Virus record (IMG/VR): IMGVR_UViG_3300036853_000446
Span: 248,001-312,000 of that record
Length of the DNA: 64,000 bases
Reading direction: 5' to 3' (one strand)
Below are positions 1 through 64,000 of the stretch, one piece after another. How positions within the stretch are numbered: the first letter of the stretch is position 1; every line of letters begins with the position of its first letter. The notes beneath the pieces are model-generated. The model saw only the letters and a program-made list of their open reading frames with translations. It was not told the DNA's origin and did no database searches. The position numbers and the translations under genes were made by a program.

Positions 1-2
1 AT

Positions 3-290
3 GCGACCCTCGAGGCGCTCTGCAACGAAAAGCACGGCGAGCTGACCGACGACATCCTAAAGCCTCTCGAGCAGGCGATCAGGGCCATTCGGGAGGCCAC
101 CGCCGCCATCCTGCTTGCCACTCCCGACGAGTCACTCGCTGGGCTCATCTCGACGCTCGAAGCCCAGACGGTGCCCGGGGGAACCGTTCCCCCGTTCGCT
201 CCCGCCACGCTCGGCCCTAACCAGGTTTTCATCTCTCGCTACCCGACCCCCGAAGACCTCATCGAAAAGCCGGAGAAGCGTCGACCCTGA
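3..290 (+). CDS. hypothetical protein, 5'-truncated by window edge
   Basis: Open frame from position 3 to TGA at 288-290 with GC3-rich codons. Confidence 0.5.
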   Translation, partial: ATLEALCNEKHGELTDDILKPLEQAIRAIREATAAILLATPDESLAGLISTLEAQTVPGGTVPPFAPATLGPNQVFISRYPTPEDLIEKPEKRRP

Positions 291-333
291 ATCTCCTTGA
301 CCCCGATCCGACAAAGCTTCGCCTCGGCTCGGG

Positions 334-340
334 CGGTGTA
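334..340 (+). promoter_or_regulatory. class-2 motif CGGTGTA
   Basis: 10 nt before ATG 351. Confidence 0.55.
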
Positions 341-350
341 CCCGGTCGGG

Positions 351-665
351 ATGCGCAAACCACTCACCTACCGCGACCTCCTCCGGCTGCTACGCGCCCA
401 CGACTCTCGGTTCGACATCCGCCCCGGCAAGGGCAGCGAACGGGTTCTCTGCCTCCAGGGCCGCCCGGTCACCTGCTGCCTGCCGCACCACGGCGACGGG
501 CACACGATTGGCGTCGGCCTGCTGACTCGCATCGAACGCGCCTTCAAACTGCCCCGGGGCTTCTTCGACCGGCGGGACAAGCGGAAGGCCGCGGTCGAGA
601 TTCGGGGCGCAGACGTCGTAGGCGCCGGCCGTCCCTCCTCGGCCACCTGGGAATCCCCAGCCTAA
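351..665 (+). CDS. HicA-like toxin-fold protein (GSE instead of GSH)
   Basis: YRDLLRLLRAH...GKGSE...PHHGDGHTIGVGLLTRI follows the HicA pattern. Confidence 0.6.
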   Translation: MRKPLTYRDLLRLLRAHDSRFDIRPGKGSERVLCLQGRPVTCCLPHHGDGHTIGVGLLTRIERAFKLPRGFFDRRDKRKAAVEIRGADVVGAGRPSSATWESPA

Positions 666-762
666 TCCTAGTTTTCTCGCCGACTTCCTCGAACGGACCG
701 ACCGACCGTGACATCGTCGGTCTCTCGCCGATTTGTCGACGTGCCGCCCACTCCTTTCTCGC

Positions 763-790
763 GGTTCAAACCGCCGGGCTCGCCCGTACT
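763..790 (+). promoter_or_regulatory. class-1 ECF-like promoter (variant GGTTCAAA...CCCGTACT)
   Basis: 16-nt spacing, ATG at 800. Confidence 0.55.
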
Positions 791-799
791 TCCGGCAGA

Positions 800-907
800 A
801 TGTCACTCACCGAATCCAAGAAGGCTCTCGCCAGCTCCGACCCCGTCATTTTCGCGCGCAGGCCCGATTACTGGTTGAAGCCGGCGTTCCGCGGACTTCC
901 GATCTAG
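800..907 (+). CDS. 35-aa small protein
   Basis: MSLTESKKALASSDPVIFARRPDYWLKPAFRGLPI directly after a class-1 motif; below the ORF-track cutoff. Confidence 0.35.
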   Translation: MSLTESKKALASSDPVIFARRPDYWLKPAFRGLPI

Positions 908-1024
908 GTCACTTTGGTCCGGGCTGGAGACGGCCGTCATGAGAACCCCTTGCCGATCCTAGGGGTTGGGGGCGAGTTTGAATTTTTAGGGAACGAAATC
1001 GGCGGCTGGCGTCGTCATGGTCTT

Positions 1025-2254
1025 ATGATGACGACGAGCATGCAGCGGCACGAAACCAAGGCCGAACGACTGAGTCCTCTGGCGCCTGACCACGAGCGCA
1101 ACGCCGAAAATTATCCGAGCTGTTCGAACATCTCCGCTGGTCTCATCGGCTGGCAATTCACTCTCGTCCCAGAACGGCCGTCAGGTCCACCCGAGTACGT
1201 CCACGTCCCCGTCACCAGACCCTTCTCGTGGGGAGATGAGGAAGCGCTCAAAGTTCACCTCTTCGCGACTCGCTGGAATGCCGCCTGGGAAGCGGGACAC
1301 CTGCGATCGCAGATGTTCAATGAGAGCGATGTCCCTCGAACCCTGAAGTGGCTCGGAGATTATGACGATGTGGACTTACGCCTGATCGTCGCCGGCCGGG
1401 ACAATCCGTACCTTGCTTACGAGCCCCTGTACCATCTCCTGACTCTCGACACGTTGCACCACTGCGGACTGCCGCCTCTCAGGCGTGGCATATGGCCGTC
1501 GCTCGGCCCGATTGGAAATGCCCGTATGGGCGGCTACCTTCCGAGCGATTTCTCCCACCGACTGCAATCTGGCTTCTCCCGGCAGCTCTGGCCTCATCTC
1601 GAACGCCGACATCGAGGCTCGTATTCACCTCACGAGCCACTGGTCATGCTCTCGAACTGCCTGGATTTTTGGCTACCATACCTCGATCGAGTCGCGCAGA
1701 CCAGGCTCGGCGAATTCGAACGAGTTGCCCACGACGAAGAGTCGCTGGAGGCGCTCGAACATATCCCGGCAAACGTGAGAAAAAAGATCCGGCGTCCTCT
1801 AAAGGGCGGTGACATTTGGCACGGTGAGTTGGACGCGCAAGACGCCATGACTGAGATGGTGGAAGCCGCAGACGAGCGCGGCCGTCTGCGTGGAATTGTG
1901 GACGCCATACGGTCGAACAGGGTCGAGGACGACTTTTCAGCGCGATGGTCGAAAGCCAAGGCAGACTTCGAGCGTCGCCTCTATCACAAGCGCACTCACG
2001 TCAAGGTTTCGTTCGTAGAACTGGACGATACGATCCCCGTACACGCGCCCAACTCCGAGCCCGATGGGAATCTCATCTGGCAGGACCTACTGACGCTATG
2101 CGATCGACGGGAACGCCAAGTCGTCGTGTGTCTACGCAACGGCACCACTCGAGCGACCGATATCGCCCCGAAATTGGGCTACGCCAATCATAGTCCGGTC
2201 TCGAAGACCTTGGCTCGAATCCGAGCGAAGGTCGCCAAGCTATTCGACCTCTAG
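1025..2254 (+). CDS. protein with C-terminal sigma-70 region-4-like HTH
   Basis: C-term CDRRERQVVVCLRNGTTRATDIAPKLGYANHSPVSKTLARIRAKV; start uncertain. Confidence 0.6.
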   Translation: MMTTSMQRHETKAERLSPLAPDHERNAENYPSCSNISAGLIGWQFTLVPERPSGPPEYVHVPVTRPFSWGDEEALKVHLFATRWNAAWEAGHLRSQMFNESDVPRTLKWLGDYDDVDLRLIVAGRDNPYLAYEPLYHLLTLDTLHHCGLPPLRRGIWPSLGPIGNARMGGYLPSDFSHRLQSGFSRQLWPHLERRHRGSYSPHEPLVMLSNCLDFWLPYLDRVAQTRLGEFERVAHDEESLEALEHIPANVRKKIRRPLKGGDIWHGELDAQDAMTEMVEAADERGRLRGIVDAIRSNRVEDDFSARWSKAKADFERRLYHKRTHVKVSFVELDDTIPVHAPNSEPDGNLIWQDLLTLCDRRERQVVVCLRNGTTRATDIAPKLGYANHSPVSKTLARIRAKVAKLFDL

Positions 2255-2691
2255 CGTGAGACGACCGCGGACTTCGTGACGACCCCACGAATGCCGGCCC
2301 CCGTGATATCGATGTTGCCCGTCGCGCGGTTGTATTCGATGCGCTCGACGCCTCGGAACTTCGCTTCGACCGCCTCCCGCGTGAGCGTCTCGAGGGGCGG
2401 CGACTCGGCGCCGTTCATCCTAGTGAACGTCGCGTACCCCCGGCACCACTCGGACGGGTGCGCGTGGTGCATGCGACCGCTCGCGTACCTGACGCGGATC
2501 TCGCCCTTGCAGCCGGGGCAGGTGTCGACGAAGTCCCCCAGCGAATGGTCGCGACTGAGCCAGCGCCCCATCATGTCGAGGTAGCCGTCGGCGAGCTTGT
2601 CTCCCTTCGCAGCGCTCTGCCTTTGTGCGTTCAGATGCCTTTGTCGGCGTGCGTCGAGCTGTCGTCTGCGCTTCACGTCGTCTTTCGCCAT
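2251..2691 (-). CDS. hypothetical protein with CxxC
   Basis: ATG 2691, downstream of the array trailer; CPGC...H...C. Confidence 0.55.
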   Translation of the reverse strand: MAKDDVKRRRQLDARRQRHLNAQRQSAAKGDKLADGYLDMMGRWLSRDHSLGDFVDTCPGCKGEIRVRYASGRMHHAHPSEWCRGYATFTRMNGAESPPLETLTREAVEAKFRGVERIEYNRATGNIDITGAGIRGVVTKSAVVSR

Positions 2692-2723
2692 ATCGGTTTC
2701 GCCATCAGCGTGTCGTGAATCTT

Positions 2724-2980
2724 GTCGTGGTCTGGTGGGCTCCACGCAGCCTCTCAAATCTCTCTGCTCGCTGAGGAGGCAGCGCAACAGAACCAACGTC
2801 GTGGTCAGGTGGGCTCCACGCAGCCTCTCAAATGTCCGAGATCGCGACTTTAGGGTATGTAAATTCGTCGTGTCGTGGTCAGGTGGGCTCCACGCAGCCT
2901 CTCAAAGAAGGTGAACCCGTTGCTGTATGCCTTCGCGTCTACGAGTCGTGGTCAGGTGGGCTCCACGCAGCCTCTCAAAG
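2724..2980 (-). CRISPR. CRISPR array A1 (4 repeats, 3 spacers)
   Basis: 36-nt repeats GTCGTGGTCWGGTGGGCTCCACGCAGCCTCTCAAAK at 2724, 2798, 2872, 2945; spacers 37-38 nt; leader on the right. Confidence 0.95.
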
Positions 2981-3135
2981 ACGTAGCCTCAAAGTTCAGG
3001 CAATATAGGGCATTACGAGGCGGATTGCGAGAGGGTCGATCGTGCTCTGATTTGCCGTCGCGTAACCCTTCGATTTGCTTTGCATGGGCTGATCGAATCA
3101 CGTACTCGCTCGCCAAAGCCCCAAAGGGGCTCGGT
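2981..3135 (-). promoter_or_regulatory. conserved CRISPR leader copy 1
   Basis: Aligns with 12522-12665 and 18319-18472 (CAATATAGGGCATT, CGGATTGCGAG, GCGTAACCCTTCGATTTGCTTTGC, ATCGAATCAC, CGCTCGCC). Confidence 0.85.
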
Positions 3136-3184
3136 CGTCATTCGCAGGCGGACTCAGCGTGTGCTATGATTTATTAACTCAACC

Positions 3185-3745
3185 ATGGCCCAAACCGACA
3201 CCGTTGCCTCTCGGGTCGCCGCGCGTGTGCTCCACGCCATGGCCTATGATCGAAACGAATTCAGGAATAAGCTCGAAGAGCACATCGGTGGGGCTTACCT
3301 CGAGTTCTACAAGGCGCGGCTCGCAAGCAAGAACGGCCAAACCAAGTGGGTCAAGCACTGGCTCACGGAGGTGCGGCAGCTGCTCGATCGAAACCTCGTC
3401 GCCGCCATGCTGCACGAGATCCGCGGGTTCAAAGACCGGCGCAAGGTATATGAGCAGGTTTGTACCGCCATGAAGGCAAAGGACGCGGGCTACCGCCTGG
3501 CGGCTGAGAACACCGTGCTCCGTGACTACGGCCTTCGCAAGGTGCGCATGCTGCTAGACGATCAGGACACGACTAACTTTTGGGCCCTCGTCGAGCAGGC
3601 CGTCGACACCGGACTGGCAGGCAAGGCTGATGTCGAGCTGCAGGCACAACCCCAAGGCAAGCGCGATAAGGGCCGTGGCAAGCCGGAGAAGGGCGACAAC
3701 GGCCGTGGTAAGGGCGACAAGCGGAAGCGAGCGTCCGCTTCATGA
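3185..3745 (+). CDS. leader-adjacent hypothetical protein, paralog of 12708-13229
   Basis: Shared KLEEHIGGAYLEFYKARLA and EVRQLLDRNLV; basic C-terminal tail. Confidence 0.85.
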   Translation: MAQTDTVASRVAARVLHAMAYDRNEFRNKLEEHIGGAYLEFYKARLASKNGQTKWVKHWLTEVRQLLDRNLVAAMLHEIRGFKDRRKVYEQVCTAMKAKDAGYRLAAENTVLRDYGLRKVRMLLDDQDTTNFWALVEQAVDTGLAGKADVELQAQPQGKRDKGRGKPEKGDNGRGKGDKRKRASAS

Positions 3746-3816
3746 AGCTCAGTTGTCCTTCGACGGATCCTGGCGCGGCCGCGTCTTCTCCTTCGACGTT
3801 CGGCTCCTGTGAAGCC

Positions 3817-4299
3817 TCAGCTCGGGTTCGCGGCAAAGTCGAGAAACCCGGTAAACGGCAAGCGCGCATCCGCCGGCAGGCATTCGAACGTCCCGAGCGC
3901 TTCTCCCGCGTCGTTCCTCTTTAGGGTTGCCCTCCACGACACGTTGCCCAGCCCCCGATGCTCGCGCGTCAAGAAGGCAGCTTCTCCGTCTTCCGCGGCG
4001 AAATACACGGCGAGCGCGCGGTAGTCACGCGCCGTTTTTTTGAACAGGAATTGCAGATGGTTCGGCTCATCCCCGTCTCCGTCGACAATCAAGATCCCCC
4101 AAGGCGTCACGGGGAACGCAGGCCCACTCGGATTGTGTGTCGCGAGGCAAAAGAAGGTCGTCTTCACATCGCCATCCGACAGGAACGCCTCCCGAAGTCG
4201 AATCATCACCCACTCGTCCAGCTCCCGGATCACGGGTTCCGAGGACAGGTCGCGACCGTCAAAGGCCTCACGAAACGTAGACTTTGAAACCCCCGTCAT
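3817..4299 (-). CDS. hypothetical protein
   Basis: ORF track; start uncertain. Confidence 0.5.
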   Translation of the reverse strand: MTGVSKSTFREAFDGRDLSSEPVIRELDEWVMIRLREAFLSDGDVKTTFFCLATHNPSGPAFPVTPWGILIVDGDGDEPNHLQFLFKKTARDYRALAVYFAAEDGEAAFLTREHRGLGNVSWRATLKRNDAGEALGTFECLPADARLPFTGFLDFAANPS

Positions 4300-4438
4300 T
4301 GTGGTTACGGTTACCCCCAGGATCTGTCCGGAGTCAAGAGCAGTTCCTCTCAATGAGACCCAGCCTTCTTCAGGCCACTCAAAGGGGGACTTCCATCACC
4401 CAAGGCCAGCCAGATTCAAATTCCGAGTAGGGTCATTG

Positions 4439-4445
4439 CGGTGTA
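4439..4445 (+). promoter_or_regulatory. class-2 motif CGGTGTA
   Basis: 11 nt before ATG 4457. Confidence 0.55.
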
Positions 4446-4456
4446 GAATCGACCCA

Positions 4457-4735
4457 ATGAAAGCCAAACACCGACTCTTCCTGTCCGACAAAATTCTTCG
4501 AGTCATCGGTCCTCGAGAGGTTTCACCTCATGACGTGGCCGAGCTTTTGAGAAAGCGCGATCGGAGACACCCAACCGAACCTCCGTGGACGCCAGAGAGT
4601 AGAGCACTCGACACGTATCTTTCGCTGGTAATGGGGACATTACCCGAGCTTATGCGGGTCCGCCCAAACATGTTCAAGGCCCGGAACCCACATCATTTTC
4701 TCCGCATCGTGTCGAACGACTCAGGGAAGAGTTAG
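4457..4735 (+). CDS. small basic protein, possible winged HTH
   Basis: ILRVIGPREVSPHDVAELL; start set by class-2 motif. Confidence 0.5.
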   Translation: MKAKHRLFLSDKILRVIGPREVSPHDVAELLRKRDRRHPTEPPWTPESRALDTYLSLVMGTLPELMRVRPNMFKARNPHHFLRIVSNDSGKS

Positions 4736-4859
4736 GGTCGCGGACTTTGATAAGTTGCCTTTTTTGGGTAGGGTTCTGCGACCGACCGCACCCGTCTTGG
4801 CGTGGTCGGTTCCCTTCCCTTTGCTTTTCCCATCATTCGGTTCCATTATTTAGGTAACC

Positions 4860-5549
4860 GTGGTTACCCCAAAGGCCAATCTCGTGACCCAACGGATCGC
4901 CGCCCGCGTGGCGGCTCGAACCCTCTGGGCCATGACGAACGTCGCCCCTCGGCTCTCGGGCATCCCGAATGTCTCCATCTTCATGTCGGAGGGCACGAAC
5001 GAGGGAAAAGACCTTCAGCACGGTCCCCGCGTCAAGGTCGAAAGCCTCACCGGTCGGTTCCCCGACACCAGCGTCACTATTGGTCCAAATCCCCATGTAG
5101 TCGAGGGCGGCCCGCTTCCCGCCGACGTTTTGAAGCAAGTCATCATCTGGATCGACTTGAACCGCCCCATGCTCATGCGTCTTTGGACGTCCAAGATTGA
5201 CCAACAACAGGCGGCGTCTGCCGTCAAGAGCGTCGAGCACACCGAGCCAGTAACCTTCTTCCATCCTTCTCTCGAGGCTATCAAACGTGCCCTCTTGCCC
5301 GGCGAATTCATCACGGGCAAGCGTTCGCTTGCAAAGGCTCGCGGCCTCGACCTGGCGATCGAGGCCGGCAAAGACGAGTTCTTCGTTCACCAAGTCCTCG
5401 CCTCCGTCGGCGATCAGGTCACGCGCGGCGGGACGAGCGACGTGTGGAACGCGAGCGAACGATTGCCCGTCACGGAATCAAAGAAGTTTAAAGTCCCTGT
5501 AAAACGGCGCAAGCCGCCCGCTTCAAAGAAGCGACCATCGCGCAAATAA
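4860..5549 (+). CDS. DUF4160-like domain with C-terminal extension, paralog of 60633-61070
   Basis: GKDLQHGPRVKV...WIDLNRPMLMRLW. Confidence 0.65.
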   Translation: MVTPKANLVTQRIAARVAARTLWAMTNVAPRLSGIPNVSIFMSEGTNEGKDLQHGPRVKVESLTGRFPDTSVTIGPNPHVVEGGPLPADVLKQVIIWIDLNRPMLMRLWTSKIDQQQAASAVKSVEHTEPVTFFHPSLEAIKRALLPGEFITGKRSLAKARGLDLAIEAGKDEFFVHQVLASVGDQVTRGGTSDVWNASERLPVTESKKFKVPVKRRKPPASKKRPSRK

Positions 5550-5652
5550 ACGGCGGATTCGTCCGCGCGTGCCTCCGAGTCTGGCCCGTATTCCCTCGAA
5601 TTGCCCTACCCAAGGGCCCCGCGGCGCAAAAGGAGGTACCCTACGGGGTCAA

Positions 5653-6198
5653 ATGCCCATTCTCATTGGCCACCTGCAAATCGATCCCGACCGGATGCAC
5701 ACCATCGCGGATGCGCAGAGGGTCGTGGGCTCCACGCCCGCCAACATCACGATCGTGGGCGACGTCGAGCACTATCCCGAAACGGTCCTCGAGTACCTTC
5801 TCGTTCGGGCGCTCCGTCCCATGGTCGCCCTCGGGGCCAAGGTCGAGCGCGTGCATTACTGCCGGGAATATTTCCCTCTCCACCTTCTGACGGATCACGC
5901 ATTGGAGGTTGCCCGTACTCCCCCCGAAATGACCACCACCGAGACGACGACGCCCGAAAAGACCTACACCCTCACGCTGACCGAGAACGAGATGGCTCGC
6001 GTCATCCACTCCTTGAGCGTCGACGCCGAGTCCCTACGCGCGCTGGCGGAGCCGTTCGACAGCTACGCTCTCCAGCTGGCAGAGGCTTCCGAGGCACTCA
6101 GGGACCGCCTTCGCGAAATCGTAAAGCCCTACCGTGACCCCGTCGCTCACGTCCCCACGGACGAGCGCTGGGCCGCCGAACGCCTCCACAACCTGTGA
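5653..6198 (+). CDS. hypothetical protein (internal promoter and in-frame ATG at 5929)
   Basis: ORF track; class-1 motif inside the ORF. Confidence 0.55.
   Translation: MPILIGHLQIDPDRMHTIADAQRVVGSTPANITIVGDVEHYPETVLEYLLVRALRPMVALGAKVERVHYCREYFPLHLLTDHALEVARTPPEMTTTETTTPEKTYTLTLTENEMARVIHSLSVDAESLRALAEPFDSYALQLAEASEALRDRLREIVKPYRDPVAHVPTDERWAAERLHNL
5892..5920 (+). promoter_or_regulatory. class-1 ECF-like promoter
   Basis: GGATCAC-N-CCCGTACTC, ATG 5929. Confidence 0.7.
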
Positions 6199-6358
6199 GG
6201 AGCGGCGCGCGGGGGGAAGGCCGTTCACGGTCATCCCCCCGTTCGCGCTCGGCACTACACCTGTCTCTGACCCACTTTGACAAATCCAAAGCGATTTCTG
6301 TACCGTCTCGAGAGCCTTGGCGTGCCGCGTCGAGACCCAGGTGTTACTCTCACCTACC

Positions 6359-6814
6359 ATGGCTCTCAACACCGACGATCCAACAGAAACTAAACTCCGG
6401 AGCCTCGTGCTCGTCTCAAAAGATCGGGGCTCAGAAGACCTGGGCATGGGCTCTGTCGTAAACGCTGACCCGTCGCTCGTGCACCTCGGAGACGCGAGTG
6501 TACACCCCGCTGCGATTACCGAGGTCCGCATCGAGCGGTTCTGCGAGAAATACCAGGTGACGACATACGATTTGAGGACACTGGTGTCTGCTGGCTGGTG
6601 CACCTCGATTGGCACACGGTGGGGGGTTTTCCCTTCCGTTTGCATGAAATGCGGGCAGCCACCGCGCCAAGACGTCCACGAGATTCTCCGTCCCAAGACC
6701 CCCCACGGGGAGAAGGACCTCCGCGGCTGGACGCACCTGCACTGCGCGATCCATTGGTCCGAGAAGGCCAAGAGGCTGCATGATCAGGTCGAGCGCCTAA
6801 TCGCCGACGATTGA
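6359..6814 (+). CDS. hypothetical protein with CxxC...HxxC
   Basis: CMKC...HLHC. Confidence 0.55.
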   Translation: MALNTDDPTETKLRSLVLVSKDRGSEDLGMGSVVNADPSLVHLGDASVHPAAITEVRIERFCEKYQVTTYDLRTLVSAGWCTSIGTRWGVFPSVCMKCGQPPRQDVHEILRPKTPHGEKDLRGWTHLHCAIHWSEKAKRLHDQVERLIADD

Positions 6815-6822
6815 CGCGCCAC

Positions 6823-6852
6823 GGATCAAATGCCCGGGGCCCTCCCGTACTC
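6823..6852 (+). promoter_or_regulatory. class-1 ECF-like promoter
   Basis: GGATCAAA-N-CCCGTACTC, ATG 6858. Confidence 0.75.
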
Positions 6853-6857
6853 TCGCC

Positions 6858-7019
6858 ATGATCCATCTCTCAAACCTTCCGGCGGAAGAAATCACGATCG
6901 TGGCATACGTTGGCCTTCTGCTCATGGGCGAGTTCATCAAACCCAAGACCAGGCCCGTGCAGATCACATTCGCGCTTCTGGCACCACTCGCAATACTCGT
7001 CCTTTGGTTCGTCAAATGA
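6858..7019 (+). CDS. 53-aa membrane protein (2 hydrophobic segments)
   Basis: ITIVAYVGLLLMG and ITFALLAPLAILVLWFV; ATGA overlap with next gene; not in ORF track. Confidence 0.6.
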   Translation: MIHLSNLPAEEITIVAYVGLLLMGEFIKPKTRPVQITFALLAPLAILVLWFVK

Positions 7020-7312
7020 TCGCCTCCAAAGTCGCCGAGACCGAAACGTCCGACTTATCTGCCGTCGCGCATGAAGCCCTGTGCAGTCAACGCTGGGAAA
7101 TCGCCGCCGAGTTGCTCGACGCGCTCTTGGCTCGTGACGACGATTACGTAGGCGTGCCCTTCATGGGCCGGTACGCTGGCGCCCCCGATTTCATCGGGGC
7201 CCGCATCGTGGCCGTCAACGAGGCCGTCCGGCGCAACAACGACCGGGATCTCTTGCGAGTCGAGCTTGAAATCGAACAGCAAGAGGCCTCGAAGAGCGAG
7301 CGAAACGAATGA
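7016..7312 (+). CDS. hypothetical protein
   Basis: ATGA-coupled at both ends. Confidence 0.6.
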   Translation: MIASKVAETETSDLSAVAHEALCSQRWEIAAELLDALLARDDDYVGVPFMGRYAGAPDFIGARIVAVNEAVRRNNDRDLLRVELEIEQQEASKSERNE

Positions 7313-7596
7313 ACGTCGATAAGGTCATGTCTTACGCTCACGATCGCCACGGGCTTCTAGGCGATTTGGAAGGGCCCGGGTCGTTCGAGGCCGAGACGGC
7401 TCGTAGCGTCCGCTCGCTTCTCGAGCGTGGCTTCATCGAGCGGCGCGAGCGCACCGTCGTCATCGACCGCAGCTCGTACGGCGGCAACTGGACCGAGATG
7501 CAGCCGGTTGGCCCGACCACGATCGTCACGTGGCACCTGACGGACGCCGGTCGCGAACACTGGCTGAAGCTTCCGGTCAACGAACGCTCAGCGTAA
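7309..7596 (+). CDS. small winged-HTH-like protein
   Basis: RSVRSLLERGFIE...WHLTDAGR. Confidence 0.6.
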   Translation: MNVDKVMSYAHDRHGLLGDLEGPGSFEAETARSVRSLLERGFIERRERTVVIDRSSYGGNWTEMQPVGPTTIVTWHLTDAGREHWLKLPVNERSA

Positions 7597-7604
7597 ACGA
7601 GGCG

Positions 7605-7634
7605 GGATCAAACCTCCCCAGCCCGCCCGTATTC
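7605..7634 (+). promoter_or_regulatory. class-1 ECF-like promoter
   Basis: GGATCAAA-N-CCCGTATTC, ATG 7646. Confidence 0.75.
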
Positions 7635-7645
7635 CCCACGACACC

Positions 7646-7945
7646 ATGAAAAGCACTCTCGATTCGATTCAGGTTTTGGCCGCGCTCGACAACAGCACGC
7701 TCAGCGTCAAAGGCCTCGCGGAGAAGCTCACGGGCGACTCGACCAGCGAGACCGAGCGCGAGGTGGCCGATACCCTCTCGCTCCTCATCGACCAGGACAT
7801 GGTTCGAGCGTTTGAGGCCCACGGCGTGACCTGGTACGAGACGGCTGAGGCACCTCTCGTCCCGCGCCCCTCTCCCAAGCTCGACGCAGGCTACGCCGAC
7901 GAGGATCCGGGCGACGGTCGACCCGACCGCCTCTATGGCAACTGA
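7646..7945 (+). CDS. small winged-HTH-like protein
   Basis: LSVKGLAEKL...EVADTLSLLIDQDMV. Confidence 0.6.
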   Translation: MKSTLDSIQVLAALDNSTLSVKGLAEKLTGDSTSETEREVADTLSLLIDQDMVRAFEAHGVTWYETAEAPLVPRPSPKLDAGYADEDPGDGRPDRLYGN

Positions 7946-8214
7946 TTTTCGGAGCGGGTGCTTCAGCCCCGCTCAAGGGGAACCCCATGCTTTGGGTCGC
8001 GCAGCACGTGCAGCGCTGTGACCAGCCGATCGAGGACTTCGTCCCTATCGGTGGGCGGGAGCCGATCCATAATCCGGACCACGTGGTCAACCGCTTCGTT
8101 GACGGCACGATCGGCAGCCGTATCGGGCGGCAGGTCTTCATCATCATCCATCGCCCGTGATTGTATCCAAAAACTAGTGCCCTGAGCCATAGCCTTTGGC
8201 GTATATTGCCGGGC

Positions 8215-8634
8215 ATGGACTTGCTCGCAGTCGTAAAGAACGGCCGGATCGTCCTCGATGAAGCCACGGATCTCCCCGAAGGGACCGTAGTCGAACTCGG
8301 TGTCTATTACCCGGGGACGATCGCGTCCGACGCAGTCGGGTTCCTCCCTACGCCGCTGCAGCCGGCCGTGAGCACCATCTATAACCTTCGGCAAGCGCTC
8401 ACGGACGGCAAAACGGACATGGCGGCCTTCTACCGCGAACAGCTCGTCTCCGACCTGAACGGGGCTGAAGTCCTGCCCCTCTTGACCGTCGATGTTGCCC
8501 CGGCCCTTCGACAGCTGCTTCGTGCACCGGCGACCGATATTCGTCGACAGGATCTCGCGGCGCTCGAGCTGGCCTTGTTCGACGCCCGATTGCCCGATGC
8601 TGACGAGTCGTCCATCGACACTCCGATGTACTAG
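8215..8634 (+). CDS. antitoxin-like N-terminal domain protein
   Basis: AVVKNGRIVLDEATDLPEGTVVEL resembles DUF104/AF2212-type antitoxins. Confidence 0.5.
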   Translation: MDLLAVVKNGRIVLDEATDLPEGTVVELGVYYPGTIASDAVGFLPTPLQPAVSTIYNLRQALTDGKTDMAAFYREQLVSDLNGAEVLPLLTVDVAPALRQLLRAPATDIRRQDLAALELALFDARLPDADESSIDTPMY

Positions 8635-8682
8635 GCCCACCGCTTGACCCGACCGCAACCGAGTCGCTATGGGGACTGAGGC

Positions 8683-8892
8683 ATGATCAAAAAGCGCATC
8701 ATCAACGGCAAGCTCGTAGATCTCTCAGCACTCATCCCCGAGGGCTGGGTCAAGGCATTCCGGGAGGCCGAATGCAGCGTCTGCCACGAGACGGTCCAGG
8801 AGCATTTCGAGCGCTGCCTTTATTGCGGCTCGCCGATCGACGCTTTGATGTTTCCGCCCGAGGAGCCGTCCCCCGGTACGCCGACGAACTAG
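8683..8892 (+). CDS. small zinc-ribbon protein
   Basis: CSVC...CLYC; RBS GAGG. Confidence 0.6.
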   Translation: MIKKRIINGKLVDLSALIPEGWVKAFREAECSVCHETVQEHFERCLYCGSPIDALMFPPEEPSPGTPTN

Positions 8893-8910
8893 ACCTGCTC
8901 GGAGGGGCCT

Positions 8911-9573
8911 TCAGGTCCCGTCTCGTCCGTCGTCGTCTTTCGCGAGCGTTTCGCCGTGTTTCAAGTAGCCATGCTGCCGCAGGTAAGCCTCGAATCTCGC
9001 CTCTCGCTCTTCGGGAGTCAGAGACGCGGCGTTCTTACCGGCAGCGGTCGCTTCCTCGAGCATCTCGAAGAGCTGCCGATGGGGCGTCTCGACGATCTGG
9101 GAATCGTTCATGTAGAACGGCAGATCGAGGTCGGCGTTCGCGATGCGTCGCCCTAGCTCGAAGCTGACGAAGGCATCGAGAGCCTCGGAGAGGCCGGGGG
9201 GCAGCGGTCGAACGCGAGAGAGCTGTGAACTCATGAAGCCAAGCGCCCCCGGTGGGAGCCTGCCCGCCGCGTCGAGCACCCGACGGTCTTCCAAGGTTGC
9301 GATCTGTTCGGTGAGCTTTTCGCAAAAGTTGAGCTTGTGCTCGAGAACCCGCTTCTCGCTTTGGGACTCTTCAATGATAGCTCGCAGCCGAGTCCTCTCG
9401 TTCTCGAGCGCGTTCTTTTCGTCGAACACCGTTTTGAGTTTGCGTTCGATTTCCTGCACCGACCGCTCGATGCCCGCGACTTTCCGGGCAAATGACTGAC
9501 GTATCTCGGCTGGCTCGGGGGCCTCTTCACCGCATCGCTGGCATTTCATGATTTGGCCTTTCGCTTTGGTCAT
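8911..9573 (-). CDS. coiled-coil hypothetical protein
   Basis: CQRC followed by heptad-rich segment. Confidence 0.6.
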   Translation of the reverse strand: MTKAKGQIMKCQRCGEEAPEPAEIRQSFARKVAGIERSVQEIERKLKTVFDEKNALENERTRLRAIIEESQSEKRVLEHKLNFCEKLTEQIATLEDRRVLDAAGRLPPGALGFMSSQLSRVRPLPPGLSEALDAFVSFELGRRIANADLDLPFYMNDSQIVETPHRQLFEMLEEATAAGKNAASLTPEEREARFEAYLRQHGYLKHGETLAKDDDGRDGT

Positions 9574-10015
9574 TGGCTTCGCGTCGGCTTTGTCACGCGC
9601 CCCTCAGGGCCTCGAGGGCGAGCCGCGCCCGGTCAGCGATGATGCCCGCCGGTTGGTCCGCCTTCACCGTTACGAGCCACGTAATGGCTTTCTCGACCCG
9701 TTGTCGGCAGCCTTTTAGACTTGCCTCCAGCTCCAGGCACCGGGCCTCGAGATCGACCGCGTTCTCACCGTTTGCAATCATGTCGAAGCCGAGCAGTCTG
9801 CGCCCTTGGTACGAGCGCGTCAAACTCGCCCTTCAGGTTCGGCCTTTCGACCGCACCACCATCATTCAACGGGCTCGAGGCCGGCGGTTGGTAACGCAAA
9901 TCAGCAACGCTCATTGGCGGTTGTCACTCGACCCATCGATAGCGGCATCCATTTCTTGCCGTCATTAGTTTAAGCTCATCGCCGCGCGCCGGAACAACCG
10001 CCGTCCCACGACCGC

Positions 10016-10462
10016 ATGGCAAGCAACACGATCAATCACAACCGCCTCGTAATGAGGTTCGCCGATCAGTTCTCCTCCGAGTATCCGAAGCTCATGATCG
10101 GCGCCGTCTTTACGATCGGAAACATGGAGGCGGGGTGGGCCACGTTCGCGGACCTGTCCGGACTTTATAGGCCGCTCGCTCATGACCCACGCGACCGCAA
10201 CGTCATCACGAACCCACGGTTTCTGGGCGAGGTCACGAGTAACGCGAGCGAGCGAATCGATCGCGGTCCGAAGCTCGAGCTGTATCGGACGCTCCCCTCC
10301 GTCGAATCGGTCATTCTCGTCTCCCATCGCCGTCCGCACGTCGAAGTCCACCGGCGCGGCAACAGGGGCTTTTGGACCGTCACCGAGGCCACGACGGGCG
10401 AGCTTCAGATCACTGCGGACCTCGTAGTCGACGTCGACACGCTATACCGAGACATTTACTAG
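10016..10462 (+). CDS. Uma2-family (PD-(D/E)XK) endonuclease-like protein
   Basis: NPRFLGEVTSNASERIDRGPKLELYRTLPSVESVILVS. Confidence 0.8.
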   Translation: MASNTINHNRLVMRFADQFSSEYPKLMIGAVFTIGNMEAGWATFADLSGLYRPLAHDPRDRNVITNPRFLGEVTSNASERIDRGPKLELYRTLPSVESVILVSHRRPHVEVHRRGNRGFWTVTEATTGELQITADLVVDVDTLYRDIY

Positions 10463-10535
10463 CCGGCCGATCCTGGCGCGATTCGATTCCCGATTCGTGT
10501 CCCATCGATCGGCGGCTCCGCTCTATAATCCCGCC

Positions 10536-10907
10536 ATGGACTTTAAGGATCGCAACGACGTCACTCTCCTCGACATTCTCGTCGATGGTTTTGAGAAGAA
10601 CGAAATCGTTGATGGGCACTGGCGCCAGCTCCCCATGCCGGACGAAGCCGCCGCGATTCGTAAATTTGGCTCCCTCGTCGAGGAAGCCATCCGCTGGAAG
10701 GGTCCTCCCCTTCGGACGCTGGAGGAGGGTAAACGGCGCCTCGCCGGCTGGCAGGACTTCGACATTCGTCAGACCGGGCTCGCGATCCACGTGCGCGTCA
10801 AGACGCCGTGGTTCAATGCATGGTGGCACGACGCCAACTGGGATCACGACTCGTTCAGCGATCTCTACGCTTGGCTCCGCGAAGACGAAAAGATCCACCC
10901 CTTCTGA
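10536..10907 (+). CDS. hypothetical protein
   Basis: ATG just after TATAAT; Trp-rich C-terminus. Confidence 0.6.
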   Translation: MDFKDRNDVTLLDILVDGFEKNEIVDGHWRQLPMPDEAAAIRKFGSLVEEAIRWKGPPLRTLEEGKRRLAGWQDFDIRQTGLAIHVRVKTPWFNAWWHDANWDHDSFSDLYAWLREDEKIHPF

Positions 10908-10920
10908 GGACCCGGTCGCG

Positions 10921-11409
10921 ATGCGCAAGCGCTACCAAGTCAACGCAGTCTACCCTTGCCGCGATGAAATCTGGCTCAAGGCAAAGGTGGGCACGAAGGT
11001 GTCGTATGAGTCGACACCGTTTCGGATTATGGGCACCGAACTAGAAGAGGTTTATTATACCTATGGCCGCCTATACCCCAAGGACCATTTCGAACCGGTA
11101 GCACGACCGCCGGACGCCGAACTGCTCTTGAAACGGCTGTCGACACGTCGCGAGACCCCGCCCATCGAGTACAAGGCTTTCCAGTGCGAATACCGAATGG
11201 CGGACGGTACACGTTGCGAGGTCCGCCCCGAACCCCAGAAGCGGCGCGATCCGCACTACTGTTGGGAACACCAGCCGAAAGGGCGCATCCCCGTTTGCGA
11301 GCACAAGTGGTCGATCCACCTTCCGTGCGCCGATTGCGGTCCGGATCCGCAGATTCGAAAAGGTTTCGGGTACGCCACTCCGGACCGCAAACCTTCGTGG
11401 AGAAAGTAA
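10921..11409 (+). CDS. hypothetical protein with C-terminal Cys/His zinc-finger motifs
   Basis: CEYRMADGTRC...YCWEH...CEH...CADC. Confidence 0.6.
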   Translation: MRKRYQVNAVYPCRDEIWLKAKVGTKVSYESTPFRIMGTELEEVYYTYGRLYPKDHFEPVARPPDAELLLKRLSTRRETPPIEYKAFQCEYRMADGTRCEVRPEPQKRRDPHYCWEHQPKGRIPVCEHKWSIHLPCADCGPDPQIRKGFGYATPDRKPSWRK

Positions 11410-11424
11410 TGCCCTCAGGCCCGA

Positions 11425-11730
11425 GTGAAGGGACCCCCAATTATGTGGCAAAAAAACAAGCGTGAGATTTCCAAGACGACCTCGGGTACCGACCTTCCCA
11501 CCGTACGCACCGAATCTGCGTTCGACATCGCCTGCGGTCGTTGTGGACGTAAGGCAGAGGGGCGTGAGATTGCAATCGAGCTGCCGAAAGCTCTCGGGCA
11601 GAAGACCATCACCTGGACCCGTCTTCCTGACGGCTGGTGGCAGGAGGGAATCATGCTCATGATGATCAACGCCAACTGTCCCGGCTGCATGGAGACGCCC
11701 TTGGCGGTGCCGGTCAGCCCCGCCGAATAA
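11425..11730 (+). CDS. small zinc-ribbon protein
   Basis: CGRC...CPGC. Confidence 0.55.
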   Translation: MKGPPIMWQKNKREISKTTSGTDLPTVRTESAFDIACGRCGRKAEGREIAIELPKALGQKTITWTRLPDGWWQEGIMLMMINANCPGCMETPLAVPVSPAE

Positions 11731-11773
11731 CCCGAGGGCCATTCGGGTGGGCTCCGATCGCTGGAATCGTCAG

Positions 11774-12521
11774 GTCGTGGTCTGGCCTCTTAACTCGAAA
11801 GACGAGCCGTCGTTGATGGGGACATGCGCTGAGTCGTGGTTGGGTGGGCTCCACGCAGCCTCTCAAATGGTATCGAGGAGGACGTCCTTCTCGCTGAACC
11901 GTCGTGGTCTGGTGGGCTCCACGTAGCCTCTCAAATCCACCAGGACGGACAAGCGTCCCGAGTAGTCGGCGTGTCGTGGTTGGGTGGGCTCCACGCAGCC
12001 TCTGAAATCGTCGGGCGAATCGTGTCTCATGCCGACAAGGTACTCGTCGTGGTCGGGTGGGCCCCACGCAGCCTCTCAAATCCGTTGAGAGAAGTAGTGA
12101 CCACTCGGTGTGGGATCTCGTCGTGGTCTGGTGGGCTCCACGCAGCCTCTCAAATTTTTCCTAAGGAGCGAGCCGGCGAACTATCCTCCCCGTCGTGGTC
12201 GGGTGGGCCCCACGCAGCCTCTCAAATCAAGATACCGCTGGTGCGAGACATTGGTGATACGTGGTCGTGGTTAGGTGGGCTCCACGCAGCTTCTCAAAAT
12301 CCATGACGGCGTCAGCGGTTGGTGAGGGTCATCCTCAAGTCGTGGTTGGGTGGGCTCCACGCAGCCTCTCAAATCAGCCGCTCAAATTACGCACCTCGCC
12401 ACGCTGGTTCCGTCGTGGTCAGGTGGGCTCCACGCAGCCTCTCAAATTCTTGTAATCGCCTGCGAGCCGTCCAGCCGCGGGTTGCGTCGTGGTCTGGTGG
12501 GCTCCACGCAGCCGCTCAAAT
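11774..12521 (-). CRISPR. CRISPR array A2 (10 repeats plus 1 internally deleted trailer repeat)
   Basis: Repeats at 11833, 11901, 11973, 12046, 12120, 12192, 12264, 12339, 12412, 12486; degenerate copy 11774-11794. Confidence 0.97.
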
Positions 12522-12665
12522 TTCGTAGCCTTAAAGTTCAGTCAATATAGGGCATTGCAACGCGGATTGCGAGGGGGTCGTTTATGAGCTGGTTTGCTCG
12601 CGCGTAACCCTTCGATTTGCTTTGCGTCGGTTGATCGAATCACCTTCCCGCTCGCCAAAGCCCCA
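12522..12665 (-). promoter_or_regulatory. conserved CRISPR leader copy 2
   Basis: Aligns with the other two leaders. Confidence 0.85.
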
Positions 12666-12707
12666 GAGTCGTCAGTCGCAGGTGTGCTACCCTTCGTTAA
12701 GGCCCCA

Positions 12708-13229
12708 ATGACCCAACCCGATACCGTTGTCGCTCGAGTGGCTGCGCGCGTGCTCCGCGCGATGGCTTATGACCGCAACGGCTTCAAGGACAAGCTCGAA
12801 GAACATATCGGCGGGGCCTATCTCGAGTTCTATAAGGCGCGGCTCGCGACCAAAAACAAGCAAACCGAGTGGGTTCAGCATTGGAACACGGAAGTGCGTC
12901 AGCTGCTCGACCGCAATTTGGTCGGTGCCATGCTGCACTCCATTCGTGGCTTTACGGACCGCCGAAAAGCATACGAGCAAGTTCGGACTATGCTTCGAGC
13001 AAGAGACGCCGGCTACCGGAGGGCGGCCGAAACCATCGTGCTCAAAGACTATGGCCTCCGGAAAGTCCGCATTCCTTTGGACGATCAGGATATGGAGGAT
13101 TTCTGGATCCTCGTTGACGAGGCCGCCGAGAACGGTCTAACGGCGGATCCTGATGCTGAAGTCAAGCCGCAAGGCAAGCGGCAAAAGGGAAAGCCCAACA
13201 AGCGGAAGCGAGCATTAGCCACGCCGTGA
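12708..13229 (+). CDS. leader-adjacent hypothetical protein, paralog of 3185-3745
   Basis: High visible identity to 3185-3745. Confidence 0.85.
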   Translation: MTQPDTVVARVAARVLRAMAYDRNGFKDKLEEHIGGAYLEFYKARLATKNKQTEWVQHWNTEVRQLLDRNLVGAMLHSIRGFTDRRKAYEQVRTMLRARDAGYRRAAETIVLKDYGLRKVRIPLDDQDMEDFWILVDEAAENGLTADPDAEVKPQGKRQKGKPNKRKRALATP

Positions 13230-13561
13230 CCGACGTTTCCCCGGGTTCGCGCGAGACTGAATACGCGGCATGGATCGCTGCTTACGTGGGCTCTGGACGC
13301 CCGATCATCGGAGAGTGCCGCTCGGTCTGTAACGCCATGCTCGAAGCCTTCCCCGAACTCGAGCTTCGTGGGGGCTTCGTCCGCACGAGGCTCGGTCAAG
13401 ATCTCCACTACTGGCTTATCGCTCCGTCCGGGGCCATCGTTGACCCCACGGAACTACAGTTCGGCACGGTCGCACCAGAAGACTACGACGACGCGGGCAC
13501 GACCGACGCGGTTACTCTGCTCGGCCGTGTTCTCGTTTTCGGAGACGTTCCCGCGCGTTGA
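13226..13561 (+). CDS. putative papain/transglutaminase-fold protein
   Basis: C...HYWL...IVDPT Cys-His-Asp pattern. Confidence 0.5.
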   Translation: MTDVSPGSRETEYAAWIAAYVGSGRPIIGECRSVCNAMLEAFPELELRGGFVRTRLGQDLHYWLIAPSGAIVDPTELQFGTVAPEDYDDAGTTDAVTLLGRVLVFGDVPAR

Positions 13562-13645
13562 GCCAACTAGCCGGCGTTTTCGCCCGGTTTCTGGAGATTC
13601 TCGAGCGAGCCCAGCGCGCGCAAATCCGCTACGCTCAGGCCCATT

Positions 13646-14176
13646 ATGACGGATACCGAGTACGGCGCGCACACCAGGGCAAGATTGGCTGACATCGAGG
13701 CCCGCATCGAGGCTCTCGAGCTACGTGTCAGGGCCCAACCGCCCTCTCACGGCGCTCGCCAAAAGACCGCGACCTTTGACCCCGACGCTTGGCAAAAAAC
13801 CCTGCAGACCCCCGGGGGCGTCGCTGCGGTCGCTTCTGCCTTTGCGACGCACATCCGTGAGACCTTTGCTGCCCGCCGTCCTCGCGGTCTCGACCTCAAC
13901 GATTTGCACGAACGGACGAGCGTCACGAAGCTCGTCGAGGTTCTCGAGGCGTCCAGCGCTCGGCTTCGTGAATTCCAACCCGTCGGGGCGGCGGACGTCG
14001 ATCTCTCCCCGCTCGGCTCGCGCCCTTTTCGGACGGAATCCAAGGCGTCCACTTCCCGCTCCTGCTCGTTCTGCGGCAAGGCGCAGAACGAGGTGACCAA
14101 GCTCATCGCCGGTCCAACCGTTCTCATTTGCAATGAGTGCATCGACGTCTGCAACTCGATCGTCAGCGAGACGTGA
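13646..14176 (+). CDS. protein with C-terminal ClpX C4-type zinc finger
   Basis: [30 protein letters not shown]. Confidence 0.85.
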
Positions 14177-14249
14177 TTCTTTGCTGAACAGTTTCGAGGA
14201 CGACGCCTATCTCCGCGACTTTAGGGTCGGGTGCTAGTATATAGAGAGC

Positions 14250-14447
14250 ATGAAGACTGTCAGCCATTCATGCCTGGATAGCACCAGCAGCACTGAGCCT
14301 TCGTGGTGGGAGACGGACGCCCAAGGCATTCCGCTTTGCAGGGTCTGCATGAAGTGCCGGACTCAAAAGCTGTCACGCTATCGAAAGGAAATCCTATCCG
14401 GCTACACTCAGGCCGACATAGACGAGCCGATCGAACCCGAGTCCTGA
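14250..14447 (+). CDS. small Cys-containing protein
   Basis: TGCTAGTAT extended -10 upstream; WWETDAQGIPLCRVCMKC. Confidence 0.6.
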   Translation: MKTVSHSCLDSTSSTEPSWWETDAQGIPLCRVCMKCRTQKLSRYRKEILSGYTQADIDEPIEPES

Positions 14448-14485
14448 AGCCGCTGGGCGAGCGCGCTTCTTTCCGCGCTTCCGAC

Positions 14486-14514
14486 GGATCACAACGCGAA
14501 GCTGGCCCGTACTC
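14486..14514 (+). promoter_or_regulatory. class-1 ECF-like promoter
   Basis: GGATCAC-N-CCCGTACTC, ATG 14528. Confidence 0.7.
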
Positions 14515-14527
14515 CCCTCGATCCACC

Positions 14528-14836
14528 ATGATGAACCCTTACACGCTGCACCTCACCGTCCTACAGTCCATCACGGAAGACCGCGACCCGACGCAAGTTG
14601 GTGCCATCTGTAACCCGCAACGCACCGAGGTCGCCTGGAACGACTCGTTCACGGCGTTTCGCCTCATCGCCCTAAAGTGGTGGGACGACGCTTCCTACAT
14701 CGCCTACCAGAGCGGTATCGACGGCGAGGATGACGACCGCTACGAGGGCGACCTGCAGGGCGACGAGCCCGCCGCCGTCGTAGCGGCGGTGGCACCGGCC
14801 GCTCCCCCGATCGACTCAGATGAAATCCCCTTCTGA
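14528..14836 (+). CDS. small acidic protein with SSB-like tail
   Basis: Ends DSDEIPF. Confidence 0.6.
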   Translation: MMNPYTLHLTVLQSITEDRDPTQVGAICNPQRTEVAWNDSFTAFRLIALKWWDDASYIAYQSGIDGEDDDRYEGDLQGDEPAAVVAAVAPAAPPIDSDEIPF

Positions 14837-15212
14837 ACTGCCTCCGAAACGCCCCCGTTTGACCCGCAAGGTCATCGAGGCGCTACGCGGCGTCTACGCC
14901 GACGCAGAAGTGATGCTTGACGAGCGCGCTGGAACGGACAGTGCGTTCAACAGCGACAAGCTGACATATCACGGGCTCGAGTATTTGGATGCTCTCTTTA
15001 CCTGGTACGACGCTACGCATCCCGAGACTCAACCGAAGAAGCCCGTCCCCCACGAGCACACGAGCCACAACCCCGACTGCGTCTTTTCGGACGGTCACGA
15101 AGGCGAATGCCTCAGCCAACAGGAAATCACGAGGATCGATCCCGCCACTGGAGAGCCATGGTTGACCCCGACACCACCGAAATGGCCGCCGCCGAAGGTG
15201 CGGAAGGCATGA
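14820..15212 (+). CDS. hypothetical protein, tandem paralog 1
   Basis: PRLTRKVIEALR...HNPDCVFSDGHEGEC. Confidence 0.7.
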   Translation: MKSPSELPPKRPRLTRKVIEALRGVYADAEVMLDERAGTDSAFNSDKLTYHGLEYLDALFTWYDATHPETQPKKPVPHEHTSHNPDCVFSDGHEGECLSQQEITRIDPATGEPWLTPTPPKWPPPKVRKA

Positions 15213-15598
15213 AGCCGCGCCTCACGAGCCGCATCGTTCGCGGTCTGCGCACGGTCCGCAGTGACGCGGCTTCCATGCTCGAGGAGCGTCAGGGGCACGG
15301 GGAAGACTCGCCGACGGACGCCGATCAGGAATGTGCTCTCGCCTGGCTCGAAGCCCTCATCGCCTGGCACGAGGAGAAGGCCGGCACGGAATCCGAGCCC
15401 GCTGCTCCCCCGCCGGTCGCCGTGGCAGTCTCCCAGAGCCACGACCCCGATTGCGTCTTCCCCGACGGCCACAACGGCGCCTGCGTCCTCGCCAGTGAGC
15501 TGGCGGACGTCGACCCCCAAACAGGGCACCTTCTCAGCCGTGGTGCCGTCAAGGCAGCGCAAACACGGCTCGAGCGCACGAAGAAAAACCCGCGATGA
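15209..15598 (+). CDS. hypothetical protein, tandem paralog 2
   Basis: PRLTSRIVRGLR...HDPDCVFPDGHNGAC; ATGA overlap. Confidence 0.7.
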   Translation: MKPRLTSRIVRGLRTVRSDAASMLEERQGHGEDSPTDADQECALAWLEALIAWHEEKAGTESEPAAPPPVAVAVSQSHDPDCVFPDGHNGACVLASELADVDPQTGHLLSRGAVKAAQTRLERTKKNPR

Positions 15599-15634
15599 GT
15601 CCGAGCCCGAACTCGACTCCCTCCTCTCAAACTG

Positions 15635-15663
15635 GGATCAGCCTCTTCTCCTCACCCGTATTC
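15635..15663 (+). promoter_or_regulatory. class-1 ECF-like promoter
   Basis: GGATCAG-N-CCCGTATTC, ATG 15672. Confidence 0.7.
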
Positions 15664-15671
15664 AGGGCGCA

Positions 15672-15995
15672 ATGAAGAACACCAAAATCCAACGCTTGGC
15701 CAAAAAACTCCGCCCGGAGACCGCCGTCAAGGCTGCCCCGATCGTTGCCCCTGCCAGGGCTCCCGACCTCGTCATTCCTTTGGAGGACGTCTTCCGCTAC
15801 GAAATCAAGCTTCAGCGGGGCAGAACGCTCCGCAACGCGGAAGACCTACTGTCCCGGATCCAATCATTCGTCGAACAGCTGCGCGCCGGTGAGATTCCGA
15901 GTGCGATCAACATCAACGCCGTTGCCTTCGTCCTTTCCGACCATGCGCGGCTGCTCACCCTAGAGGAGGCGCTCGAAGTCACCACGTCCAAATAA
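15672..15995 (+). CDS. hypothetical protein
   Basis: Start set by class-1 motif. Confidence 0.6.
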   Translation: MKNTKIQRLAKKLRPETAVKAAPIVAPARAPDLVIPLEDVFRYEIKLQRGRTLRNAEDLLSRIQSFVEQLRAGEIPSAININAVAFVLSDHARLLTLEEALEVTTSK

Positions 15996-16014
15996 CCCCC
16001 GGAGTTCCCACGAC

Positions 16015-16043
16015 GGATCAAACCGTGGGGCTCGCCCGTACTC
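16015..16043 (+). promoter_or_regulatory. class-1 ECF-like promoter
   Basis: GGATCAAA-N-CCCGTACTC, ATG 16052. Confidence 0.75.
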
Positions 16044-16051
16044 CCCAAGAT

Positions 16052-16594
16052 ATGACAACCACCCCCGCCGTCCGCTTTCACGCCCCCACGCGCCCCTATT
16101 CGCCGATCGACGCTCTGAACCGCCGCGCCGCCGCCACGGGCTCTCCCCGTTACGGCCAGCTGACGTCCCACGCCGACTACAACGGCCATTCCGTGTCGGT
16201 ATATTTCAACGACTATCGCCAGTACTACGTCGCCGACTACACCTGGTCGGGCCGGCAGGTTCTCGGGCGCGGCGAATTCGCAACGTGTCTCGAGGCAGCA
16301 CTTTTCGAGTACGGGCGCGGCGCCCTGGGTGGCAGTGTCTCCGTCTCGGTGCGCGCCGATGATGCCGAGGCGATTGCCTTGTGTGAGGCCTCGCCCCTGC
16401 TCGTCCCGGGCGTCGAAGCTTCGCGTCCCGTGTGGTATACGTGGCGGCATGAGGTGGCAGCTTCCTGCGCGCAAGACGCCGCCGTTCGCACGCCGAAGAT
16501 GCTCTTCGATTGGTCCTTGCTCGAGTCGGCCGAGAGCCGCGAGGCTTACGAGGCGGCCTTGAAGGCGAAGCACGGCCGGGTCTACAATTTCTGA
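16052..16594 (+). CDS. hypothetical protein
   Basis: Start set by class-1 motif. Confidence 0.65.
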   Translation: MTTTPAVRFHAPTRPYSPIDALNRRAAATGSPRYGQLTSHADYNGHSVSVYFNDYRQYYVADYTWSGRQVLGRGEFATCLEAALFEYGRGALGGSVSVSVRADDAEAIALCEASPLLVPGVEASRPVWYTWRHEVAASCAQDAAVRTPKMLFDWSLLESAESREAYEAALKAKHGRVYNF

Positions 16595-16644
16595 TAACAT
16601 TCGAAAACGAACCGGTTCAAAGCCCGTTTAGTGGGGATTTTCCA

Positions 16645-17277
16645 ATGCATGACTACGATCGCAGGCCACAACAGGACCGCACCGCAACGCACAAGTCCGT
16701 TGTAGGGCCGTTTACCAAACAGCATTACACGGCCGCTTGGGCGCCCCTTCTTCACCTGTCGCTAGACGAGCAGCGAGGGGTTTACGCCGGCCCCGACGGG
16801 CTTCCGGGCTGCTGGACGTATCAGGACGAGCGTCACTACGGCCCCTCTCTCGGCACCGCGGACAATCGACACGCGACGCCGGAGGCGGCACTCGAGTCCG
16901 CCGTGGAACGAGACGTCTACTCGGCAGCCCAGGGTGGCCCACTCACCCGAGAGGAATACGAGGCGGAGATCAAGCGGCTCCACCTCCACCAGATGTGGAA
17001 GGACCGGGATTGCGCGGCGATCATGGGTGGCGATTGGGATTTCAAGACGTACGGCGTCAAGGGAGCAGCGGAACGCATTCTCGCTGGCCGACGGGGCGCG
17101 GCGGTCAAGGAGGAGAGCCAGAAATCTGCCCCGAACAATGATGATCGCGTCGCACTCGAGATGGAGATTGCAGACCTCGAGGAGCAGGCACAAGACGCCG
17201 AGGATCGAGAGCAGCTCGGCCGTGCATCAGCCCTGCGCGCCAAGGCCCGTGCACTACGCAGCCGCACCCACGGTTGA
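16645..17277 (+). CDS. hypothetical protein
   Basis: ORF track; C-terminal helical hairpin. Confidence 0.6.
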   Translation: MHDYDRRPQQDRTATHKSVVGPFTKQHYTAAWAPLLHLSLDEQRGVYAGPDGLPGCWTYQDERHYGPSLGTADNRHATPEAALESAVERDVYSAAQGGPLTREEYEAEIKRLHLHQMWKDRDCAAIMGGDWDFKTYGVKGAAERILAGRRGAAVKEESQKSAPNNDDRVALEMEIADLEEQAQDAEDREQLGRASALRAKARALRSRTHG

Positions 17278-17550
17278 ATCAGAGAGGCACGAGTTAAGTC
17301 GAGCTGCAGGCCGCGTCCTCAGCCTTTTCCTTCGCGATCATTGAATCTGCCGGCGCGAGTGGGAGGCTTGGACCAGCTCTCTGCCAGCCGATCCCAGTCC
17401 GCCGCCACCGCCTCCTGATCGGTCGTGATCTTGCGCTTCTTCCGACGAGGCATTGTCGTCGCCGTGGCCCCGATGTCCAGGACGCTCGCCACGGCGAGCC
17501 ACAGGTTCATGAAGCGGCTACGCTCAACTCGGCGCTGCGAGGGGGACATG

Positions 17551-18318
17551 ATCGTGGTCTGGTAAGGCTCCATACAGCCTCGCGAATAAGTTCACAGCTT
17601 GAAAGGTCAAGGACAGATCGGGTTGTCGTGGTTGGGTGGGCTCCACGCAGCCTCTCAAATCGGTCGCCTTTGACACGGGCATACTCATATCATGCTGCCA
17701 GTCGTGGTTGGGTGGGCTCCACGCAGCCTCTCAAATCCGAGCACCACCGCGTCGCGACGCGGAAGGTAGTGGGGTCGTGGTTGGGTGGGCTCCACGCAGC
17801 CTCTCAAATCGCAAGCCAAGGATGCACGTGCTACGGACGACCGCGTGTCGTGGTTGGGTGGGCTCCACGCAGCCTCTCAAATCAAGCTGGCGGAAGCTGC
17901 CGTTGACCACTCTTCTATCGTCGTGGTCGGGTGGGCTCCACGCAGCCTCTCAAATCTGAACCTCGAGTGGATGCTTAATGGACCGCTCATCGTCGTGGTC
18001 GGGTGGGCTCCACGCAGCCTCTCAAATCCAATGCGCGACGAGGCTCGTCACCTGCGTCGGATTGTCGTGGTTGGGTGGGCTCCACGCAGCCTCTCAAATT
18101 CGCCTCGAAGCAGTCGGCACTCGTATCGGATGCGCACGTCGTGGTCGGGTGGGCTCCACGCAGCCTCTCAAATTCTGCGCCTGCAGGTGCGGGCTACCGA
18201 TCACAGTGGCGTCGTGGTCGGGTGGGCTCCACGCAGCCTCTCAAATCCGTCAAGTCCTCGGCCCCGAGACGGAGGTTGTGCTGTCGTGGTCGGGTGGGCT
18301 CCACGCAGCCTCTCAAAT
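17551..18318 (-). CRISPR. CRISPR array A3 (10 repeats plus 1 degenerate trailer repeat)
   Basis: Repeats at 17625, 17701, 17774, 17847, 17920, 17992, 18064, 18138, 18211, 18283; degenerate copy 17551-17587. Confidence 0.97.
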
Positions 18319-18472
18319 CTGTAGCCATAAAGTCCAGGCAATATAGGGCATTGCAAGGCGGATTGCGAGAGGGTCATTTACGAGCTGGTTTGTTCGCGCG
18401 TAACCCTTCGATTTGCTTTGCGTGAACTATCGAATCACCTTCGCGCTCGCCGAAGCCCAGAGGGGCTTCGGC
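18319..18472 (-). promoter_or_regulatory. conserved CRISPR leader copy 3 with distal hairpin
   Basis: Aligns with other leaders; perfect GCCGAAGCCC-AGAG-GGGCTTCGGC at 18449-18472. Confidence 0.85.
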
Positions 18473-18826
18473 CGTCCTGAGGTCCGATCACGACAACCCT
18501 ACCGTCTGTTTCGTCACGCCAACCAAGCCGAGAAGTCCGGCGAGACGGATCGCCTTGTAACAGCGTTCCTCGACCAATCCCGTCTCGCGGCCGAGCCTCG
18601 CGGCAAAAACATCGATGTCCACGATCCCGAGCCGGTTCGAGAGCTGAGCGACCAACAGAACCAATGAGACCGCGCTCCCGGGCATCTCGGTTCCGTGCAT
18701 CGTAAGCTCCGGAAACCATGGCACCGTGTGGAGAGGGCTCTCGGACATGGCCCAATCTTATCGTCTTTTTCCACGCGAGGGCGCATCAAAAGCGCGGTAA
18801 CCTCCACGCCCATGGGAGAAATAAAG

Positions 18827-19282
18827 ATGGTCGACAAATGGGCACACACGACCGATGAGTTGCAGACGATGATCTCGAAGATGCAGGGCGTGAGCAACTG
18901 GTTCTACACGCACGCGCAAAGGACCGGCTGTCATGCATTCCTGGAGTTTACGGGCCTCATGAACGAGTACATCACGTTATGTCGTGCCGCGCTCTCGCAA
19001 GGCATCGACTTTACCGACACCAACGTGCACGGCCCCGGCAAGGCTCTACCGATGCAGAGCTTTCACCGCGATTATCTGAACGAGAAACTCCAGTGTATTT
19101 ATGGCGTGAGTCTCAACGCACTCACGAAGGCGCGACCGAGCGAAGAATCTGCTGACGAACAGCCCGCGCGTCTCCGAGCGACATGGGAAGAGGGACTCGC
19201 ATCGCTTGACGAGCACGGTCCGCAGCTCGAAACGGATGAGGAATTTGAGGCATTCCTGGACGAGTGCGAAGCGGAGTCGTGA
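18827..19282 (+). CDS. hypothetical protein
   Basis: RBS GGAG; GCHAFLEFTGLMNEYI. Confidence 0.6.
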   Translation: MVDKWAHTTDELQTMISKMQGVSNWFYTHAQRTGCHAFLEFTGLMNEYITLCRAALSQGIDFTDTNVHGPGKALPMQSFHRDYLNEKLQCIYGVSLNALTKARPSEESADEQPARLRATWEEGLASLDEHGPQLETDEEFEAFLDECEAES

Positions 19283-19332
19283 GGTGAAATCTTGTCTTTC
19301 CCCTCCGCTCGTTCGTGGGTATCCTTCCGGCC

Positions 19333-19980
19333 ATGGAGGAGGTGTCTGGCGACATCACGTCGGCCAAATTGGCCAATGCGTACACGTGGGCCATTCGCGT
19401 CCTGCGGTTCGACGACGGCGGGCTGCTTCCGGAAATACGGGAGCGCTACGAAAGACTGGAGGGAAAGCCTGTCGAGGGGCCCTGGGGCCCTTCGCGCTCC
19501 GTATGGCAGCCGGGAATCTGGAAAACGGAACCGGATCTGGTCGAGTGGCGCTCGGCCGCCGTTCCATACCCGCTCTTGATCATCCGTGGCGACGTGGGTG
19601 CACTTTGCGGATACGTCGGTGTCCCGCCTTCGCATCCGTTTCATGGACGCTCGCCCCGCGATGTCGGCTTTGAGTTCGGCATCAATTGGGCAGGTCCCTG
19701 TGATGGCTATCGCATTCCCACGGGCGAACCTCCTGACTGCTGGTGGTTCGGCTTCGACTGCGCCCACGCGGGCAATTACGTGCCCGCTATCGCCGCCCTC
19801 GAGCAATCGATCAGCGACCTCACCGGGGCTCCCCTGAGGCTCATGAAAACGGGATTTCTCTCGAGTGGGTATTACGTGGACATCGCTGAATTGCGCCTCA
19901 GGACTGAAGCTGTAGCGATCTGGTTGTTCGAGGCGAATCAAACCGACGCACCCGACCGTACTCCCAGCAACGTCCCATGA
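19333..19980 (+). CDS. conserved phage-type hypothetical protein
   Basis: GALCGYVGVPPSHPFHG...WWFGFDCAH pattern common in phage genomes. Confidence 0.7.
   Translation: MEEVSGDITSAKLANAYTWAIRVLRFDDGGLLPEIRERYERLEGKPVEGPWGPSRSVWQPGIWKTEPDLVEWRSAAVPYPLLIIRGDVGALCGYVGVPPSHPFHGRSPRDVGFEFGINWAGPCDGYRIPTGEPPDCWWFGFDCAHAGNYVPAIAALEQSISDLTGAPLRLMKTGFLSSGYYVDIAELRLRTEAVAIWLFEANQTDAPDRTPSNVP
19935..19963 (+). promoter_or_regulatory. class-1 ECF-like promoter (variant GAATCAAA)
   Basis: ...ACCGTACTC, ATG 19977. Confidence 0.6.
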
Positions 19981-20225
19981 TCGATCTCAAAACCGCAATT
20001 TGTCATGCCGTCAATGACCTGACACAGGAGCAGGCGCTCTCGCCGTTTACAATGCCCTGGCTCAGTGGCACGAAAACACGAGCGTCGGCCTCGAAGAGGA
20101 ATCCTCCGAGTCCCGGGAGACCGCGCGGTTCACGGCAGCTGTGGACGCGGTGGGCGCCGTCGTGGCGGCCTGTGATGCGGAGTTGGCGCGCGTCGCGCTC
20201 AGCTGATCAAAACACCGGAATCTCC

Positions 20226-20254
20226 GGATCAACCCGTCGGGATTGCCCGTACTC
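20226..20254 (+). promoter_or_regulatory. class-1 ECF-like promoter
   Basis: GGATCAAC-N-CCCGTACTC, ATG 20261. Confidence 0.75.
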
Positions 20255-20260
20255 TCGGGT

Positions 20261-20677
20261 ATGAAGCACACGATCAAGCGCGGCGCCCTGATCATTGGGA
20301 CGATCGATTGCCCCGGCGACTCGGGCGCCTCGGTTTACGGGATGGAAGTTCTCGTGGAGTCAGCCTTCCCAGCCGTCGACCCAGACGCTGACACTCAGTT
20401 CGAGTCGTACGAGCGCGGAGAGAAGTACCTCCAGAGCGCGTACGAGGCCCACTGTGAGGCCAAGGGTATCGAGGCTATGCCGATGCCGGCCGCGTCCAAA
20501 GACCTCGACCAGGAGGACGCCTGGTACATGCGCGCCCGGGAAGCCGAGGAGGCCGCGTACTACGCCAGTCAAATGGAAGGTGTCGTCGAGGAAGTCCCCG
20601 CTGGCCAGGAAAGCCTCCCCGCATCCGCCGAGTTGCCTCCAGTCGCGAGCGACGAAGCCGATGATTTCCCTTTCTGA
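20261..20677 (+). CDS. acidic protein with SSB-like tail
   Basis: Ends DEADDFPF. Confidence 0.65.
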   Translation: MKHTIKRGALIIGTIDCPGDSGASVYGMEVLVESAFPAVDPDADTQFESYERGEKYLQSAYEAHCEAKGIEAMPMPAASKDLDQEDAWYMRAREAEEAAYYASQMEGVVEEVPAGQESLPASAELPPVASDEADDFPF

Positions 20678-21622
20678 ACCTGAGCTGGACGAAAAAAGAG
20701 AGGCGACCCCCACAGCGTCGTGCAAGCGGTGGGGGGCTCCAAACTCACGATCGGGGGGTCGCCCTCTAGGAGGGTAGTGTAGGTGAAACGCTCTTGTCCG
20801 TCCATTTCACTCGATTTCTCGGCAAGTCTTAGCCGGACGGGTTCAAAGAGAGAATGGAGAGCGATCCACCCTCGGCCACAGCCCGCAAAGCCCCCGGCCC
20901 CCTACCCCGTTTGTCTTTGCGCGGGCACCGGAAGGACCGCCCTCCGCATTCGACGTTTGTCTGACCAGGCAGTCGCCGTCAAGTTCAGTGTTTGGCTGTG
21001 CTTGCGCCGCTTTACCCCCCAATTGGGTTGTCATCTGCGCGAGGCCTGTCTCACCGGCTAGTCTGGCCTTGGGCTTAGGCAATCGAGCGCTCATGCATCG
21101 GGTTACTGAAGCTAACTTGCTCTGAGAATATTTCCGGCCAACCTCGCGTAGTTTAGGCTACGTTTGGTTTGGTTGGGGTTAAGGGCTCGCGTAGCGGCGG
21201 TGCGCCTGTGTCAGCGGGGGGTTCCAAATGGTAAGTCACCGGTCCGTCTATCGGACCTTCGGGTTTTGTTGTGCCCTGATCTTCGTCCTGCTCTGGCAGG
21301 GACTTGTGAGCCATGTCATCGGCCCAGAGCTGAGGGGCGGTTTCCTGTTTCTGGGAATGATCATTTGGGCCGTGTGGGATGAGCGTGGCGATGTCGCCCC
21401 ATAGATTTTGTCTTCAAGTTCCCTATTTGCCCCGTACTTCGCCACCGATGCGGGGCCACCTCGGCATAGGTGGAGGCAGAAAAAACTAAGACCCCCTGGC
21501 TTGCCCGTTTGTCAGAGCGGGCCGACTGGTGCGACTTGACGGAACCTCCGTCGTCTCTGGCCTTTGGGGCCGCACCTCGCACGGCGCTTGTCCCGAGCGT
21601 AGCACCACGTACGCTACGAGCC

Positions 21623-21880
21623 ATGTCTTACGCGCGCCGCGGAGCCGAGTCCGATGTCTACATTTTTTCCGACGGCGTCTACGTCATCTGCATGGACTGT
21701 GAACTCGCGATTAACGGGGGTACCATCGCTGAAACCCACTATGGGCCGATGATCGCGCATCTCGAGGAGCATCGTGCACGCGGGCACAAGGTACCCGAGA
21801 GTGCTTTCGCTCGGCTCCGTGAAGAGGAGCGTCTTTCCGCGGTCGTCGCAGAGGCGAGACTCGAGGGTGACGATTTTTGA
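21623..21880 (+). CDS. small phage-type hypothetical protein
   Basis: MSYARRGAESDVYIF...CMDC...HLEEHRARGHKVP. Confidence 0.65.
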   Translation: MSYARRGAESDVYIFSDGVYVICMDCELAINGGTIAETHYGPMIAHLEEHRARGHKVPESAFARLREEERLSAVVAEARLEGDDF

Positions 21881-21957
21881 GTCTCTCGTCATATTTTTGT
21901 GTGAAATCTCAGACGGTGGGGTTTTCGATTCGCCGCGTCGTCTTACGACCGTCATGC

Positions 21958-22122
21958 GTGCGATCGATCATCATACAGATCTTGTTGGTCGTGGGTGCTT
22001 TGGCAATTAGTTTCAAAGTCCTCAGCCTGCATCTTTCGATCATGATGGTTCGTGTCATGCTCTCGTTAATTGCAGCCGTAATGATAATTGTTTATCTGAA
22101 AATTCCCAAAGATCATTCTTAG
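21958..22122 (+). CDS. small 2-TM membrane protein (lower GC)
   Basis: Two hydrophobic stretches; GTG start assumed. Confidence 0.45.
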   Translation: MRSIIIQILLVVGALAISFKVLSLHLSIMMVRVMLSLIAAVMIIVYLKIPKDHS

Positions 22123-22208
22123 ATCCGGTTACGAGAAAGTTTCAGAAAGCGCTGGATGGCTCAAGCCCCGAGTTTTGGATTGTGCCAATTAAGAGTGTGA
22201 GATCCCCC

Positions 22209-22529
22209 ATGGACGACGACAGCCTCCAGCCCGACGCCTTCAATGGTAAGAATTTACTCATCGCCGAGAAGCCTTGTGACGAATGCTTGTTCTCGAAGAA
22301 CAAGCTCGTCGACGAGCAGCGTAAGCGGGTGATCCTTCAGCAATGCTACAAGGATGGCTCGTATTTTATCTGTCACAAGGCCACGCTCGTCGGACGAGCG
22401 GTCATCTGTCACAACTTCGCGAAGTCGAATGAAGGCGCCGGGAATGCGACCATCAGAGTCGCACAATTCTTTGGTATGATCGAATACGTGGAACCGGGAT
22501 GCACCAGCGCCAACCCGAAGAAGCCCTGA
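22209..22529 (+). CDS. Cys/His-rich small protein (DUF6283-like pattern)
   Basis: KPCDECLF...FICHK...IC. Confidence 0.6.
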   Translation: MDDDSLQPDAFNGKNLLIAEKPCDECLFSKNKLVDEQRKRVILQQCYKDGSYFICHKATLVGRAVICHNFAKSNEGAGNATIRVAQFFGMIEYVEPGCTSANPKKP

Positions 22530-23167
22530 GCGGGGCGCGCTCGCCCGAAGCCGACATGATTCGGCTAAAGTCACTCAGCGGTCGAGCGCCACGTCCGACT
22601 GAGGCCGGTTGCAAGGCAAGGTGCGCCGCGGTCGACATGACGTTCTCCACACTCGGGGCACCAGAGGAGCATTGGGATTGTCTCGGTCATGAGCCGTTTT
22701 TACACCGTCGAGCTGCCACCTCGCATACGGTCCCATTTTGGTGAGCCAAATGCGCGGCAGTCATTGGACGCGGCACCGATTTTAGCGCATGATTTATCTG
22801 CGGCTCGGGGAAACCCGAGCATGCAAAACCACCCACCGACCACCCTAAAGAACCACCACCGTGATCATTTCCGCCAAATTCGCCAGTGCTTGCCCCTGTT
22901 GCTCGAGCCGTATCGCCGTCGGCAGCAAGGTCGAGTGGAGCAAGGGTGTAAAAGCCCGCCATATCACCTGTGCGGCCAAGCCCGGCGCCGTCACGGTAGC
23001 GAGTGCTCCGCGAGTGAGCGCTTACGGTCGCGGCTCCGGCGGAGGTCTCTGGACGGGCTGCTCGTGCGGCTCTCGCGAGGGTAACCCGCGTGACAGTGAC
23101 TGCGCGAGCTGCCAATACGACAACGAGTGATCCCTGCGCTTCCGGCAAGAAAAGAGACCACCACCAA

Positions 23168-23569
23168 ATGACCACCAGCGAAATCGAACCCGAAAAGAAG
23201 ACCATCAAAGTCAAGCTTTCCGAGCGCCGTCCCGTCACGCTCGATCCCGAGCAGTGGCCCATCATCGCCAAGGCGACGTGGTTCGACGGGCAGCACCGGA
23301 GTCAGGCCAATCACGAGGCGTATGTCCTGGTGCGGCAGCATGAGGACGGGCGTACACTCGTCTACTCGAAACTGTTTGCTGGAGGCGGCGGCGTTTTCGT
23401 CGGATTCCGCGAATTGGCAGGCGGTTTCCTACTGCCCGCCCGCGGCTCGAGCAACGAGCGGGAGTACGCCGACGAGATTGTCCGCGCCATCCGTCGCTGC
23501 GCTGGCATCATCGACATGCCAGAACTCGGTGACGAGTGCATCTCGGACCTGCCCGCCGAAGAGATCTGA
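23168..23569 (+). CDS. hypothetical protein
   Basis: ORF track; ends CISDLPAEEI. Confidence 0.65.
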   Translation: MTTSEIEPEKKTIKVKLSERRPVTLDPEQWPIIAKATWFDGQHRSQANHEAYVLVRQHEDGRTLVYSKLFAGGGGVFVGFRELAGGFLLPARGSSNEREYADEIVRAIRRCAGIIDMPELGDECISDLPAEEI

Positions 23570-23584
23570 ACATCGGAGAAAACG

Positions 23585-23794
23585 TCAGGGCCCGCGGGAT
23601 GATCCGCTAGTCTTGGTGCCCTCGCAAACGTGGCAAGTGACACGCAGCCGGCCGAGTCCTCCGAGCCACAGCACGCCTTCACCACGGCATTCTGGACAGG
23701 GCTCGGGGGAGCCCGCCGTTTCGCGATCTTTTTGCTCGTTCCTACGCTCCGCATCCAGCTCGTTTGAAGGTTCCTCAGGCTTCGACGTGGACAT
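23585..23794 (-). CDS. small protein with DnaJ-type CxxCxGxG repeats
   Basis: CPECRGEG...CHVCEGT; RBS GAGGAGG. Confidence 0.55.
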   Translation of the reverse strand: MSTSKPEEPSNELDAERRNEQKDRETAGSPEPCPECRGEGVLWLGGLGRLRVTCHVCEGTKTSGSSRGP

Positions 23795-23978
23795 GGTTCC
23801 CTCCTCCTCAGAGACACCTGAGAAGCCACACGACGCTCCAACCGGCACCGATGCCGCCTGAGACGAGCGAAGCCCCCCAGCGAGGCTCCCAGCCTACCAG
23901 AGGCCCCTTCCGTACGTCGACCGGCAAGCCCGGCGAGTCGTTCGGTAACACCACCGGCCTAGCGGAATCTCATATCGT

Positions 23979-24372
23979 TTGTGGAGACCTCTGGCCGGCC
24001 AAGCCGAAGACAGTTCCGGCGTGCCTTCTTGGAGCCAGGAATCATACTCTTCGCCCCTTGTCCTGCGACACCCACGGTCCATTTCCGTTTGCCGCCGTGC
24101 GCGATCTGCTCGGAATTACCCGCGCCCTGTACCGAGCCGAAATCGCTGGAGCGGCCGACGGCGCGCGGCTGCGAAGTCTCGAGGAAATCGGCAGGGGCTA
24201 TCGCAGTGCCCTCGACTTGGCTCGTCGAAGCGGAGAGGGAACGCTCGGTCGTCGTGCAGCGTGGTCATGGGCTGAGAAATCAACGTCCGCTTTGGGCAAC
24301 CTCGTCGCGGAGCAATCACAAGTGGCGACGCTCGTGCGTGCGTCGGCGGCTCTTCTCGGGAGACGACCCTAA
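23979..24372 (+). CDS. helical hypothetical protein (start uncertain; frame of 23764-24372)
   Basis: PFPFAAVRDLLGITRALYRA... Confidence 0.45.
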
Positions 24373-24517
24373 CTCACTGAGTTCTCCACAACGACGCCAT
24401 GCCAAATGCTCACCAAATCGGTAGGCCACCGAGGGAGTCTCACAGAACCCAAAAGAGGGGCTTGCCTTCCCCGAGCCGAGCTGGCAAACCCGTCCACTCG
24501 AGGAGGCGTGAAGCCGT

Positions 24518-24874
24518 ATGGGGGACGCTGACGCCGCTCTTACCGACGAGCAGTTGATCGAGACCATCAGAGAGGGAATGCAGGCCTCGATTGGCCGCGC
24601 CGCACAGTCCCTCGCCGATGGCAAGACGCTCGCTGACGTTTTGGAGGCAGAGCCCATGTCGCTGCAGATTGTGACCATCGTCGCTGACGATCTCCGCGAG
24701 ATTGGCTCTTTCGTCCTCGAGACGCCCCACGGCAATCGGCGTCATTGGGTCTATCGACGTCGCGACGATCGGAAGATCGCCTACGCCGTCAGCTGGACCA
24801 ATCGCATGAGACTTCAGCAACTGGGATTCGCTCAACTCGAAGCGTTCGTTTGCGATCCAAACATTAGTAACTGA
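24518..24874 (+). CDS. hypothetical protein upstream of MqsA-like gene
   Basis: 13-nt gap to next gene. Confidence 0.55.
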   Translation: MGDADAALTDEQLIETIREGMQASIGRAAQSLADGKTLADVLEAEPMSLQIVTIVADDLREIGSFVLETPHGNRRHWVYRRRDDRKIAYAVSWTNRMRLQQLGFAQLEAFVCDPNISN

Positions 24875-24887
24875 GGGGGGTAAAAGC

Positions 24888-25418
24888 ATGAAATGTACCG
24901 AGTGCGGTGAAGACATCGTGCGTTCGAAACCGTGCGCTTATGCCTATGATGGGCTGGGCCTCGATAACGTCGTCCTCACGGAGATTGAGGTCCGTGAGTG
25001 TACGGCCTGCAATTGGTCGGCACCCGGTATTCCTCAACCGTCGGCCCTGCATCGGGCGATCGCGAAGGACTTGCTCCACGAGCGGCGCTTGTTGTCGGGG
25101 CGCGAGCTTCGTTTCTTGCGCAAGATACTCGACTGGTCGGAGGAAGCGCTGGCGCGCCATCTCGGCGTCGAACCTTTCATCGTGGGCGCGTGGGAGCACG
25201 ACTGCAACGACGGAACCGAGCGCATCGAAAGCCCCGTCTTACCGGCCTTGATGGCCCCCATTGACCGCCTCCTGCGCGTCCTCGTCGCGTATCGACTCGA
25301 GGCTCCCTTAGACATTTTCAACGTGTTTCCCGACGTCAAAGATCAGAAAACACCGTGCATTCGGAAGGCCGCCTTCAGGGACGGCGCGTGGACCGTCGCC
25401 AAGGAAAGGGTCGCCTGA
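24888..25418 (+). CDS. MqsA-like zinc-ribbon + XRE HTH protein
   Basis: MKCTECG...ECTAC...LSGRELRFLRKILDWSEEALARHLGV. Confidence 0.8.
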   Translation: MKCTECGEDIVRSKPCAYAYDGLGLDNVVLTEIEVRECTACNWSAPGIPQPSALHRAIAKDLLHERRLLSGRELRFLRKILDWSEEALARHLGVEPFIVGAWEHDCNDGTERIESPVLPALMAPIDRLLRVLVAYRLEAPLDIFNVFPDVKDQKTPCIRKAAFRDGAWTVAKERVA

Positions 25419-25681
25419 TGGACAACCATCCTTACGATCCACAATGTCCGGATTGCGTCCCAGCTCTCATCGATCCCGAGACGGGCGAGATCATTCCGAA
25501 GAGTGATCCGATCATGGTGACCATAATGAAGGTCTGGAATGCGGCGTCGGTCGAAGACCGGCAGGCATTCATGAACATCACCTGGGCCAACAGCCAAGAA
25601 CCCGTCGATCGAGAGCGGATGAGCCTCCTCATGCGTCGAATCCAGAAGGCCGTGGACGTTTACACGAAGAACTTGTCCTGA
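25418..25681 (+). CDS. hypothetical protein
   Basis: TGATG overlap; CPDC. Confidence 0.6.
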   Translation: MDNHPYDPQCPDCVPALIDPETGEIIPKSDPIMVTIMKVWNAASVEDRQAFMNITWANSQEPVDRERMSLLMRRIQKAVDVYTKNLS

Positions 25682-25726
25682 GTCGAGTCTTCCTCGAAGA
25701 AGGGCCGTATGCTAAGGTCGAGGAGC

Positions 25727-26425
25727 ATGCAGTTCAACTGGGATGGCGCCGAGATCGTCACGCTCGACGCGAGTCATGAAACCGAGATCCTCGCCGGGCT
25801 CGACGCCGAGTGTCTCGACGAGAAGGGTCGCCTCAAGGCCGTGCCCGCGAGCGTCTACGCGAATCGGTCGCGAACGGATCTTGCGCTATGGTGTGTCCGG
25901 CGCGGCTTCTATTGTCTGCCGACGCTCGAGCTGGTGGAATTTCTTCGCGAGCAAATTATTGACGGCGACACGATTGAAATCGGCGCCGGCAACGGAGCCC
26001 TCGGGCGCGCGGTTGGGATCCGGATGACCGATTCACGGCAACAGGAACGGGACGATGTCCAGCAGCTCTATCAGAATATCGAGCAGGCAACCGTCCCGTA
26101 CGGTGAGGACGTCGAGAAGCTCACGGCGCTGGAGGCCGTGGAGAAATACCGCCCGACCGTGGTCCTAGGCGCGTGGGTCACGCACCGATGGAATCGCGAC
26201 CATCCTCAGCGGCGTGGCAACATGAATGGCATCGACGAGGGTCGCATACTCGACAAGAAATTCGTGAAGAAATACATCTTCGTTGGCCACGAGCACGTAC
26301 ATGCACTCAAGCCAATACTCGGTCGACCACGCGAGACGTTTCGGTTGCCTTACCTCTACTCGCGATCGCCCGACCCTCGCGACGTCGTCTGGGTCTGGTC
26401 GCGCTCTCGGCGCTTAGCAGGCTAA
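25727..26425 (+). CDS. SAM-dependent methyltransferase-like protein
   Basis: Motif I TIEIGAGNG; RBS GAGGAG. Confidence 0.7.
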   Translation: MQFNWDGAEIVTLDASHETEILAGLDAECLDEKGRLKAVPASVYANRSRTDLALWCVRRGFYCLPTLELVEFLREQIIDGDTIEIGAGNGALGRAVGIRMTDSRQQERDDVQQLYQNIEQATVPYGEDVEKLTALEAVEKYRPTVVLGAWVTHRWNRDHPQRRGNMNGIDEGRILDKKFVKKYIFVGHEHVHALKPILGRPRETFRLPYLYSRSPDPRDVVWVWSRSRRLAG

Positions 26426-26435
26426 AGAGAGCAGG

Positions 26436-26810
26436 CTAAAGAGAGCCTTCGGCCCGTTCATTCTCGGTCGCGCTCTCGAACGCGCTCACTGCAGCGTCGA
26501 GAGTCGTCTTCGCCTGCAGCAGAACGGGACCGAGCGTGGACCCATCCGGCAAGATCCCGCGAAACGTCCGAACCTCGTCGTAGAGCGCTCTCTCGGTTGG
26601 ATCGAGGATTGGCATGATGTAGATGAAGGGGAGGCCTTTGACATCGTCGCTGCAGATGAGCAGTCGCACGCTGACGCCCGTGCGGTGGCGCACCACGACC
26701 TTGTACGCGGTTCTGCAGACGACACTGCAGACGACCTGTCCGAGGGGCTCGAGATCTCGAGCGATCCACCCCTGAATGTTCTCCAGGTCCCTTGCCCCAA
26801 TTTCAAACAT
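26436..26810 (-). CDS. hypothetical protein
   Basis: ORF track. Confidence 0.5.
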   Translation of the reverse strand: MFEIGARDLENIQGWIARDLEPLGQVVCSVVCRTAYKVVVRHRTGVSVRLLICSDDVKGLPFIYIMPILDPTERALYDEVRTFRGILPDGSTLGPVLLQAKTTLDAAVSAFESATENERAEGSL

Positions 26811-26902
26811 CGCCGCCAGATCATAGATACGGCCGCTGCATCTCTCCTGGGCGACGGATGACGTTCACCCTTAGAAGTTGTCATCTCGAAGATCCGTTCG
26901 TG

Positions 26903-27112
26903 TCAGACGCCTCGGGTCTTCAACGCACGATCGATCCGACCGACGAGCTTTACGCGACGCTGGAGGTTCGGGTCAGCTGCGATGTCGTCCTCAGAATTGC
27001 TGTGGATTTCGGTCATGAACTCCCGCCGGGCGTCTTCGAGCAGCTTACGCAAGGATGGGCTCAATGCGGAGCCCGCGCGCGCTCGTGATTTCTTACCGGC
27101 TTTCGATCTCAT
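26903..27112 (-). CDS. hypothetical protein
   Basis: Coupled to upstream ORF. Confidence 0.5.
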   Translation of the reverse strand: MRSKAGKKSRARAGSALSPSLRKLLEDARREFMTEIHSNSEDDIAADPNLQRRVKLVGRIDRALKTRGV

Positions 27113-27357
27113 TTAGTCCGCTCGGAGATCGTCGTCAGCGTTGTCAGATCCGCCAAGCGGACGAACGTTGGCTCGAGAGACTCGGCGTACAGGCGCCGCA
27201 CCTTCTCGACCTCGAGACGAATGACTTCACATTCGGCTTCCGGCAATCCCGTTTCGCGCGGGATGTCCTCGAGAAGCCAAGATTCGGTGCACCAGTAGAG
27301 AGCAAAGTCGGCGGTGGTCATGTTGTCAGGACGCGCCGAGCCCCTCGATTCTGACAT
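27109..27357 (-). CDS. hypothetical protein
   Basis: Coupled in minus-strand operon. Confidence 0.5.
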   Translation of the reverse strand: MSESRGSARPDNMTTADFALYWCTESWLLEDIPRETGLPEAECEVIRLEVEKVRRLYAESLEPTFVRLADLTTLTTISERTK

Positions 27358-27582
27358 TTACTTTTCGCCGCGCCGGGCGCCGCCCCTCAGACTCGTCCGT
27401 TTCGTTTTGGTGGTCTTGCTGGTCTGTTGAACGGCCTCGAGCTTCTTGTTCTTTTTGAGCTGTGCGGCGCGCTGTTTGGCCGTGAGTTGGAGCCCGGGCA
27501 TGCAGAAACCCAGGATGTGAAGATTCGAAGCCATGCCACAGTTGATGCAAACCGGGGTGGCCTTCTCGTTCGTGCGTTTCAT
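27358..27582 (-). CDS. small basic protein
   Basis: CINC...H...C, Lys-rich tail. Confidence 0.5.
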   Translation of the reverse strand: MKRTNEKATPVCINCGMASNLHILGFCMPGLQLTAKQRAAQLKKNKKLEAVQQTSKTTKTKRTSLRGGARRGEK

Positions 27583-27637
27583 CGGTTCAGTGTTTCTCGA
27601 GGATCATCGGGGTGGTTGGGGTGGGGGTGGCAGGGTG

Positions 27638-28186
27638 TCATCGGCCGAGCAATCGCAGGTCGCGCTCCGCCTTTACCAGGTCTTCGCGAGCCTGCTCCAG
27701 GCTATGGCCGACTTTGATCGAATGGTCCCGATACTTCTGCAGGTCCCTGTCGCCCTCGGGCGTGCCCATGCACCGGTTGTCGGCGTCTTCTTCCTCCTGC
27801 TCCAACTGCTTCACACGGGCCTTCGCGTCTTCCACGTCCTTCCGCAGAATCGTTTGATAATCGTCGTCGGACATGACAGGCACCTCCACTGGAGCCTCCG
27901 GTTCTCCGATGGCCACGAGGGCCTCCCGGACGGCGGTGAAGCCGGCTGCACGCCGTTCGGCGGCCTTAGTCTTGGCCTGAATGTCCTCCAAGTCCGTATC
28001 GGCTTCCTCGACAGCGACAACGATGGCTCGGAGCAGATCTTTGGCGCGCTGCTCGGTCATCGCAAAGATGATGTCGTTGACGGTTCGCGTGGGCTTCGAG
28101 GAGGGGGTGCTGGCTTTGAGGCGTCTCATATGGGCTTTCATTTGGCTTTTAGGGTCAGTTGGGCGCGCGCGGCGCATGTTTGGCAC
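27638..28186 (-). CDS. coiled-coil hypothetical protein
   Basis: ORF track. Confidence 0.6.
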   Translation of the reverse strand: MPNMRRARPTDPKSQMKAHMRRLKASTPSSKPTRTVNDIIFAMTEQRAKDLLRAIVVAVEEADTDLEDIQAKTKAAERRAAGFTAVREALVAIGEPEAPVEVPVMSDDDYQTILRKDVEDAKARVKQLEQEEEDADNRCMGTPEGDRDLQKYRDHSIKVGHSLEQAREDLVKAERDLRLLGR

Positions 28187-28222
28187 CAGCGCGACGGCAT
28201 GTGGTATGCTTTCGACAATCGT

Positions 28223-28720
28223 TCACTCCGGGCAGTTGATGCGCGTCCAGTCCGCGCTCGTCGACTGCCACTGCCAACCGCGGGCCTCGAGTTCGGCCAT
28301 GATCGCCGCGCTGCTCTGCCCTCGCGAATTGGGGAACCAAAGCTTCAGCGCGGAGGTCGCTTCCCGGCGGCAGATTGCGTCAAAGTTGATGCGCTCCAGA
28401 TACAGGCCGATGAACGCCGCGCCGGCCGTGAAGTGCCAGTTCGTGTCGTGGGTGTGAGCCTTTCCTTGCCTCACGAAGCCCTTCCGCTCGAGCGCGCGCA
28501 TCGTCGACACGCTGTGCCCGCCACGGCCCGAATGCGTCGTGGTGCTCTCGACCGCGCGCAACAGGACGGTCTTCTGCGCCTCCGACAGGTCCGCGACAAC
28601 CTCGCCGGTCGACTTCTCGACGTGCGACTTGCAAGCGGGCCGGAGGTCGGGTTTCGTACCGCCAACATCGCACAGACCAACGATGTCAGTGCTCGGGCAG
28701 AGGTGGCAAATCGTGTTCAT
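28223..28720 (-). CDS. hypothetical protein, Zn-binding N-terminus plus winged-HTH-like
   Basis: CHLC...ACKSH; STMRALERKGFV. Confidence 0.65.
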   Translation of the reverse strand: MNTICHLCPSTDIVGLCDVGGTKPDLRPACKSHVEKSTGEVVADLSEAQKTVLLRAVESTTTHSGRGGHSVSTMRALERKGFVRQGKAHTHDTNWHFTAGAAFIGLYLERINFDAICRREATSALKLWFPNSRGQSSAAIMAELEARGWQWQSTSADWTRINCPE

Positions 28721-28725
28721 GCTGG

Positions 28726-28754
28726 GAGTACGGGTCAGCGGCTTCTTTTGATCC
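28726..28754 (-). promoter_or_regulatory. class-1 ECF-like promoter
   Basis: GGATCAAA-N-CCCGTACTC, ATG 28720. Confidence 0.75.
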
Positions 28755-29070
28755 GGGCGCGTTCGAAGCGCTGATCCATCACTTTGTGGAACGTGTCGTT
28801 CACAACCATGTCGTGGCACGTCTTGTGCGCGAAGTTCCCATCGATGAGCCAGGACCCCTTCCGGGCCGGCGCGTCGCAGTACATGCAGGCATCGTAGGTA
28901 GCGACCGTCGGGTCGGCGTGGCGTGCACAGGCAATTTCGAGGGAGCCGCCTTCCGGACGGCGATCACGGAGGCCCACGACCGTCTGGCAGTCGCAGGCGT
29001 AACATTGCTGGCCACCGTGGAACGGGAGCTTCTTTTGCGTGGACTGCACGGTCTTCTTTGCCTTTGCCAT
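28735..29070 (-). CDS. small double zinc-finger protein
   Basis: CYAC...ACARH; CMYC...HKTC. Confidence 0.65.
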   Translation of the reverse strand: MAKAKKTVQSTQKKLPFHGGQQCYACDCQTVVGLRDRRPEGGSLEIACARHADPTVATYDACMYCDAPARKGSWLIDGNFAHKTCHDMVVNDTFHKVMDQRFERARIKRSR

Positions 29071-29075
29071 GTGTC

Positions 29076-29104
29076 GAGTACGGGTGAGGGTCAGGGTTTG
29101 ATCC
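29076..29104 (-). promoter_or_regulatory. class-1 ECF-like promoter
   Basis: GGATCAAA-N-CCCGTACTC, ATG 29070. Confidence 0.75.
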
Positions 29105-29420
29105 GTCCTGAGGCGGTGGCCAGGTACCCACCGATCTTCTTGCCGAAGTCCGTCAGCTGCCACGCCTTGTCGTGTTGTTTCGCGAGCCCGCGCCGCTCGA
29201 GGCGGGCCATGGTTGATTTCGACACGGTCCGGCTGGTGGCCACGTGGGGCTTGTCGTGACACGCAGCCAGGACCCTGCGCGCCGTCGACCCGAGCATGTC
29301 CGCTTCCTCTCGCAGGACGACGGGATCGGATTCGATGCTCGCGATCCAGGCCGACATGTCGTCGTCGGATAGGATTTCGGGCTCTAGGTCGAGTTCGTCG
29401 GGGGACAGGGGGCGGCTCAT
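29091..29420 (-). CDS. winged-HTH-like protein
   Basis: STMARLERRGLA...WQLTDFG. Confidence 0.6.
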   Translation of the reverse strand: MSRPLSPDELDLEPEILSDDDMSAWIASIESDPVVLREEADMLGSTARRVLAACHDKPHVATSRTVSKSTMARLERRGLAKQHDKAWQLTDFGKKIGGYLATASGRIKP

Positions 29421-29692
29421 CAGCTCTTCGACCCGCGAGTCTCCCGGTGAATGCGGGTGTGCTCGTTGCCCGTGCTCGTCGCGTTGCCGTTACAGGCGCG
29501 TTTGACCCGCTCGGCGAATTCCGTTGCGGACATCGCCCGGAACGATGCGACCAGGTCGGCCACCGTGGCACTACTGTCGATTTCGTCGACGATCATTTTG
29601 GCGTAGGCCGTCAGCTGCTCGTCCGAGAGATCGGACTCGAGGGCGAGCCGGCAGAAGGTGTCGAGACTGTCTTTTTTGATGGTCGTTGTCAT
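29420..29692 (-). CDS. hypothetical protein
   Basis: RBS GGAGG; class-1 variant upstream. Confidence 0.6.
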   Translation of the reverse strand: MTTTIKKDSLDTFCRLALESDLSDEQLTAYAKMIVDEIDSSATVADLVASFRAMSATEFAERVKRACNGNATSTGNEHTRIHRETRGSKS

Positions 29693-29705
29693 GGTGTTGT
29701 CCTCC

Positions 29706-29734
29706 GAGTACGAGCGACGCCTTCGGTTTGCTCC
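29706..29734 (-). promoter_or_regulatory. class-1 ECF-like promoter (variant GGAGCAAA)
   Basis: ...CTCGTACTC, ATG 29692. Confidence 0.6.
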
Positions 29735-29740
29735 GTGCGT

Positions 29741-30271
29741 TTAGCCCCAATGAATTTCCGTGGCGCCGGCCGCAACCGCGCTCCGGACGAATGACTCGAA
29801 ACGGTCGATGCGCTCGACCAGGCCCTCGACCGAGAGCCCTGCGGAGTGGCTGCGGATGGGCCGCATGGCGACCGTCCCGTCCTCCTGCACGCGCGGCCCG
29901 CCGTACGTGGTTTCCTCCGCCCGGACCAGGTTGCCCAGGTTCATGTTGCGGGCGCGTACGAGGGCCCGTCGAGCGTCGGCAACCGGGCACTGGCCGAAGT
30001 CCTGGGCCAGGCCAAGGGCTGCAAGCAGACGCCGGGCGTTGTCCAGGCACAGATCGAGATGGTGGGGCGACTCCACGGGCGTGTTCTCCACGCCCGTACC
30101 GCCACAGGACATGCAGCGCGGGTCGGCCTGCTTGGCGAGGTCTGCTCGGACCTCGATCGAGTCCTGCCCGCGCATCATGAGGATGAAGCCGTCGCCCATT
30201 TGGGCACAGAGGCAGGGGACCTCGACGGTCCCTTCGGGTGGCGGCAGATTGGTGGAAAACGTGATGCCCAT
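29741..30271 (-). CDS. hypothetical protein
   Basis: CMSCGGTG; start set by class-1 motif. Confidence 0.65.
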   Translation of the reverse strand: MGITFSTNLPPPEGTVEVPCLCAQMGDGFILMMRGQDSIEVRADLAKQADPRCMSCGGTGVENTPVESPHHLDLCLDNARRLLAALGLAQDFGQCPVADARRALVRARNMNLGNLVRAEETTYGGPRVQEDGTVAMRPIRSHSAGLSVEGLVERIDRFESFVRSAVAAGATEIHWG

Positions 30272-30281
30272 ATGACGCTGA

Positions 30282-30310
30282 GAGTACGGGCGAGCCTGGC
30301 TCTTTGATCC
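30282..30310 (-). promoter_or_regulatory. class-1 ECF-like promoter
   Basis: GGATCAAA-N-CCCGTACTC, ATG 30271. Confidence 0.75.
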
Positions 30311-30407
30311 GTGGGCCATCACTTTAGTGAGCGCCCATCGCGGGCTTTTACTTTATACTCGTAGGTGCAACGGCGCAGCCTTAAATGGACGCGGCCACTC
30401 AGTCGAC

Positions 30408-30437
30408 GGATCAATCCGACGGTGCCCACCCGTACTC
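30408..30437 (+). promoter_or_regulatory. class-1 ECF-like promoter
   Basis: GGATCAAT-N-CCCGTACTC, ATG 30443. Confidence 0.75.
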
Positions 30438-30442
30438 GATTC

Positions 30443-30730
30443 ATGGGAAGTTCGCGAAGCGTAAAGTACACCGTTGAAATGACCACCACCGACGTTACGG
30501 GGGGTAAAACCTACACCTGCACGCCCGCCGAGTGGCGCACGCGGACGCGCGGACGATTCGAAGGTCTCGGCAAGCCGACGACCGAGAACCTCGCGAAATA
30601 CGTCGCCGCCTTCGAGGCGTCGACCCAGGATAAGGGTTGCAACGCACACCTCGGAGTCCAGAAGGTCATCCAGGCCAGCATTCTCGACCAGGACACATGG
30701 GTTGTCGTCGCGACGTTCTCGAGCCATTGA
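30443..30730 (+). CDS. hypothetical protein
   Basis: GKPTTENLAKYV...GCNAHLG. Confidence 0.65.
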   Translation: MGSSRSVKYTVEMTTTDVTGGKTYTCTPAEWRTRTRGRFEGLGKPTTENLAKYVAAFEASTQDKGCNAHLGVQKVIQASILDQDTWVVVATFSSH

Positions 30731-30803
30731 GGGGCATGGCCAGCCAAGCTGGACGAGCTGGGCCGTTGGCGTCGAGACGTCTCGTCTTGCATGCACGAGT
30801 CAC

Positions 30804-30832
30804 GGATCAAAGCGCGACCGCTGTCCGTACTC
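30804..30832 (+). promoter_or_regulatory. class-1 ECF-like promoter
   Basis: GGATCAAA-N-TCCGTACTC, ATG 30838. Confidence 0.75.
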
Positions 30833-30837
30833 CCAGC

Positions 30838-31026
30838 ATGAAGACCATCGTTGTGAGAGACATTCAGGTCGGTATGGTGGTTGACTTGGGCGACAATTAC
30901 CCCGTCCGTGTCGACCGAATCAAGGTCAACAAGACCACGGTGCGCATCGAATACACGTTGGGCAATACGGGCCAGACGAGCGCACACGGTTTCAGAATCA
31001 ATCAAGTTTTGACGGTGGTGGGCTGA
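30838..31026 (+). CDS. 62-aa beta-rich (SH3/KOW-like) protein
   Basis: VRDIQVGMVVDLGDNYPVRVDRI. Confidence 0.6.
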   Translation: MKTIVVRDIQVGMVVDLGDNYPVRVDRIKVNKTTVRIEYTLGNTGQTSAHGFRINQVLTVVG

Positions 31027-31027
31027 A

Positions 31028-31393
31028 ATGACGACGACACTGACAGAGAATGAAACCGCGCTGCGTGCGGCGGTCACGGAGCATTACCTCGAGACGAACA
31101 AACCGGTGGACGCCGCGCAGCTTGCCGAGCGCCTCGGATGGGCCCCTGCAAAGATTCGCCGCATCATGGCCGATGGCCTCGCGGGCGTGTCCTCCGAGAC
31201 CGAGATGCGAGCGAGCTACTCCAAAAACTATCGCGGGTTCCAGAGCGGCGCGCACAAGGTTGCGGTCTACTACCCCACGATCAGCCACCTCCGCACCCTG
31301 GTGCTCGAGGCACGCAAGCCCTCACCGGTCGCCGAAGGCACCGCGTTTGCGCCCGATGGCACCATCCGCCGCGTCACGATCCCGAGTCGATAG
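31028..31393 (+). CDS. HTH protein (HrcA/LexA-like N-terminus)
   Basis: LRAAVTEHYLETNKPVDAAQLAERLGWAPAKIRRIM. Confidence 0.65.
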   Translation: MTTTLTENETALRAAVTEHYLETNKPVDAAQLAERLGWAPAKIRRIMADGLAGVSSETEMRASYSKNYRGFQSGAHKVAVYYPTISHLRTLVLEARKPSPVAEGTAFAPDGTIRRVTIPSR

Positions 31394-31499
31394 ACGATGA
31401 ACGTCGCGACCATCTCATCGACAATGCGCGCCGGCTGGGACACGAGTCTCAGACGACAGACGTTGGCCACCATTGCCTCGTAATCTTGCCGGGAGCCTC

Positions 31500-31528
31500 G
31501 GATCAAACGGCTTCCGTCACCCGTATTC
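31500..31528 (+). promoter_or_regulatory. class-1 ECF-like promoter
   Basis: GGATCAAA-N-CCCGTATTC, ATG 31539. Confidence 0.75.
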
Positions 31529-31538
31529 TGGATGAATC

Positions 31539-32189
31539 ATGAAGAAGGAGATTTCCGACGAGCAGCTCTATACGACGATAGAGGGTATCAAGAAGCAGCT
31601 GGCCAAGCCACTCTCGAAGCTAGGCAAGGTCAGCCTGCAGAAGGGTACGAGCCTGGACCGAGCCATCAGGGTGAGGACTCCCCTGGGTTCGCATCTCAAT
31701 GTCGTCGTCCGCCACGAACACAGTGGTGGCTTCTCCTGTAAGCCGACCGGGCTGTACGCCGTCCTGGTACAAGAGGTGCGAACGGCCGACTCCAGAATCA
31801 AATATCGCGCTCGTGACTTCACGGGGCTCGCCCCCAAGCTGACCGAGAAGCAGGTCACGGACATCGTTGCCTGCGTGCAGAAGCATCTGGTTGCACAGAA
31901 CGAGCGGACTCGCGACGTAGATGCTCGAATCGCCGAGTCCGAGCACTCCGAGAAGGAGAAGGCGGCACGTGAAGCTGGTCTGCGCGCCACTCTCGAACGT
32001 CATGGTATCAAAGCAGGCGAGCTGAGCATCTACTGCGAGGGAGCGACTTTTAATGTGCGGCTCCGGCTCGAGGAAGACGAACTCGAGCAATTTCTGAAGT
32101 TCTGGAAGACGCGCGACCGCGGGTCACCAGTCCCCCAGGGAAGGCGTCGAGCGGAATTACCTTCTCGGGCCAAAAAGGCAACCAAATGA
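31539..32189 (+). CDS. hypothetical protein
   Basis: ATGA-coupled to the GHKL gene. Confidence 0.65.
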   Translation: MKKEISDEQLYTTIEGIKKQLAKPLSKLGKVSLQKGTSLDRAIRVRTPLGSHLNVVVRHEHSGGFSCKPTGLYAVLVQEVRTADSRIKYRARDFTGLAPKLTEKQVTDIVACVQKHLVAQNERTRDVDARIAESEHSEKEKAAREAGLRATLERHGIKAGELSIYCEGATFNVRLRLEEDELEQFLKFWKTRDRGSPVPQGRRRAELPSRAKKATK

Positions 32190-33649
32190 CTGAACCCGCC
32201 ATCATCGTCGACCGCCGTGGTCTTGCCAGTAAACTCGCAAACCGCCCTCGTGCATTCATCCTGAACGAGCTGCTGCAGAACGCCTGGGACGAGAACGTCA
32301 CGACGGTCCGCGCGACCGTCGAGCCCCTCCCGGGCAAGGCCCAGTGCCGGATCACGGTCGAGGACGACAGCCCCGAGGGTTTCTCCGACCTGACGAGCGT
32401 CTACACGATGTTCAAGCATTCGAAGAAAGCTCCCGACCCGACGAAGCGCGGCCGCTTCGAGATGGGTGAGAAGCTCGTGATCGCCCTGGCGCTCAGCGCT
32501 GAGGTCACATCGACCAAGGGCACGGTCATTTTTGACGAGGACGGTCGGCGCACGTCACGGGCGACACGCAAGGCGGGAACGGTCTTCACGGGCGTTTTCC
32601 GCATGACTCGCGAGCAATACATCGAGCTGATCGCTTCGGCAAAGATGTTGATCCCCCCGCCCGGCATCAAAACCTATCTTGACGGCGACCTGCTCCCGCC
32701 ACGAGAGGTTCTTCATTCTTTCGAGGCGACCCTACAGACGATCCGAGCGGACGCGGACGGCAATCTGGCGCCGACGCAGCGCAAGACGGCCGTCAACGTC
32801 TACGAGGTCCTCGAGGGCGAGACGGCGCACATCTACGAGATGGGCATCCCCGTCGTCGAGACCGGCGACCGCTGGCACTACGACGTCGAGCAGCGCGTCC
32901 CCGTCAATTGGGAACGCAACAACGTGCCGCCGGCATTCCTCAGGACGTTGCGCGTGGAGGTCCTCAACGCCATGCACTCGCGCCTCTCGGAAGACGAGTC
33001 TACCGCGGCCTGGGTGACCGAAGCGGCCGCCGACGGTCGCTGCGCGCCCGAGGCCATCACCACGGTCGTTCACCGCCGCTTCGGCGACAAGGTCGTGATC
33101 CACGACCCCTCCGACCCCGAGGGGACGAAGATTGCCGTCAGCCAAGGCTACACGGTCATCCCCGGCGGGGCCTTCTCGAAGGGCGCATGGGAGAACGTCA
33201 AGACATCCGGCGCCGCCCTCCCCGCGGGGCAGGTGACGCCGAGCCCCAAGCCTTACGATGAGAACGGACGGCCCGAGAACGTCATCCCGCCCTCAAAGTG
33301 GACCCCGGATATGTCGAGAATTGCGGCCTTTGCAGAGCACATCTTTTTAAGGCTCACCGGCAAGACCTGTCGCACGACGATCGTCAGGGAGCTGCAGGCG
33401 TCGTGGGCCGCCAATTTCGGGCCCACCGATGACGGGGGCTTTCGCCTTTGCCTAAATTACGGCCGGCTCGGCAAGAAGTGGTTTGCCCTGGCGAAACGTG
33501 ACGAGCGCGTGCTCGACTTGCTGCTCCACGAGTTCGTTCACTACGAGGTGAATGATCATCTGTCCAACGAGATGCACGAAGCGGCGACGAAGCTCGGCGC
33601 GCGTCTCGTGGGAATTGCCCTCGACGAACCCAATCTTTTCAACGACTGA
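32186..33649 (+). CDS. GHKL ATPase with C-terminal HExxH domain
   Basis: ELLQNAWD (N box), EDDSPEG (G1), RGRFEMGEK (G2), GT; LLHEFVH. Confidence 0.85.
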   Translation: MTEPAIIVDRRGLASKLANRPRAFILNELLQNAWDENVTTVRATVEPLPGKAQCRITVEDDSPEGFSDLTSVYTMFKHSKKAPDPTKRGRFEMGEKLVIALALSAEVTSTKGTVIFDEDGRRTSRATRKAGTVFTGVFRMTREQYIELIASAKMLIPPPGIKTYLDGDLLPPREVLHSFEATLQTIRADADGNLAPTQRKTAVNVYEVLEGETAHIYEMGIPVVETGDRWHYDVEQRVPVNWERNNVPPAFLRTLRVEVLNAMHSRLSEDESTAAWVTEAAADGRCAPEAITTVVHRRFGDKVVIHDPSDPEGTKIAVSQGYTVIPGGAFSKGAWENVKTSGAALPAGQVTPSPKPYDENGRPENVIPPSKWTPDMSRIAAFAEHIFLRLTGKTCRTTIVRELQASWAANFGPTDDGGFRLCLNYGRLGKKWFALAKRDERVLDLLLHEFVHYEVNDHLSNEMHEAATKLGARLVGIALDEPNLFND

Positions 33650-33661
33650 GAACGGTATCAA

Positions 33662-34036
33662 ATGAAGATGGAATTGACGAACGAGACGGGCTTCCGAGAT
33701 GATCTGATCCGCGCACTCATATACAGGGTCCTGGTCGTCATAGGCTACCGCCTGAAGGCCCACTCCCTTGAAGTCGAAGTTGTCCACAGCCGCAGTCATG
33801 GCGTGAGCGGTCGCGCCCGCGTTGGTACGAACCGAATCAAGCTCTACGTACCGAAGCCTCGCGCCTGGCGAAACGACACGTGGCGGCTAATCGTCGCCAC
33901 GGTTTTTCATGAGTGCCTGCACCTGGTGGGCGTCCGAGACGACGACATGATCGACGAGGTGCTGCGCGCCAACTTCCCGTTGCAAGCTTGGGCGAGAGAC
34001 TTGCAGCCCTTCTGTCGCGTCGCCCATCGGGTTTGA
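33662..34036 (+). CDS. small HExxH zincin-like protein
   Basis: VFHECLHLVG. Confidence 0.65.
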   Translation: MKMELTNETGFRDDLIRALIYRVLVVIGYRLKAHSLEVEVVHSRSHGVSGRARVGTNRIKLYVPKPRAWRNDTWRLIVATVFHECLHLVGVRDDDMIDEVLRANFPLQAWARDLQPFCRVAHRV

Positions 34037-34079
34037 CCCCACGAAACGCTCGAAGGAAAAGGCCGCTGAACGAAGTTCC

Positions 34080-34086
34080 CGGTGTA
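34080..34086 (+). promoter_or_regulatory. class-2 motif CGGTGTA
   Basis: 10 nt before GTG 34097. Confidence 0.55.
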
Positions 34087-34096
34087 ACGACGAGGG

Positions 34097-35092
34097 GTGA
34101 AACGGCGCCTCAAGGAAATCACCCCGAATATCCACAACGAAAAGCTGTTTGACTCGACGGACGAGAGCCTGGCTGAGCTGGGGCGCGACATCGAGCGGAA
34201 CGGGCTGCGGTGCCCGATCCGCATCACGAAAGTTGGTGCGGTCATCATCGATGGTGAGCGTCGGTGGCGTGTCTGCAAAAAACTCGGCTGGACCCTCATC
34301 GATGTCGTGGAGGAAGACGTCCACCGGAACGAAATTCTCGGTCTCCTCATCGACACCGTTTCACAGCAGCGGCACATGACGTTGATCGAGCAGGCCCGCG
34401 TTTACGCGACGTATTACAACCACCTAAAGAGAGCGCACCGGAAGGGCGATCTCAACCACATCGCGGCCAAGCAGATCGCACTCGAGAAAGCGCGACTGCC
34501 TTTCCGATCGGTGGCTCTCGCCGATCAACTCGTGCAAGTCGTCGACCGAGGCCACCCCGACCTGCATGAGAAATTGCTCCGCGGGGAGATGAGCATCACT
34601 GGGGCCTACGAGGCCATCCTGCGACGCTTGTATAAGCCCATGAAATACGAGCTACTCCCCCGCCCCGAGCGTACCCTCGAACAGCTCGCTCGAGCCAAGC
34701 GGCATGAAGACGAACGGCTCGAAAGGCAGGAAGAGCTGGAATTTACCCAGACTTACATTGATGCCCATCTGGATGACCTCGAATCGGTGGAGGCGCAACG
34801 AAGGCTGCTCGGACTGTTCGAGCCCGATCCGCCTCCCGCGGCGCTGAAATACCGAGACAACCCCGAGAGCCAAGTCATCGCAGAGGCCTTTGAGTCCCTG
34901 GCTGTGAAGGAGCCCCCCGAGCTGCTCGTTGGGCGCCTCACGATGTTCATCGAAGAGATCGCGGCGAGCGTCCAAGGCGTCGATGAGTCGCGCGCGCGGG
35001 ACATCGTTCGAGACGTGGTCAAGCCGATGGTCCTTCGTCTCGCGCAAGCCTTCCCGCGCCAGGAGTTCGAAGTCCCCGTCAATCGGGAATGA
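34097..35092 (+). CDS. ParB N-terminal domain protein
   Basis: LAELGRDIERNGLRCPI...IIDGERRWR. Confidence 0.85.
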   Translation: MKRRLKEITPNIHNEKLFDSTDESLAELGRDIERNGLRCPIRITKVGAVIIDGERRWRVCKKLGWTLIDVVEEDVHRNEILGLLIDTVSQQRHMTLIEQARVYATYYNHLKRAHRKGDLNHIAAKQIALEKARLPFRSVALADQLVQVVDRGHPDLHEKLLRGEMSITGAYEAILRRLYKPMKYELLPRPERTLEQLARAKRHEDERLERQEELEFTQTYIDAHLDDLESVEAQRRLLGLFEPDPPPAALKYRDNPESQVIAEAFESLAVKEPPELLVGRLTMFIEEIAASVQGVDESRARDIVRDVVKPMVLRLAQAFPRQEFEVPVNRE

Positions 35093-35123
35093 ATTCCTCG
35101 AACCGTTCGAACCCTTCGAGGGT

Positions 35124-35771
35124 TTACGGGGCTACGTAGCTTGCCAGAACGACGATCTTGCTTTGAACTTCGAAGCACTCATGACGGAAATAGCAATCGA
35201 GGCGGCCGTCTTTGATGAAGTAGATCTCGTCGTAATCGGGATCGGGGTTTTGCTCGACGCGCTCGAGCAGATACTCCGTGAGCCCCAGGCGATCGCGCCA
35301 GAGTTGGGCCTCCTCTTCGGCTTGGACTCGTGAACGCCCCTGCAGCGTGAGCATGGGGCCGTCCGCCGTCACGAGCTGTCTGCGAATCAGGGCATCGCCC
35401 ACAATCTTGCCGACGTTATACCTGCCTTCGGACTTGATGATCCCGTAGTGGTAGAGAACGTTGCCCCAGTCGCACTGGTCTTGCACCTCCAGTTCGGCGA
35501 TGATCTCCAACATGCACACCTGGTGGTGAGTGAGATCGGGCTTGGGGTGCAGCTCGGGCAAGGCTTCGATCGAAAGCGTATCGAGCAACTTTTGAACGGC
35601 TTCCGTGATCTCGCTTTTGGGAACGACCTTGAAAGCGCGGTCGGAGAGAAGTTGCTCGATCGTAACGGTTTCAGGGTCGAGATGCGTGGGCATCTCGACC
35701 ACGCCGTAGCGTGTGATCACCCGCTTCTTGTCGAAGGCCTGAACCCATCGGTTGCGACGCCGACGACTCAT
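35124..35771 (-). CDS. hypothetical protein
   Basis: ATGA-coupled to upstream gene. Confidence 0.6.
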   Translation of the reverse strand: MSRRRRNRWVQAFDKKRVITRYGVVEMPTHLDPETVTIEQLLSDRAFKVVPKSEITEAVQKLLDTLSIEALPELHPKPDLTHHQVCMLEIIAELEVQDQCDWGNVLYHYGIIKSEGRYNVGKIVGDALIRRQLVTADGPMLTLQGRSRVQAEEEAQLWRDRLGLTEYLLERVEQNPDPDYDEIYFIKDGRLDCYFRHECFEVQSKIVVLASYVAP

Positions 35772-36331
35772 GGCTCGGAAGTCGGTCGGGAGCCCTTCGG
35801 GAGCGACTCGATCAATTCGCCGCCCAGAATGACCTCGTCCGCCGTCGGGAGCGACTCGTCGTAGGCGTGCTGCTCCGCGGATGGTGTGATCCCGAGCGCC
35901 CGAGCCACTCCGACCTCGAGTTTAAAGCCGCTCTCGGAACGTCGAGGCTCCTCGGGGCCAAACCCCGGAGTGTGCGGCGGCCACTGCCCGCTCTGAAAGC
36001 TCTGCAAGTGTCGCAGCGGCAGTCGGTTGCCTTCGAATGTCGGAATGCCTTCGTTATGACAGCGCTCGAGGGCTCTCAACATCCCGGTCGACATGCCGAG
36101 ATCCATGAAGAAATAGTGAGTAACGTCGGGTAGCCAGAACCAGGGCATCCCTATGCCGGCGTCCCTATCCGCCGCGATTCGATCGTCCATGAACCACGGT
36201 GCTACCAAATGACTCGCGAGGGGCGAGTAGCCACACTCGTGCATGTGGCGGCAACACCAGGTGGCGTAGCGGCGGTTGGTAGCAAAATCCCCGTTGAGCG
36301 GGCTTTCGATGATGATACGTTGATGCTCCAT
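35768..36331 (-). CDS. nucleoside-deoxyribosyltransferase-fold-like phage protein
   Basis: IIESPLNGD...NRRYA...SPLASHL...DLGMSTGM. Confidence 0.6.
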   Translation of the reverse strand: MEHQRIIIESPLNGDFATNRRYATWCCRHMHECGYSPLASHLVAPWFMDDRIAADRDAGIGMPWFWLPDVTHYFFMDLGMSTGMLRALERCHNEGIPTFEGNRLPLRHLQSFQSGQWPPHTPGFGPEEPRRSESGFKLEVGVARALGITPSAEQHAYDESLPTADEVILGGELIESLPKGSRPTSEP

Positions 36332-36341
36332 CGTGAGCATC

Positions 36342-36348
36342 TACACCG
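36342..36348 (-). promoter_or_regulatory. class-2 motif CGGTGTA
   Basis: 10 nt before ATG 36331. Confidence 0.55.
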
Positions 36349-36508
36349 GTCACGGCGATACGCTCGCTCGCTCGAATTTGTGCAGAATAAGCCATGAGCC
36401 GAGGATGCTCTAGTGGTGCGGACGGAAACGAAATGATCATCAATTCCCCCAGATGTCATTGTTCACTCGCCGCTTCCCTCTCCCATGGCCTTTCCCGCAT
36501 GTGCGGTC

Positions 36509-36991
36509 TCAGGCGACCGCCGCGAACGACAAATTCCAAATCACCCTGTTGAAGAAACGAAGATATTCAACCATCTGTCGCGCCGTCACCAGGCGGAGGT
36601 CTTTGACCTTCCAATCGGCTGCGTAGAACGAGAGATTCTCGGCGGCTCTATCCCCATACGCAGCAGCCCAAATTTCCCTCGCCTTGGCGGGAATCATCAC
36701 AACCTCCGGGTCGTCGATACCCGTCCGCTTGCATTCATCGTCAATCCACCGCTGCGCAGGCGGTGCCACATTCTCTCCCAGACCGATCGCAACGCCACGA
36801 CGGTTGTGTCGCACGGGCACCATGGCTGCGGCGAGAATCAACCCTGCCAAGCAGAATGTCCGACGCGGCACTCCTCTTGTTTTCCTCTTACCTGACGAAC
36901 GTCTCACCTCTGAGAACTCCGACATGCCTAAGACGTCAGGCTCCCGTTTTAACCGCTCAATGATTCTGTCTTGTAACTCTCGTTGGTCCAT
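36509..36991 (-). CDS. hypothetical protein
   Basis: RBS GGAGG upstream. Confidence 0.55.
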   Translation of the reverse strand: MDQRELQDRIIERLKREPDVLGMSEFSEVRRSSGKRKTRGVPRRTFCLAGLILAAAMVPVRHNRRGVAIGLGENVAPPAQRWIDDECKRTGIDDPEVVMIPAKAREIWAAAYGDRAAENLSFYAADWKVKDLRLVTARQMVEYLRFFNRVIWNLSFAAVA

Positions 36992-37880
36992 TTTTACCTA
37001 TTGCCTCCTTCGGTCGCCTTAAATTGGGCTCGCGTTGACTTCAACGCAGCCTCGAGAACGACGGAACCCATTCGTCGAGGTCGCATTGCGCGCGAAGAGC
37101 CACGCGCTCGACACGCTTTTTGAAGTCCCTGAACCCTCGCGCCATCGGATGGCGTCTTTGAGTCCCCCTAGTGCCCACCCCGCTCTTTGGGAGAATTTTG
37201 CCCCCAAATGTGGCCATCGTGGGCCGTTATGAGTTGATAGAGTACCCGGGTGTTCTAGTCGGCGTCTACCGGATCGCCATGGGGTGTGACAGTTTAGTGA
37301 GCAACATGCCTACACACCTCCTGAACTCTAGCTTTCACTTTGGGTTTGAACGGGTCCCTCCCTTTGTCTTTACTTGGGTTTGTCCCATTTGTTTGAGGTT
37401 AGGTGATCCAGTGAGTCCACCTGGAGGTCAGGAGCGAGATGACACATGACAGATGTGGCAAACGGGTAACCACTAACATCGCGCCGCTGTCATCGACCAT
37501 TACAGACGATTTCAAAAGGTGAGCAATTCTGAGCGTTTGTGGGAGACTACCCCATATCAGCACACAGGCGCGCTAGAGCAATTCTATAACTGCTCATGCA
37601 GCAAGCCGAACACGTTGACGGCGCAGTACCGCCAAGAGCCCTTTCGGGCACGGTTTATAGAATGGGTCTGGCGGGAGCCACCATCAACCTGGCGGGAGCC
37701 CGTGGGCCCTTGCAGTGGTTGGCGTTGCCCCAACCTCGTCGTTCACGTTGCAGCACGGTCGACGGTTCGGGGCCGAAAAGCACGCCCGCGGATGCGGACG
37801 GCTAGTTGCCAAGGGCGCTCTCGAATTTTAGTTGGCTGGTAAAGGCCCCGAGGGGAAGGAGGCGGCCTCCCCTCACAAAG

Positions 37881-38363
37881 TCATTCGCCAGACGTGGTCG
37901 AAGGCGCGGTGGAGGCTGGGGACGGTGCAGTGCCGCCCATCACTGCAGACGGAGTCACAACCGTCCTCCGTCTAACGGTCGGGGCTGGCTCGTCGGAATT
38001 GACCCCACAGACCACCCTCAAGTTCTCCCAGATCTTTTCGGCCTCGATGAAGCCGATTTTCACGACGGCTGTCCGAAACTGCTCCGCATATAGCGAGGCC
38101 TCATTTGAGGTCGAGGGGCGACCACTCTTTACGGCTCGCGGCACCTTCCCGCTCTTGGTCGCCTGCTTCCTGTCCGTCGCTCTAATGTTGTAGACGTGGT
38201 TCTCGGATAACGCGAGCCCTTGCTTCTTGGCGAGGGCCACGACCTCCGACGCTGGCACATCGACGGCGACAGACCGCACGAAGGCTGATTTAGCACCAAA
38301 CTCGACTTTGGGAGCTTTGCTGGCTTTGCCGGTTTTGCTGGTGCGTTTGGTTGATTTAGGCAT
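37881..38363 (-). CDS. small basic DNA-binding-like protein, paralog of 45158-45478
   Basis: GAKSAFVRS...AKKQGLALSENHVYNIRA. Confidence 0.7.
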   Translation of the reverse strand: MPKSTKRTSKTGKASKAPKVEFGAKSAFVRSVAVDVPASEVVALAKKQGLALSENHVYNIRATDRKQATKSGKVPRAVKSGRPSTSNEASLYAEQFRTAVVKIGFIEAEKIWENLRVVCGVNSDEPAPTVRRRTVVTPSAVMGGTAPSPASTAPSTTSGE

Positions 38364-38707
38364 AAAACTCTTTCGAGGAAGTTGACATCGTTGGATTGTT
38401 ACAACGGCTTTGTGGCGGCTATAATAGCAGCTCGTGATGTTTGTGAGTGCATTTAGGGCAGATAACCCGCCCGGGATGGCACCTAGGCAGCTCCAATGGC
38501 CGAGATGTCTCACACACCCGTCGTGTGGCCAAGCATAACACACAAAAGAACCCAACGCGCGGTAAACCGCTCAAAGTACTCAGAACGTCCTGTAGGTTTG
38601 AACGCCCAATACCTGTCGAATGAGGTTACCGAGGCACACATCTTCGGCGAAGTCCTCTTTAGGGCCCGAATGGTTCGTCGAGTGCGTCGGCCAATACACG
38701 AAAGGAT

Positions 38708-39010
38708 TCAAATCTTCTTGGGTCGCCCCCGCCCCAGCCTGCTCTTGCGCGGCGCCTTGGGCGGCATCAACAGCTCGACCACGGGAACCCCGAGGGCATT
38801 GGCGAGTCTCACCATGGAGGCAAGGTTGAGGTTCTGCAGGCCTCTCTCGACATGAGAAATCCACTGAACCGTAGCCGGAACGGCACTGGCCAGTTCTTGT
38901 TGAATCCACCCCCTTTCGCGACGAATTTCGCAGACCTTCTGCCCCACTCGCTTGGCGACCTCGTCAACCTTCTCGGACACTCGCAACGGTGACCGTAGAC
39001 GGCTATCCAA
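38708..39010 (-). CDS. XRE-family HTH regulator
   Basis: IRRERGWIQQELA...WISHVERGLQNLNLASMVRLANALGV. Confidence 0.85.
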   Translation of the reverse strand: MDSRLRSPLRVSEKVDEVAKRVGQKVCEIRRERGWIQQELASAVPATVQWISHVERGLQNLNLASMVRLANALGVPVVELLMPPKAPRKSRLGRGRPKKI

Positions 39011-39395
39011 ATAAACCGCATTGTAAGGCTATATTAACCGTTTTTCGCGGAGTGCTTATCGATCGAAACGTGAGCGCTAGGCACCGCCTCGGTAGGCTGA
39101 TGAGACCTATTTCCCAGGCACGTTCCATGGGCAAACCCTCCCCCGTGCCAATCTAGCGGGGCGGGTTTGTTGGTGTCCAGTATCAGTCGACGATCGCCGA
39201 AGGGGCCTGCGTCCAGACGTTGACGAGTGCGATCATGTCTCGACCTCGCGCCCTTGATGTGATCTGGCAATCTCCCGGAGCCAATCGGGTATGGCCGCCG
39301 TACGTGCGCACCATGTGGGTCGGCCCATTGGACAGTTGCCGGTGTTCGTGGTGTATAGGCCATCATTACTCAGGCCGAAGGTGTTTGATGCCTCC

Positions 39396-39424
39396 GGATC
39401 AAACGGAAGTGCTTGTTCGTACTC
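39396..39424 (+). promoter_or_regulatory. class-1 ECF-like promoter
   Basis: GGATCAAA-N-TTCGTACTC, ATG 39430. Confidence 0.7.
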
Positions 39425-39429
39425 TAGGC

Positions 39430-39735
39430 ATGCGAAACGTCCACGAAGTCCATGGCTGGAAACTCACTCCCGCGATCGGTCGTTCCACCTACGAAGGGAA
39501 GGAGGAAACCATGGCGGTTACCAAGGTCAACTGCGGCCGGGACGGGGACGGTTACCACGTCGAGTCACCGCAAGGCCTGACGTACTTCGTTCAGTTTTGG
39601 GACACGGACCGCAGGTGGACTTCGCAGAAGCTCGTGGGAGAGACCCCGAGCATGTGGCTCGAAAACTCCTCCAAAACGCTCAAGGGCATCCTCGAGACGC
39701 TCCGATTTCTCGCGTGCAAGCGGACTGCCTCGTGA
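39430..39735 (+). CDS. hypothetical protein
   Basis: Start set by class-1 motif (alternative ATG 39511 with strong RBS). Confidence 0.55.
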   Translation: MRNVHEVHGWKLTPAIGRSTYEGKEETMAVTKVNCGRDGDGYHVESPQGLTYFVQFWDTDRRWTSQKLVGETPSMWLENSSKTLKGILETLRFLACKRTAS

Positions 39736-39782
39736 ACGCGCCAGACAGCAACCGCCCGATGACGGATCCGTCAAGGAGAAAC

Positions 39783-40031
39783 ATGACCTTAGAGAAGAGA
39801 GCTGCTGAGGCCCTGCGCAAGGGCGAGTGTCATAAGAAACCCTGTCCATCGAAGGCAAATGCCCTCAAACGAATCGAAAGCGGAAAGGCGGACGCGATGT
39901 CCGTCGACCCATATTCCATGGGCGAGGTGACCCTCATGAATCACTTTGCGATTCGGTTTCACGATCGAACACTCGGCGCGGCGGTTCGCAAGCTGACTCT
40001 TCGCGGCTTCGGACGCGGATCAAACGACTGA
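39783..40031 (+). CDS. hypothetical protein
   Basis: RBS AAGGAG. Confidence 0.55.
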   Translation: MTLEKRAAEALRKGECHKKPCPSKANALKRIESGKADAMSVDPYSMGEVTLMNHFAIRFHDRTLGAAVRKLTLRGFGRGSND

Positions 40032-40045
40032 CGTCGCCCGTACTC
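40017..40045 (+). promoter_or_regulatory. class-1 ECF-like promoter
   Basis: GGATCAAA-N-CCCGTACTC, ATG 40054. Confidence 0.75.
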
Positions 40046-40053
40046 GAAGCACG

Positions 40054-40335
40054 ATGACCCAAGACAAGATGACCGCAGTGGCCGAGCAACTACGAGCCCA
40101 AGGGCTCCGCGTCGCGGTCAAAAGAATCTACGCCTGCGTCGATGGCGTGGCCCGGGACGTCTACTCGCTAGACATCGACACCGGCCGCTTCGGCACGGCT
40201 AGCTGCACCGTTTTCGAGACCGAGATCGACGGTCTCGACGCCGCCAAGTTCGCAAAATCGCTGCGCGCCTCCGAGAAGAAAGCAGCACGTGCCAAGGCTG
40301 CCACCGCGTATTACACACGGTTTTTGCCGAAGTGA
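40054..40335 (+). CDS. hypothetical protein
   Basis: Start set by class-1 motif. Confidence 0.6.
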   Translation: MTQDKMTAVAEQLRAQGLRVAVKRIYACVDGVARDVYSLDIDTGRFGTASCTVFETEIDGLDAAKFAKSLRASEKKAARAKAATAYYTRFLPK

Positions 40336-40380
40336 AGGTCGGGCTGCGGCGGTTGGCTCCCCCAGGGGGTTGGCCGCGGC

Positions 40381-41064
40381 TCAAATGGCTTCACCGCTCG
40401 GTCGAAGCCCGGTGAGCGCCCCTAGGCCAGGTCTCGTTCTACGGGGCAGTTCCGCGGCAACGTCCCATGCGCTCCTCGAGTCCCCCTGTTCGAGCACGAT
40501 CACGATGGGCTCCGGGAGCGGTTCAATGGGCGCCCCCCACTCGAGAGTCCCGCCGCGCGCCTCACGAATCTCGGCGACGCGCCGCTCGACGTTGCGGGCC
40601 CAGACGGCCGTCGCCTCCTCCAGCGCCGCCTCCCGGGAGTGAAACGACTTGGTTCCCGTCTGAGGACGGGGCTTGCCGCTGCGCCGGAGCTTGGGGACGG
40701 CGGCGGGGTTGATGACGGGGGTGAGACGGCTCCCGAGGCCCAACCAGGCGAGCCAGGTGCCTCCCGTGGCTTCGGACGTGTGCCTCACGACGACGTACGC
40801 CTCCGGGGTGCCGAGCAGGAGGCAGCCCGCGTTCTCGACAGCCTTGGCGCCCCCCACGGACGCCGGGGCGACGTAGTTCCAGTCTCGCTCGGCTTCGGCA
40901 CGGGCTCGAGGCTCGCCCCCGTGCTCGTCACAGTAGGCGGAGACGGCGTCAGGGCGATTTCTGGGGCACCGGAGGCGGACCTCGACGGCGTCCCGCGGGC
41001 ACCACTCGTCTTCACCCAGCCATTCATTGCAATGGGTGCCACTGTGGGCAGCTCGCGTCCTCAT
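40381..41064 (-). CDS. hypothetical protein
   Basis: Last of four ATGA-coupled genes. Confidence 0.6.
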   Translation of the reverse strand: MRTRAAHSGTHCNEWLGEDEWCPRDAVEVRLRCPRNRPDAVSAYCDEHGGEPRARAEAERDWNYVAPASVGGAKAVENAGCLLLGTPEAYVVVRHTSEATGGTWLAWLGLGSRLTPVINPAAVPKLRRSGKPRPQTGTKSFHSREAALEEATAVWARNVERRVAEIREARGGTLEWGAPIEPLPEPIVIVLEQGDSRSAWDVAAELPRRTRPGLGALTGLRPSGEAI

Positions 41065-41270
41065 ACTTCTCCCGACTCCTTTCCACTCGAGGATTCAGAG
41101 AGCAAGATCTTACCCGTCGCGAGATTGCCTAGCCGGTAAATGCGCTCAGCCGCGCTGGTGACCCGCCATTTGCCACCGCAATCGTGTGACATGCCTTGAC
41201 GGCCCGGCGAAAATCCCGCGTCAATGTCGGCGACGACCTCACTGCACCGGTCACATGTGCTGTTCTTCAT
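41061..41270 (-). CDS. small zinc-ribbon protein
   Basis: CDRC...HDCGG. Confidence 0.55.
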   Translation of the reverse strand: MKNSTCDRCSEVVADIDAGFSPGRQGMSHDCGGKWRVTSAAERIYRLGNLATGKILLSESSSGKESGEV

Positions 41271-41653
41271 TGCATCCTCGCGTGTACGAGTCGGGCGATG
41301 TGAAGGGTCGATTCAACGTCGCCTCGGCGCGGAGCATGAATGATGGCCTCGGCACTCTCTAGTCCGCAAAGGTCGGTCAGGATTTCTCGACCGCGTCGCG
41401 ACCCGGCAGCCATTTCGAGATACTGGCGGCAATCTTCCACCGTGGCGGCGCATGCCGCGACGTTCGGCCGCTCGTGAGGCATGTCCCAGGGACCCTGCTC
41501 TTCGTGCCGACCATTGATGTTGCAGTGCCGGACAGCGCCGCAGCGGCAGTGCTCGGTGATCTTGACGTTCCCGTGCGCAGCAGGATTGTATTCGGCGCCG
41601 CTGATCGGCGCAGAAAAGGCGTGTGTATCCGAACGAAATACAACGTGACTCAT
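41267..41653 (-). CDS. hypothetical protein
   Basis: ATGA overlaps. Confidence 0.55.
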   Translation of the reverse strand: MSHVVFRSDTHAFSAPISGAEYNPAAHGNVKITEHCRCGAVRHCNINGRHEEQGPWDMPHERPNVAACAATVEDCRQYLEMAAGSRRGREILTDLCGLESAEAIIHAPRRGDVESTLHIARLVHARMQ

Positions 41654-41922
41654 GAAGATTCCTCGCTCGTCTCGATGGTCGCGGAGCACGGCTGCACGTC
41701 GTCATCCGACTCCGTGTCACTCCAGTCGGCGAGTTCGACCGTCGCGTAGCGGTAGTTGCCTGCGCCGGGCCGGTCCGTGTGGATCGGACCCTCGAACGAA
41801 CACACGCGATACAGCTCGCCATCGTCTCCCGGGACGAGGTCCCCAACGTCGGGGAACCCGTTGCCACGCTCGGTGATGGTTGCACGCGCGGTCTGCGAAA
41901 CGGCACAATTACGCTCATTCAT
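41650..41922 (-). CDS. small acidic protein
   Basis: RBS GGGAG; ATGA overlap. Confidence 0.55.
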   Translation of the reverse strand: MNERNCAVSQTARATITERGNGFPDVGDLVPGDDGELYRVCSFEGPIHTDRPGAGNYRYATVELADWSDTESDDDVQPCSATIETSEESS

Positions 41923-42159
41923 GATGTCAGGTCTCCCTGTGAGGACGCTGCGACCGGAGCCGCAACGTCGAGTAGAACCTAAAGATAGCATGGCTCTCTA
42001 GTGGGCGCCAGCGGGGCGGGCGGCCGGGGACTTACGCAATCGAGTCCAGGGTTCAAAAGGCTTCCCGGAGCTGCCTCGCGACCAAAGGCGAATCACGGTC
42101 ATTGTTTCCCTTCCCTTTGGATCCCGTCGGAGGCAAACTCGCACCCCATTGAGGGGTCA

Positions 42160-43602
42160 ATGGCAAAGAGGAAGTCAAAGACGACGAGTGTCCAGCCCGG
42201 TGAAGTGCTGAAGGGGTTTCGCGTCAAACTCAGACCGACCCAGGAGGATCTGCGTTACCTATCGACGGCTCAAGTCGAGCTGATGACGATGTGGAACATC
42301 CTCGTGATAACGTGGAAGACGCACGTCGATTACTGCGTTCGGCATTGCGAGGACCTCGGGCTCATCGGACCCGTACCGCCACGACCGACCTCGGACCAAG
42401 ACACGAACGTGCCCGAAGAGATCGCCGAATGGGAGGAGTACGCGGCACTCTGCCGTGAACGCCGCCGAAGCGCTCGCGAGCAGTGTAAGACCGTCGAGGG
42501 TCTGACACGGCGCGACTGGGCGAATCGAGCCCTCGATTACCACCAACTTGATCTCACGGAGAAGGCTCGAGAGCAGACGCAGATCGATTACCGCGTCCTG
42601 CGGTCCGCCGTGAAGGGCGTCACGACGGCCCATATGGCCCAGGCCGTCATCGAGACTTACAAGGCGTCATTGCAGAAAGGGCGGCCGCCACCGAAGCTCA
42701 AGAGACGCCCGCTCGAGATGCCTCTCTTGCTTCGCAGCGGTAAGGATTTGCTTACGCTTTCAGCGAACCACTCCACCCGAACGACGGCGTCCGGGAAGAA
42801 GCGGCTCACCGGCTCCCACCACTGCATCGTCAAGTTTGGCCCGCTCAAGATCGGGGGACGATTCAACCGCCCGCCGTCGGGTCCCTTCCTCCAGGGCATT
42901 TCGATCGGGCTCGAGAAGGACGGCTGGTACGCCTCCGCGAAGGTCCGGACCCTACCTGAGGATCTGCCGAAGCCAACGAAGGAAATCATCGCGATCAACC
43001 CGGGACTCGAATGCCTCTACGCCGACAATGAGGGTTATGTGATCGAGAACCCACGGGGCAACGCTTACTCCCTCCGGATGCGCGAGATGAGCGATTGGAT
43101 CGACGACGCCGAAACCCAGTGGGACGAAGCCCACCGTCGCAACCATCAAGCTCGATATGCCGAGCGTTTCGCGCGGCACACGGAGGACCTCATCTACAGC
43201 CGCATCCTCCCGAAGCTCGCCGATTACGAGACGATTCTCATCGGCAAGGCCGGCAAAACCGCCGCTCAAGGTCGACAAAACCGCATCAGTAAGAACGACG
43301 AGGGCGGCTACGTTTCGGCCATGAGCTTGATGCAGCAGCTCATCATCCAGAGGTATGGCCTCTATGACCCCGACGAGAATCCGACGGGGCGAGTGCGAGT
43401 GCTGGAGTCCATGGGAATTTCCCGGAGGTGCTCGCGTTGCGGAACCGAGCACGCAACCCGTTATCAACGCAACAATTTACGCCGGTATGACCAACAGACC
43501 GATTGCCAGGAACCCTCGTGTCGGCTCAAGATACACGTCGATGTTGGCGCCGCTCGCAACCTGCTTTCCAACTATCGGGATTTGCAGGCGGCAGCAGAAT
43601 GA
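42160..43602 (+). CDS. compact type V (TnpB/Cas12-like) effector with inactivated RuvC, 480 aa
   Basis: TnpB-like GFRVKLRPT, PKLKRR, GWYAS; RuvC-I IIAINPG (D->N), RuvC-II TILIGK (E->G), Zn finger CSRC...CQEPSC, RuvC-III HVDVGAARNL; RBS GAGGGG; array 2 nt downstream. Confidence 0.88.
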   Translation: MAKRKSKTTSVQPGEVLKGFRVKLRPTQEDLRYLSTAQVELMTMWNILVITWKTHVDYCVRHCEDLGLIGPVPPRPTSDQDTNVPEEIAEWEEYAALCRERRRSAREQCKTVEGLTRRDWANRALDYHQLDLTEKAREQTQIDYRVLRSAVKGVTTAHMAQAVIETYKASLQKGRPPPKLKRRPLEMPLLLRSGKDLLTLSANHSTRTTASGKKRLTGSHHCIVKFGPLKIGGRFNRPPSGPFLQGISIGLEKDGWYASAKVRTLPEDLPKPTKEIIAINPGLECLYADNEGYVIENPRGNAYSLRMREMSDWIDDAETQWDEAHRRNHQARYAERFARHTEDLIYSRILPKLADYETILIGKAGKTAAQGRQNRISKNDEGGYVSAMSLMQQLIIQRYGLYDPDENPTGRVRVLESMGISRRCSRCGTEHATRYQRNNLRRYDQQTDCQEPSCRLKIHVDVGAARNLLSNYRDLQAAAE

Positions 43603-43604
43603 CC

Positions 43605-44869
43605 CTCAGAACGGCAGCGTGGTGCCTACCCTCCCACGACGAGGAGTTCGGTGGCCGCGCGCGATGATGTGCAAGACCTCAGAACGGCAGCGTGGTGCCT
43701 ACCCTCCCACGACACGAGGTCGGAAAGAGTCTCAATCTCGGCAATCTCACGCTCAGAACGGCAGCGTGGTGCCTACCCTCCCACGACGACCTGCGGAAGA
43801 AGGGCCTTCGCCGATCTACTTGGGCTCAGAACGGCAGCGTGGTGCCTACCCTCCCACGACGAAGTGACGTCTACCAATTGGGCTTGGTCCTCTATCACTC
43901 AGAACGGCAGCGTGGTGCCTACCCTCCCACGACTTATGGGGATGAACCGAGAACCAGCCTCGATCGATGTCTCAGAACGGCAGCGTGGTGCCTACCCTTC
44001 CACGATAGCCGCGTCCTCCAAACTGCCGAATCGATTCCGAAACTCAGAACGGCAGCGTGGTGCCTACCCTCCCACGACGGCATCTCCACTCGTTCCCTCG
44101 TCCTCCGGGTATGGACCTCAGAACGGCAGCGTGGTGCCTACCCTCCCACGACTACGGCTGGCGGTCCCCCGCCAAACGAGGTTGGCGTGCTCAGAACGGC
44201 AGCGTGGTGCCTACCCTCCCACGACGAAACATCACGCGCCTGGGCAACAGCATCAGCGTCGCCATCTCAGAACGGCAGCGTGGTGCCTACCCTCCCACGA
44301 CCAACGACATGACCCCGTGGAACCTGTGAGCTTGCTCGGCGCTCCTCGGAACGGCAGCGTGGTGCCTACCCTCCCACGACGGAAAGACTCGTTCGTGATC
44401 CCGAGTCGACCCCCATGCTCAGAACGGCAGCGTGGTGCCTACCCTTCCACGACGAGGAGTTCGGTGGCCGCGATGGTGATGCGCAAGCCCTCAGCATGGC
44501 AGCGTGGTGCCTACCCCTCCACGACTTCGAGCAACACGTCAACGCGCGTATTGGCTCGTTCAGCCTCAGAGTGGCAGCGCGGTGCCTACCCTTCCGCGAC
44601 ACGTCCCCCAGTTAGCGGAAAGCCTCGGTACTGGTCTCAGAATGGCAGCGTGGTGCCTACCCTTCCACGACCACATCCGTGGATAGAGAGTCCCCCTCCG
44701 GAGTCAACCTCAGAACGGCAGCGTGGTGCCTACCCTTCCACGACTTTCCGATCTCGTTAAAGTAGATGCGGACTTATGGCAGCGTGGTGCCTACCCTTCC
44801 ACGACGTGCACGGGTCTTCTCAAAGAAAGACGCCTCAGAACGGCAGCGTGGTGCCTACCATTCCACGAC
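43605..44869 (+). CRISPR. CRISPR array B (18 repeats, 17 spacers)
   Basis: 36-nt CTCAGAACGGCAGCGTGGTGCCTACCCTYCCACGAC at 43605, 43678, 43752, 43825, 43898, 43971, 44043, 44117, 44190, 44266, 44345, 44418, 44490, 44565, 44636, 44709, ~44770 (5'-degenerate), 44834; decay increases away from the gene. Confidence 0.98.
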
Positions 44870-45157
44870 CCAATGCTCATAGATGGCAGACGCCACAGGC
44901 TTACAGAACTGGCTAGGCTTCCCCGATCTCAACGCGCTGGACATAGCTCGCGTCGTCGCTCATCCAGACAGCGATTGCCTCTCCGTTGTCGAGACGCTGG
45001 TAGACGTGGAGTTCGAGGCGAAAATCGAATTCCAGGACGCCGCCCTCGACGTCTTCCTCCGCATAGTCCCACCATTCGGCCATGCTCTTTTGTCGGGCGG
45101 AGCCGACGGCAGTTGCGTGGCCGACGGCCGGCTTTGCGGAGTTTTTGTCGATCGGGA

Positions 45158-45478
45158 TTAGAGCGCCCGCAGGGAACTCTTTAGTTCGGAGAGGACCTGC
45201 TCCGCTCGATCCAAGCCCACTCGAATTACTAGGGTTCGCAGCTGCTCGTCTGTGGACGATCCCTTGGAGGATGGCTGCGTCTCGTCTCGCCGCTGGATCT
45301 CCTGGGTCCCATTCCCCGTTTCCTTCTTCTTGTCCGCGGCGCGGATATTGTAGACATGGCCTGCCGTTAGAGCCATTCCCTGCTTTTTTGCTGCGCTGAC
45401 AAGCTCTTGGGCCGACAGGTTAGGGTTTGAGCGAACGAAGGCTGCTTTAGCACCGAGTTGTAGTTTCCTGCGAGGCAT
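45158..45478 (-). CDS. small basic DNA-binding-like protein, paralog of 37881-38363
   Basis: GAKAAFVRS...AKKQGMALTAGHVYNIRA. Confidence 0.7.
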   Translation of the reverse strand: MPRRKLQLGAKAAFVRSNPNLSAQELVSAAKKQGMALTAGHVYNIRAADKKKETGNGTQEIQRRDETQPSSKGSSTDEQLRTLVIRVGLDRAEQVLSELKSSLRAL

Positions 45479-45626
45479 GGTGGGTAAGACTACCACTTTT
45501 TGCTGCTGCGAGTGAAGGGTCTCTTTACTCCGCCGGGCCGCGGTGCGGTGAGCCTCTCATAGGTACCTTTGCAACGCCTCAAGCCCGCCTCGCCAACCAA
45601 CCAACAGGAGGCAGGCAGTACTCCCG

Positions 45627-45902
45627 CTAACGCGCGCCGCCGTCCGTCTCGGGTCCACGCTTCGCTTCCTCGAGTCGGCGGAGCAGCTCGTCCCCACTGT
45701 CGGCCGTAATCGTCACGTCGTGCCGGCTGATGCAGAGTCCCCAATCCTCACACGTCCGGTGCACGGCCGAATCTGAGAAGCCTTTCTTGAAGAAGACTGC
45801 TTTGACGTCCTCGACGGTGGGGTTCTCGGGCGCGTCTTTTTCTGGCCAGATTTCTTCGATCGTGAACGAATCACAAACATAAATATCGATCCTGAACTTC
45901 AT
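45627..45902 (-). CDS. hypothetical protein
   Basis: EEIWPEKDAPENPTVEDV. Confidence 0.55.
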   Translation of the reverse strand: MKFRIDIYVCDSFTIEEIWPEKDAPENPTVEDVKAVFFKKGFSDSAVHRTCEDWGLCISRHDVTITADSGDELLRRLEEAKRGPETDGGAR

Positions 45903-45975
45903 GACTGCGACTACACCGCCGGGCTCTTGTTCTGATTTTTGGTTTGACTTATGCTGCACGGGCTCTTCTCGGCGC

Positions 45976-46160
45976 GGTTGAGAGGCTGCGTGGAGCCCAC
46001 CCAACTACGACGGTATCATTCGGCTTTTTATCAGGTCCCCCGATCCGGAGTAACTTGCGAGGCTGCGTGGAGCCCACCCAACTACGATATGCCCGTGCCG
46101 ACGTGGCGCTTCCAAGAAAGGTACATTTGAGAGGCTGCGTGGAGCCCATCACACCACGAC
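45976..46160 (+). CRISPR. CRISPR mini-array A4 (3 family-A repeats)
   Basis: Repeats at 45976, 46053, 46125 in the ATTTGAGAGG...CCACGAC orientation. Confidence 0.9.
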
Positions 46161-46250
46161 TTGCTTGGATCGTTGACTTGATAGGTTTTCAACCCTGATG
46201 ACAGGCTTGCACCGATGAACCCGGTTGGCTCGACCCCAAACCCGGGTAAC

Positions 46251-46286
46251 GATGAAATGGCAGCGTGGTGCCTACCCTTCCACGAC
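46251..46286 (+). repeat. orphan family-B CRISPR repeat
   Basis: GATGAAATGGCAGCGTGGTGCCTACCCTTCCACGAC, 3' 28 nt match repeat B. Confidence 0.85.
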
Positions 46287-46348
46287 GGATCTACGGGCGA
46301 GGCGACCGCAACAGCTACCCCAAGACCAAGAGCGGCTTCGGGATTTGC

Positions 46349-46693
46349 TCACGGCGCTGGCTTTTTAATCGGCCCCGAAACGATGGCCTCTCGAAGGCTC
46401 TCGGCGAGCGCCGTGCTCGGACTTGGCATCGGCCTCGGAATGGCCCACGTCCGAGGAGCCTCGACCTGCTCGACCTTGTCGCCGTGCAGGTCGTAGACCT
46501 CCATCACCTTGGTCATCGCGACGTCGCTCTCGTAGTCTTGGGCGATCTGGTGGACGGTTTTCTCTCCATCCGCCATCACGTAGACAGGGAAATCCGTCCA
46601 GTCGAATTTGTCCGTTACGATAATCATGAAGGCCGCGCCTCGCGTAAGGCCTTCCTCGAACCATAATGAGAGCTGTTCTCGAGTAGTGCTCAT
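46349..46693 (-). CDS. phage-type hypothetical protein
   Basis: MIIVTDKFDWTDFPVYV...VMEVYDL. Confidence 0.65.
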   Translation of the reverse strand: MSTTREQLSLWFEEGLTRGAAFMIIVTDKFDWTDFPVYVMADGEKTVHQIAQDYESDVAMTKVMEVYDLHGDKVEQVEAPRTWAIPRPMPSPSTALAESLREAIVSGPIKKPAP

Positions 46694-46749
46694 CAAACGG
46701 CTTAGCCCCCGTCCCATTCTCCACCAGATGATCCCAAGGATGCAAGTCG

Positions 46750-47292
46750 TCAGTCATTCAGCCAGGACATGAAATCATCATCATCTTCCGACTCGGGTCC
46801 CTCGTCTGATTCTCGAGCCTCCGCGGGATCCCGCAGGAAATCCTTCCCGGCCATCGTGACGCGCAGCAACGTCGTCTGGTTCTCCGCGCTCGGATCCCAC
46901 ACGTACGCGGCGGCCACTTTCTCGAGGCCCTTACGCCACCGACCGCGAACCAGGACGCCGGGTCTGTCACCGTTCGACCACTGTTCATACCACTCGAAAC
47001 ACGCGCCCGGGGCCAACATCAAGATGTCGGCGTACCGCCCTCTCGACGTCTTCCGCCTCTCGCCTGTTGTCACGAGGATCCCGGCTTGACGAAGATTCGT
47101 GATCCGAGCCGAAATCGTGTTGTAGCGCTCGCCGCCGAGCAGGTTGAAGGCTTCATCGCAGGTGAAGTTGCCACCCTGATAGAGCACGATGATCCTCTTG
47201 ACGTCGTCATGATCGCTCGTGAGGGATTCGGCAGCGGCCTTGCTGGTCTCGCTATCTTTGATGTAGGGGATCCGTTTTTTATTCTCAGTCAT
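46750..47292 (-). CDS. winged-HTH protein
   Basis: FTCDEA...TISARITNLRQAGILVTTGERRKTSRGRYA. Confidence 0.75.
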   Translation of the reverse strand: MTENKKRIPYIKDSETSKAAAESLTSDHDDVKRIIVLYQGGNFTCDEAFNLLGGERYNTISARITNLRQAGILVTTGERRKTSRGRYADILMLAPGACFEWYEQWSNGDRPGVLVRGRWRKGLEKVAAAYVWDPSAENQTTLLRVTMAGKDFLRDPAEARESDEGPESEDDDDFMSWLND

Positions 47293-47301
47293 CCCAGGCC
47301 A

Positions 47302-47308
47302 TACACCG
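47302..47308 (-). promoter_or_regulatory. class-2 motif CGGTGTA
   Basis: 9 nt before ATG 47292. Confidence 0.55.
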
Positions 47309-47628
47309 GCGCGATGCAAAGCTGATCGCGAGGTGGGCTGCGCCTTGTCTGACTGGTCCCACTCGTGAAGAAGGTCAGAAGCCAAAGCGGCCAGGCATGA
47401 CCACCCCGTGCCGCTAGCACCGGCCAACAAGGACTCCGGCCCCCGTCCGCATCGTCGTCGCTCGAGCTTACGGGGGGCCCGGACGGGTCACCAAGATTCG
47501 AAGGTGCAGCGCCACGATCAAACCGATCGCCGCCGCCGTAGCCCAGCGGTGCGTGACCACGAGCACCCAGAACACAACGAATCCCGTCACTAGGGACGCC
47601 CAATCGAGAGTCCACCGAGTCGCGGCGG

Positions 47629-47874
47629 TCATCGCTTCTCTCCGGGAGACTTGCCCCCGACCCTGATCCTTCTTCGAAGGGCCTCTGCCCGGATTGTCTC
47701 GGAAAACGCCTTGAACGCAGCGTCGTCCAGAGCACTGAGAGGCTCGATTCCTGGATCTTCGAGTTTTTTGTCCAAGGCTTCCGCGATGATCAAACGCGCG
47801 GACTCGACGTGACCTGCTTGGAGGAGCACGGCGAGGGTTATTAGAATCCGCTGCTCTCCGATTGTGAGCGTCAT
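47629..47874 (-). CDS. hypothetical protein
   Basis: GGGTGTA variant at 47886-47892, 11 nt upstream. Confidence 0.55.
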   Translation of the reverse strand: MTLTIGEQRILITLAVLLQAGHVESARLIIAEALDKKLEDPGIEPLSALDDAAFKAFSETIRAEALRRRIRVGGKSPGEKR

Positions 47875-47946
47875 CGGTTCGAGTTTACACCCAAATTTGG
47901 GCGGGTGAAACGCCGAACCGCCTCTCGGTCGGTGGGCAGTAGCTGC

Positions 47947-47953
47947 CGGTGTA
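47947..47953 (+). promoter_or_regulatory. class-2 motif CGGTGTA
   Basis: 10 nt before ATG 47964. Confidence 0.55.
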
Positions 47954-47963
47954 TCCCGAACAG

Positions 47964-48566
47964 ATGAATCGCGCCGAGCTACGAGCCCTCGTCTCCGAGC
48001 TGCAGGAACGGAATCCCGAGGTGCGGGTCGAGCTGCAGCGCCTGCTTACTCCGCGGGGAGCAATGCGAGACGGAAGGTATTTTCAGGTCAACGTCACCCT
48101 GCAAGTCGTGGAGTCCTTCTATATCGACCAGGGAATCATGACTACCGCAAATGTTGTTGGTCAGCAGATGACAGCGGAAATTCAGACGCTCCGCGAGTCA
48201 TGTTCACAAGGAACGCGCGACAGACTGCGCCACGAACGACTCGTGAGAGAAGCCCCAGAGAGCAGCGTCGCCCGTCAACTCCTGCAAGCATCCCCACGGC
48301 TACGGCCATATCTGTGGTCACCAACGCCCGAATCACCACCGCCGTCGCTGCTGCAGACGCCACCACGACCAATGAATCAGGTACCCGTACCCTTCCCCGA
48401 CTCATTCCGCCGGGCTCTTTCGATCCAGGTGCCCACGATGCCGGCGCCGGCAGCACCAAAGATTAAAGTCGGGGAAGCTGTCACTCAACCCCGGCCGTCA
48501 CTGTGGGACCTCCTCGAGTCGGACGACTCTTCTGATGACGGAGCAGCCGCCACGAAAGCCAAATAA
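47964..48566 (+). CDS. Pro-rich hypothetical protein, tandem paralog 1
   Basis: MNRAELRALV...SLWDLLESDD. Confidence 0.7.
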   Translation: MNRAELRALVSELQERNPEVRVELQRLLTPRGAMRDGRYFQVNVTLQVVESFYIDQGIMTTANVVGQQMTAEIQTLRESCSQGTRDRLRHERLVREAPESSVARQLLQASPRLRPYLWSPTPESPPPSLLQTPPRPMNQVPVPFPDSFRRALSIQVPTMPAPAAPKIKVGEAVTQPRPSLWDLLESDDSSDDGAAATKAK

Positions 48567-48578
48567 GCCGCAGCGCTC

Positions 48579-48585
48579 CGGTGTA
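48579..48585 (+). promoter_or_regulatory. class-2 motif CGGTGTA
   Basis: 10 nt before ATG 48596. Confidence 0.55.
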
Positions 48586-48595
48586 ATGCCAGGTG

Positions 48596-49054
48596 ATGAC
48601 GCGCGCTGAACTGAAAGCAATTATTGCCGACCTGCAGGCGGCGCACCCAGACGTCAAAATCGAACTCAACCGGAGGCTGAGCACACGAGGGGGTCTCTAC
48701 GACACGCCAGGGTTTCGCGTCAGCATCAAGCTTCCCGTCGTTCACGACGTCTACTTCGCGACGGAGGACGCTTGGGATGTCGCTAGCGTCGTTGAACGCA
48801 TCGAGGAAGAGATGACCACCCTCATTGAGCTAACCTCCGAACGTGGAATCCTACGCACAAGGGCAGCACGCATGATGCAGGAATCCGCGCGAGCCGCAGC
48901 CGCCGAACGGCTCCTTACCCCTCCAATTCCTCCTCCAATTCCTCAACCGAGACTCGATCCGCCACCGGTGGCGATTCCGCGAGCCGCCGTCTCGTCTGCC
49001 TCTCCGCCCGGGTCGTCATTATGGGAACGCCTCGAGTCCTCCGACGAGGATTGA
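48596..49054 (+). CDS. Pro-rich hypothetical protein, tandem paralog 2
   Basis: MTRAELKAII...SLWERLESSDED. Confidence 0.7.
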   Translation: MTRAELKAIIADLQAAHPDVKIELNRRLSTRGGLYDTPGFRVSIKLPVVHDVYFATEDAWDVASVVERIEEEMTTLIELTSERGILRTRAARMMQESARAAAAERLLTPPIPPPIPQPRLDPPPVAIPRAAVSSASPPGSSLWERLESSDED

Positions 49055-49340
49055 TTCAACTCACCCAAAAAACACCCGCCCCTCGGCCCCAGCGCCGGTG
49101 ACGAGCCCTCTCGCGCCCCGCACCCTGTGTTCCGCGAGCCGGTCGCCCTCATCTTTGATTCCTTCCAACAAAAGGACGAGTCAAAGATCAAACCCAACCG
49201 GTTAAATCCTTGGGTTTTTGGAGTTTCGAAAGGTGCGCCATGACTTATCCCAAGTTCTCAATCGTTAGGGAACCGAATGGACGTTCAGCATCCTTTTCGG
49301 AGTCTCCGGTGTACTACCGAATCACGAAGGGGGTCATCCG

Positions 49341-51872
49341 ATGCTCAGAGAGTCAGGGGCAGCTCGCGCGAGGGACTGTGCACCCTCAAGTGCCGTCCAC
49401 CGCACCGCTAAAACAGAGCCCGTTGTCATTCAGTGCTTTGAGGCACCGTGCGGGACACGACCACATAACCTGCCGAAACGAAAAGGAAAGGATAAAGCGT
49501 ACGTCCCGAACAGGTCGCAGCGTGCCAGCTACACAGCCCTGGATGGTCAACTCCTTTGTATACTTACCAAGCCAACGGGTAGCGGAAAAACCATTGACAT
49601 CCTAACACTTGCACTGAGCGACCTCGCAAAGCCCGACGGACGAAAACAGGTCGTCATCTACTCGATGACGGACATCGGTCCTGGCTTCGGTGGCCCAGGA
49701 AGGCAGGAGGGCCCCATCACGATCGACGTTCCGGGGCATGGGCTCATGACCTGGACCCCGATTTGTGCCTCTGAACAGACCGTCGAAACGATCATCAACT
49801 TCTTGCGACGGCGCCCCGCCAAGGATCGCAGTCAGCGCATGCTCATCTGCACCCACCTTGCTCTGGTGCTGGCTCACGAGGAAATGCTGCGACGTGGTTA
49901 TAAGCGCCCCTTCAAAAAAACCTCACTCTACATAGACGAGTGCCACCACATCTGCTGGGACATGTCGAGTGGCACAGCCGTCACGAACGGCCTCGGTAAG
50001 ATCGTTTCCCATTACTACGAGTGCCGGCCCGGCAAGCTCGTGCTTGCCACTGCCACGTTCATGCGCCCTGACGGGCAGGTCATCCCGCCCGAGTATCGCG
50101 ACAAATTCGCCGCCTACGAGCTTCCGATGCATGAGCACCTTGCATCGATGCCGCACCTGAAGGGGATACGCTTCCACTTCGTGATGGCGTCCGCTGTCGA
50201 GGCTGTTGAGACGATCATCGGGGGAGACCCTCATCGCCCGACGCTAATGTGGTTGCCAAACAACGTGATCGGCAGCGCCAAGGCGCCTTATGTCAAGCGC
50301 TTGGTCGACGCTACACCTGACTGTATTCGCGACCGAATTTACGACTTCACGGATGACGAGCAGGTGTCCGAGATTCGAGAGCGCTTTCACCGGCTCAAAC
50401 TGGACCCTGTCGAGTACCCGTGCCTTGGGATTGCCCTGCGTCGGTTGCTCGAGGGAGTTGACTCACCTATGGCGAGCCGCGGGATCATCCTCGGGCTTCG
50501 CGGTATCCGGGACATCATCCAGATGGTCGGGCGCTTTATCCGCGACTTAGAAGGCAAGCCGTATGCTGATATCTACATCGTCGTCGACCCTCCCTCCGAA
50601 GACGAAGCAGACGTTGTCGAGCACCTCGAGGACAATCTCTCCGCCATCTTCATTGCGATGATCGCGGGGTGGCAGTACGGCCCGGCCCGCAAGCCCCGGA
50701 ACAAGGCGGAGCGGGATCTCGCCGAGAAGGTGGGTAAGATTCTCAGCAACCCGGAAGCAACCACCGTAGTGCTAAACGCAATCGCGAGCGCGGTCGCCCG
50801 TCACGCTGACGGTGAGCCGGAGCAACTCAGCGCCGGCATGCACGAATCCATGCGTCGACTGGCAGAAGAGCGACCGGACCTCGCGGACATGAAGGACCCT
50901 GCGGTTCGGTCACGACTCGTCGAGGACGTCGACGAAAGAATGGCAGGACCTGCTGCCGAAGCCGAGAAGAAGCTGAAATACAAGATCCCGGGGCTCAAGG
51001 GAGCGCGAGATCTGACTGGGCTCAAGTTGACGGCTGAGCAAGGTCTTGCTCGCAACATCACGGTCCTCGGCTTCACGTGCGGCGCGCGCAGCATGAAGAT
51101 GATGAGGGAGAGTTTAGCGTCGGATACAATTGAACTCGTATACGAAGATGTGCGAGAAGCCGCCCTCCGATGGTGGGAAGCAACCGGTAAGTTCCCCCAC
51201 GCGGGAATGGTGGGCGTAGTGGTTGATATCGGAGGCCGTCAGCATTGCTGGCGTCAGGTCAACGGCTGGCTGAGCCGGCACTGCAGCTCGTCCTTGGGCA
51301 AACTCAGAATCGAGTGCACGGGCAACCTCGGCAGGGGTCTGATTCCGTATGATCTAGTCGCAGAGGAGGCATCTGAATACCGGGCCCGGACCGGTGAGTG
51401 GCCTCGAATTAAATCGGGACCCCTCGCTCGATTGCGTACTACGTGGGAGACACTATACCAAAAGTTCATTCGGGAAGGCACTAGCCTGGAAGACTTTTTG
51501 GAATCCAGGTTCGGGCCCTTGCGACTGAGACACTTCGACACCTATGACGAATGGCGAAAACACGCACTGGATGCAAACGTCGGTTGTCATACGGACTATC
51601 AGAGAGCGCGCGGTGAGTCTCGCATTGACAGCCGATTCCCCTCAAATCCGCGAGATTATTACGGTGCCGGGTGGAAGGGGTGGCCAAAAGACCGCAAGGT
51701 CTCACGTGGTGAAAGCCATGGATGCGCAAAGTTGTCCGATGCATCGATCAAGCGAATGCGAAGGCGATTTAAGCAGCGTTTCACAAAGCGCGCCGTCGCC
51801 GAAGAGTTTGGTGTCTCCATCTCAACCGTCAAGCTCATCAAGTCTGGGCGCATTTGGGCACACGTGAAGTGA
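49341..51872 (+). CDS. SF2 helicase with C-terminal DNA-binding modules
   Basis: KPTGSGKT, IDECHH, ATAT, LLEGVD, IQMVGRFIR; CGGTGTA at 49307-49313. Confidence 0.85.
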   Translation: MLRESGAARARDCAPSSAVHRTAKTEPVVIQCFEAPCGTRPHNLPKRKGKDKAYVPNRSQRASYTALDGQLLCILTKPTGSGKTIDILTLALSDLAKPDGRKQVVIYSMTDIGPGFGGPGRQEGPITIDVPGHGLMTWTPICASEQTVETIINFLRRRPAKDRSQRMLICTHLALVLAHEEMLRRGYKRPFKKTSLYIDECHHICWDMSSGTAVTNGLGKIVSHYYECRPGKLVLATATFMRPDGQVIPPEYRDKFAAYELPMHEHLASMPHLKGIRFHFVMASAVEAVETIIGGDPHRPTLMWLPNNVIGSAKAPYVKRLVDATPDCIRDRIYDFTDDEQVSEIRERFHRLKLDPVEYPCLGIALRRLLEGVDSPMASRGIILGLRGIRDIIQMVGRFIRDLEGKPYADIYIVVDPPSEDEADVVEHLEDNLSAIFIAMIAGWQYGPARKPRNKAERDLAEKVGKILSNPEATTVVLNAIASAVARHADGEPEQLSAGMHESMRRLAEERPDLADMKDPAVRSRLVEDVDERMAGPAAEAEKKLKYKIPGLKGARDLTGLKLTAEQGLARNITVLGFTCGARSMKMMRESLASDTIELVYEDVREAALRWWEATGKFPHAGMVGVVVDIGGRQHCWRQVNGWLSRHCSSSLGKLRIECTGNLGRGLIPYDLVAEEASEYRARTGEWPRIKSGPLARLRTTWETLYQKFIREGTSLEDFLESRFGPLRLRHFDTYDEWRKHALDANVGCHTDYQRARGESRIDSRFPSNPRDYYGAGWKGWPKDRKVSRGESHGCAKLSDASIKRMRRRFKQRFTKRAVAEEFGVSISTVKLIKSGRIWAHVK

Positions 51873-52297
51873 GACAACGCCAGGCGAAGTCCAATGGAAC
51901 GAGCGTTCCCACTCGCGTCCTGACCTGGTACCTCGCCACGAGCGCGAAAGGTGGCACCGTCGACGACTGCTCTCGCTCTCTGGGGCTCGCGAATCAGTCG
52001 GTGTCGGGGGCGGTGACACGGCTCACGAACGCCGGCAAGCTGTCAAAGACCGACCTCACGCGCAGCACTCGACTGAAGCGCCCGGCAGCCGTCTACGTCC
52101 ACAGCAAATTCGCAAAGGGCCCGTCCAATGCGAACAAGGCCGAAGCTTCCCGAGCTGAAGCCGCTCGGGAAGCAAGAGTCCTCCAACTCTTCCGGCAGTA
52201 TGTGGAGGCTCGGAAGAAGGCAGGGAAGGACGAGCGGGCGATCCAGCGGGCGCTCATGCGGTTAATGAAAGGGCTGGCGGTCGAGGCGGAGCGTTAA
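51869..52297 (+). CDS. winged-HTH protein (same pattern as 46750-47292)
   Basis: GTVDDCSRSLGLANQSVSGAVTRLTNAGKL...TRSTR...AAVY. Confidence 0.7.
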   Translation: MRQRQAKSNGTSVPTRVLTWYLATSAKGGTVDDCSRSLGLANQSVSGAVTRLTNAGKLSKTDLTRSTRLKRPAAVYVHSKFAKGPSNANKAEASRAEAAREARVLQLFRQYVEARKKAGKDERAIQRALMRLMKGLAVEAER

Positions 52298-52363
52298 ATG
52301 GACTGCTGCACCGGTCGTATGCACCACTGGTCCGCAGCCAGTGCTGCGCATGTGAAGGGAAAC

Positions 52364-52579
52364 ATGCACCACGTCACGATTGCTCAGCTAGAGACACAAA
52401 TTGACCTGGACTACGACTTCGATTCCATGGGTCGAATTCTACCGATGACAAAGCGAGTTGTCGGGCGTCGAGGGAGTGTCACCTTGTTATCTGACAGAGG
52501 GGAAAGCCTGACGCTGAAGGTCGACCATGAGGATGTGGCCAGAATCCGAGCCCTCATCAGGCGCCGTATATTTGCCTAG
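52364..52579 (+). CDS. hypothetical protein
   Basis: RBS AAGGG. Confidence 0.45.
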   Translation: MHHVTIAQLETQIDLDYDFDSMGRILPMTKRVVGRRGSVTLLSDRGESLTLKVDHEDVARIRALIRRRIFA

Positions 52580-52796
52580 CGATGAATACAGGCATCCTCG
52601 CGCGGTGAGCTGGTTCAGCGGCTCGGTATCGGGGCTCCAGACCTGGTCTGAGACTCGAGCTATTCCGCCAAATGCGCTGGATCTCGACACCCTGGGCTGA
52701 TATCGCCGAAGCAATCCGAGCCTGGCGCAAGAACGCGGGCTGATGCGGCGCCAATGTAAGGCGCTGCATGAGACTTCTGGCTCTGCAGTCCGCGCG

Positions 52797-53381
52797 TCAG
52801 CTATTCCCAGACAAGGCCGCCTGGCGCCCCCGTCTTGTCTCGAGCAACCTGTCCACAGCCTTCATGACCCCGCAGCGCTCCTGGTTCCCAAAGCCCTCAA
52901 GATGTCTCTTCAATCCGAGCGGGAACGCAAAGCCATGATCGCCTTTAACCGGAATCGAAAGTCCACTGATGAGGAACTTCCCCCCTGGAAGGGGGCCAGC
53001 GGGGATGTTCTGGTAGCGCTGAGAGGGCCCTTGCCGACACAGCGGACAGAGTGCACGCGGGGGGTCATTGGTCAGATGGGCAAAGTTGTGCGGCGGTAGC
53101 TCGACGGCAGCATCCATGACGGTGTCCACGACCAAGGCTATGTCGACTTCTTCGAACACGAACCGCTCAAGCAGCTCTTCCAGAGGTTTTGGCTGCATCC
53201 TGATGATGAGCCAATACGTCTCTTTAGATTCCCGCTCCAGCATGTAGATCTGGCCCTGCAGCTTCCGAATCGTCTCTTCGGCTGGGTCGATTGGCATCGC
53301 GGTGGACGCCATGGTACGAGGTTTTCGCTTCACCTGCGGCACCTTGGTTTGCTTTGGCGTTGGGTCTTTTTTGGATGCCAT
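52797..53381 (-). CDS. hypothetical protein with CxxC...H...C
   Basis: RALCPLC...GFAFPLGLKRHLEG...C. Confidence 0.6.
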   Translation of the reverse strand: MASKKDPTPKQTKVPQVKRKPRTMASTAMPIDPAEETIRKLQGQIYMLERESKETYWLIIRMQPKPLEELLERFVFEEVDIALVVDTVMDAAVELPPHNFAHLTNDPPRALCPLCRQGPSQRYQNIPAGPLPGGKFLISGLSIPVKGDHGFAFPLGLKRHLEGFGNQERCGVMKAVDRLLETRRGRQAALSGNS

Positions 53382-53432
53382 TGGGTTCTCAGTTGAGTGC
53401 GAGCCGGTCACTTGACCACCCGCAGGGGACGT

Positions 53433-54314
53433 TCAGCGCCGCCTTGCTGCGGAGATGTCCGTCACGTTCGGGGGGAGGCGCGGCCCGCCCTGCCCTTGCA
53501 GGGCCCTTGCGACGGCTTCCACCTCGCTCCACTTCTCATTCGCGACCGCTCTCTGCAGGTCAGCAACGAGCGAAGCCTCGTCCTTTCCTTTAGGCATGGT
53601 GGCCTTGGCGAGATGAGCTTGTCTCCTCTTCGCGTCGTGTTTGATCGGCGGGTTCTCGAGCAGCGGCGAGCGGAACATGTAGCCCTTCTTGCCGATGCGC
53701 TCGAATCCGAGCTTGCGGTAGTACCGCTGGAGCTTTTGCAGCGCAGCTTTCTCGCTAACCTCGTCGAACATCCCGTACAGCTCGCGCATACGTGGGGCTG
53801 CCTCGGAGTCCTGCTCCACGTACTGCAATGGCCTCGGAAAGAGGACCGCGAGATCGTGAGGCACGGTGTCGAGGATCTGCTGCATCATCTCGAGCCCGAG
53901 ATTAACGCCGCGATGCGCCGGCTCCACATGCAACCGCTTGAACAACAGCATGTCACCCTGGAAAACTTCGAGGCGGTGGAACTTCGAACGGAACTGACAA
54001 CCGTGGTCGAGCATGTAAACCTCCTCCGCCGCTTCATACAGCTCCTGCTCTTCGGCATCGGCTGTCATGATTGGGTCCTCGCGGTATTCCTCCGCGGTTC
54101 GGGCCCGGAGCAATTCGGCGGTCAACTCGCCGACAACGACATGCCGATCGTCCTCCGTAAAGAGGGCCTGTGACGTGGCACGGATGATGAAGTGGCGTGG
54201 CGAATCACCCATGTTGCCGCCAGCCTGAAGCACGCAGCCTTTGAGGTGAATCTCGAGCCAGTAGTCGCGGTCTTTTTCGGGGGCGCTGACGGGGGACGGG
54301 GTTTCTGTCTTCAT
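53433..54314 (-). CDS. GNAT-fold acetyltransferase-like protein
   Basis: LHVEPAHRGVNLG (motif A), RYYRKLGF (motif B). Confidence 0.7.
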   Translation of the reverse strand: MKTETPSPVSAPEKDRDYWLEIHLKGCVLQAGGNMGDSPRHFIIRATSQALFTEDDRHVVVGELTAELLRARTAEEYREDPIMTADAEEQELYEAAEEVYMLDHGCQFRSKFHRLEVFQGDMLLFKRLHVEPAHRGVNLGLEMMQQILDTVPHDLAVLFPRPLQYVEQDSEAAPRMRELYGMFDEVSEKAALQKLQRYYRKLGFERIGKKGYMFRSPLLENPPIKHDAKRRQAHLAKATMPKGKDEASLVADLQRAVANEKWSEVEAVARALQGQGGPRLPPNVTDISAARRR

Positions 54315-54368
54315 TTGGTGGGGTTTCTTTGTCTTGAGCGGCGTCGAGCAATGCTTGCCCATCTCACT

Positions 54369-55895
54369 TCACACAGCCCTGATGCGGCGCTTTTCGAGAG
54401 CCAAAACCTCGGCAGCGCGATCGGCACTCAATTCCTCTTGCAAGGGTGCAACAAGTTCGATCAAACTCCCCGTTCTGCGCTGCTTTATCCGGCCGTGGAT
54501 GATGTGTCCACCGCGATCGATGCAATGGACGCCCGGGATGCCCGTCGGCGTGACCGAGTAGGGATCGCGGTCATCGAAGAAATCGAGCACCGGCAGTTCG
54601 AAATTACACGGCGGCTTGGCGAGTGCTTCCCTCACCAGCACGAGAAACTCACCGACGAATCGGGAGTTATGGACGGCATGGCCGTTGACTCTAACCCAGT
54701 TGGCTTGGCAGACCCAGGCCAACAGCTTCGACCCGCTTGCCTTCACGACGTCGAGCTGGATCCGAGTCTCCTTGCGCCATGCCTTTACGGCAGCGAGTGC
54801 TTCACCCTCGGTGCCGTAAGCCAGGAGGCTGCCGCGCTCCATAATTCCGTACAAGAATTTACTGCTGCGGATTTGAGTCACGTGCACAGGCTGCTTGCCA
54901 CGAGTGAGGCACCAGAGGTGCACATCACGAAGCTTGTCGAATATTTCGTGATGAGGGCCGCGCTCGAGACACCATATTGCCGTTTGAAAATTACGGCTGT
55001 TATGCGGAACGAGCACAACGGTGGAGGTGTCCATTCGGTTTAGCCTCCAGTCCCTGGTGTTGATGTTCCCGATGGTCGCGGCGACATCGCTGATATGGAG
55101 ATAGGACCGATCCAAGTTGTGCAAGATAAGGGGCTCCTTGGTTGAGTCAAATACGTGCTGCACGACCGGAAGCGCTATCTCGCGCGTCTTTACGCCCGAA
55201 CGGTCGAGGAAGACATGGGCGATATGTTCTTGGTCGTGACTCCATTGATCGCGGTTGACCACGACGGCATCAAGCGGAATGACTGTGCTCTTGACTCGAC
55301 CGGCTGCGATAGCGTCGACCAACTTCTCGGCATCCTCAAGAGTCCCTCGGAAGGCCGTGAGCGGGAAAGGCAGAGTGTCGGTTTTCCGGGCGAACCGTCC
55401 GGCTCCGGCGACAATGGGAATGGCTGCGAGGTTCGCTTTCAAGTCAGAAGCGGTCTGCGACCAGAGGAGCCGATGCTCCGTAAACTTATCGCGGTTCGTG
55501 CGCGACTCGACCTGATCGACATAGACTTGAACCTGTCGGGGTTGGCCGAAGACCGCTCGCCCGACAGTCACAGGTAAGGGGCAGGGCCCTCCCCTCGTGT
55601 CGATAACCAAGAGAAGGTCGAGATCGCCTGATCCCGCGGCGCCACGCGCAAACGATCCGAAGACATGCACCTCGATGACTTCAAGGTCCCCCGCATGATA
55701 GATTGGCGGTGGCCATGGCCACTTCATGCGCCAATGGTAGACGCGGCTCGGTTCCGCAATGATGCCTGCCAAGAGAGTTTCTAGTTTGGTCTCCCAGTAG
55801 GCGCGCGGTTTGGGCTGGCGCAAATGCAACGAGCCAAGGACCGCATTCTGTTCTGCTGCTCGAGCCGCTGATCGTTCGTTAATTCGTCTGCCCAT
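54369..55895 (-). CDS. minimal nucleotidyltransferase (Pol-beta superfamily) with long C-terminal extension
   Basis: VHVFGSFARGAAGSGDLDLLLV. Confidence 0.75.
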   Translation of the reverse strand: MGRRINERSAARAAEQNAVLGSLHLRQPKPRAYWETKLETLLAGIIAEPSRVYHWRMKWPWPPPIYHAGDLEVIEVHVFGSFARGAAGSGDLDLLLVIDTRGGPCPLPVTVGRAVFGQPRQVQVYVDQVESRTNRDKFTEHRLLWSQTASDLKANLAAIPIVAGAGRFARKTDTLPFPLTAFRGTLEDAEKLVDAIAAGRVKSTVIPLDAVVVNRDQWSHDQEHIAHVFLDRSGVKTREIALPVVQHVFDSTKEPLILHNLDRSYLHISDVAATIGNINTRDWRLNRMDTSTVVLVPHNSRNFQTAIWCLERGPHHEIFDKLRDVHLWCLTRGKQPVHVTQIRSSKFLYGIMERGSLLAYGTEGEALAAVKAWRKETRIQLDVVKASGSKLLAWVCQANWVRVNGHAVHNSRFVGEFLVLVREALAKPPCNFELPVLDFFDDRDPYSVTPTGIPGVHCIDRGGHIIHGRIKQRRTGSLIELVAPLQEELSADRAAEVLALEKRRIRAV

Positions 55896-55975
55896 GACTC
55901 CTGCGCGGCCTTCTCTTCGAGCTGCCAGACAGAGGCAACTTACTGAAGTTTAGCATGCGCTCCACCGACCGATGC

Positions 55976-56027
55976 TAGGGTTCTGGCAGAGCCACGAAGT
56001 ATAGTCCGCCGATCTGACGAATCGATG
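55976..56027. repeat. imperfect 52-bp direct repeat copy 1
   Basis: TAGGGTTCTGGC...AAGT...GCCGATCTGACGAATCGATG; matches 58395-58446. Confidence 0.8.
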
Positions 56028-56298
56028 TCGCCTCGGATTTAGAACCACGACGTTGATCCGATTCGGCGCACGTCGATGTCGCCGTCAGTTGTGCGGACCC
56101 GGCGCGCTCAGGGCACCCTTCACTCGTGAAGGTATCGAGGCGCAGATGACAGAAGCCCGGCAGGGCATCAGGCGAATGCGTGCACTTCAGAAGGCCGCTG
56201 AGGGCGGGCGTGCCACCGGTGAGTGGCTTTCGCCCACGCCTGAAAACTGACTCGAGCCAGTAGTCGCGGTCGTGATTGGAGGGCGTTGGCCGGCAATG

Positions 56299-57066
56299 TC
56301 ACGGGTCTGCTGTCCATTGGTAGCGGCCCTGATCGTTGCGTTGGATCCAGCCGGACAGGCGTTTCGGCTTCTTGTAAGCAACGATCTGATGGAGCGCCGC
56401 AGCTATTGATGCGGCGTTCTTGTGCTTGATCGCCGTGGCCACCTCCTCGGGAGTCAGCGCCTTCGCAGCGTCGCGCAGTGCTATCGCGATGCGGTCGACG
56501 ATGGCCGGTTTCTTCTCCCGTGGCCCCTCCCCTCGATTTGCAGGCCGCGTCACCAGAGGTTCGTGCTTCCGGTGAATCCGGTTCAGATATTCCTCCTCTT
56601 GCTTCTCGCGCTTCTCCACGTAAACCGCGTTGCGGACAACCTCCTTCAGCAGCTCCCTAGCCTTCGGCACGACCTTCTCGTAGTCGGGGACGAAGATGAG
56701 TTCGGTGCCGTACAAGCCGTGCCAGAAGATCCTCGGGTCCACGCCGAGAGCATCCTGCACCTGGAAAGCCCATCCGTAGAGGAGGATACTCAGCCGTGAG
56801 CCGTGGTACCTCGACTTCCAGATGCCCTCGTCGTTCTCGTCTTCGGGTCCCATGCTTTCGAACCTGAGCCCCGTGTGCGCGAGAGCGTCGATGAGCATTT
56901 CGTGGGTCGGCACGTCTTCTTCGTCGGGAGCCTCGTCCTCGAAGAACAACTCCCACTCGTCATGCACCATCGCCGTGCTGAAGCCATGCCAGGTCTCTGC
57001 AGCGTCGATTTGCGCGAGCGGGTGCGCGTACGCCGTGTACCCGTGGATCTTGTCGTTGACCGGCAT
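56299..57066 (-). CDS. hypothetical protein with C-terminal winged HTH
   Basis: IVDRIAIALRDAAKALTPEEVATAI...SIAAAL...GRYQW. Confidence 0.65.
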   Translation of the reverse strand: MPVNDKIHGYTAYAHPLAQIDAAETWHGFSTAMVHDEWELFFEDEAPDEEDVPTHEMLIDALAHTGLRFESMGPEDENDEGIWKSRYHGSRLSILLYGWAFQVQDALGVDPRIFWHGLYGTELIFVPDYEKVVPKARELLKEVVRNAVYVEKREKQEEEYLNRIHRKHEPLVTRPANRGEGPREKKPAIVDRIAIALRDAAKALTPEEVATAIKHKNAASIAAALHQIVAYKKPKRLSGWIQRNDQGRYQWTADP

Positions 57067-57075
57067 CCTAAACCT

Positions 57076-58206
57076 TCAATGCGGCACGACGCTGTCATCG
57101 TCAAGCTCGTCATCGGCAGCAGCTCCGACGCTACCGTGATCGCTGGCGTATCGAGCGCTCAACTGCTCGAGGTCGAGCTGGGTGGGGGGCATCGCGTAGC
57201 CGATCGTCTTGAGTCGGTTCAAATACTTCTTCAGCGTCTCTTGTTCGATGTCACTTTGCGACGGGCGCGACAAGAGCTGCCACTCGACGGTCGGGGAGTC
57301 ATCGGGAGACGTTCTTCGGGTCGTGTTTGGATTGGCGAGGGCGCACACGCCCGCGACGAGGCGCGCGAAAAGAACCATGATGCCTTCGCTAGCGTCGCCC
57401 TCAGGGATGATCGGTTTCATCAAGTGCTGTCGGCGGACGAGGCCCAGCTGCTCTGTCAGCAGCGATTCACCCTGGAGAAAGCCGCGGTCGCCGGACATCC
57501 CGTACAAGCCCCAGCGCTCGCGGGGGCGCTCTGCCATAAGGCGCTCGACCTTCGCGAAGGCGCTTCGCACATCGCTCGGGACTTCGTCCTTCAGGGACGG
57601 CAGGACCGGCGTTTCGTACCGGTGGAGCATCACCTCGGTGTACTTGACGCCGTCCCATTCGATGTTGAGCCCCTCTGGCAGCCGAATCAGGAATGCATCC
57701 CACGGTGGCACGAGCCCGTCGACGAACTCGGGCGGGTAGCTCGTAAGCATCATCGCGGCGGCCAGCCCAGCATCCAACGAGATCGCCGGACACCTGAACG
57801 ATTGCCAGCGACTCTCCCGGTACAAGGTCTGAATTGTGCTGAGGGTGCGATCGAAGTCTGCCGGCCCCCTCTCGTTGAATATCATGCCGATCGCGCTTTT
57901 GGCGAAGCACGGGGGGAGCAGTTCCCCGAACTGCTTCAGCTTGAGGATGAAGTCGCCCGAATCAGCCGTGACGGGGAGCGCCGTGCCGACGAGAGTTCCC
58001 AGCAGGCGCCACGGAATGTCGTAGTAAGGGCTCTCTGACTCGCGCTGTTGAAGGGCATCCTCCTCGATGGCGCCGAGTAGACGCTCGATCTTCTTTATGT
58101 GGAGGTCCGACGATTCGCGGCTCGCACCAGCTGGCCTTCTCTGCTGCTGGCGAAGCTGTTTTCTCTGCTGCCTGCGGGCAGACTTGATTTTGGACTTGTG
58201 CGACAA
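57076..58206 (-). CDS. hypothetical protein
   Basis: 376-aa ORF, basic N-terminus. Confidence 0.65.
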   Translation of the reverse strand: MSHKSKIKSARRQQRKQLRQQQRRPAGASRESSDLHIKKIERLLGAIEEDALQQRESESPYYDIPWRLLGTLVGTALPVTADSGDFILKLKQFGELLPPCFAKSAIGMIFNERGPADFDRTLSTIQTLYRESRWQSFRCPAISLDAGLAAAMMLTSYPPEFVDGLVPPWDAFLIRLPEGLNIEWDGVKYTEVMLHRYETPVLPSLKDEVPSDVRSAFAKVERLMAERPRERWGLYGMSGDRGFLQGESLLTEQLGLVRRQHLMKPIIPEGDASEGIMVLFARLVAGVCALANPNTTRRTSPDDSPTVEWQLLSRPSQSDIEQETLKKYLNRLKTIGYAMPPTQLDLEQLSARYASDHGSVGAAADDELDDDSVVPH

Positions 58207-58394
58207 TTTGGGGGTTCGCTCTGCTTGGGGTTTCTATTAGACGCGGATGCCTGACAGCTGACCACGGTGACAGCACCGAATCCGCTTTACAGCGTCCGAA
58301 GTGGGAGGCTCCTCTGGAGTACACCGAGACGAGCGAATAATGCATATATATGCCATATTCGCTCCGGGGTCAAGCCGCATTTATCTAAGCGATT

Positions 58395-58446
58395 TAGGGT
58401 TCTGGCGGGCCGCTCTAAGTCTGGCTGCCGATCTGACGAATCGATG
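58395..58446. repeat. imperfect 52-bp direct repeat copy 2
   Basis: Matches 55976-56027. Confidence 0.8.
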
Positions 58447-58494
58447 ACTCCAGAAGTCGGCCGCCTGTCGAGCAGGTCGGGCAAGACCGCCTAG

Positions 58495-58534
58495 AGGGGT
58501 TGGAATGATGTTGAAGGGGTTGGAATGATGTTGA
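58495..58534. repeat. perfect 2x20-bp tandem repeat
   Basis: AGGGGTTGGAATGATGTTGA twice. Confidence 0.9.
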
Positions 58535-58665
58535 GCAAGGCTGCGACTCGGGAGGCTCGGAGCATCTTTTAGAGATGGGCCTTTTCGGAACGTCCGATGG
58601 CCCTTGGCGGTAGTGGCAAATGGATTGTAGCTTCAACAGGCGGCCAAATCGGCCACGCGCGAGGC

Positions 58666-58672
58666 CGGTGTA
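58666..58672 (+). promoter_or_regulatory. class-2 motif CGGTGTA
   Basis: 9 nt before ATG 58682. Confidence 0.55.
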
Positions 58673-58681
58673 CTTGTATGG

Positions 58682-58846
58682 ATGGCAGCACGTCGGACCC
58701 GTTCACCATCACAAGCGCCATCAGAGCCGAATGCCGAGACGGTGCGCGTAACCTGTTACCAGGTCGACGTTTCGCGGGAACAGCAACAAGCCATTCATCA
58801 GCAGCTTCTCGAATTACTCGCTGAAATTTATCGGAACCTTAAATGA
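58682..58846 (+). CDS. 54-aa protein coupled to the recombinase
   Basis: MAARRTRS...QLLELLAEIYRNLK; ATGA overlap with 58843; not in ORF track. Confidence 0.55.
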   Translation: MAARRTRSPSQAPSEPNAETVRVTCYQVDVSREQQQAIHQQLLELLAEIYRNLK

Positions 58847-60420
58847 AGGCTGCAATCTACGCCCGTGTGTCGTCCGACCAGCAAAGGGAGCGCCACACCA
58901 TCGGCTCGCAGCTCACCGAGCTACCCAAGTACGCAAAAAGCCAAGGCTGGACGGTTGTCCGACTCTACCAAGACGACGGCAAGTCGGGAGAGAGTATCGA
59001 CGGGCGTCCAGAGTTTCAGGCACTTCTCGAGGACGCCGAGAAGAAACTCTTTGAAATTGTCCTCGTCATCGACCTCGACCGCATCACTCGCTCGAAACGT
59101 GATCAGGAGGGGGCTTTCATCTACGACACGTTTCGGTTGCATGGCATCAAGCTGGCGACTCCGAGCAACGGTCTCATCGATCTCGAGAATGAGGACCAGG
59201 ACCTTCAGATCGGTATCCTTCAGGCTTTCGCAAAGTTTGAGAAGCGGAAATTTCTCCGCCGAACGATGCGAGGTAAGTATCAGGCCGCTAAAGACGGGAA
59301 GCGGTATGGTTCGATCGATCCCTACGGGTATCGGTGGGTTATCGACCCGGTCTTGAAGGCGGGGGGCTCGTACCAGATCGTCGAGGACGAAGCTAAAGTC
59401 GTTCGTCGCATCTACAGCCTCGCTCTCGAAGGTCATGGCGTGGCAATGATCGCTTGGATGTTAGAGAATGAGGGTATTCGGACGCGACCACGCGCACCCC
59501 GTGGCACCGAAGGCAAGATCGCCGGTCCTTGGTGGCGCTCGTCTGTGCTGAAGGTTCTGCATTCCGTGACGTACACGGGATCGTTCAAAGTCCTCAAGGG
59601 GAAGGAGAGCGAACCCCTCTCGATCAAGGTCCCGCCTATTGTCACCCGGGCAACCTGGGACGCAGCCCAGAGGGCGCTCACACAGCGCAAGATGTCCTCG
59701 GGCGCTCCGGCACGACACGACCACCTCTTACGCGGATGCGCCTCGTGCGGCGTCTGCGGGTACAAGATGTGGATCGTTACCCCTAGGGCCGGCAAAAGCG
59801 CTGCCTACTACAGATGCTGCACGACCAACGGATGGCGCGGCATGGGCCTCAAGGGCCCATGTGGCAACAAGCACCACCGAGTGGACCGCACGGACCATGA
59901 GGTCCAGACGAAGGTGCTCGAGATTCTGCAAAATCCAAAGCTGCTAGCTCAAGCGTGTTCGTTGCAGGGTGAACCTACGGACGGGGTCGACTGGAAAGGT
60001 CAGCTCCGAGGTCTCGAGCAAAAGCTTGCGATACTGGATGAGGCCGCGTCCGACGCGATGGTCCGTCAGCGTCGGGGAATCATTCCTTCCGCGGTCGCCG
60101 AGAAGGAACTCCTGAACATTGCCCGCGAGCGAAAGCTCGTTGACCGAAACGTCAAACTAGCGCGTGTCAGATCCGGTAAAGCCTCAGCTGAACGCAGCCT
60201 GCGCCAAAATATCGAGGATCAAGCAAAGGCCCTAAGCAGCGGACTCGATCAAGCGGACTTTGAAACGCGACGGAAGATTATCACCCTGCTCCTTCCGAGA
60301 GAGCTGGGCTGCGGTGTCGTCCTGCACCGGGACGGTGGTATCGACATCAAATGGGTCCTGCCACTGCCCGGCGACATCGAGCACGTGGAACTACGCACCG
60401 CCCTCAAAAAAGTTGGGTGA
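58843..60420 (+). CDS. large serine recombinase (integrase)
   Basis: AAIYARVSS, DDGKSG, RPEFQALL, DLDRITR, PYGY recombinase domain, CGVC...YYRC...C Zn ribbon, coiled coil. Confidence 0.95.
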   Translation: MKAAIYARVSSDQQRERHTIGSQLTELPKYAKSQGWTVVRLYQDDGKSGESIDGRPEFQALLEDAEKKLFEIVLVIDLDRITRSKRDQEGAFIYDTFRLHGIKLATPSNGLIDLENEDQDLQIGILQAFAKFEKRKFLRRTMRGKYQAAKDGKRYGSIDPYGYRWVIDPVLKAGGSYQIVEDEAKVVRRIYSLALEGHGVAMIAWMLENEGIRTRPRAPRGTEGKIAGPWWRSSVLKVLHSVTYTGSFKVLKGKESEPLSIKVPPIVTRATWDAAQRALTQRKMSSGAPARHDHLLRGCASCGVCGYKMWIVTPRAGKSAAYYRCCTTNGWRGMGLKGPCGNKHHRVDRTDHEVQTKVLEILQNPKLLAQACSLQGEPTDGVDWKGQLRGLEQKLAILDEAASDAMVRQRRGIIPSAVAEKELLNIARERKLVDRNVKLARVRSGKASAERSLRQNIEDQAKALSSGLDQADFETRRKIITLLLPRELGCGVVLHRDGGIDIKWVLPLPGDIEHVELRTALKKVG

Positions 60421-60632
60421 CGCGCTCGTAACACCTGCAGCGCTCGCGAGCGCACAGGCTGAGGCGGAACTAGGCTGATCTCTCGGCATTTCGAGGTAAT
60501 AATGTGGCCATACCCTGCTCAAGTTGTGGCCACATTATTACCGGCGTAAACTGTTGATTCTTCGTGAATTTTTGAGTGACCTCTCATGCTTGCGGCGCCG
60601 TTCTCAGGCCGATTCGCGGGTATGCTGCACCG

Positions 60633-61070
60633 ATGGCCGAGACCACTGAACGGCCATCTTCTCCGGCGGCTCATGCTAGACTCGAGACGATGTCGACCGC
60701 CGAGCGCGTTGTCTCTCAATTTATCGAGGTTGATTTCGAAGTCGCTGCCATGAGCAACGTTCTCCCCGAGGACAGCGGCGTCGAGGATGCCGTCCTCTGG
60801 ATCAGCCCGGGTGAGTCCGATGGTAAAGACCTGGCGCACGGCCCCCGCCTCAAGGTCGTGCTGGGCACCAAGATAACGGCAGAGAGCCTCCGCGATTCCG
60901 TGAGCGTGACGATTGAGGCAACCCCACGGGTCATCGGGTCGCGGACGCTCCCGGGCAAGGTCAAGCGTCAGGTGGAAGCCTTCATTCACCTGAATCAGGA
61001 CGTCTTGCTCCGCCACTGGCGCGGTGAGCTTGGGTCGAAGCAGACGCTCAACCTGCTTCAGCCCATCTGA
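60633..61070 (+). CDS. DUF4160-like protein, paralog of 4860-5549
   Basis: GKDLAHGPRLKV...FIHLNQDVLLRHW. Confidence 0.7.
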   Translation: MAETTERPSSPAAHARLETMSTAERVVSQFIEVDFEVAAMSNVLPEDSGVEDAVLWISPGESDGKDLAHGPRLKVVLGTKITAESLRDSVSVTIEATPRVIGSRTLPGKVKRQVEAFIHLNQDVLLRHWRGELGSKQTLNLLQPI

Positions 61071-61127
61071 AGTCCCGGACATCTCTACACACGGGCGCGA
61101 ACGTCGGGGCCCTCCCCAATGAGGTCG

Positions 61128-61134
61128 CGGTGTA
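61128..61134 (+). promoter_or_regulatory. class-2 motif CGGTGTA
   Basis: 9 nt before ATG 61144. Confidence 0.55.
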
Positions 61135-61143
61135 TGAGCAGAG

Positions 61144-61953
61144 ATGCAGGTAGTATCGCGGGGAAAGTATGAAGGAGTACCTTGGGAGGAATTCTTCGAG
61201 GACTTCGACTTCGGCGTAGAAGAGCATGCAGAGGACTACCTCGATGTTCTATTGGCGCCGCTGCGCGAAAGTGGCAAGTACGTGCGGCGTGAGATGCCGC
61301 AGGCCGATGCGTTCTCCGAATGGTTCGGCCTCAATACTCCGGCTATGCTCGAGGCGAAGACGAGAGCCGGCATGGTCACCTCGATCTATCGGCAGATCGG
61401 CATTGGCTGTGAGCGCCTCATGCGGAGAGTTATCCAAGACAATCTTGGCGTTCCCGCGTCGAGCTGTTCATGGGCGCACGTCGTCGAGGGACAAAATCGC
61501 TCACTGGATGCCCGAATACCGCTCGAATCAATTACGGCGAGGCGCAACGAATTTGAAGGCTGGATCTGCGAGGCCTCGGCACATCTTGGATGCGGTCCGA
61601 TGAATGCCGGGGCAGTGTTTGAGGTACGACAAGGCCACAAGAGCGGTGATTCGAAGAGGCAGGTAGGGGATCGCCTCAATGCCGCAAAGGCACTATCGGA
61701 GGGCTACCTTCCCGTCATGTTAGTAGTCTCGACGCAAATTCCAGAGGCGACACGAAGACGATACATCAAGGATGGTTGGCTAGTGTTGACAGGCAGGTTT
61801 GGCGGTGGCGCACTCAGGAGCAGCTACGCCTTCTTCGCTGACGTCCTAGGTTTTGACCTTGCCGGCTTCCTGGAAGACCACCAAGTGCACTTGAAAGAGT
61901 TGGTCCAATCCACTCTCAGTCGGGGCATGACGCCGCACTCGATGCAACCGTAG
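61144..61953 (+). CDS. putative type II restriction endonuclease-like (PD-(D/E)XK) protein
   Basis: SIYRQIGIGCE...SLDARI...AVFEVRQGHKSGDSKRQ. Confidence 0.65.
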   Translation: MQVVSRGKYEGVPWEEFFEDFDFGVEEHAEDYLDVLLAPLRESGKYVRREMPQADAFSEWFGLNTPAMLEAKTRAGMVTSIYRQIGIGCERLMRRVIQDNLGVPASSCSWAHVVEGQNRSLDARIPLESITARRNEFEGWICEASAHLGCGPMNAGAVFEVRQGHKSGDSKRQVGDRLNAAKALSEGYLPVMLVVSTQIPEATRRRYIKDGWLVLTGRFGGGALRSSYAFFADVLGFDLAGFLEDHQVHLKELVQSTLSRGMTPHSMQP

Positions 61954-62025
61954 AAGCCCAAGCGCGCGAACATGCGGTGCCCTTCGGGTGAGAGAGGGCA
62001 AGCAGCAGTCCGACAAGCGTTCACG

Positions 62026-62574
62026 CTAAGGGCGCGTCGGAACATCGTGCTCGGGTAGCACGCGACAGAGCCGGTGGTCCCGCACGAGGAGCCGCCAGCG
62101 GGGCTTTCCAAACTTGGCGCCGCGTCCCTTGGCCCGCCACAACTCGTTGCCGTTGTCTTGCGTCCGCGAGAACGACGCCGTCCTCAGGACCTCCGACAGC
62201 TCTTGCCGGGCCTTTGCCAAGCCGGCTGGGTTGTCCTCGCCACACGAGAGCAAACAGAAATCGCGGACCACGCTGACCGACAGCTTGCCGGGCTCGCATT
62301 CGATGTAGCGCTCGGGAGCCGGTACTTGAGCGACGTTGGCCCTCAACGTTTCAGCCCGCGCGCGGTGTCTCTCGGTGGTTACGATCTCGACCTTCCACGT
62401 GTCGCGGGCGTCCGTACCGCTGCCCGTGAGCGTGAGGCGATCCGTGACGTAACCCCGCTCCGCACAGCGCGTCGCGATCGCTTCGAGACTCGCCGTCACC
62501 TCCGACCAGAAACGCCCGTCGGAGGTGACACGCTGTGCCGCGTCCGGCTCGGTGACGCGGAGAGTCGACTTCAC
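62026..62574 (-). CDS. hypothetical protein
   Basis: GTGA overlap with upstream gene. Confidence 0.55.
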   Translation of the reverse strand: MKSTLRVTEPDAAQRVTSDGRFWSEVTASLEAIATRCAERGYVTDRLTLTGSGTDARDTWKVEIVTTERHRARAETLRANVAQVPAPERYIECEPGKLSVSVVRDFCLLSCGEDNPAGLAKARQELSEVLRTASFSRTQDNGNELWRAKGRGAKFGKPRWRLLVRDHRLCRVLPEHDVPTRP

Positions 62575-63092
62575 GCCGCCGTCGAGGCGCTGAGAAACTG
62601 CGCCAGAAGCGCACGCAACACCGGTTCCGCCTCCTGCAGGTCCTCGAGTGTGGGGGTCATCCGCTCCCATTCGATCGTAATATCACGGTCGCGGTCGCCG
62701 GGGTGGGCGGCATATTGGCCGACGCGGCCGGTGCCCGATTCATCGGAGCTGTACCAGAAACCATTGCGTCCGAGGTAGCAGCCACCGTCGGTCGTCTGCC
62801 GGCGCCAGGTGTGATAGAAGCCCGTCTCCGTCGGCACGTCCTCGGTTTCTCGACCGCGGACACGGACGACCGAAGGTCCGCGGCCATGCCGCTCTTCGCT
62901 CGGTGGGTAACTGTTGTCGAAATGCCCCGCCTCATCCGTGATGCTCGTGCTGGTGCCCTTCCAGACGTCGGGCTGCCGACGCGCCAGGATCTTGCCCATT
63001 GCGTTACACAAGCGCAGCAGCCGGGTCTGTTCCTCAGCGTCGGTTTGCTCGATTTTGGCGGCCAGTTCTTCGAGCTGTTCAATCGTTATCAT
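62571..63092 (-). CDS. hypothetical protein
   Basis: RBS GGGAGAG; class-1 motif upstream. Confidence 0.65.
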   Translation of the reverse strand: MITIEQLEELAAKIEQTDAEEQTRLLRLCNAMGKILARRQPDVWKGTSTSITDEAGHFDNSYPPSEERHGRGPSVVRVRGRETEDVPTETGFYHTWRRQTTDGGCYLGRNGFWYSSDESGTGRVGQYAAHPGDRDRDITIEWERMTPTLEDLQEAEPVLRALLAQFLSASTAA

Positions 63093-63138
63093 GATCTCTC
63101 CCAAGGGTGAGCGCTTGTTGACGTGCGCTTGCCCTAGA

Positions 63139-63167
63139 GAGTACGGGCCAGGGTTCAGGTTTGATCC
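63139..63167 (-). promoter_or_regulatory. class-1 ECF-like promoter
   Basis: GGATCAAA-N-CCCGTACTC. Confidence 0.75.
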
Positions 63168-63636
63168 GTTGGGTCGTAACGCCCTCTTGTGGGACGTTCC
63201 CCGAATAACCTACGAGGCGTTCTTCGCCGTGCACTCGATACAGCCAAAGAACCCAGGATGGGTCTTCGGCGAGTTGAGCCAGCTTCGCGGAGTCAACGAA
63301 GCGATCGCAGTGAGCGCAGCGCCGGAGACGAGTCCGTCCTTTGGCCTCCGCGGGATGCGGAAAGCCCCGCCGGTCTCGAGTCTTGTGCCCGGGGCACTCG
63401 GGGCAGCAGGCGTCGGGTCCATGGTGCGGGCAGGTCACGGCAGCTTTTACACCGCCAGGGCGCGGGCACGAGCGGTGTCGTTCCGCTGAGATTTCGCAGG
63501 GGCGTTCGCAATTTCCGACACAGCAGGTGCAGCCTCACTTCAGCGCCTAAATTCATGACCTTTCGGGTCGACAAACTGACTGCCAAAAATGCTCGTCTCG
63601 GTATACAATTCCCTTTGAAATCGATGACGAAAAACC

Positions 63637-63786
63637 ATTTCAGAGGCTGCGTGGAGCCCGCCCAACCACGACTCATTCAATCGGCAGAACTTGGTTCAAA
63701 TATGAAGGGCTGCGTGGAGCCCACCCAACCACGACAAGATTCACGACACGCTGTGAGAGGCCGCGTGGAGCCCACCCAACCACGAC
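63637..63786 (+). CRISPR. CRISPR mini-array A5 (3 family-A repeats, short spacers)
   Basis: Repeats at 63637, 63700, ~63751; spacers 27 and 15-18 nt; AT-rich upstream with TACAAT at 63604-63609. Confidence 0.9.
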
Positions 63787-64000
63787 AAGCACCAGGATCA
63801 CTTTGTCCAGCTGAGCCGCCGGAGTAGTTCCCGGTGGCCCAGGCGACGGCCTCCCGGAGGCTTCGCGCGCTTCATTTCTTCGCGGCCTTCCTCTGGCGGT
63901 ATTTGACGACGTCGGCGGCGACCTTCTCCTGCTCGACGCCGAACATGTCGGCGACGAACCCGACGGTCACGTAGCTGTGGACCATCTCGGGATCCAAGGC

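Follow-up and report, generated by a model that had tools for sequence, protein, structure and literature searches.

Dispersed CRISPR arrays of a sister repeat family as a likely source of guides for one small, predicted nuclease-dead TnpB/Cas12-like effector on a mobile element

The window (i.e., the whole 64-kb stretch of DNA that was analysed) belongs to a mobile element of approximately 407-408 kb on which one effector gene was found. It contains this effector gene, an array of repeat family B that follows the gene, five arrays of a second repeat family (family A), and leaders upstream of three of the family-A arrays (Table 1). A search with a 35-nt pattern that allowed up to 3 mismatches returned 28 matches in the window, as compared to 0 expected from 100 shuffles, and a looser search for the repeat core identified the remaining family-A copies; these searches bore out the 30 family-A repeats and 2 degenerate copies, including their positions, that an earlier note on this DNA had reported. 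All matches to the repeat family on the ~407-kb contig are located within the window. A layout with multiple arrays is by itself ordinary, and several arrays served by one effector represent a common CRISPR architecture.

Table 1. Effector gene, repeat arrays, and leaders located in the window.
Feature	Coordinates	Strand	Description
Array A1	2724..2980	-	4 family-A repeats, 3 spacers (37-38 nt)
Leader of A1	2981..3184	-	Conserved with A2 and A3 leaders
Array A2	11737..12521	-	10 repeats (11833-12521), degenerate distal copy at 11774, remnant at ~11743
Leader of A2	12522..12640	-	CTCGCAA..GCC motif as in A1
Array A3	17551..18318	-	10 near-identical repeats (17625-18318), degenerate distal copy at 17551
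Leader of A3	18319..18500	-	CTCGCAA..GCC motif as in A1
Sole effector gene	42160..43602	+	480-aa TnpB/Cas12-like protein, mosaic of two clades
Family-B array	43605..44869	+	18 repeats, the first 2 nt past the effector stop codon
Array A4	45976..46160	+	3 family-A repeats, all degenerate, same strand as the effector gene, 1.1 kb past the B array
Solo B-like repeat	46251..46286	+	90 nt after A4
Array A5	63637..63786	+	3 degenerate repeats, short spacers (27 and 15 nt)

Spacers in A1, A2, and A3 are 36-40 nt long, and comparison of all spacers supported the earlier statement that they are almost all different, the exceptions being two related family-B spacers and the 15-nt spacer of A5, which is identical to the sequence that borders A1 past its last repeat and represents a copied A1 junction. 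Family-B repeats are uniform where the array adjoins the effector gene and degenerate toward the opposite end; in A2 and A3, as in B, the degenerate repeats are located at the end distal to the leader or gene. The five family-A arrays had also been described as lacking adjacent cas genes, which is correct for A1, A2, A3, and A5, but not for A4; as A4 and the solo B-like repeat are located 1.1-1.4 kb past the B array and on the strand of the effector gene, A4 forms part of the effector locus, and both repeat types (A and B) hence occur there within 90 nt of each other. A description as five cas-less arrays is thus an overstatement, with A4 and A5 furthermore being short and degenerate.

With regard to orientation, the array starts 2-10 nt past the stop codon of the effector gene, and on the same strand, in seven loci (the B array in the window as well as loci L007, L008, L131, L132, L133, and L134), and the gap between effector gene and array is approximately 270 nt in three further loci (L102, L128, and L130). 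Based on this arrangement in the seven loci, the direction of reading is minus-strand for A1, A2, and A3 and plus-strand for A4 and A5; the strand used in the earlier note was thus inverted, the transcribed strand of A1-A3 being its reverse complement. The A1 leader carries a CTCGCAA..GCC motif approximately 52 nt ahead of the array's first repeat, followed by TATATT, and the leader motif CTCGCAAYYYGCC is common to A1-A3 and to the L102 and L128 loci. A divergent gene that starts at position 3185 on the plus strand borders the A1 leader, and a paralogue of this gene, also on the plus strand, borders the A2 leader. A σ70 promoter was considered for the leader and rejected, with hexamers matching at only 3/6 and 5/6 positions and a promoter scan making no call; the element is retained here as a conserved motif only, with a putative promoter.

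The 36-nt repeat consists of an 8-nt flank, a 4-bp stem, a 6-nt loop, a 5-nt tail, and AC, after which the spacer starts. The last 5 nt of the loop pair with the 5-nt tail to form an H-type pseudoknot (helix 2), which emerged only from comparison of loci, as minimum free energy folds of single repeats were ambiguous. Compensatory changes were found in 7 of the 9 pairs, including all 5 pairs of helix 2, for which five different loop/tail sequences occur. Repeats A and B share this covarying pseudoknot and differ only in the 5' flank, in the linker, and in one compensated stem closing pair (U-A to A-U); the previously reported difference in the 5' 8 nt and the linker holds in the orientation of the effector, but had omitted the swapped closing pair. 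No Rfam family, including CRISPR-DR families, matched the repeats at gathering thresholds.

The effector belongs to a protein family with a size of approximately 435-520 aa. Its AF2 model (pLDDT 88.7) has Cas12f, TnpB, and Cas12m as best Foldseek matches in the PDB (E 1e-13 to 1e-9), and Pfam identified a Cas12f1-like TNB domain (E 2.6e-4); the predicted structure thus has the TnpB/Cas12 fold of a type V single effector, with WED, REC, split RuvC, and zinc-ribbon TNB, and in the window as well as in relatives an array adjoins the effector gene, as in type V loci. The window's effector carries Asn instead of the RuvC-I Asp and has lost the RuvC-II Glu, with the RuvC-III Asp kept. Nine clade members share the RuvC-I change to Asn and the retained RuvC-III Asp, and carry Gly, Ser, Ala, or Asp in place of the RuvC-II Glu; by contrast, approximately 30 sister proteins retain D/E/D. 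Without the intact D-E-D triad of active type V effectors, the clade appears to be naturally nuclease-dead. Assignment to the named subtypes V-F (Cas12f), V-U2 (C2c8), and V-E was rejected, as curated NCBIfam cut-offs were not reached; scores were 14-22 bits for C2c8 (cut-off 350), 15 bits for Cas12f2 (cut-off 450), and, for clade members, 24-62 bits for guided_TnpB (cut-off 100), and PADLOC Cas12u2 and Cas12u3 gave E values no better than ~1e-4. Residues 1-210 of the effector show 68-75% identity to the clade linked to repeat A, as compared to 23-61% identity to proteins P0004 and P0006, which indicates that the effector is a mosaic with an N-terminal 210 aa from the A-linked clade.

In loci L102 and L128, which are located on metagenome contigs and encode the closest orthologues of the window's effector, an effector gene with a 68% identical product is followed by an array whose repeat is identical to A at all 28 3' nt. 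A third locus, L008, carries, beside one effector, an array in which A-like and B-like stems and linkers are mixed; these mixed repeats fall partly within the degenerate part of the array and may be non-functional. Sequence comparisons thus support the earlier proposal that repeat A is a sister of the effector-linked repeat family and would feed a type V-like dead effector. An alternative in which repeat A imitates a Cas6-processed type I/III repeat of the host, and thereby exploits or jams the host CRISPR system in the manner of phage mini-arrays or RNA anti-CRISPRs, has a precedent in mini-arrays of phages and plasmids whose repeats match those of the host (PMC11656645). However, a structure-aware repeat pattern searched against 185,579 GTDB species genomes, among which the true host may be absent, identified no array and only 61 chance-like single matches, with full-length identity to A or B of at most 28/36. 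As no array of the repeat family was found in these genomes, a host Cas6-type origin of repeat A, which the earlier note had named as grounds for abandoning its reading, was rejected, as was a host-mimicking mini-array or RNA anti-CRISPR; the same repeat is also located directly downstream of orthologous effectors and matches no Rfam CRISPR-DR family, and we consider host mimicry extremely improbable.

A second effector that would read family A was searched for at several levels. Outside the effector gene itself, the window contained no tblastn match to any of the 14 family proteins, so that an effector paralogue or pseudogene beside the A arrays was rejected. Among 82 window proteins, the effector was the only cas-like protein, and PADLOC, Pfam, and PHROGs identified no Cas1, Cas2, Cas4, Cas6, or Tn7 genes; gene tables of related loci likewise contained no Cas1, Cas2, or Cas4. 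An adaptation module is optional in many V-U, V-M, and V-K loci. For the 343 kb beyond the window, the paralogue search consisted of an IMG/VR scan with two family-conserved peptide motifs, which identified no other gene on the ~407-kb contig, even though a distant TnpB-like protein could escape such a scan. The 843-aa and 147-aa genes that precede the effector in relatives were tried as a conserved accessory pair and rejected; they are syntenic with L128, but show no relationship to the large protein encoded near P0012. A PDB search found no relative of this pair, and no σ factor or other conserved partner adjoins the effector in the loci examined.

These data bear on a two-channel explanation, in which family A guides a second, P0003-like effector whose gene lies beyond the window, be it on the replicon itself or on a related, co-resident element, with the window's effector reading B only. 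In relatives, repeat A does adjoin a distinct orthologue (P0003 or P0002), approximately 270 nt away and with the same leader, A and B consistently differ in flank, linker, and one stem pair, and the sequence read covers 64 kb plus ~6 kb of the ~407-kb contig. Arguing against it, the scanned motifs are carried by both P0002 and P0003 and yet occur at a single locus on the contig, repeat-family matches on the contig are confined to the window, and the site that holds the effector in relatives, after the 843-aa and 147-aa genes, contains no effector in the window. Orthogonal channels are thus rather unlikely in our assessment, and the paralogous effector that the earlier note offered as one of two alternatives is not favoured.

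The arrays could also represent relics of an ancestral P0003-like locus, possibly still transcribed and functionless, that remained after its effector was replaced or recombined, as would be consistent with an effector that combines A-linked and B-linked clades, with the short and degenerate A4 and A5 and the A1 junction copied in A5, and with a window without adaptation genes. Spacer searches are also compatible with such relics. No spacer matched GenBank phages or PLSDB plasmids, neither the window nor the related loci examined contained a self-match, and exact seeds of four spacers in IMG/VR gave one 19-nt match (L136), which diverges immediately after and is at approximately chance level. 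By contrast, among the 24 repeats of A1-A3, 0 of 240 pseudoknot (helix 2) positions have changed, the variation being in linker and flank, stem changes are single or preserve wobble pairing, spacer lengths are uniform, and the leader is conserved in three copies; we regard relics as quite unlikely.

Loading of both repeat types in trans by the one dead effector is thus the reading that we prefer, with slightly better than even confidence; the absence of a paralogue in the window and, by motif scan, on the contig, the mixture of A and B in L008, and the N-terminal mosaic segment from the A-linked clade all favour it. The sister repeat of the earlier note is hence retained, together with the first of its two alternatives. 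The family-A arrays represent genuine CRISPR arrays of small, naturally nuclease-dead TnpB/Cas12-like effectors carried on mobile elements. A1, A2, and A3 each have a conserved leader, from which minus-strand transcription would start, and presumed crRNA processing would convert the repeat to the 5' handle of a crRNA; the window's single effector would load crRNAs from A and B arrays in trans, and the complex would bind matching DNA without cutting, so that competing elements or chosen genes would be silenced in a CRISPRi-like manner. Cas12f/TnpB-class proteins of ~480 aa usually depend on a tracrRNA or on a long scaffold. No convincing tracrRNA or anti-repeat partner emerged from a k-mer search or from a duplex-energy scan, which a weak anti-repeat could escape, and the best duplex (57169-57208) was rejected as a G-rich coding stretch.

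Several known systems share parts of this arrangement. Type V-M (Cas12m) systems occur on plasmids and prophages and use crRNA-guided DNA binding without cleavage for silencing or competition between elements (PMC10442227, PMC11013384, PMC11656645). Like these, the window combines a mobile element, one compact Cas12-type effector with a CRISPR array, and predicted binding without cleavage, with no tracrRNA evident at the locus. Unlike Cas12m, which keeps a non-canonical RuvC site, the window's clade has RuvC-I and RuvC-II replaced; the effector is also ~120 aa shorter, and its likeness is at the fold level only (Foldseek TM 0.43-0.50, 9-11% identity). A PDB profile search returned no Cas12m chain at E<=1, and membership in type V-M was rejected, given this lack of sequence or profile similarity. 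A type V-K CAST (Cas12k) was rejected as well, with no tnsB, tnsC, or tniQ found among window ORFs (by Pfam, PADLOC, and PHROGs) or in related loci. TldR proteins are TnpB-like nuclease-dead repressors that use one omega-RNA-like guide to a host gene and have no arrays (bioRxiv 10.1101/2023.11.30.569447). The window's effector resembles them in being TnpB-sized, RuvC-dead, derived from active TnpB-like relatives, and a predicted RNA-guided DNA binder, and clade member L133, with one repeat and guide, resembles a fixed guide. Membership was rejected, as the family has arrays of 3-18 repeats with varied spacers on mobile elements, L133 being the sole single-repeat locus. Nuclease-dead Cas12f homologues that recruit σE (PMC13472631) and other inactivated V-U* variants, i.e., V-U24, V-U43, and V-U44 of Altae-Tran et al. 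2023 (PMC10691335) as well as V-O and V-P (PMC12669027), share independent RuvC inactivation in a miniature type V/TnpB protein with RNA guidance kept, the latter five being compared by published descriptions only; unlike the σE-recruiting Cas12f, the window's clade has no σ factor beside its effectors in the loci examined. Finally, huge phages carry scattered CRISPR arrays (PMC7162821), and, as in orphan-array or multi-array loci, arrays far from one cas locus have its repeat type in common and presumably depend on it in trans. The window differs from orphan-array loci in that its mosaic, nuclease-dead effector is accompanied by two repeat dialects, and in that each orphan array keeps the leader type found between effector and array in relatives.

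Miniature type V/TnpB proteins are known to have lost RuvC activity repeatedly (V-M, V-K, TldR, and dCas12f-σE), and the five extra arrays most likely add guides to one DNA-binding protein rather than representing a new kind of system. What is new here is a compact dead clade with real CRISPR arrays, on phage-like as well as plasmid-like elements, that is apparently tracrRNA-free. Tentatively, the clade may represent an undescribed type V subtype, in which a mosaic effector reads two dialects from six arrays (~44 guides) over 61 kb; as an equally tentative part of this proposal, its members would be crRNA-only, nuclease-dead DNA binders of 435-520 aa, with the 36-nt repeat as a self-contained pseudoknot handle. 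If so, the element would encode a multiplexed CRISPRi network, and its effector would be among the smallest tracr-free programmable DNA binders. Should the predicted DNA binding hold, the 480-aa protein and its 28-nt pseudoknot handle would constitute a very small natural CRISPRi module. The two dialects together with a recombinant effector also provide a naturally occurring test case for the range of repeats that such an effector accepts.

The family-A arrays are real: a 35-nt pattern with up to three mismatches gave 28 matches in the window versus none expected from 100 shuffles, and the remaining copies were recovered by fuzzy matching and by a search with a looser core, yielding the same totals (30 repeats plus two degenerate ones) as the earlier note. 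The A1-A3 spacers are 36-40 nt long and no two are alike. The second spacer of A5 (15 nt, 63736-63750) is identical to 2709-2723, directly after the last A1 repeat, which suggests recombination between arrays. Two spacers of the family-B array, which abuts the effector gene, have their first 19 nt in common (43641-43677 and 44454-44489) and, further on, are set apart by substitutions and a 1-nt indel; they resemble two alleles of a single protospacer, and the indel hints that the target may be non-coding. A 13-nt exact match to the repeat A core in reverse sense (5725-5737, plus strand), within a coding region, is probably due to chance.

Repeat arrays and selected genes in the window
Feature	Position	Strand	Content
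Array A1	2724-2980	minus	4 repeats
Array A2	11833-12521	minus	10 repeats, degenerate copy at 11774, remnant near 11743
Array A3	17625-18318	minus	10 repeats, degenerate copy at 17551
Array A4	45976-46160	plus	3 repeats
Array A5	63637-63786	plus	3 repeats
Family-B array	43605-44869	coding strand of effector	18 repeats
Solo family-B copy	46251-46286	effector's strand	90 nt from A4
Effector gene	42160-43602	plus	480 aa
Paralogous gene 1	3185-3745	plus	divergent from A1 leader
Paralogous gene 2	12594-13229	plus	divergent from A2 leader
Zinc-finger ORF	13646-14176	plus	ClpX-type C4 zinc finger (Pfam E 1.3e-16); DNA 70-79% identical to clpX 5' ends of many plasmids and chromosomes
ParB-like gene	34097-35092	plus	similar to 37-1023 of L130 (P0002 contig)
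843-aa/147-aa gene pair	49341-52297	plus	syntenic with genes directly preceding effector in related loci L128 (6237-9205) and L129
Large serine recombinase	58843-60420	plus	Resolvase, Recombinase and zinc-ribbon domains; PHROG integrase E 1.6e-89
Type II restriction endonuclease	61144-61953	plus	PADLOC REase_II, E 8.6e-46; elsewhere in the window, control-protein/HTH and weak methyltransferase matches

The effector is the only cas-like protein among the 82 predicted window proteins, in which PADLOC, Pfam and PHROGs detected no Cas1, Cas2, Cas4, Cas6 or Tn7 genes; A1, A2, A3 and A5 do lack neighbouring cas genes, as first proposed, and A4 belongs to the effector locus. Its profile matches are weak (Pfam Cas12f1-like TNB, E 2.6e-4; NCBIfam guided_TnpB, 24 bits with a cut-off of 100), and every Cas12 subtype model scored far below its cut-off. 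An AlphaFold2 model (41 sequences, pLDDT 88.7, pTM 0.80) matched Cas12f, TnpB, chain 9jfs (deposited under the name Cas12p-TrxA), Cas12m2 and dCas12f over its full length, with TM scores of 0.45-0.50 and 9-15% identity. Thirteen homologues at 52-74% identity all came from metagenome contigs, and an exhaustive profile search retrieved, at E<1e-30, 50 representatives of clusters, which merge gradually into a set of 1453 TnpB-like proteins at E<0.001. In nine clade members (at least 39% identical to the effector), the RuvC-I Asp is replaced by Asn and the RuvC-II Glu is lost, with the RuvC-III Asp kept; about 30 sister proteins (at most 32% identity) have D/E/D intact, and the two whose loci were inspected lie within phage-like gene strings without arrays. 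Clade-wide loss of these residues, together with the two array-free D/E/D sisters, indicates that the clade is a conserved, array-associated and predicted nuclease-dead offshoot of TnpB-like proteins. Integrases, a type IV secretion set with topoisomerase, RusA, or lysozyme occur on the clade contigs, which are hence mobile elements.

Where repeat A belongs was addressed with a structure-aware pattern for both repeat families, scanned over IMG/VR, 185,579 species genomes (one per species) and JGI metagenomes. IMG/VR yielded matches only on the source contig (IMGVR_UViG_3300036853_000446, 407,634 bp), all within the window (248001-312000). The species genomes contained no array of the repeat family and 61 isolated matches, the best identical at no more than 28 of 36 positions; the case that the earlier note had named as refuting, a host type I/III repeat processed by Cas6, was rejected on this basis, and the same result makes it extremely improbable that the A arrays represent host mimicry. 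JGI metagenomes yielded arrays on two contigs from the same sample, one of which (L073) seems to be the distal end of the array on the other (L102). In L102, an effector of the P0003 type, 68% identical to that of the window, is followed by approximately 270 nt of spacer DNA and then by an array whose repeat equals repeat A across its 28 3'-terminal bases; L128 has the same arrangement. In both, this spacer DNA contains CTCGCAAYYYGCC, a motif that the leaders of A1-A3 have at the same distance from their first repeat; L130 has it too. The occurrence of repeat A and this leader motif beside orthologous effectors indicates that repeat A is a cognate repeat of the putatively dead type V-like effector family. 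Synteny at about 70% nucleotide identity links the ParB-like gene and adjacent genes (34114-36348) to the P0002 contig, and relatives with A-type effector loci thus have a backbone in common with this element.

While the repeat was originally written as GTCGTGG...CTCTCAAAT, this strand is inverted relative to the array sense at seven independent loci (the window B array, L007, L008, L131, L132, L133 and L134), where the array starts 2-10 nt past the effector stop codon on the coding strand. In most clade members (43570-43602 in the window; L007, L008, L132 and L133), the protein ends in ...LQ(R/A)AAE, with the first repeat 2-10 nt on. Repeat A therefore reads ATTTGAGA-GGCT-GCGTGG-AGCC-CACCCGA-CCACG-AC and repeat B CTCAGAAC-GGCA-GCGTGG-TGCC-TACCCTC-CCACG-AC, and this sense sets the array strands listed in the table. 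In this sense, degenerate repeats lie at the far end of A2, A3 and B, consistent with the revised orientation, and the approximately 170 nt conserved on the right-hand flank of A1, A2 and A3 become their leader, in which a promoter scan called no promoter and hexamers are weak. The paralogous genes beside the A1 and A2 leaders (66% identity over 186 aa, no Pfam family) make it appear that leader, array and gene were duplicated as a module.

Folding of single repeats gave an ambiguous result. Comparison of loci revealed a layout of 8-nt flank, 4-bp stem, 6-nt loop, 7-nt linker, 5-nt tail and AC, in which the last five loop bases are complementary to the tail, forming an H-type pseudoknot. Five loop/tail combinations (GCGUGG with CCACG, GUGCAG with CUGCA, GUGCGG with CCGCG, GCGCAG with CUGCG, and UCACGA with UCGUG) are complementary in every case; the 100% pairing of the compared rows is built in, as these were gathered by a scan requiring pairing. 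Slid controls dropped to 30-52% paired, and 22 distinct repeats showed two-sided changes at 7 of 9 pairs, including all five of the loop-tail helix (helix 2). At every locus the first repeat past the stop codon, picked on position alone, fits the motif, which has a background rate of 48 per 128,000 positions in the window. Repeats A and B are identical in helix 2 and the terminal AC and differ in the flank, three linker bases and one compensated stem pair; the common structure and flank and linker differences had been recognized previously, the stem pair had not. The single B repeat with a helix 2 change is altered on both sides. That the A arrays are decaying relics seems quite unlikely; the 24 repeats of A1-A3 show no change at 240 pseudoknot positions and vary freely in the 5' flank and at two linker positions.

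The earlier note left two alternatives, loading of both families by one effector in trans or a paralogous effector outside the window. On the 407-kb contig, IMG/VR scanning with two peptide motifs, both also carried by P0002 and P0003, picked up the known effector gene as the only locus, and tblastn with all family members revealed neither another copy nor a pseudogene within the window. In relatives, the effector gene follows genes of about 843-847 aa and 147 aa; no effector follows the corresponding pair in the window, whose effector lies 5.7 kb upstream of it. The 843-aa protein has weak DEAD and PbeA-like matches and a C-terminal HTH. A hidden second effector serving the A arrays is thus unlikely. 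The effector itself is a mosaic. Over residues 1-210 it shares 68-75% identity with the A-linked P0002/P0003 clade and 23-61% with P0004/P0006; over residues 361-480, its identity is 80-85% to P0004, P0006, P0007 and P0008 and 56-75% to P0002/P0003. In L008, the array beside P0006 combines stems of the A kind with flanks of the B kind and continues with B-like repeats 96% identical to B. This mixed array, the proximity of A4 to a B-like copy and the mosaic effector suggest a lack of orthogonality between A and B. Use of both repeat dialects by a single mosaic effector is the most likely reading, which we hold at slightly better than even confidence. A P0003-like gene and arrays of the A type may have been present in an ancestor, which would have gained a new effector 3' end, and with it the abutting B array, by recombination.

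The spacers had no match in the window or in any of the retrieved loci, and none among GenBank phages or the plasmids in PLSDB; scanning IMG/VR with four exact seeds returned a single 19-nt match, which diverges at once and is near chance expectation. An anti-repeat was looked for and none was found. In L133, a single repeat and one guide-length stretch (2489-2560) follow the dead-clade protein P0016 (39% identical), with no array, resembling the fixed single guide of TldR-type regulators.

Several arrays per cas locus are commonplace. Type V effectors are documented to have undergone RuvC inactivation repeatedly; V-C and V-M have been shown to silence targets without cutting them, as V-O and V-P are predicted to do; TnpB is inferred to have given rise to type V in about 50 independent transitions; and the catalytic site is altered in several V-U* groups (PMC12669027, PMC10691335). 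A part in competition between plasmids has been proposed for plasmid-borne V-M and type IV systems (PMC11656645). TldR and dCas12f-sigma-E, both dead derivatives of TnpB/Cas12f, serve in regulation. The effector clade falls outside every subtype tested, and its predicted mode of action would resemble that of dead type V, TldR and dCas12f-sigma-E systems.

Follow-up and report, generated by a model that had tools for sequence, protein, structure and literature searches.

To our knowledge, hardly any leaders of phage-borne type V CRISPR arrays have been described. In the IHF-dependent type I-E and I-F systems, the leader combines an IHF site with an upstream Cas1 recognition motif. CRISPR systems that lack adaptation genes are found in huge phages, and they include a "dCas14" that has been proposed to repress (Al-Shayeb et al. 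2020, PMC7162821). Dead Cas12f proteins near CRISPR arrays form another set; these are C-terminally truncated and bacterial, and their sigmaE-linked members come from Bacteroidetes (PMC13472631). A further study presents virus-borne mini-CRISPR arrays as being used in inter-virus conflicts (Medvedeva et al. 2019, PMC6858448).

The DNA analyzed here (64,000 nucleotides; hereafter, the window) corresponds to bases 248,001 to 312,000 of a 407,634-bp record (60.5% G+C; CheckV completeness, 86%), which belongs to a huge phage recovered from a soil metagenome. Although labelled linear, the record may represent a whole genome that is circular or terminally redundant; bases 1 to 126 are repeated exactly at 407,496 to 407,621, with 13 extra nucleotides at the far end. 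Its 30 tRNA genes lie in one cluster (genome positions 140,248 to 164,650), all on one strand.

With the huge phages of PMC7162821 this phage shares a genome of >200 kb, a compact effector of the Cas14/V-U kind that is without some catalytic residues, several arrays, and the absence of Cas1, Cas2, and Cas4; it differs in that its arrays are more numerous and longer, and leaders go undescribed in that paper. The likeness to the dead Cas12f and dCas12f-sigmaE proteins of PMC13472631 extends to a Cas12f-like fold, a broken RuvC, association with arrays, no tracrRNA having been found, and proposed guide-related elements upstream of arrays. However, the present effector retains its zinc ribbon and RuvC-III, has suffered point losses in RuvC-I and RuvC-II, is phage borne, and has no adjacent sigma factor; dCas12f structures rank 31st and 36th in its fold search. 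The phage also resembles the viruses treated in the mini-array study in bearing stand-alone arrays with leaders of their own on a viral genome and in having one spacer with a regulatory motif typical of related phages. Such mini-arrays reportedly copy the repeat and leader of the host and rely on host Cas proteins. In contrast, the present phage encodes an effector itself, and the species genomes searched (see below) revealed no host array that has its repeat. The present system joins the described compact type V systems of huge phages, and its distinctive trait is a box that is common to its leaders and the 3' end of its effector gene.

The conserved element and its arrays

A fuzzy search recovered five arrays of one 36-nt repeat in the window (A1 to A5), and an array of a variant repeat (A0) follows the effector gene, for a phage total of 6 arrays and about 48 repeats. 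A conserved element of about 150 bp (n = 3) abuts the last plus-strand repeat of A1, A2, and A3. These features are as follows.

2724-2980, minus strand: array A1, 4 repeats and 3 spacers, with a decayed repeat remnant and a 15-nt pseudo-spacer at 2694-2723
2981-3139, minus strand: candidate leader copy 1, abutting the first repeat of A1 on what is, as transcribed, its upstream side
11740-12521, minus strand: array A2, 10 repeats (11833-12521) and two decayed ones at the distal end (about 11740-11795)
12522-12668, minus strand: candidate leader copy 2, upstream of A2; an 8-nt deletion removed the distal hairpin
17551-18318, minus strand: array A3, 10 repeats (17625-18318) and one decayed repeat at 17551-17586
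18319-18476, minus strand: candidate leader copy 3, upstream of A3; three-way similarity stops past the distal hairpin
42160-43602, plus strand: effector gene, about 480 aa, TnpB/Cas12f fold, likely start ATG at 42160
43605-44869, plus strand: array A0, in which a variant 36-nt repeat occurs 18 times, beginning 2 nt past the effector stop; distal repeats decayed
45976-46286, plus strand: array A4, 3 A1-type decayed repeats and one of the A0 type
63637-63786, plus strand: array A5, 3 decayed repeats with spacers of 27 nt and 15 nt

We read the three copies as leaders, each belonging to one of three dispersed arrays in the service of a compact type V system that the phage encodes, and we put the probability of this reading at roughly 0.55. 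Within it, the element is most likely promoter bearing, to judge from the motifs considered below.

The preliminary description of the window had reported three aligned copies starting at 2981, 12522, and 18319; a repeat finder (limits, 2982-3126, 12524-12668, and 18320-18464), a MAFFT alignment, and BLASTN all agree with it. In the alignment, 113 of 160 columns are invariant across the three copies, pairwise identities range from 0.79 to 0.86, and the G+C content of the leaders is 53 to 55% versus 60.5% for the genome. BLASTN searches with each copy against the whole 407,634-bp contig detected no fourth copy above noise, and an nhmmer profile search agreed. The two decayed arrays, A4 and A5, are likewise without a copy according to BLASTN, and they may be relics or regulatory mini-arrays. 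A 20-mer from the leader was absent from JGI metagenome contigs, and IMG/VR yielded no relatives by leader, repeat, or protein.

Copies 1 and 2 run on into a duplicated gene (3185-3745 and 12708-13229). Between these two copies, the leader has an identity of 0.84, and the corresponding values in the adjacent gene are 0.89 for first, 0.88 for second, and 0.56 for third codon positions. Substitutions within the leader are clustered, with a 25-nt run that is invariant in all three copies (equalled in 64 of 20,000 permutations) lying beside some 20 nt in which the copies differ for the most part. A small open reading frame in the leader was considered and rejected, its frame not being common to the three copies (the ATG is present in copy 1 only, and copy 3 has a 1-nt deletion). 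The clustered substitutions, the leader identity above that of third codon positions, and the lack of a common frame together indicate that the element is functional non-coding DNA. Its identity exceeds that expected from common ancestry alone and reflects purifying constraint, although gene conversion spreading from the arrays could contribute to the high identity of the copies.

The repeat provides a guide to the direction in which the arrays are read. In the transcript direction it comprises 8 nt, a 4-nt arm of stem 1, 6 nt with a 5-nt arm of stem 2, the other stem 1 arm, 7 nt, the second stem 2 arm, and a terminal AC, and overall it constitutes an H-type pseudoknot. Both stems show covariation between lineages, stem 1 in four variants (GGCU/AGCC, GGCA/UGCC, GCCC/GGGC, and GGCC/GGCC) and stem 2 in five (CGUGG/CCACG, UGCAG/CUGCA, UGCGG/CCGCA, CACGA/UCGUG, and CGCGG/CCGCG), and this extends to differences within A0, where the repeat at 44565-44600 has CGCGG/CCGCG. 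The pseudoknot was seen in all of the phage arrays and in those of eight related loci (L003, L004, L008, L009, L011, L013, L014, and L015), and three wobble variants pair as G·U on the transcript strand only. In seven related loci (L003, L004, L005, L009, L011, L014, and L015), as in A0, the array begins within a few nucleotides of the effector stop on the same strand; it follows within about 40 nt downstream of the stop in L013, and in L006, L008, and L012 a non-coding stretch of 255 to 260 bp separates the effector gene from an array on the same strand. These stop-adjacent arrays of homologous loci and the pairs that form as G·U on one strand only indicate that A1 to A3 are read on the minus strand and that the element upstream of them is their leader.

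The position proposed for the leader earlier, upstream on the minus strand at the intact-repeat end and opposite the decayed repeats, is borne out. The degenerate repeats seen at the opposite ends of A2 and A3 were found again, with a further remnant at A1; in A0, A1, A2, A3, and the array of L008, repeat decay is confined to the far end, and the leaders of A1 to A3 adjoin the end with intact repeats. The element thus agrees with CRISPR leaders in general in abutting the first repeat, in being kept among arrays of one repeat, in its low G+C content, in its promoter-like pair of motifs, and in its location at the intact-repeat end. It differs from them in that the genome has no adaptation module, the arrays lie 25 to 40 kb from the effector, and one box matches the effector's own 3'-end codons.

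Spacers are diverse and unique, and their length is nearly constant, at 32 to 40 nt and mostly 36 to 38 nt (mostly 36 to 40 nt in the preliminary description). Spacers that are diverse, unique, and of near-constant length imply that some adaptation machinery acted at some time. Searches for their targets found no full-length self-target and no match in 50,697 public phage records. Of sequencing runs, DNA and RNA alike, only one, a DNA run, was found to contain the phage; its Logan contigs (6,000 bases compared) are interrupted where the arrays lie, and no variants were seen in them.

Several spacers and repeats have peculiarities of their own. Spacer 2 of A1 (2834-2871) has a palindromic motif, CGACCCTAAAGTCG, which also occurs between genes in the present phage (14226; genome positions 323,106 to 323,120), as an 18-nt internal match without the 5' seed, and between genes in a related phage contig (L018, about 925-940); this spacer may have been derived from the regulatory region of a competing relative. 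Spacers 1 and 12 of A0 have 19 identical nucleotides in common. One and the same 15-nt pseudo-spacer, with decayed repeats on either side, is found at the distal end of A1 (2709-2723) and inside A5 (63736-63750). Spacer 2 of A2 (12375-12411) ends in a 13-nt copy of the 5' end of the repeat, in the variant of the first repeat of A2, which looks like a slipped or partial repeat duplication. Array A0 also accounts for a spurious 369-aa open reading frame at 43651-44760. On the L008 contig, a second, unrelated array with a 37-nt repeat lies upstream of the effector (1-339), so that two CRISPR repeat types occur on one contig.

The effector and the candidate promoter

The only TnpB/Cas12-type zinc ribbon in the genome is in the open reading frame that ends at 43602, where the match to PF07282 is weak; other sequence models gave similarly weak TnpB, Cas12f, or Cas12u matches. 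Its predicted structure has a mean pLDDT of 76. The best Foldseek matches are ISFba1 TnpB, AsCas12f, and CnCas12f (1e-12 to 1e-10), and a wider set that takes in Cas12p and Cas12m spans E values of 1e-12 to 1e-9. The TnpB/Cas12f fold, the C-terminal zinc ribbon, and the adjoining co-directional array (A0) agree with the arrangement of type V-F/V-U systems.

We found 13 close relatives of the effector (52 to 74% identity) in soil-type metagenomes, and aligned twelve family members, including the protein of the window. In all 12, the RuvC-I motif is AINPG or AINAG, so that Asn occupies the position of the catalytic Asp, and the RuvC-II Glu is gone, leaving the RuvC-III Asp as the sole invariant catalytic residue; an intact RuvC Asp-Glu-Asp triad was not found in the family alignment. 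A distant relative (P0015; 26% identical) has kept GIDVG and VVEDL. On this sequence evidence, the effector family is probably nuclease dead, and the loss of two RuvC catalytic residues suggests that the effector probably binds and silences its targets rather than cutting them. It is another candidate for a natural DNA-binding-only mini-Cas, with six arrays in a 407-kb soil phage. In the proposed mechanism, crRNAs consisting of the 36-nt pseudoknot repeat followed by a spacer would load this effector of about 480 aa, encoded 25 to 40 kb away from the arrays whose leaders are considered here.

In copy 1, the leader contains the following motifs, listed outward from the first repeat.

3002-3007, minus strand: TATATT, candidate -10 element, 17 nt past TCGCAA; the pair, spacing included, is invariant in the three copies
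3025-3031, minus strand: CTCGCAA box, whose TCGCAA is a candidate -35 element, 51 nt ahead of the first repeat
3059-3083, minus strand: invariant 25-nt block, holding an IHF-like 13-mer and the ATCGAA arm of a 6-bp inverted repeat (partner arm, TTCGAT at 3092-3097)
3105-3113, minus strand: GCGAG motif(s) on the distal side, in inverted orientation to the CTCGC box
3117-3131, no strand assigned: distal hairpin with a 6-bp stem and an AAA loop, present in a 9-bp version in copy 3 and absent from copy 2

The 13-mer, the CTCGCAA box, and the GCGAG motifs had been noticed before, and each was found again; the distal hairpin, which had been attributed to the leader as a whole, is present in copies 1 and 3 and deleted from copy 2.

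With TATATT ending 21 nt short of the first repeat, transcription is predicted to start near 2995, about 15 nt before that repeat. In 407 kb, the pattern TCGCA-N18-TATNNT has only four occurrences: each leader has one, and the fourth is at the promoter predicted for the divergent gene at 3185. The -35 hexamer agrees with the consensus at 3 of 6 positions, and the consensus may not be that of the phage or its host; this low agreement is why a promoter scan did not call the leader promoter. The genes that neighbor copies 1 and 2 diverge from the arrays, so that no upstream gene can drive A1 and A2, which need a promoter of their own. We suggest that the repeat-proximal third of the leader would act as the array's own promoter (TCGCAA, 17 nt, and TATATT), that the distal blocks (the 25-nt block, the TTCGAT/ATCGAA inverted repeat, and GCGAG) are putative binding sites for regulatory proteins, and that the distal hairpin may insulate the leader-array unit from the divergent neighbor gene. 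The idea that TCGCA-N18-TATNNT represents a general promoter class of the phage was discarded, there being only those four sites.

The CTCGCAA box at related loci

Three independent lineages of non-coding leaders are available for comparison, namely, those of the present phage, L008, and L012. In a pool of these leaders, CTCGC/GCGAG is the top enriched pentamer (12 seen versus 2.9 expected), and inverted copies occur in each of them, so that the pair of motifs singled out in the earlier account is not random. The position of CTCGC relative to the first repeat is -51 or -52 in the three copies, -51 in L008, and -49 in L012. More generally, a CTCGCAA box lies about 49 to 57 nt (mostly 51 to 52 nt) before the first repeat in all of the related arrays examined. 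In seven aligned gene-adjacent arrays (A0, L003, L004, L009, L011, L014, and L015), it occupies an equal place within a few nucleotides, and there it consists of effector codons, those for Ala-Ala-Arg-Asn of RuvC-III. At the position of the -10 element, the coding versions have xGGATT, and two of the non-coding lineages have TATATT or TATTTT; the third, L012, has no good -10 at the corresponding position. This pattern would fit a promoter that improved after the coding constraint was lifted, although L012 does not agree with it.

The CTCGCAA box was probably inherited from the 3' end of the effector gene, which abuts the first repeat in the ancestral layout. The box aside, no alignment was obtained among the leader of the present phage, the effector 3' end, and the leaders of L006, L008, and L012 by local alignment, register-anchored identity, MAFFT, or nhmmer. 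Because the lineages align at the box only, the case for descent from the gene end is built on one motif of 11 to 13 nt and its position. Synonymous conservation at the effector 3' end shows a mild excess (0.60 versus 0.51 overall), with other windows reaching 0.66. Coding in some lineages but not in others, and at a nearly constant distance from the first repeat, the box offers a concrete, testable trace of the way in which a free-standing leader could emerge from a TnpB-like 3' end.

The 255- to 260-bp leaders of L008 (3130-3200) and L012 (8300-8350) also have GTTCTTTGRCAATYGAA in common, as well as a hairpin with one compensatory change (GCAC/GUGC versus GCGC/GCGC); both are absent from the leader of the present phage.

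Alternative readings of the element

The preliminary description took the element for an integration leader of the kind known from type I systems, at which Cas1-Cas2 would be borrowed in trans. On this account, IHF would bend the leader at AATCGAAGGGTTA, the GCGAG/CTCGC motifs would dock the Cas1-Cas2 of the host, and new spacers would enter adjacent to them; a promoter role could coexist with all of this. We consider it unlikely, though several observations are as it would predict. Repeat decay in the arrays is polar and directed away from the leader, the spacers have the diversity, uniqueness, and near-constant length noted above, and CTCGC/GCGAG is not only enriched but, in each of the three independent non-coding lineages, has one copy whose distance from the first repeat is nearly fixed. 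The local absence of adaptation genes reported earlier extends to the whole 407-kb phage, in which we found no Cas1, Cas2, or Cas4 (the best Cas1 match, with E = 0.013, is below the cut-off) and no IHF/HU gene, and the use of host Cas proteins has been proposed for some huge phages (Al-Shayeb 2020, PMC7162821).

Nevertheless, the IHF-like site is at chance frequency, with 14 matches (≤1 mismatch) in the window versus 13.4 expected, and its mismatch is in the core of the consensus. The three leader matches, on the minus strand at 3063-3075, 12605-12617, and 18401-18413, amount to one inherited site, and no true IHF site (WATCAANNNNTTR) was found at a set distance from the first repeat, the match being a one-mismatch match only. 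With the IHF-dependent type I-E and I-F leaders the element does share a motif about 50 nt upstream of the first repeat and this one-mismatch 13-mer; it differs from them in that the site is at chance level, type I genes, Cas1-Cas2, and IHF are missing, and both repeat and effector are type V-like. The effector and the main array A0, which were not listed in the earlier account, show a compact type V (TnpB/Cas12f-like) system rather than type I. Borrowing of Cas1-Cas2 in trans likewise finds no counterpart in the data. A search of 185,579 GTDB species genomes with a pattern that covered all of the repeat variants revealed no host array with this repeat, only two chance single matches, and the host itself may be absent from that set; neither Cas1 nor Cas2 lies near any of the related loci examined. 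Moreover, two near-identical loci from different samples (L004 and L005) have identical leader-proximal spacers, and in the gene-adjacent arrays the docking box would be coding sequence. The leader is under selection even though the phage is without adaptation genes, and this combination points to a constrained function in the control of expression, not in the uptake of spacers.

A second alternative is that the element encodes a discrete RNA, either a scaffold resembling a tracrRNA or omega-RNA or a long guide (leader plus first repeat and spacer), which the effector needs. Effectors as small as the members of this family (435 to 480 aa, with a Cas12f/TnpB fold) normally depend on a long scaffold RNA. 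The box corresponds to the effector 3'-end codons, where TnpB omega-RNAs begin, and a 14-nt partial repeat lies directly before the first repeat. Further, putative guide RNAs have been reported from intergenic stretches that lie upstream of arrays beside dead Cas12f (PMC13472631). The need for a scaffold, the position of the box, and the reported guide RNAs are why we keep this reading at all, as a distinctly doubtful one. Against it, searches of the element and of the whole phage genome detected no anti-repeat: neither the local alignments nor the duplex energies surpassed those of shuffled sequences, and leader-repeat alignments yielded no anti-repeat common to the three copies. The folding energies of the leader, compared with those of shuffled sequences on both strands, gave z values from -0.9 to +0.2; RNAalifold, also on both strands, gave no compensatory pairs among the three copies; and Rfam produced no match at the gathering thresholds or at E = 1. 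The repeat, for its part, is a self-contained pseudoknot. A pairing between CCUCUC of the leader and GAGAGG of the repeat exists in the present phage and was dropped from consideration because it is not kept in other lineages.

A related and comparably doubtful proposal joins such an RNA to the history of the box. The leader would be a non-coding descendant of the effector 3' end that still functions as RNA, combining with the first repeat into a long omega-RNA-like guide, or into a platform for loading and processing, for a nuclease-dead effector. If this is true, the phage would preserve a living intermediate between the TnpB omega-RNA that overlaps the 3' end of its gene and a CRISPR array with a free-standing leader, and about 40 guides would be used for programmable silencing, not cleavage.

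The least probable alternative, that the element has no array role and either belongs to the divergent plus-strand neighbor gene (as an operator or as its 5' region) or was carried along in a segmental duplication and kept similar by gene conversion, can draw on the continuation of copies 1 and 2 into a homologous gene and on the resemblance of the inverted repeats and invariant block to operator sites, but copy 3 has the element without that gene, the homologues of the gene in L018 to L020 have neither such an element nor an adjoining array, the predicted promoter of the gene is outside the conserved block, and the element always accompanies an array.

Returning to the surroundings of the three arrays and the leaders we assign to them, the window contains other features of the phage. 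A motif ending in GCCCGTACTCCC, with CGGATCA about 20 nt upstream, has 53 copies in the genome (up to 2 mismatches), including sites at 782, 5911, 14505, 16034, 19954, and 20245 of the window. The inspected copies directly precede start codons, and the motif may be a phage-specific promoter or translation signal. Between A2 and A3, a small protein with a ClpX-type C4 zinc finger is encoded at 13646-14176, and a large serine recombinase with Resolvase, Recombinase, and zinc-ribbon domains is encoded at 58843-60420.

Follow-up and report, generated by a model that had tools for sequence, protein, structure and literature searches.

A phage gene cassette probably co-duplicated with a CRISPR array leader, selected on its own and possibly antitoxin-like

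Does a gene that lies twice beside the leader of a CRISPR-like array belong to the CRISPR system, or does its position reflect the history of the genome? The question is raised by a 64,000-nucleotide stretch (bases 248001–312000; hereafter the window) of the IMG/VR virus record IMGVR_UViG_3300036853_000446. This record is linear, 407,634 bp long and has a GC content of about 60% and a CheckV completeness of 86%; its sequence was found in soil-metagenome DNA runs. The two genes, here called T1 (3185..3745, plus strand; 186 aa) and T2 (12708..13229, plus strand; 173 aa), had been noticed in a preliminary description of the window, which offered a new CRISPR-associated accessory protein or a passenger of a duplication as explanations. 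Our analysis indicates that T is probably a cassette that was co-duplicated with the array leader, is selected on its own and is possibly antitoxin-like.

The window holds every CRISPR-like array of the record, five or six in number and built on two related types of repeat. Array A1 (2724..2980) includes four repeats of 36 nt and three unique spacers. Array A2 (11833..12521) includes 10 repeats, many of them with point mutations, and nine unique spacers, while array A3 (17551..18318) has ten essentially perfect, near-identical repeats (17625–18318) and a degenerate terminal repeat at its left end (about 17551–17586). Two A-type mini-arrays of three repeats each (45976–46160 and 63637–63786) are oriented opposite to A1–A3, whose repeats are written on the plus strand. 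Array B (43604..44871, plus strand; 18 repeats of about 36 nt) begins 2 nt past a gene (42001..43602, plus strand) that encodes a 533-aa Cas12f/Cas12u/TnpB-like protein with weak matches only: PF07282 (E 2.6e-4), the PADLOC Cas12u and Cas12f models and a PHROG transposase. This single-copy gene is the sole Cas-like gene found in the record, a search of which for Cas1 found none, and its product is presumed to be the user of the arrays. The spacers all differ between arrays. An Rfam scan of window positions 1–20000 gave no family match.

A1, A2 and A3 are probably transcribed on the minus strand, with their right flank as the leader. This orientation is suggested by the conserved flank on the right of the arrays, by the degenerate terminal repeat on the left of A3, and by the likeness of the A repeat in reverse complement to the B repeat (about 70% identity), since array B is co-directional with the Cas12-like gene on the plus strand. 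It is further suggested by a compensatory change in the small repeat hairpin, which reads GGCA...TGCC in B and GGCT...AGCC in A. The T genes were earlier described as divergent from their arrays; the adjacency is observed, while the opposite transcription is deduced only from the flank, the degenerate repeat and the likeness to the B repeat.

The putative leader is a conserved flank of about 155 nt directly past the last repeat that is common to A1 (2981..3139, minus strand), A2 (12522..12673, minus strand; end coordinate approximate) and A3 (18319..18476, minus strand), with 80–86% pairwise identity in alignments of the three. T1 and T2 lie just beyond it, 204 bp from the last repeat of A1 and 186 bp from that of A2, respectively, as the preliminary description had placed them. 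They are indeed close paralogs, with 66% identity over their full length (BLASTP, E 2e-87) and 71% over residues 1–164 (tblastn), and the GC content of T1 by codon position (0.67/0.41/0.76) is that of a typical coding sequence. No third copy is present in the 407,634-bp record: A3, the two A-type mini-arrays and the locus of the Cas12-like gene and array B all lack a T gene. The absence at A3, also noticed earlier, could be located precisely, as the similarity of A3 to the A1 module ends at position 18476, equivalent to 3139, 46 bp before the ATG of T1.

A sigma-70-like promoter match for T1 (3141..3170, plus strand; TTCGCA-18-TATGAT with a TG extension) begins 2 nt past the end of the similarity to the A3 leader. 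It is the one promoter-like consensus match at T1, found by sequence scan along with one terminator-like match. Its spacing is not kept at A2, where 11 nt are deleted, and no promoter-like or terminator-like consensus matches were found at T2. An N-terminal motif, RVAAR.L.AM, was considered as a targeting signal and dropped, as only three of the genome's ORFs carry it (T1, T2 and D1, a gene described below).

Comparison of the A1 module with the whole record by blastn yielded one continuous alignment of 2724–3672 to 12264–13189 with 72% nucleotide identity. The duplicated block spans the array end, the leader and the T gene to the end of its helical core, past which only low-complexity tails and unrelated DNA are found. 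A3 shares only 2722–3139 with the A1 module in the same type of search. Because both T genes sit in one continuous duplicated block, the two gene-array adjacencies are not independent evidence for an association with arrays. The continuous similarity from array through leader to gene thus agrees with the suggested passenger of a duplication, with the refinement that the event is old and that both copies are selected.

This refinement comes from the coding sequences. Between T1 and T2, pS is 0.62, dS about 1.3 (1.32), dN 0.19 and dN/dS 0.14. The synonymous differences are near saturation and the duplication is therefore old, and the low dN/dS indicates purifying selection, so that T1 and T2 each encode a selected protein. 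An old duplication in which both copies are selected implies that the T gene is useful in its own right. The leader (80–86%) is far better conserved than the synonymous sites of T1 and T2; since it outlasts saturated synonymous sites, it is either under a constraint of its own or homogenised between arrays. A3 has the leader without the gene, and leader and array therefore function without T in cis. As the two mini-arrays also lack the gene, the arrays do not need T. The linkage of gene and leader that was kept in both copies is compatible with a local functional tie and is not evidence for one.

We then asked where else T genes occur. A word-based search identified 33 close homologs, and an exhaustive profile search (E ≤ 1e-3) identified 282 representative clusters at 50% identity. 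Family members are mostly 130–165 aa long and single-domain (about 95% of the representatives). Genes for tyrosine integrases, a DDE transposase directly upstream, PIN, a DpnII-like nuclease and DUF3987 were found among their neighbours. Among 401 genomes sampled from the phylum of one host MAG, the family was found in one, the seed genome itself. At one locus (L035) a T gene stands between homologs of genes found at 175–179 kb of the present record, so that the locus looks like a related element bearing the T cassette at another insertion site. Because the neighbourhoods are unrelated, homology ends at the gene borders and the distribution is sporadic, T is most likely a mobile accessory cassette that is scattered among phages, integrative elements and a few MAGs, and that appears to be autonomous.

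If T were a CRISPR-associated protein, its homologs should be linked to arrays; the preliminary description had itself named a lack of such linkage as a refutation. The DNA around homologs that was available for this comparison comprised 30 loci in about 20 independent contexts (170 kb in total), from metagenome contigs, four MAGs (Myxococcales, 'Deltaproteobacteria' and one unclassified) and four IMG/VR contigs. A periodic-repeat detector, which recovers every array of the window including those of three repeats, found arrays in none of the about 20 contexts, within a reach of 1–6 kb (0.3–2 kb on one side in several loci). These contexts also held no Cas12-like gene and the loci no leader-like or repeat-like DNA, and no neighbour gene family recurred between independent loci. 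The nearest relatives (P0003–P0006; 68–79% identity, the closest 77–79%) are as near to T1 as T2 is, and what they have in common with T1 and T2 at the DNA level is the coding sequence alone, without leader or array. The A-repeat core and the leader motif were not found in other viral contigs, and the 18-nt A-repeat core gave single, non-array matches only in metagenome contigs. With no linkage of homologs to arrays in these 170 kb and no array or Cas12-like gene in about 20 contexts, the proposal of a new CRISPR-associated accessory protein is not supported, and the CRISPR adjacency of the T genes is very probably incidental.

The T protein itself is helical with a basic tail, as had been supposed. 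An AlphaFold2 model of T1, built with 27 homologs (mean pLDDT 87.7, pTM 0.74), is an all-helical bundle of six helices (residues 2–153) followed by a disordered, K/R/G-rich tail modelled with low confidence; lysine and arginine make up 12 of 36 tail residues in T1 and 9 of 23 in T2. This K/R-rich tail is limited to the few members of a small subclade (P0001–P0006, P0026, P0030, P0037 and P0048) and does not characterise the family as a whole. The family has three strongly conserved motifs of its own, EFYKAxLA, WxxHWxxE and GFxDR, in which some 20 invariant or near-invariant residues cluster, charged and aromatic ones included. The invariant polar residues are R23, E40, Y42, K43, H58, E62, D84, R85, D114 and D128; W133 is also conserved.

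Scans of T1, T2 and relatives against Pfam, NCBIfam, PHROGs and PADLOC returned no significant family, and the weak matches of the family were scattered and inconsistent (Syd, SspH, DUF6026, Imm63, KNTase_C). Nothing below E 0.9 was found in a profile search of the PDB, nor did Foldseek match the model to any PDB entry at E ≤ 0.001. A wide fold search with VIA had its best Z, 8.0, with membrane-protein helices and designed bundles, where a Z of 7–8 is the stated background for helical models, and an ESM-Atlas feature search, with scores of at most 0.76, was uninformative. The structure search that had been proposed for this gene thus established a generic helical-bundle likeness and no relationship beyond it.

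More was learned from the genes and domains with which T is associated. D1 (4860..5549, plus strand; 229 aa) lies 1.1 kb downstream of T1, and its first 125 or so residues are DUF4160-like, with a sub-threshold match to PF13711 (E 0.011). A second DUF4160-like gene of the window, D2 (60693..61070, plus strand), matches PF13711 at E 8e-4 and 20 bits, against a cut-off of 23, and has no adjoining T gene. The D domain is about 120 aa long and includes the motifs HGPRxKV and LNRxxLxxHW; five of six D-like sequences match PF13711 (DUF4160) with 13–20 bits against the cut-off of 23 (E 8e-4 to 0.1), over profile positions of about 26–64 only. In the DhiT/DhiA type II toxin-antitoxin pair of Dickeya dadantii, the toxin is DUF4160 (PMC8198452), and for Menshen NsnC proteins the domain has been put forward as an effector (PMC12065111).

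T and D domains are joined in several ways. P0017 is a T-D fusion whose C-terminal D half is 36% identical to D1 (E 6e-19), and the distant P0075 is a D-T fusion, with D N-terminal to T. In the MAG locus L013, a D gene overlaps the start of the T gene by 8 nt and is translationally coupled to it, and the C-terminal domain carried by this D protein is fused to T in P0111. Very rare as T is, four of the six D-like genes known here are fused to, or lie within 1.2 kb of, a T gene; the two without a T neighbour are D2 and one in L036. In P0126, the T domain is preceded by a weakly Phd/YefM-like N-terminal part. No third conserved partner was found around P0111, P0075 and P0017, whose small flanking ORFs are related neither to one another nor to the window, and Pfam scans of T proteins gave no match to DUF2442. 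The DUF4160-like domain is the only recurrent partner of the T family. Its reach is limited: a probable gene on the minus strand (3817–4353, supported by GC content by codon position) lies between T1 and D1, which therefore do not form an operon; T2 has no D neighbour; and most sampled loci lack a D-like gene within 6 kb of T. Since most T members are single-domain and few loci have D, the link to D covers a minority of cases.

From these observations the following explanation can be proposed. One T cassette would have sat beside the leader of an orphan type-V-like array in this soil phage, and a segmental duplication would have copied array end, leader and gene as one unit. This single old event would make it look as though the gene had accompanied the array on two occasions, and both T copies would then have been kept by purifying selection for a function of their own. 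As for that function, T may be a non-catalytic binding partner of DUF4160-like toxin-type domains, whether antitoxin-like, immunity-like or autoinhibitory, and the orphan phage copies T1 and T2 could neutralise cognate toxins of phages or of the host.

The antitoxin-like role is suggested by the D domain being the only recurrent partner and DUF4160 being the toxin of DhiTA, and by T being non-catalytic by every search and carried by phages as orphan copies. Shuffling of T and D domains is also the usual signature of the parts of one conflict system, which makes an antitoxin-like T the most economical reading. It is weakened by the solitary state of most T genes, by the lack of an operon of T1 and D1 and by a D domain that remains below the PF13711 threshold; the family also has more invariant polar residues than is usual for antitoxins, so T could be an enzyme or a ligand binder. 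Judged from gene and protein sequences, the role is tentative, an even prospect at best.

A different function, with no tie to CRISPR or to DUF4160, would be that of a stand-alone nucleic-acid-binding or regulatory protein such as a transcription regulator or a nucleoid-type protein. T is mostly single-domain and solitary, its K/R-rich tail would suit such a role, and promoter-like and terminator-like sites are present at T1. However, the basic tail is found in few members only, no HTH or other DNA-binding family was detected in the scans of T, and the fusions of T, which link it independently to D and to the C-terminal domain of the L013 type, point to a protein-protein module. We consider a stand-alone regulator unlikely.

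The CRISPR reading can be recast for this lineage alone. T would then be a lineage-specific accessory protein or regulator, transcribed divergently from the leader and binding leader or pre-crRNA, perhaps through its K/R tail, and it would adjust how the orphan A arrays are expressed or processed for the Cas12-like system, which lacks Cas1. Each gene is 186–204 bp from its array across a leader conserved at 80–86%, the linkage persisted in both copies despite saturated dS, and the subclade of T1 and T2 has the basic disordered tail. Yet both adjacencies derive from one duplication event, the array with the most uniform repeats (A3) and both mini-arrays are without the gene, the Cas12-like locus with array B has no T gene either, and the about 20 homolog contexts, those of the 77–79% identical relatives included, have neither array nor Cas12-like gene nearby. 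Such a regulator is improbable.

We also give little credence to the reverse of the antitoxin reading, in which T is itself an active enzyme or toxin with its active site in the helical bundle, while the D-like domain serves as a regulator or co-effector. The clustering of some 20 invariant or near-invariant residues in EFYKA..LA, W..HW..E and GF.DR would fit an active site, and the weak antitoxin-like N-terminus of P0126 would fit a toxin. But no catalytic family was matched by sequence or fold, experiments support DUF4160 as the toxin of DhiTA (PMC8198452), and a phage that keeps two orphan copies without an obvious partner is easier to understand for a neutraliser than for a toxin.

A further possibility is that T1 and T2 were co-opted as leader-proximal regulators or chaperones of the orphan arrays, with these arrays serving a Cas1-less, hypercompact Cas12-like effector. 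The pair of leader and gene would then be a functional unit kept through the ancient duplication, and T would be a new CRISPR ancillary protein of this lineage alone, with its origin in a family of toxin partners. We regard such a co-option as very unlikely.

A faint DUF29-like look had also been ascribed to T. It extends at most to the general bundle shape: T and DUF29 (PF01724) are both all-helical proteins of about 145 aa, and the best ESM-Atlas shape match of T is a mostly viral cluster of which 17% of the members are DUF29 (TM 0.51/0.59 over 123 residues; a rough match of TM 0.5–0.6). The PDB entry 3fcn, which we take to be a PF01724 protein, was matched by the T model with a VIA Z of 7.4 at an rmsd of 6.8; this and the ESM-Atlas match are both within the background for helical bundles. 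The sequences, in contrast, are unlike each other. The PF01724 HMM found no match in the whole record at E ≤ 1, a Pfam scan of T1 and T2 gave no PF01724 match, the families listed for the 69 scanned T members (E ≤ 1) do not include PF01724, and hhalign of a T profile of 69 sequences with a DUF29 profile of 28 sequences gave a probability of 0.3% (E 0.22). The motifs also differ, with HLLKWxYQP and PSL in DUF29 and EFYKAxLA, WxxHWxxE and GFxDR in T. That T is a divergent DUF29 member is thus hardly credible: a shape match to a cluster with 17% DUF29 and a Z of 7.4 in a background of 7–8 stand against an HMM without matches and the hhalign result.

For the study of such loci, the apparent array-following gene is a pseudo-replicate of one segmental duplication, and as such calls for caution with guilt by association in a single genome. 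A further outcome is an unannotated helical family, about 280 clusters strong at 50% identity, which independent fusions tie to a DUF4160-like toxin-type domain and to another domain that is uncharacterised. An antitoxin-like T, if confirmed, would represent a new class of partner or neutraliser for a poorly understood toxin family, and its phage-borne orphan copies would be candidate 'antitoxin' decoys. The more promising object in the window is the compact type-V-like system of the 533-aa Cas12f/TnpB-like protein, for which no Cas1 was found, with its arrays and constrained leader in a 407-kb phage.

Compared to known systems, T resembles CRISPR ancillary genes of the Csx/Can type and leader-proximal regulators in adjoining array leaders, which it does in this genome only; unlike them, it shows no conserved link from genome to genome with arrays or cas genes, and it is missing from the effector locus. 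T can also be compared to phage morons and other accessory cassettes of mobile elements. Like these, T is a small single gene in unrelated neighbourhoods (phages, integrase islands, IS-adjacent sites), its distribution is sporadic (one of 401 genomes), and T1 has a candidate promoter and a candidate terminator, each a consensus match only. Its co-duplication with a CRISPR leader is unusual for a moron.

CapRel SJ46 is a fused toxin-antitoxin defence protein with an autoinhibitory antitoxin-like domain. T has no homology to CapRel and shows no sign of sensing; the resemblance, an analogy only, is in the covalent fusion of T to toxin-type domains in P0017, P0075 and P0111. DhiT/DhiA (DUF4160/DUF2442) differs from the T-D association in that the T partner is a helical bundle of about 145 aa and not DUF2442, in that D is below the Pfam threshold, and in that T genes are mostly solitary and T and D domains often fused, in both orders. 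In both systems, a DUF4160-like protein is paired with a small second protein and found in mobile or defence islands, and the 8-nt overlap of the two genes in L013 is of the kind seen in toxin-antitoxin operons.

The window looks like a plastic, accessory part of the phage genome. It encodes a HicA-like toxin (297-665, a sub-threshold match), a Uma2-family endonuclease (10016-10462), a ParB N-terminal domain protein (34097-35092) and a large serine recombinase (58843-60420). Immediately downstream of the module of T2, the paralog of the unannotated helical-bundle family T that lies beside array A2, is a gene (13646-14176) whose product carries a C4 zinc finger of the ClpX type. A T gene was also found in a different setting: in L035, a Logan contig of 2395 bp, the genes on either side of the T homolog P0006 are homologous (58-66% identity) to two genes of the phage record. 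In that record the two genes lie at 175343-179268, with about 3 kb between them, and a T gene is absent from the 175-179 kb region. L035 looks like a related element in which the T cassette was inserted at another site.

The DUF4160-like D domain, a recurrent partner of T, belongs to a rare family characterized by the motifs HGPRxKV and LNRxxLxxHW. It is encoded at 4860-5549 and 60693-61070 of the window and on the minus strand of L013, a homolog locus from a MAG (5052-5891). A second uncharacterized domain of about 140 amino acids, with the motif VLVTR and no Pfam match, is fused to D in the L013 protein and to T in the homolog P0111 (residues 150-289). Together, T, D and the VLVTR-motif domain are suggestive of a small domain-shuffling network of a toxin or defence system.

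Leaders of about 155 nt lie next to arrays A1 (2981-3139), A2 (12522-12673) and A3 (18319-18476). The three are 80-86% identical, yet the co-duplicated T gene is saturated at synonymous sites. The leader is strongly constrained or else homogenised, and this in a genome without Cas1, none being found in the whole 407-kb record. One leader segment (3022-3038, GGATTGCGAGAGGGTCG) resembles the reverse complement of the 3' end of the repeat, possibly as an anti-repeat or as the degenerate remnant of an inverted repeat.

Numerous individual point mutations are present in the A2 repeats (11833-12521), while the A3 repeats (17625-18318) are essentially perfect; A2 looks to be decaying, and A3 recently expanded or homogenised. 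Two A-type mini-arrays of three repeats each (45976-46160 and 63637-63786) lie on the minus strand, in opposite orientation, and include neither the conserved leader nor a T gene. Long open reading frames through the arrays (11836-12306, 17785-18324, 43651-44760 and similar, up to 369 aa) were rejected as repeat artefacts.

Array B (43604-44871) includes 18 repeats (CTCAGAACGGCAGCGTGGTGCCTACCCTCCCACGAC), the first of which begins 2 nt past the stop codon of a gene encoding a 533-aa protein whose hits, of Cas12f/Cas12u/TnpB type, are all weak; gene and array span 42001-44871. The B repeat is about 70% identical to the reverse complement of the repeat of A1 (2724-2980), A2 and A3. Both end in CCACGAC at the 3' side, and a small hairpin exhibits a compensatory change (GGCT GCGTGG AGCC in A, GGCA GCGTGG TGCC in B). 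A and B are two related repeat types, presumably serving a single effector, whose gene is present in one copy in the 407-kb record. The Cas12-like gene and array B look like a hypercompact type-V-like system of a huge soil phage.

Follow-up and report, generated by a model that had tools for sequence, protein, structure and literature searches.

What is a TnpB-sized protein with an altered RuvC site doing on a mobile element, next to a CRISPR array? The question is raised by a 64,000-nt stretch of DNA (hereafter the window) that lies within a 407,634-bp IMG/VR contig of soil origin. The contig, which encodes ParB and a serine integrase, is a giant soil mobile element that carries the effector and the arrays described below. 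DNA runs contained it at a depth of ~16x in one soil sample and as traces elsewhere, and T4SS genes, a phage integrase, or RusA were found near related loci. The reading that we favor, with a probability of roughly 60%, is that the locus is a stand-alone type V module in which crRNA-guided DNA binding serves competition between mobile elements.

Pfam and PHROGs scans of the 82 predicted ORFs in the window detected no cas1, cas2, cas4, tnpA, or tns genes, in agreement with the initial annotation, which had placed an effector and array on a mobile element and had seen neither adaptation nor transposition genes. An Rfam scan of the window returned 0 matches. Neither the effector protein nor the repeat pairs were found in the 185,579 species genomes of GTDB, and a tblastn search with the effector against plasmids and phages yielded nothing.

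Effector fold and RuvC site

42160..43602, plus strand: effector gene (480 aa), encoding a miniature TnpB/Cas12-fold protein with N280, G362, D461, and the zinc finger

The ORF listing gives a longer frame for this gene (42001..43602, plus strand, 533 aa, GTG start). Translation from the ATG at 42160 yields a protein of 480 aa whose N-terminus agrees with those of its homologues, and a Shine-Dalgarno-like GAGGGG is located 4-9 nt upstream of this ATG. The protein had been described from its sequence as a compact TnpB/Cas12-type effector, and its AF2 model is confident (pLDDT 91.5, pTM 0.84). Foldseek matched the model with probability 1.0 to Cas12f, TnpB, Cas12m, and Cas12p. The top structural match was AsCas12f (E-value 6e-14), and Cas12f and TnpB structures spanned 6e-14 to 1e-11, while Cas12m2 was weaker (1.6e-9). 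Identity to the solved Cas12f structures was only 13-16%. The family profile matched TnpB at 1e-23 across ~250 residues, and matched Cas12m chains at 7e-9 over the C-terminal 55-120 residues only, which correspond to the RuvC-III/zinc-finger region. Cas12f was also among the profile matches. The Cas12f2 and C2c8 models matched the effector only far below their cut-offs, and the Cas12m family models in NCBIfam, Pfam, and PADLOC did not match it. TnpB and Cas12f are thus closer to the effector than Cas12m, by both sequence and fold. Together, the AF2 model and the Foldseek and profile matches place the TnpB-derived WED/REC/RuvC/zinc-finger fold of a type V single effector in this protein.

We then compared the RuvC motifs with those of relatives that retain the Asp-Glu-Asp triad (DED relatives) and with solved TnpB and Cas12f structures, among them 9b0l, a TnpB-like protein. 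In the alignment, IAINPG of the effector falls opposite GIDVG in the DED relatives and GIDPG in 9b0l, which puts N280 in place of the RuvC-I Asp. Likewise, ETILIGK aligns with xxIxVExL, so that G362 stands in place of the RuvC-II Glu. The RuvC-III motif HVDVGAARN retains D461, and the zinc-finger cysteines C424, C427, C449, and C454 (CxxC/CxxxxC) are also kept. These alignments bear out the residue assignments that had been made from the single sequence.

Proteins with this N-x-D pattern form one clade of 18 cluster representatives (SH-aLRT 99), with 37-72% identity, lengths of 435-520 aa, and intact ORFs. The dN/dS ratio within the clade is about 0.1-0.35. Monophyly down to 37-39% identity, combined with intact ORFs and low dN/dS, indicates that the dead form is maintained under selection. 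The clade is nested in a larger, metagenome-only family that includes the DED members, whose RuvC-III motif is the DRDxN of the major 'typical TnpB' clade. None of the three RuvC residues is left in a sister clade, and within the dead clade only P0007 and P0010 carry N-D-D.

It could be argued that the site is rearranged and not dead, with N280, D461, and another acidic residue, e.g., E381, coordinating metal, such that the protein cuts or nicks DNA or only processes pre-crRNA. D461 and the zinc-finger cysteines are invariant in the dead clade, and E381, which lies in a clade-specific NDEGGY insertion after RuvC-II, is nearly invariant and might be a relocated carboxylate. Rearranged catalytic sites with probably retained activity are common in TnpB, and Cas12c and Cas12j process pre-crRNA through RuvC. 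However, non-cleaving Cas12m variants show this very pattern, an Asn for the RuvC-I Asp and no RuvC-II Glu. The RuvC-II position in the clade is occupied by G, S, A, D, H, L, R, or Q, a range that implies the absence of constraint there, and all three residues have gone in the sister clade. We consider a rearranged, active site rather improbable, and retain DNA binding without cleavage as the preferred reading.

Arrays, repeat RNA, and leaders

To place the effector in its CRISPR context, we list the arrays and leaders of the window below.

43605..44869, plus strand: array D, 17 spacers between 18 repeats of type 1, each 36 nt long (core GGCAGCGTGGTGCC...CCACGAC)
45976..46286, plus strand: array E, 4 repeats (3 type-2, 1 type-1), irregular, with a 90-nt gap
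17625..18318, minus strand: array C, 10 type-2 repeats (core GGCTGCGTGGAGCC...CCACGAC), 9 spacers
18319..18468, minus strand: leader of array C, same conserved family as those of A and B
11833..12521, minus strand: array B, 10 type-2 repeats, 9 spacers
12522..12671, minus strand: leader of array B, same family as those of A and C
2724..2980, minus strand: array A, 4 type-2 repeats, 3 spacers
2981..3130, minus strand: leader of array A, same family as those of B and C
63637..63786, plus strand: array F, 3 type-2 repeats, spacers of 27 and 15 nt

The effector stop codon (TGA) occupies 43600-43602 and array D therefore begins 2 nt later, as the initial annotation had noted for its 18 repeats. This array has a period of ~73 nt and spacers of mostly 36-38 nt, and its repeats degenerate toward the gene-distal end. 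Five further arrays with related repeats (A, B, C, E, and F) had escaped that first reading. The six arrays total 49 repeats and 43 spacers. The repeat core matched the window 49 times versus 0.15 expected, which rules out chance. Array F is probably a remnant, and its 15-nt spacer is identical to the trailer of array A. We assume that the one effector reads both the type-1 (D) and the type-2 (A-C, E, and F) repeats.

The leader of array C contains an invariant CTCGCAA motif and a TATATT box. The leaders are treated here as putative promoters, given that the conserved motif went undetected in a scan for consensus sigma-70 promoters.

The repeat forms an H-type pseudoknot: 153 of 153 cells pair, with compensatory changes in 7 of 9 pairs. 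None of 500 shuffles reached the same result, and slid controls paired at 29-47%. The G-U pairs in the pseudoknot fix the transcribed strand. The order of elements, a stem, then the pseudoknot, then A-C ahead of the guide, is that described for the Cas12m2 crRNA. Neither a pattern search nor RNAduplex compared with shuffled controls found an anti-repeat or tracrRNA; strong signals came only from degenerate terminal repeats in antisense orientation.

An array or a solo repeat-guide unit was located 3' of the gene in all dead-clade loci with enough downstream DNA (n=10; L001, L002/3, L004, L006, L007, L014, L015, L017, L018, and L026). L015 and L026 have a single repeat and one guide in place of an array, and local targets of these solo guides were not found. 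Arrays of the same 36-nt pseudoknot repeats also directly follow the gene at five loci of DED relatives. The association with a CRISPR array that is expected of a type V effector was thus found conserved in the window, the 10 dead-clade loci, and the 5 DED loci. The arrays of the DED relatives indicate that the CRISPR link is older than the nuclease inactivation. This speaks against the earlier proposal that the dead protein represents an independent recruitment of TnpB to CRISPR; the dead clade is instead derived from within a miniature Cas12 family whose link to arrays was in place beforehand.

Proposed silencing of competing elements and alternatives

We propose the following course of events for the stand-alone module. 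The arrays would be transcribed on the strand of their repeats, with transcription of array D probably continuing from the effector gene and arrays A-C transcribed from their own conserved leaders. The 36-nt repeat would fold on itself 5' of the spacer and, after processing, provide a crRNA handle without a tracrRNA. The effector would bind this handle and find complementary dsDNA, presumably adjacent to a PAM. Without the RuvC-I Asp and RuvC-II Glu, it would remain on the DNA instead of cutting, and the bound effector could block transcription or replication of the target. Precedent comes from Cas12m, variants of which, including N-D-D, bind without cutting and protect against phages and plasmids, and which has been found on plasmids without adaptation genes.

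We searched for the targets of the spacers. Comparison with the window and the fetched related loci gave only chance matches of <=15 nt, and four spacers scanned against the rest of the 407,634-bp contig had 0 matches. A sensitive search with the array D spacers against PLSDB plasmids and GenBank phages returned nothing credible. Four exact-pattern spacer scans of IMG/VR recovered only the arrays themselves, besides one 19-nt match in L028 that diverges right after the shared core and is close to chance expectation. The presence of 43 different spacers with no self-matches suggests that competing elements are targeted; phages, plasmids, and other elements in shared hosts are the likely candidates.

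The effector could instead be a targeting module that recruits a separate enzyme to unwind or destroy the target, as in reported hybrids of Cas12m with Cas3 or in DinG-carrying type IV systems. A candidate partner is present in the window, which we regard as a lead only:

49341..52297, plus strand: possible accessory pair, an 843-aa SF2 helicase-like protein and a 147-aa protein

The 843-aa protein has helicase motifs (Walker A and DECH), and weak PHROGs matches to helicase families and, in its C-terminal part, to HNH endonuclease and HTH families. In the window, ~4.5 kb separate the pair from array D, in L004 (61% identity) the pair directly precedes the effector, and an association of Cas12m with Cas3 is described in the literature. 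However, the pair is missing from L001, L002, L006, L007, L017, and L026. An 872-aa gene of L007 proved unrelated to the 843-aa helicase-like gene. When all neighbors were compared all-against-all, no family-wide accessory gene emerged and the effector alone was common across the family. Neighbor synteny was confined to closely related elements (the window, L004, and L006), and their relatedness accounts for the shared synteny of the helicase pair. Recruitment of this enzyme is therefore given a low probability.

Similarly improbable, in our estimate, is a role as an RNA-guided transcription factor for genes of the element or its host, like TldR or array-linked dCas12f. The single repeat and guide of L015 and L026 resemble fixed-guide regulators, and efflux promoters are reported targets of array-linked dCas12f guides. 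Against this role stand the 43 diverse spacers in six arrays, the leaders, and the finding that spacers 1 and 12 of array D are variants of one protospacer. Diverse spacers together with such an allelic pair look like acquisition from varying foreign targets. Moreover, no spacer matched the window and the solo guides had no local target.

Guidance of transposition or site-specific integration, as by Cas12k in CASTs or by CasMu-V, is very improbable. RuvC inactivation is typical of transposon-recruited Cas12, and the window encodes a recombinase:

58843-60420: large serine recombinase, 15 kb from the effector and not conserved beside homologues

This distance and lack of conservation argue against a joint function, as does the absence of tnsB, tnsC, tniQ, Mu, and tnpA genes from the window and the related loci. 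The arrays are also long here, whereas no other type V subtype has arrays as short as those of V-K. Equally remote is the reading that a once active mini Cas12 system is decaying here and no longer functions: the degeneration seen in arrays E and F and among the gene-distal repeats of array D, and the absence of adaptation genes, would fit decay, but the ORFs are intact with dN/dS of 0.12-0.35 in a clade diverged below 40% identity, motifs and array linkage are conserved, and compensatory changes keep the repeat structure.

Silencing of competing elements by a stand-alone, crRNA-guided module is thus the reading we carry forward. A farther-reaching version of it, which we find doubtful, holds that the N-x-D clade is the smallest natural self-sufficient RNA-guided DNA binder, inactivated separately from Cas12m, Cas12k, TldR, and dCas12f, and used by a giant soil element, with multiple arrays, as an arsenal against rivals. 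The size argument would rest on ~435-480 aa combined with a crRNA handle of 36 nt that folds by itself and works without a tracrRNA. In its boldest form, targets would be passed to the neighboring SF2 helicase/HNH-like protein, which would make the system a new class 2 analog of Cas3 recruitment.

Should DNA binding without cleavage be confirmed, the clade would be an independent case of a recurring theme, in which mobile elements keep nuclease-dead type V silencers against competitors, and would offer an unusually small natural CRISPRi scaffold, ~120 aa below Cas12m. The effector apparently needs only a short self-folding crRNA, unlike Cas12f- or TnpB-sized effectors. Its small size is attractive for repression, base editing, and epigenome editing under delivery-size limits. 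Since DED and N-x-D members share one repeat architecture, the family provides a natural series on what accompanies the loss of cleavage. With six arrays, conserved leaders, and no adaptation genes, the locus also gives sharper form to the question of how spacers are acquired by such elements.

Comparison with known systems

Cas12k (V-K CAST) and Cas12c are, like the proposed activity here, naturally non-cleaving type V DNA binders. Cas12k differs in being Tn7-linked and in using a tracrRNA and very short arrays; membership in Cas12k/CAST was rejected given that tnsB, tnsC, and tniQ were found neither in the 82 ORFs of the window nor at related loci, and that the anti-repeat search was negative. 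Cas12c is large, with an intact RuvC for RNA processing, and is likewise a poor match to the present locus.

TldR proteins are also nuclease-dead, TnpB-sized, and presumed guide-RNA DNA binders, and two members of the present clade are single-guide. TldR uses one long omega-RNA-type guide and acts on specific host genes, whereas the window has six arrays and 43 spacers. The six arrays exclude TldR identity; a solo guide occurs only in L015 and L026, without a local target.

The best structural matches, Cas12f and dCas12f, share the similar size and the TNB zinc-finger domain, and array-linked dead derivatives (dCas12f) are known from the literature. Cas12f works as a dimer with a long tracrRNA or sgRNA, while a self-folding repeat and no anti-repeat were found here. 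Membership in Cas12f (V-F) was rejected on this ground and on model scores far below cut-offs and the 13-16% identity. dCas12f has lost RuvC by C-terminal truncation, whereas the C-terminus is intact in the present effector, and dCas12f often has a sigma-E or HTH partner, whereas no sigma-E or conserved HTH neighbor was seen at the present loci.

By description, the V-U groups, V-O, and V-P resemble the present family as array-linked TnpB-like effectors, mostly without adaptation genes and often known from metagenomes only. V-U24, V-U43, and V-U44 have a non-canonical RuvC-I, a block of transcription is predicted for V-O and V-P, and the 'typical TnpB' major clade holds many V-U-type groups with altered RuvC. 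V-U24 is associated with an HTH protein, which was not seen at the present loci. The initial annotation had named Cas12k, Cas12m, and TldR as the known RuvC-inactive relatives. These stand, but the list was incomplete: Cas12c, array-linked dCas12f, V-O, V-P, Cas12b3, and several V-U groups have been reported as non-cleaving or as having an altered or inactivated RuvC, which lowers the novelty of the present effector.

Cas12m (V-M, formerly V-U1) resembles the present effector in several features. It is compact, with a non-canonical RuvC triad, occurs on plasmids and prophages with a downstream array and no adaptation module, and uses a crRNA only, whose repeat stem and pseudoknot end in A-C before the guide. 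Cas12m itself silences by DNA binding, which for the present effector is proposed by analogy. The two differ in size (~600 aa versus 480 aa here and 435-520 aa in the clade) and in triad: Cas12m has HEK/HQK, HDD, DED/NED/DND, or N-D-D, versus N-x-D here, and P0007 and P0010 alone coincide. The sequence relationship between them is detectable only at the C-terminal RuvC-III/zinc-finger region. The initial annotation had made novelty depend on the protein falling outside Cas12m, and the tests available here, namely profile extent, Foldseek ranking, and triad, agree that it does. Judged by sequence, and with V-U, V-O, and V-P compared by description only, the effector belongs to an unnamed lineage separate from Cas12m.

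Effector gene, fold and genomic setting

The effector lies in an ORF listed as 42001..43602 (+), and its 480-aa protein starts at ATG 42160, a start preceded by GAGGGG and in agreement with the N-termini of homologues. Database models recognized the protein weakly (Pfam Cas12f1-like TNB domain, E 2e-4; NCBIfam TnpB, 2.8e-5, and C2c8, 0.017; PADLOC Cas12u2, 6e-5); the predicted fold is nonetheless clear. The AlphaFold2 model, built from a 56-sequence alignment, reached a mean pLDDT of 91.5 and a pTM of 0.84. Foldseek matched it with probability 1.0 to solved Cas12f, TnpB, Cas12p, and Cas12m structures, and its structural neighbours in the ESM Atlas were bona fide TnpBs (TM 0.62-0.74).

We aligned the effector with 63 relatives from two database searches. 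IAINPG faces GIDVG at RuvC-I, ETILIGK faces xxIxVExL at RuvC-II, and HVDVGAARN faces RDxNAARN at RuvC-III. A profile alignment with 9b0l, a TnpB-like protein of known structure, places the effector Asn on the Asp of GIDPG. RuvC-I therefore carries Asn and RuvC-II Gly, while the RuvC-III Asp is retained. All four zinc-finger cysteines (4/4) are invariant. The initial annotation had described a 480-aa ORF with a TnpB/Cas12 layout and these same residues, and gene start, structure prediction, and alignments agree with it throughout.

The record IMGVR_UViG_3300036853_000446 is a 407,634-bp contig from a soil metagenome, of which we examined the 64-kb window, at positions 248001-312000, and 5 kb beyond. 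Among the 82 predicted ORFs of the window, none was a cas1, cas2, cas4, tnpA, or tns gene, as previously annotated. The few recognizable genes are of mobile-element type and include HTH regulators and the following:

297-665, HicA-like toxin domain
34097-35092, ParB-like protein
58843-60420, large serine recombinase/integrase of 525 aa

The remainder are nearly all ORFans. Related effectors have T4SS genes, a tyrosine integrase, RusA, or RtcB as neighbours, and no adaptation genes were found within 4-10 kb of them. In locus L017, an RtcB RNA ligase gene (7176-8384; Pfam E 3e-124) directly follows a 23-repeat array, and L018 has an RtcB-homologous fragment (38-319) on the upstream side of its effector. 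L014 carries an additional CRISPR array (1-339), whose 37-nt repeat is unrelated, 1.3 kb upstream of the effector; this array might supply adaptation in trans.

The effector protein and repeats were not found in 185,579 species-representative genomes, nor was the effector found in curated plasmid and phage collections. Short contigs from the source soil sample carry a second, diverged effector homologue, with 7 differences in 71 nt (window 42317-42353, 43279-43349), so related elements coexist there.

Six arrays and their predicted guide RNA

A scan for the repeat core recovered 49 copies in the window, where chance alone predicts 0.15. The 18-repeat array reported initially, 2 nt past the effector stop codon (TGA, 43600-43602), is present, but the single-array picture was too small: five more arrays contribute 31 extra repeats, and the six together hold 43 spacers.

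2724-2980 (-), array A, 4 repeats
11833-12521 (-), array B, 10 repeats
17625-18318 (-), array C, 10 repeats
43605-44869 (+), array D, 18 repeats of 36 nt, period about 73 nt
45976-46286 (+), array E, 4 repeats
63637-63786 (+), array F, 3 repeats, probably a remnant

No effector gene adjoins array A, B, C, E, or F. Array D has the type-1 repeat (GGCA...TGCC) and the other arrays type-2 (GGCT...AGCC; array E holds three type-2 repeats and one type-1), the two differing by one compensatory pair. The 15-nt terminal 'spacer' of array F (63772-63786) is identical to the trailer beside array A (2709-2723), which suggests that F is a piece of an A-like array displaced by rearrangement.

A gap-free alignment of 17 distinct repeats, drawn from ten loci, supports an H-type pseudoknot of two helices, stem 1 pairing positions 9-12 with 19-22 and stem 2 positions 14-18 with 30-34. 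Pairing held in 153/153 cells, and both sides had changed in 7/9 pairs, including 5/5 of stem 2. None of 500 shuffled controls reached these values, and sliding the pseudoknot by 1-3 columns reduced pairing to 29-47% of cells. Read on the opposite strand, the six G-U cells would become A-C mismatches, which argues for transcription of the repeats in the direction of the gene. Two nearly invariant bases (A-C) separate the helix end from the spacer. DED relatives, which keep the canonical RuvC triad, share this repeat topology, except that stem 1 and the 5' strand of stem 2 are offset by 3 nt. A search near the arrays detected no anti-repeat, and Rfam had no matching family. The most economical reading is a self-folding crRNA handle without a tracrRNA, which would be noteworthy for a TnpB-sized protein.

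A common leader precedes arrays A, B, and C, with conservation extending for at least 120 nt:

2981-3130 (-), leader of array A
12522-12671 (-), leader of array B
18319-18468 (-), leader of array C

The three arrays each diverge from a gene on the plus strand; two of these genes are 66% identical paralogues (3185-3745 and 12594-13229, both +). Together with the conserved leader, this points to duplication of an 'array plus gene' module. The motif CTCGCAA, about 51 nt ahead of the first repeat, is invariant in 6 leaders from 4 elements. In the leaders of L004 (11159-11181) and L014 (3277-3299), the 23-nt stretch around it is identical at 21/23 positions to window 43545-43567, the effector 3' end with its RuvC-III motif codons (z 7.5), and the stretch is equally far from the first repeat (51-52 nt) in all three. 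A simple promoter scan did not flag the leaders of arrays A-C; the leader may therefore be a promoter, an integration signal, or a relic of a duplicated gene end and array.

Family tree and origin of the array link

We constructed a maximum-likelihood tree of 64 family members (quick search, no outgroup references). The N-x-D proteins, which include the effector, form one dead clade (18 representatives, SH-aLRT 99). Its sister is a small clade in which none of the three catalytic residues remains (P0020, P0028, P0034, P0039; about 420-445 aa, GG-type, on short contigs), and both are nested among canonical DED members. The DED sister group comprises at least 120 clusters, named only 'transposase' or 'hypothetical' in their sources.

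Wherever a dead-clade locus extends far enough downstream, repeats follow the gene: directly past the stop (L001, L002/3, L007, L017 with 23 repeats, L018), with a leader of about 255 nt in between (L004, L006, L014), or as one repeat with one guide (L015, L026). Arrays of 36-nt repeats also lie immediately downstream of the gene in DED relatives P0022 and P0024 and in three from IMG/VR (contigs of 44-149 kb). On this comparison of loci, the CRISPR association is older than the inactivation of the nuclease. The dead clade thus did not arise by a recruitment of its own from a transposon TnpB, contrary to the possibly independent recruitment first proposed.

Probable function and relation to known systems

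We consider it probable (about 0.6) that the effector binds DNA without cutting it, in the manner of Cas12m, because two carboxylates are lost, the dead state appears to be under selection, an array is linked, and Cas12m, with known non-cleaving N-D-D variants, offers a precedent. Dead-clade ORFs remain intact at identities down to 37-39%, with dN/dS of 0.12-0.35, rough values since dS is saturated. The array pre-crRNA would be cut into handle and spacer units, and the effector-crRNA would bind complementary dsDNA beside a PAM and stay on target, blocking transcription or replication. The arrays would fit the targeting of variable foreign DNA better than a fixed regulatory role, given their many diverse spacers, the lack of self-matches (all spacers against the window, four against the rest of the contig), and array D spacers 1 (43641-43677) and 12 (44454-44489), identical over their first 19 nt and then divergent, like alleles of one site.

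D461 of RuvC-III is invariant and E381 nearly so, which would fit a rearranged RuvC pocket, still active or processing RNA; with two carboxylates lost, we regard this as unlikely. Recruitment of a partner enzyme is a shade more doubtful, and its sole candidate is the SF2 helicase-like gene common to the window and L004:

49341-51872 (+), 843-aa SF2 helicase-like protein with Walker A and DECH; its C-terminal stretch has PHROGs matches to HNH endonuclease and HTH families
51854-52297 (+), 147-aa protein, partner of the 843-aa gene

The pair is kept in L004 (6237-8780, 8762-9205; 61% identity), directly upstream of the effector. Equally doubtful is an effector that regulates host or its own genes. 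L015 (3981-4050) and L026 (2489-2560) carry one repeat followed by one guide and no further repeat, and these solo-guide loci suggest that some relatives shifted toward a regulator role; a search for local targets of the two guides found none. A role in transposition, in a window free of tnpA and tns genes, and decay of the locus, in a clade of intact ORFs, are both very improbable.

By analogy of function and ecology, the nearest system appears to be Cas12m, a DNA binder guided by crRNA alone that occurs on plasmids and prophages and lacks adaptation genes. The strand order described for the Cas12m2 crRNA is also that of the effector repeats. However, Cas12m profile matches are confined to the C-terminus, Foldseek places Cas12m below Cas12f and TnpB, the effector is about 120 aa shorter, and the described RuvC triads differ. 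Membership in Cas12m is not supported, in line with the separateness first proposed. RuvC inactivation is recurrent in type V (shown or predicted for V-C, V-M, V-O, V-P, and Cas12b3). Earlier work describes about 40 metagenomic V-U groups, of which some have altered sites, and has noted array-linked dCas12f. The dead clade is therefore not conceptually new; it appears to be a distinct, unusually small lineage, the catalogued groups being compared by description only. What distinguishes it is its small size, a guide architecture with good support, and the unusual arrangement of several arrays on one giant element.
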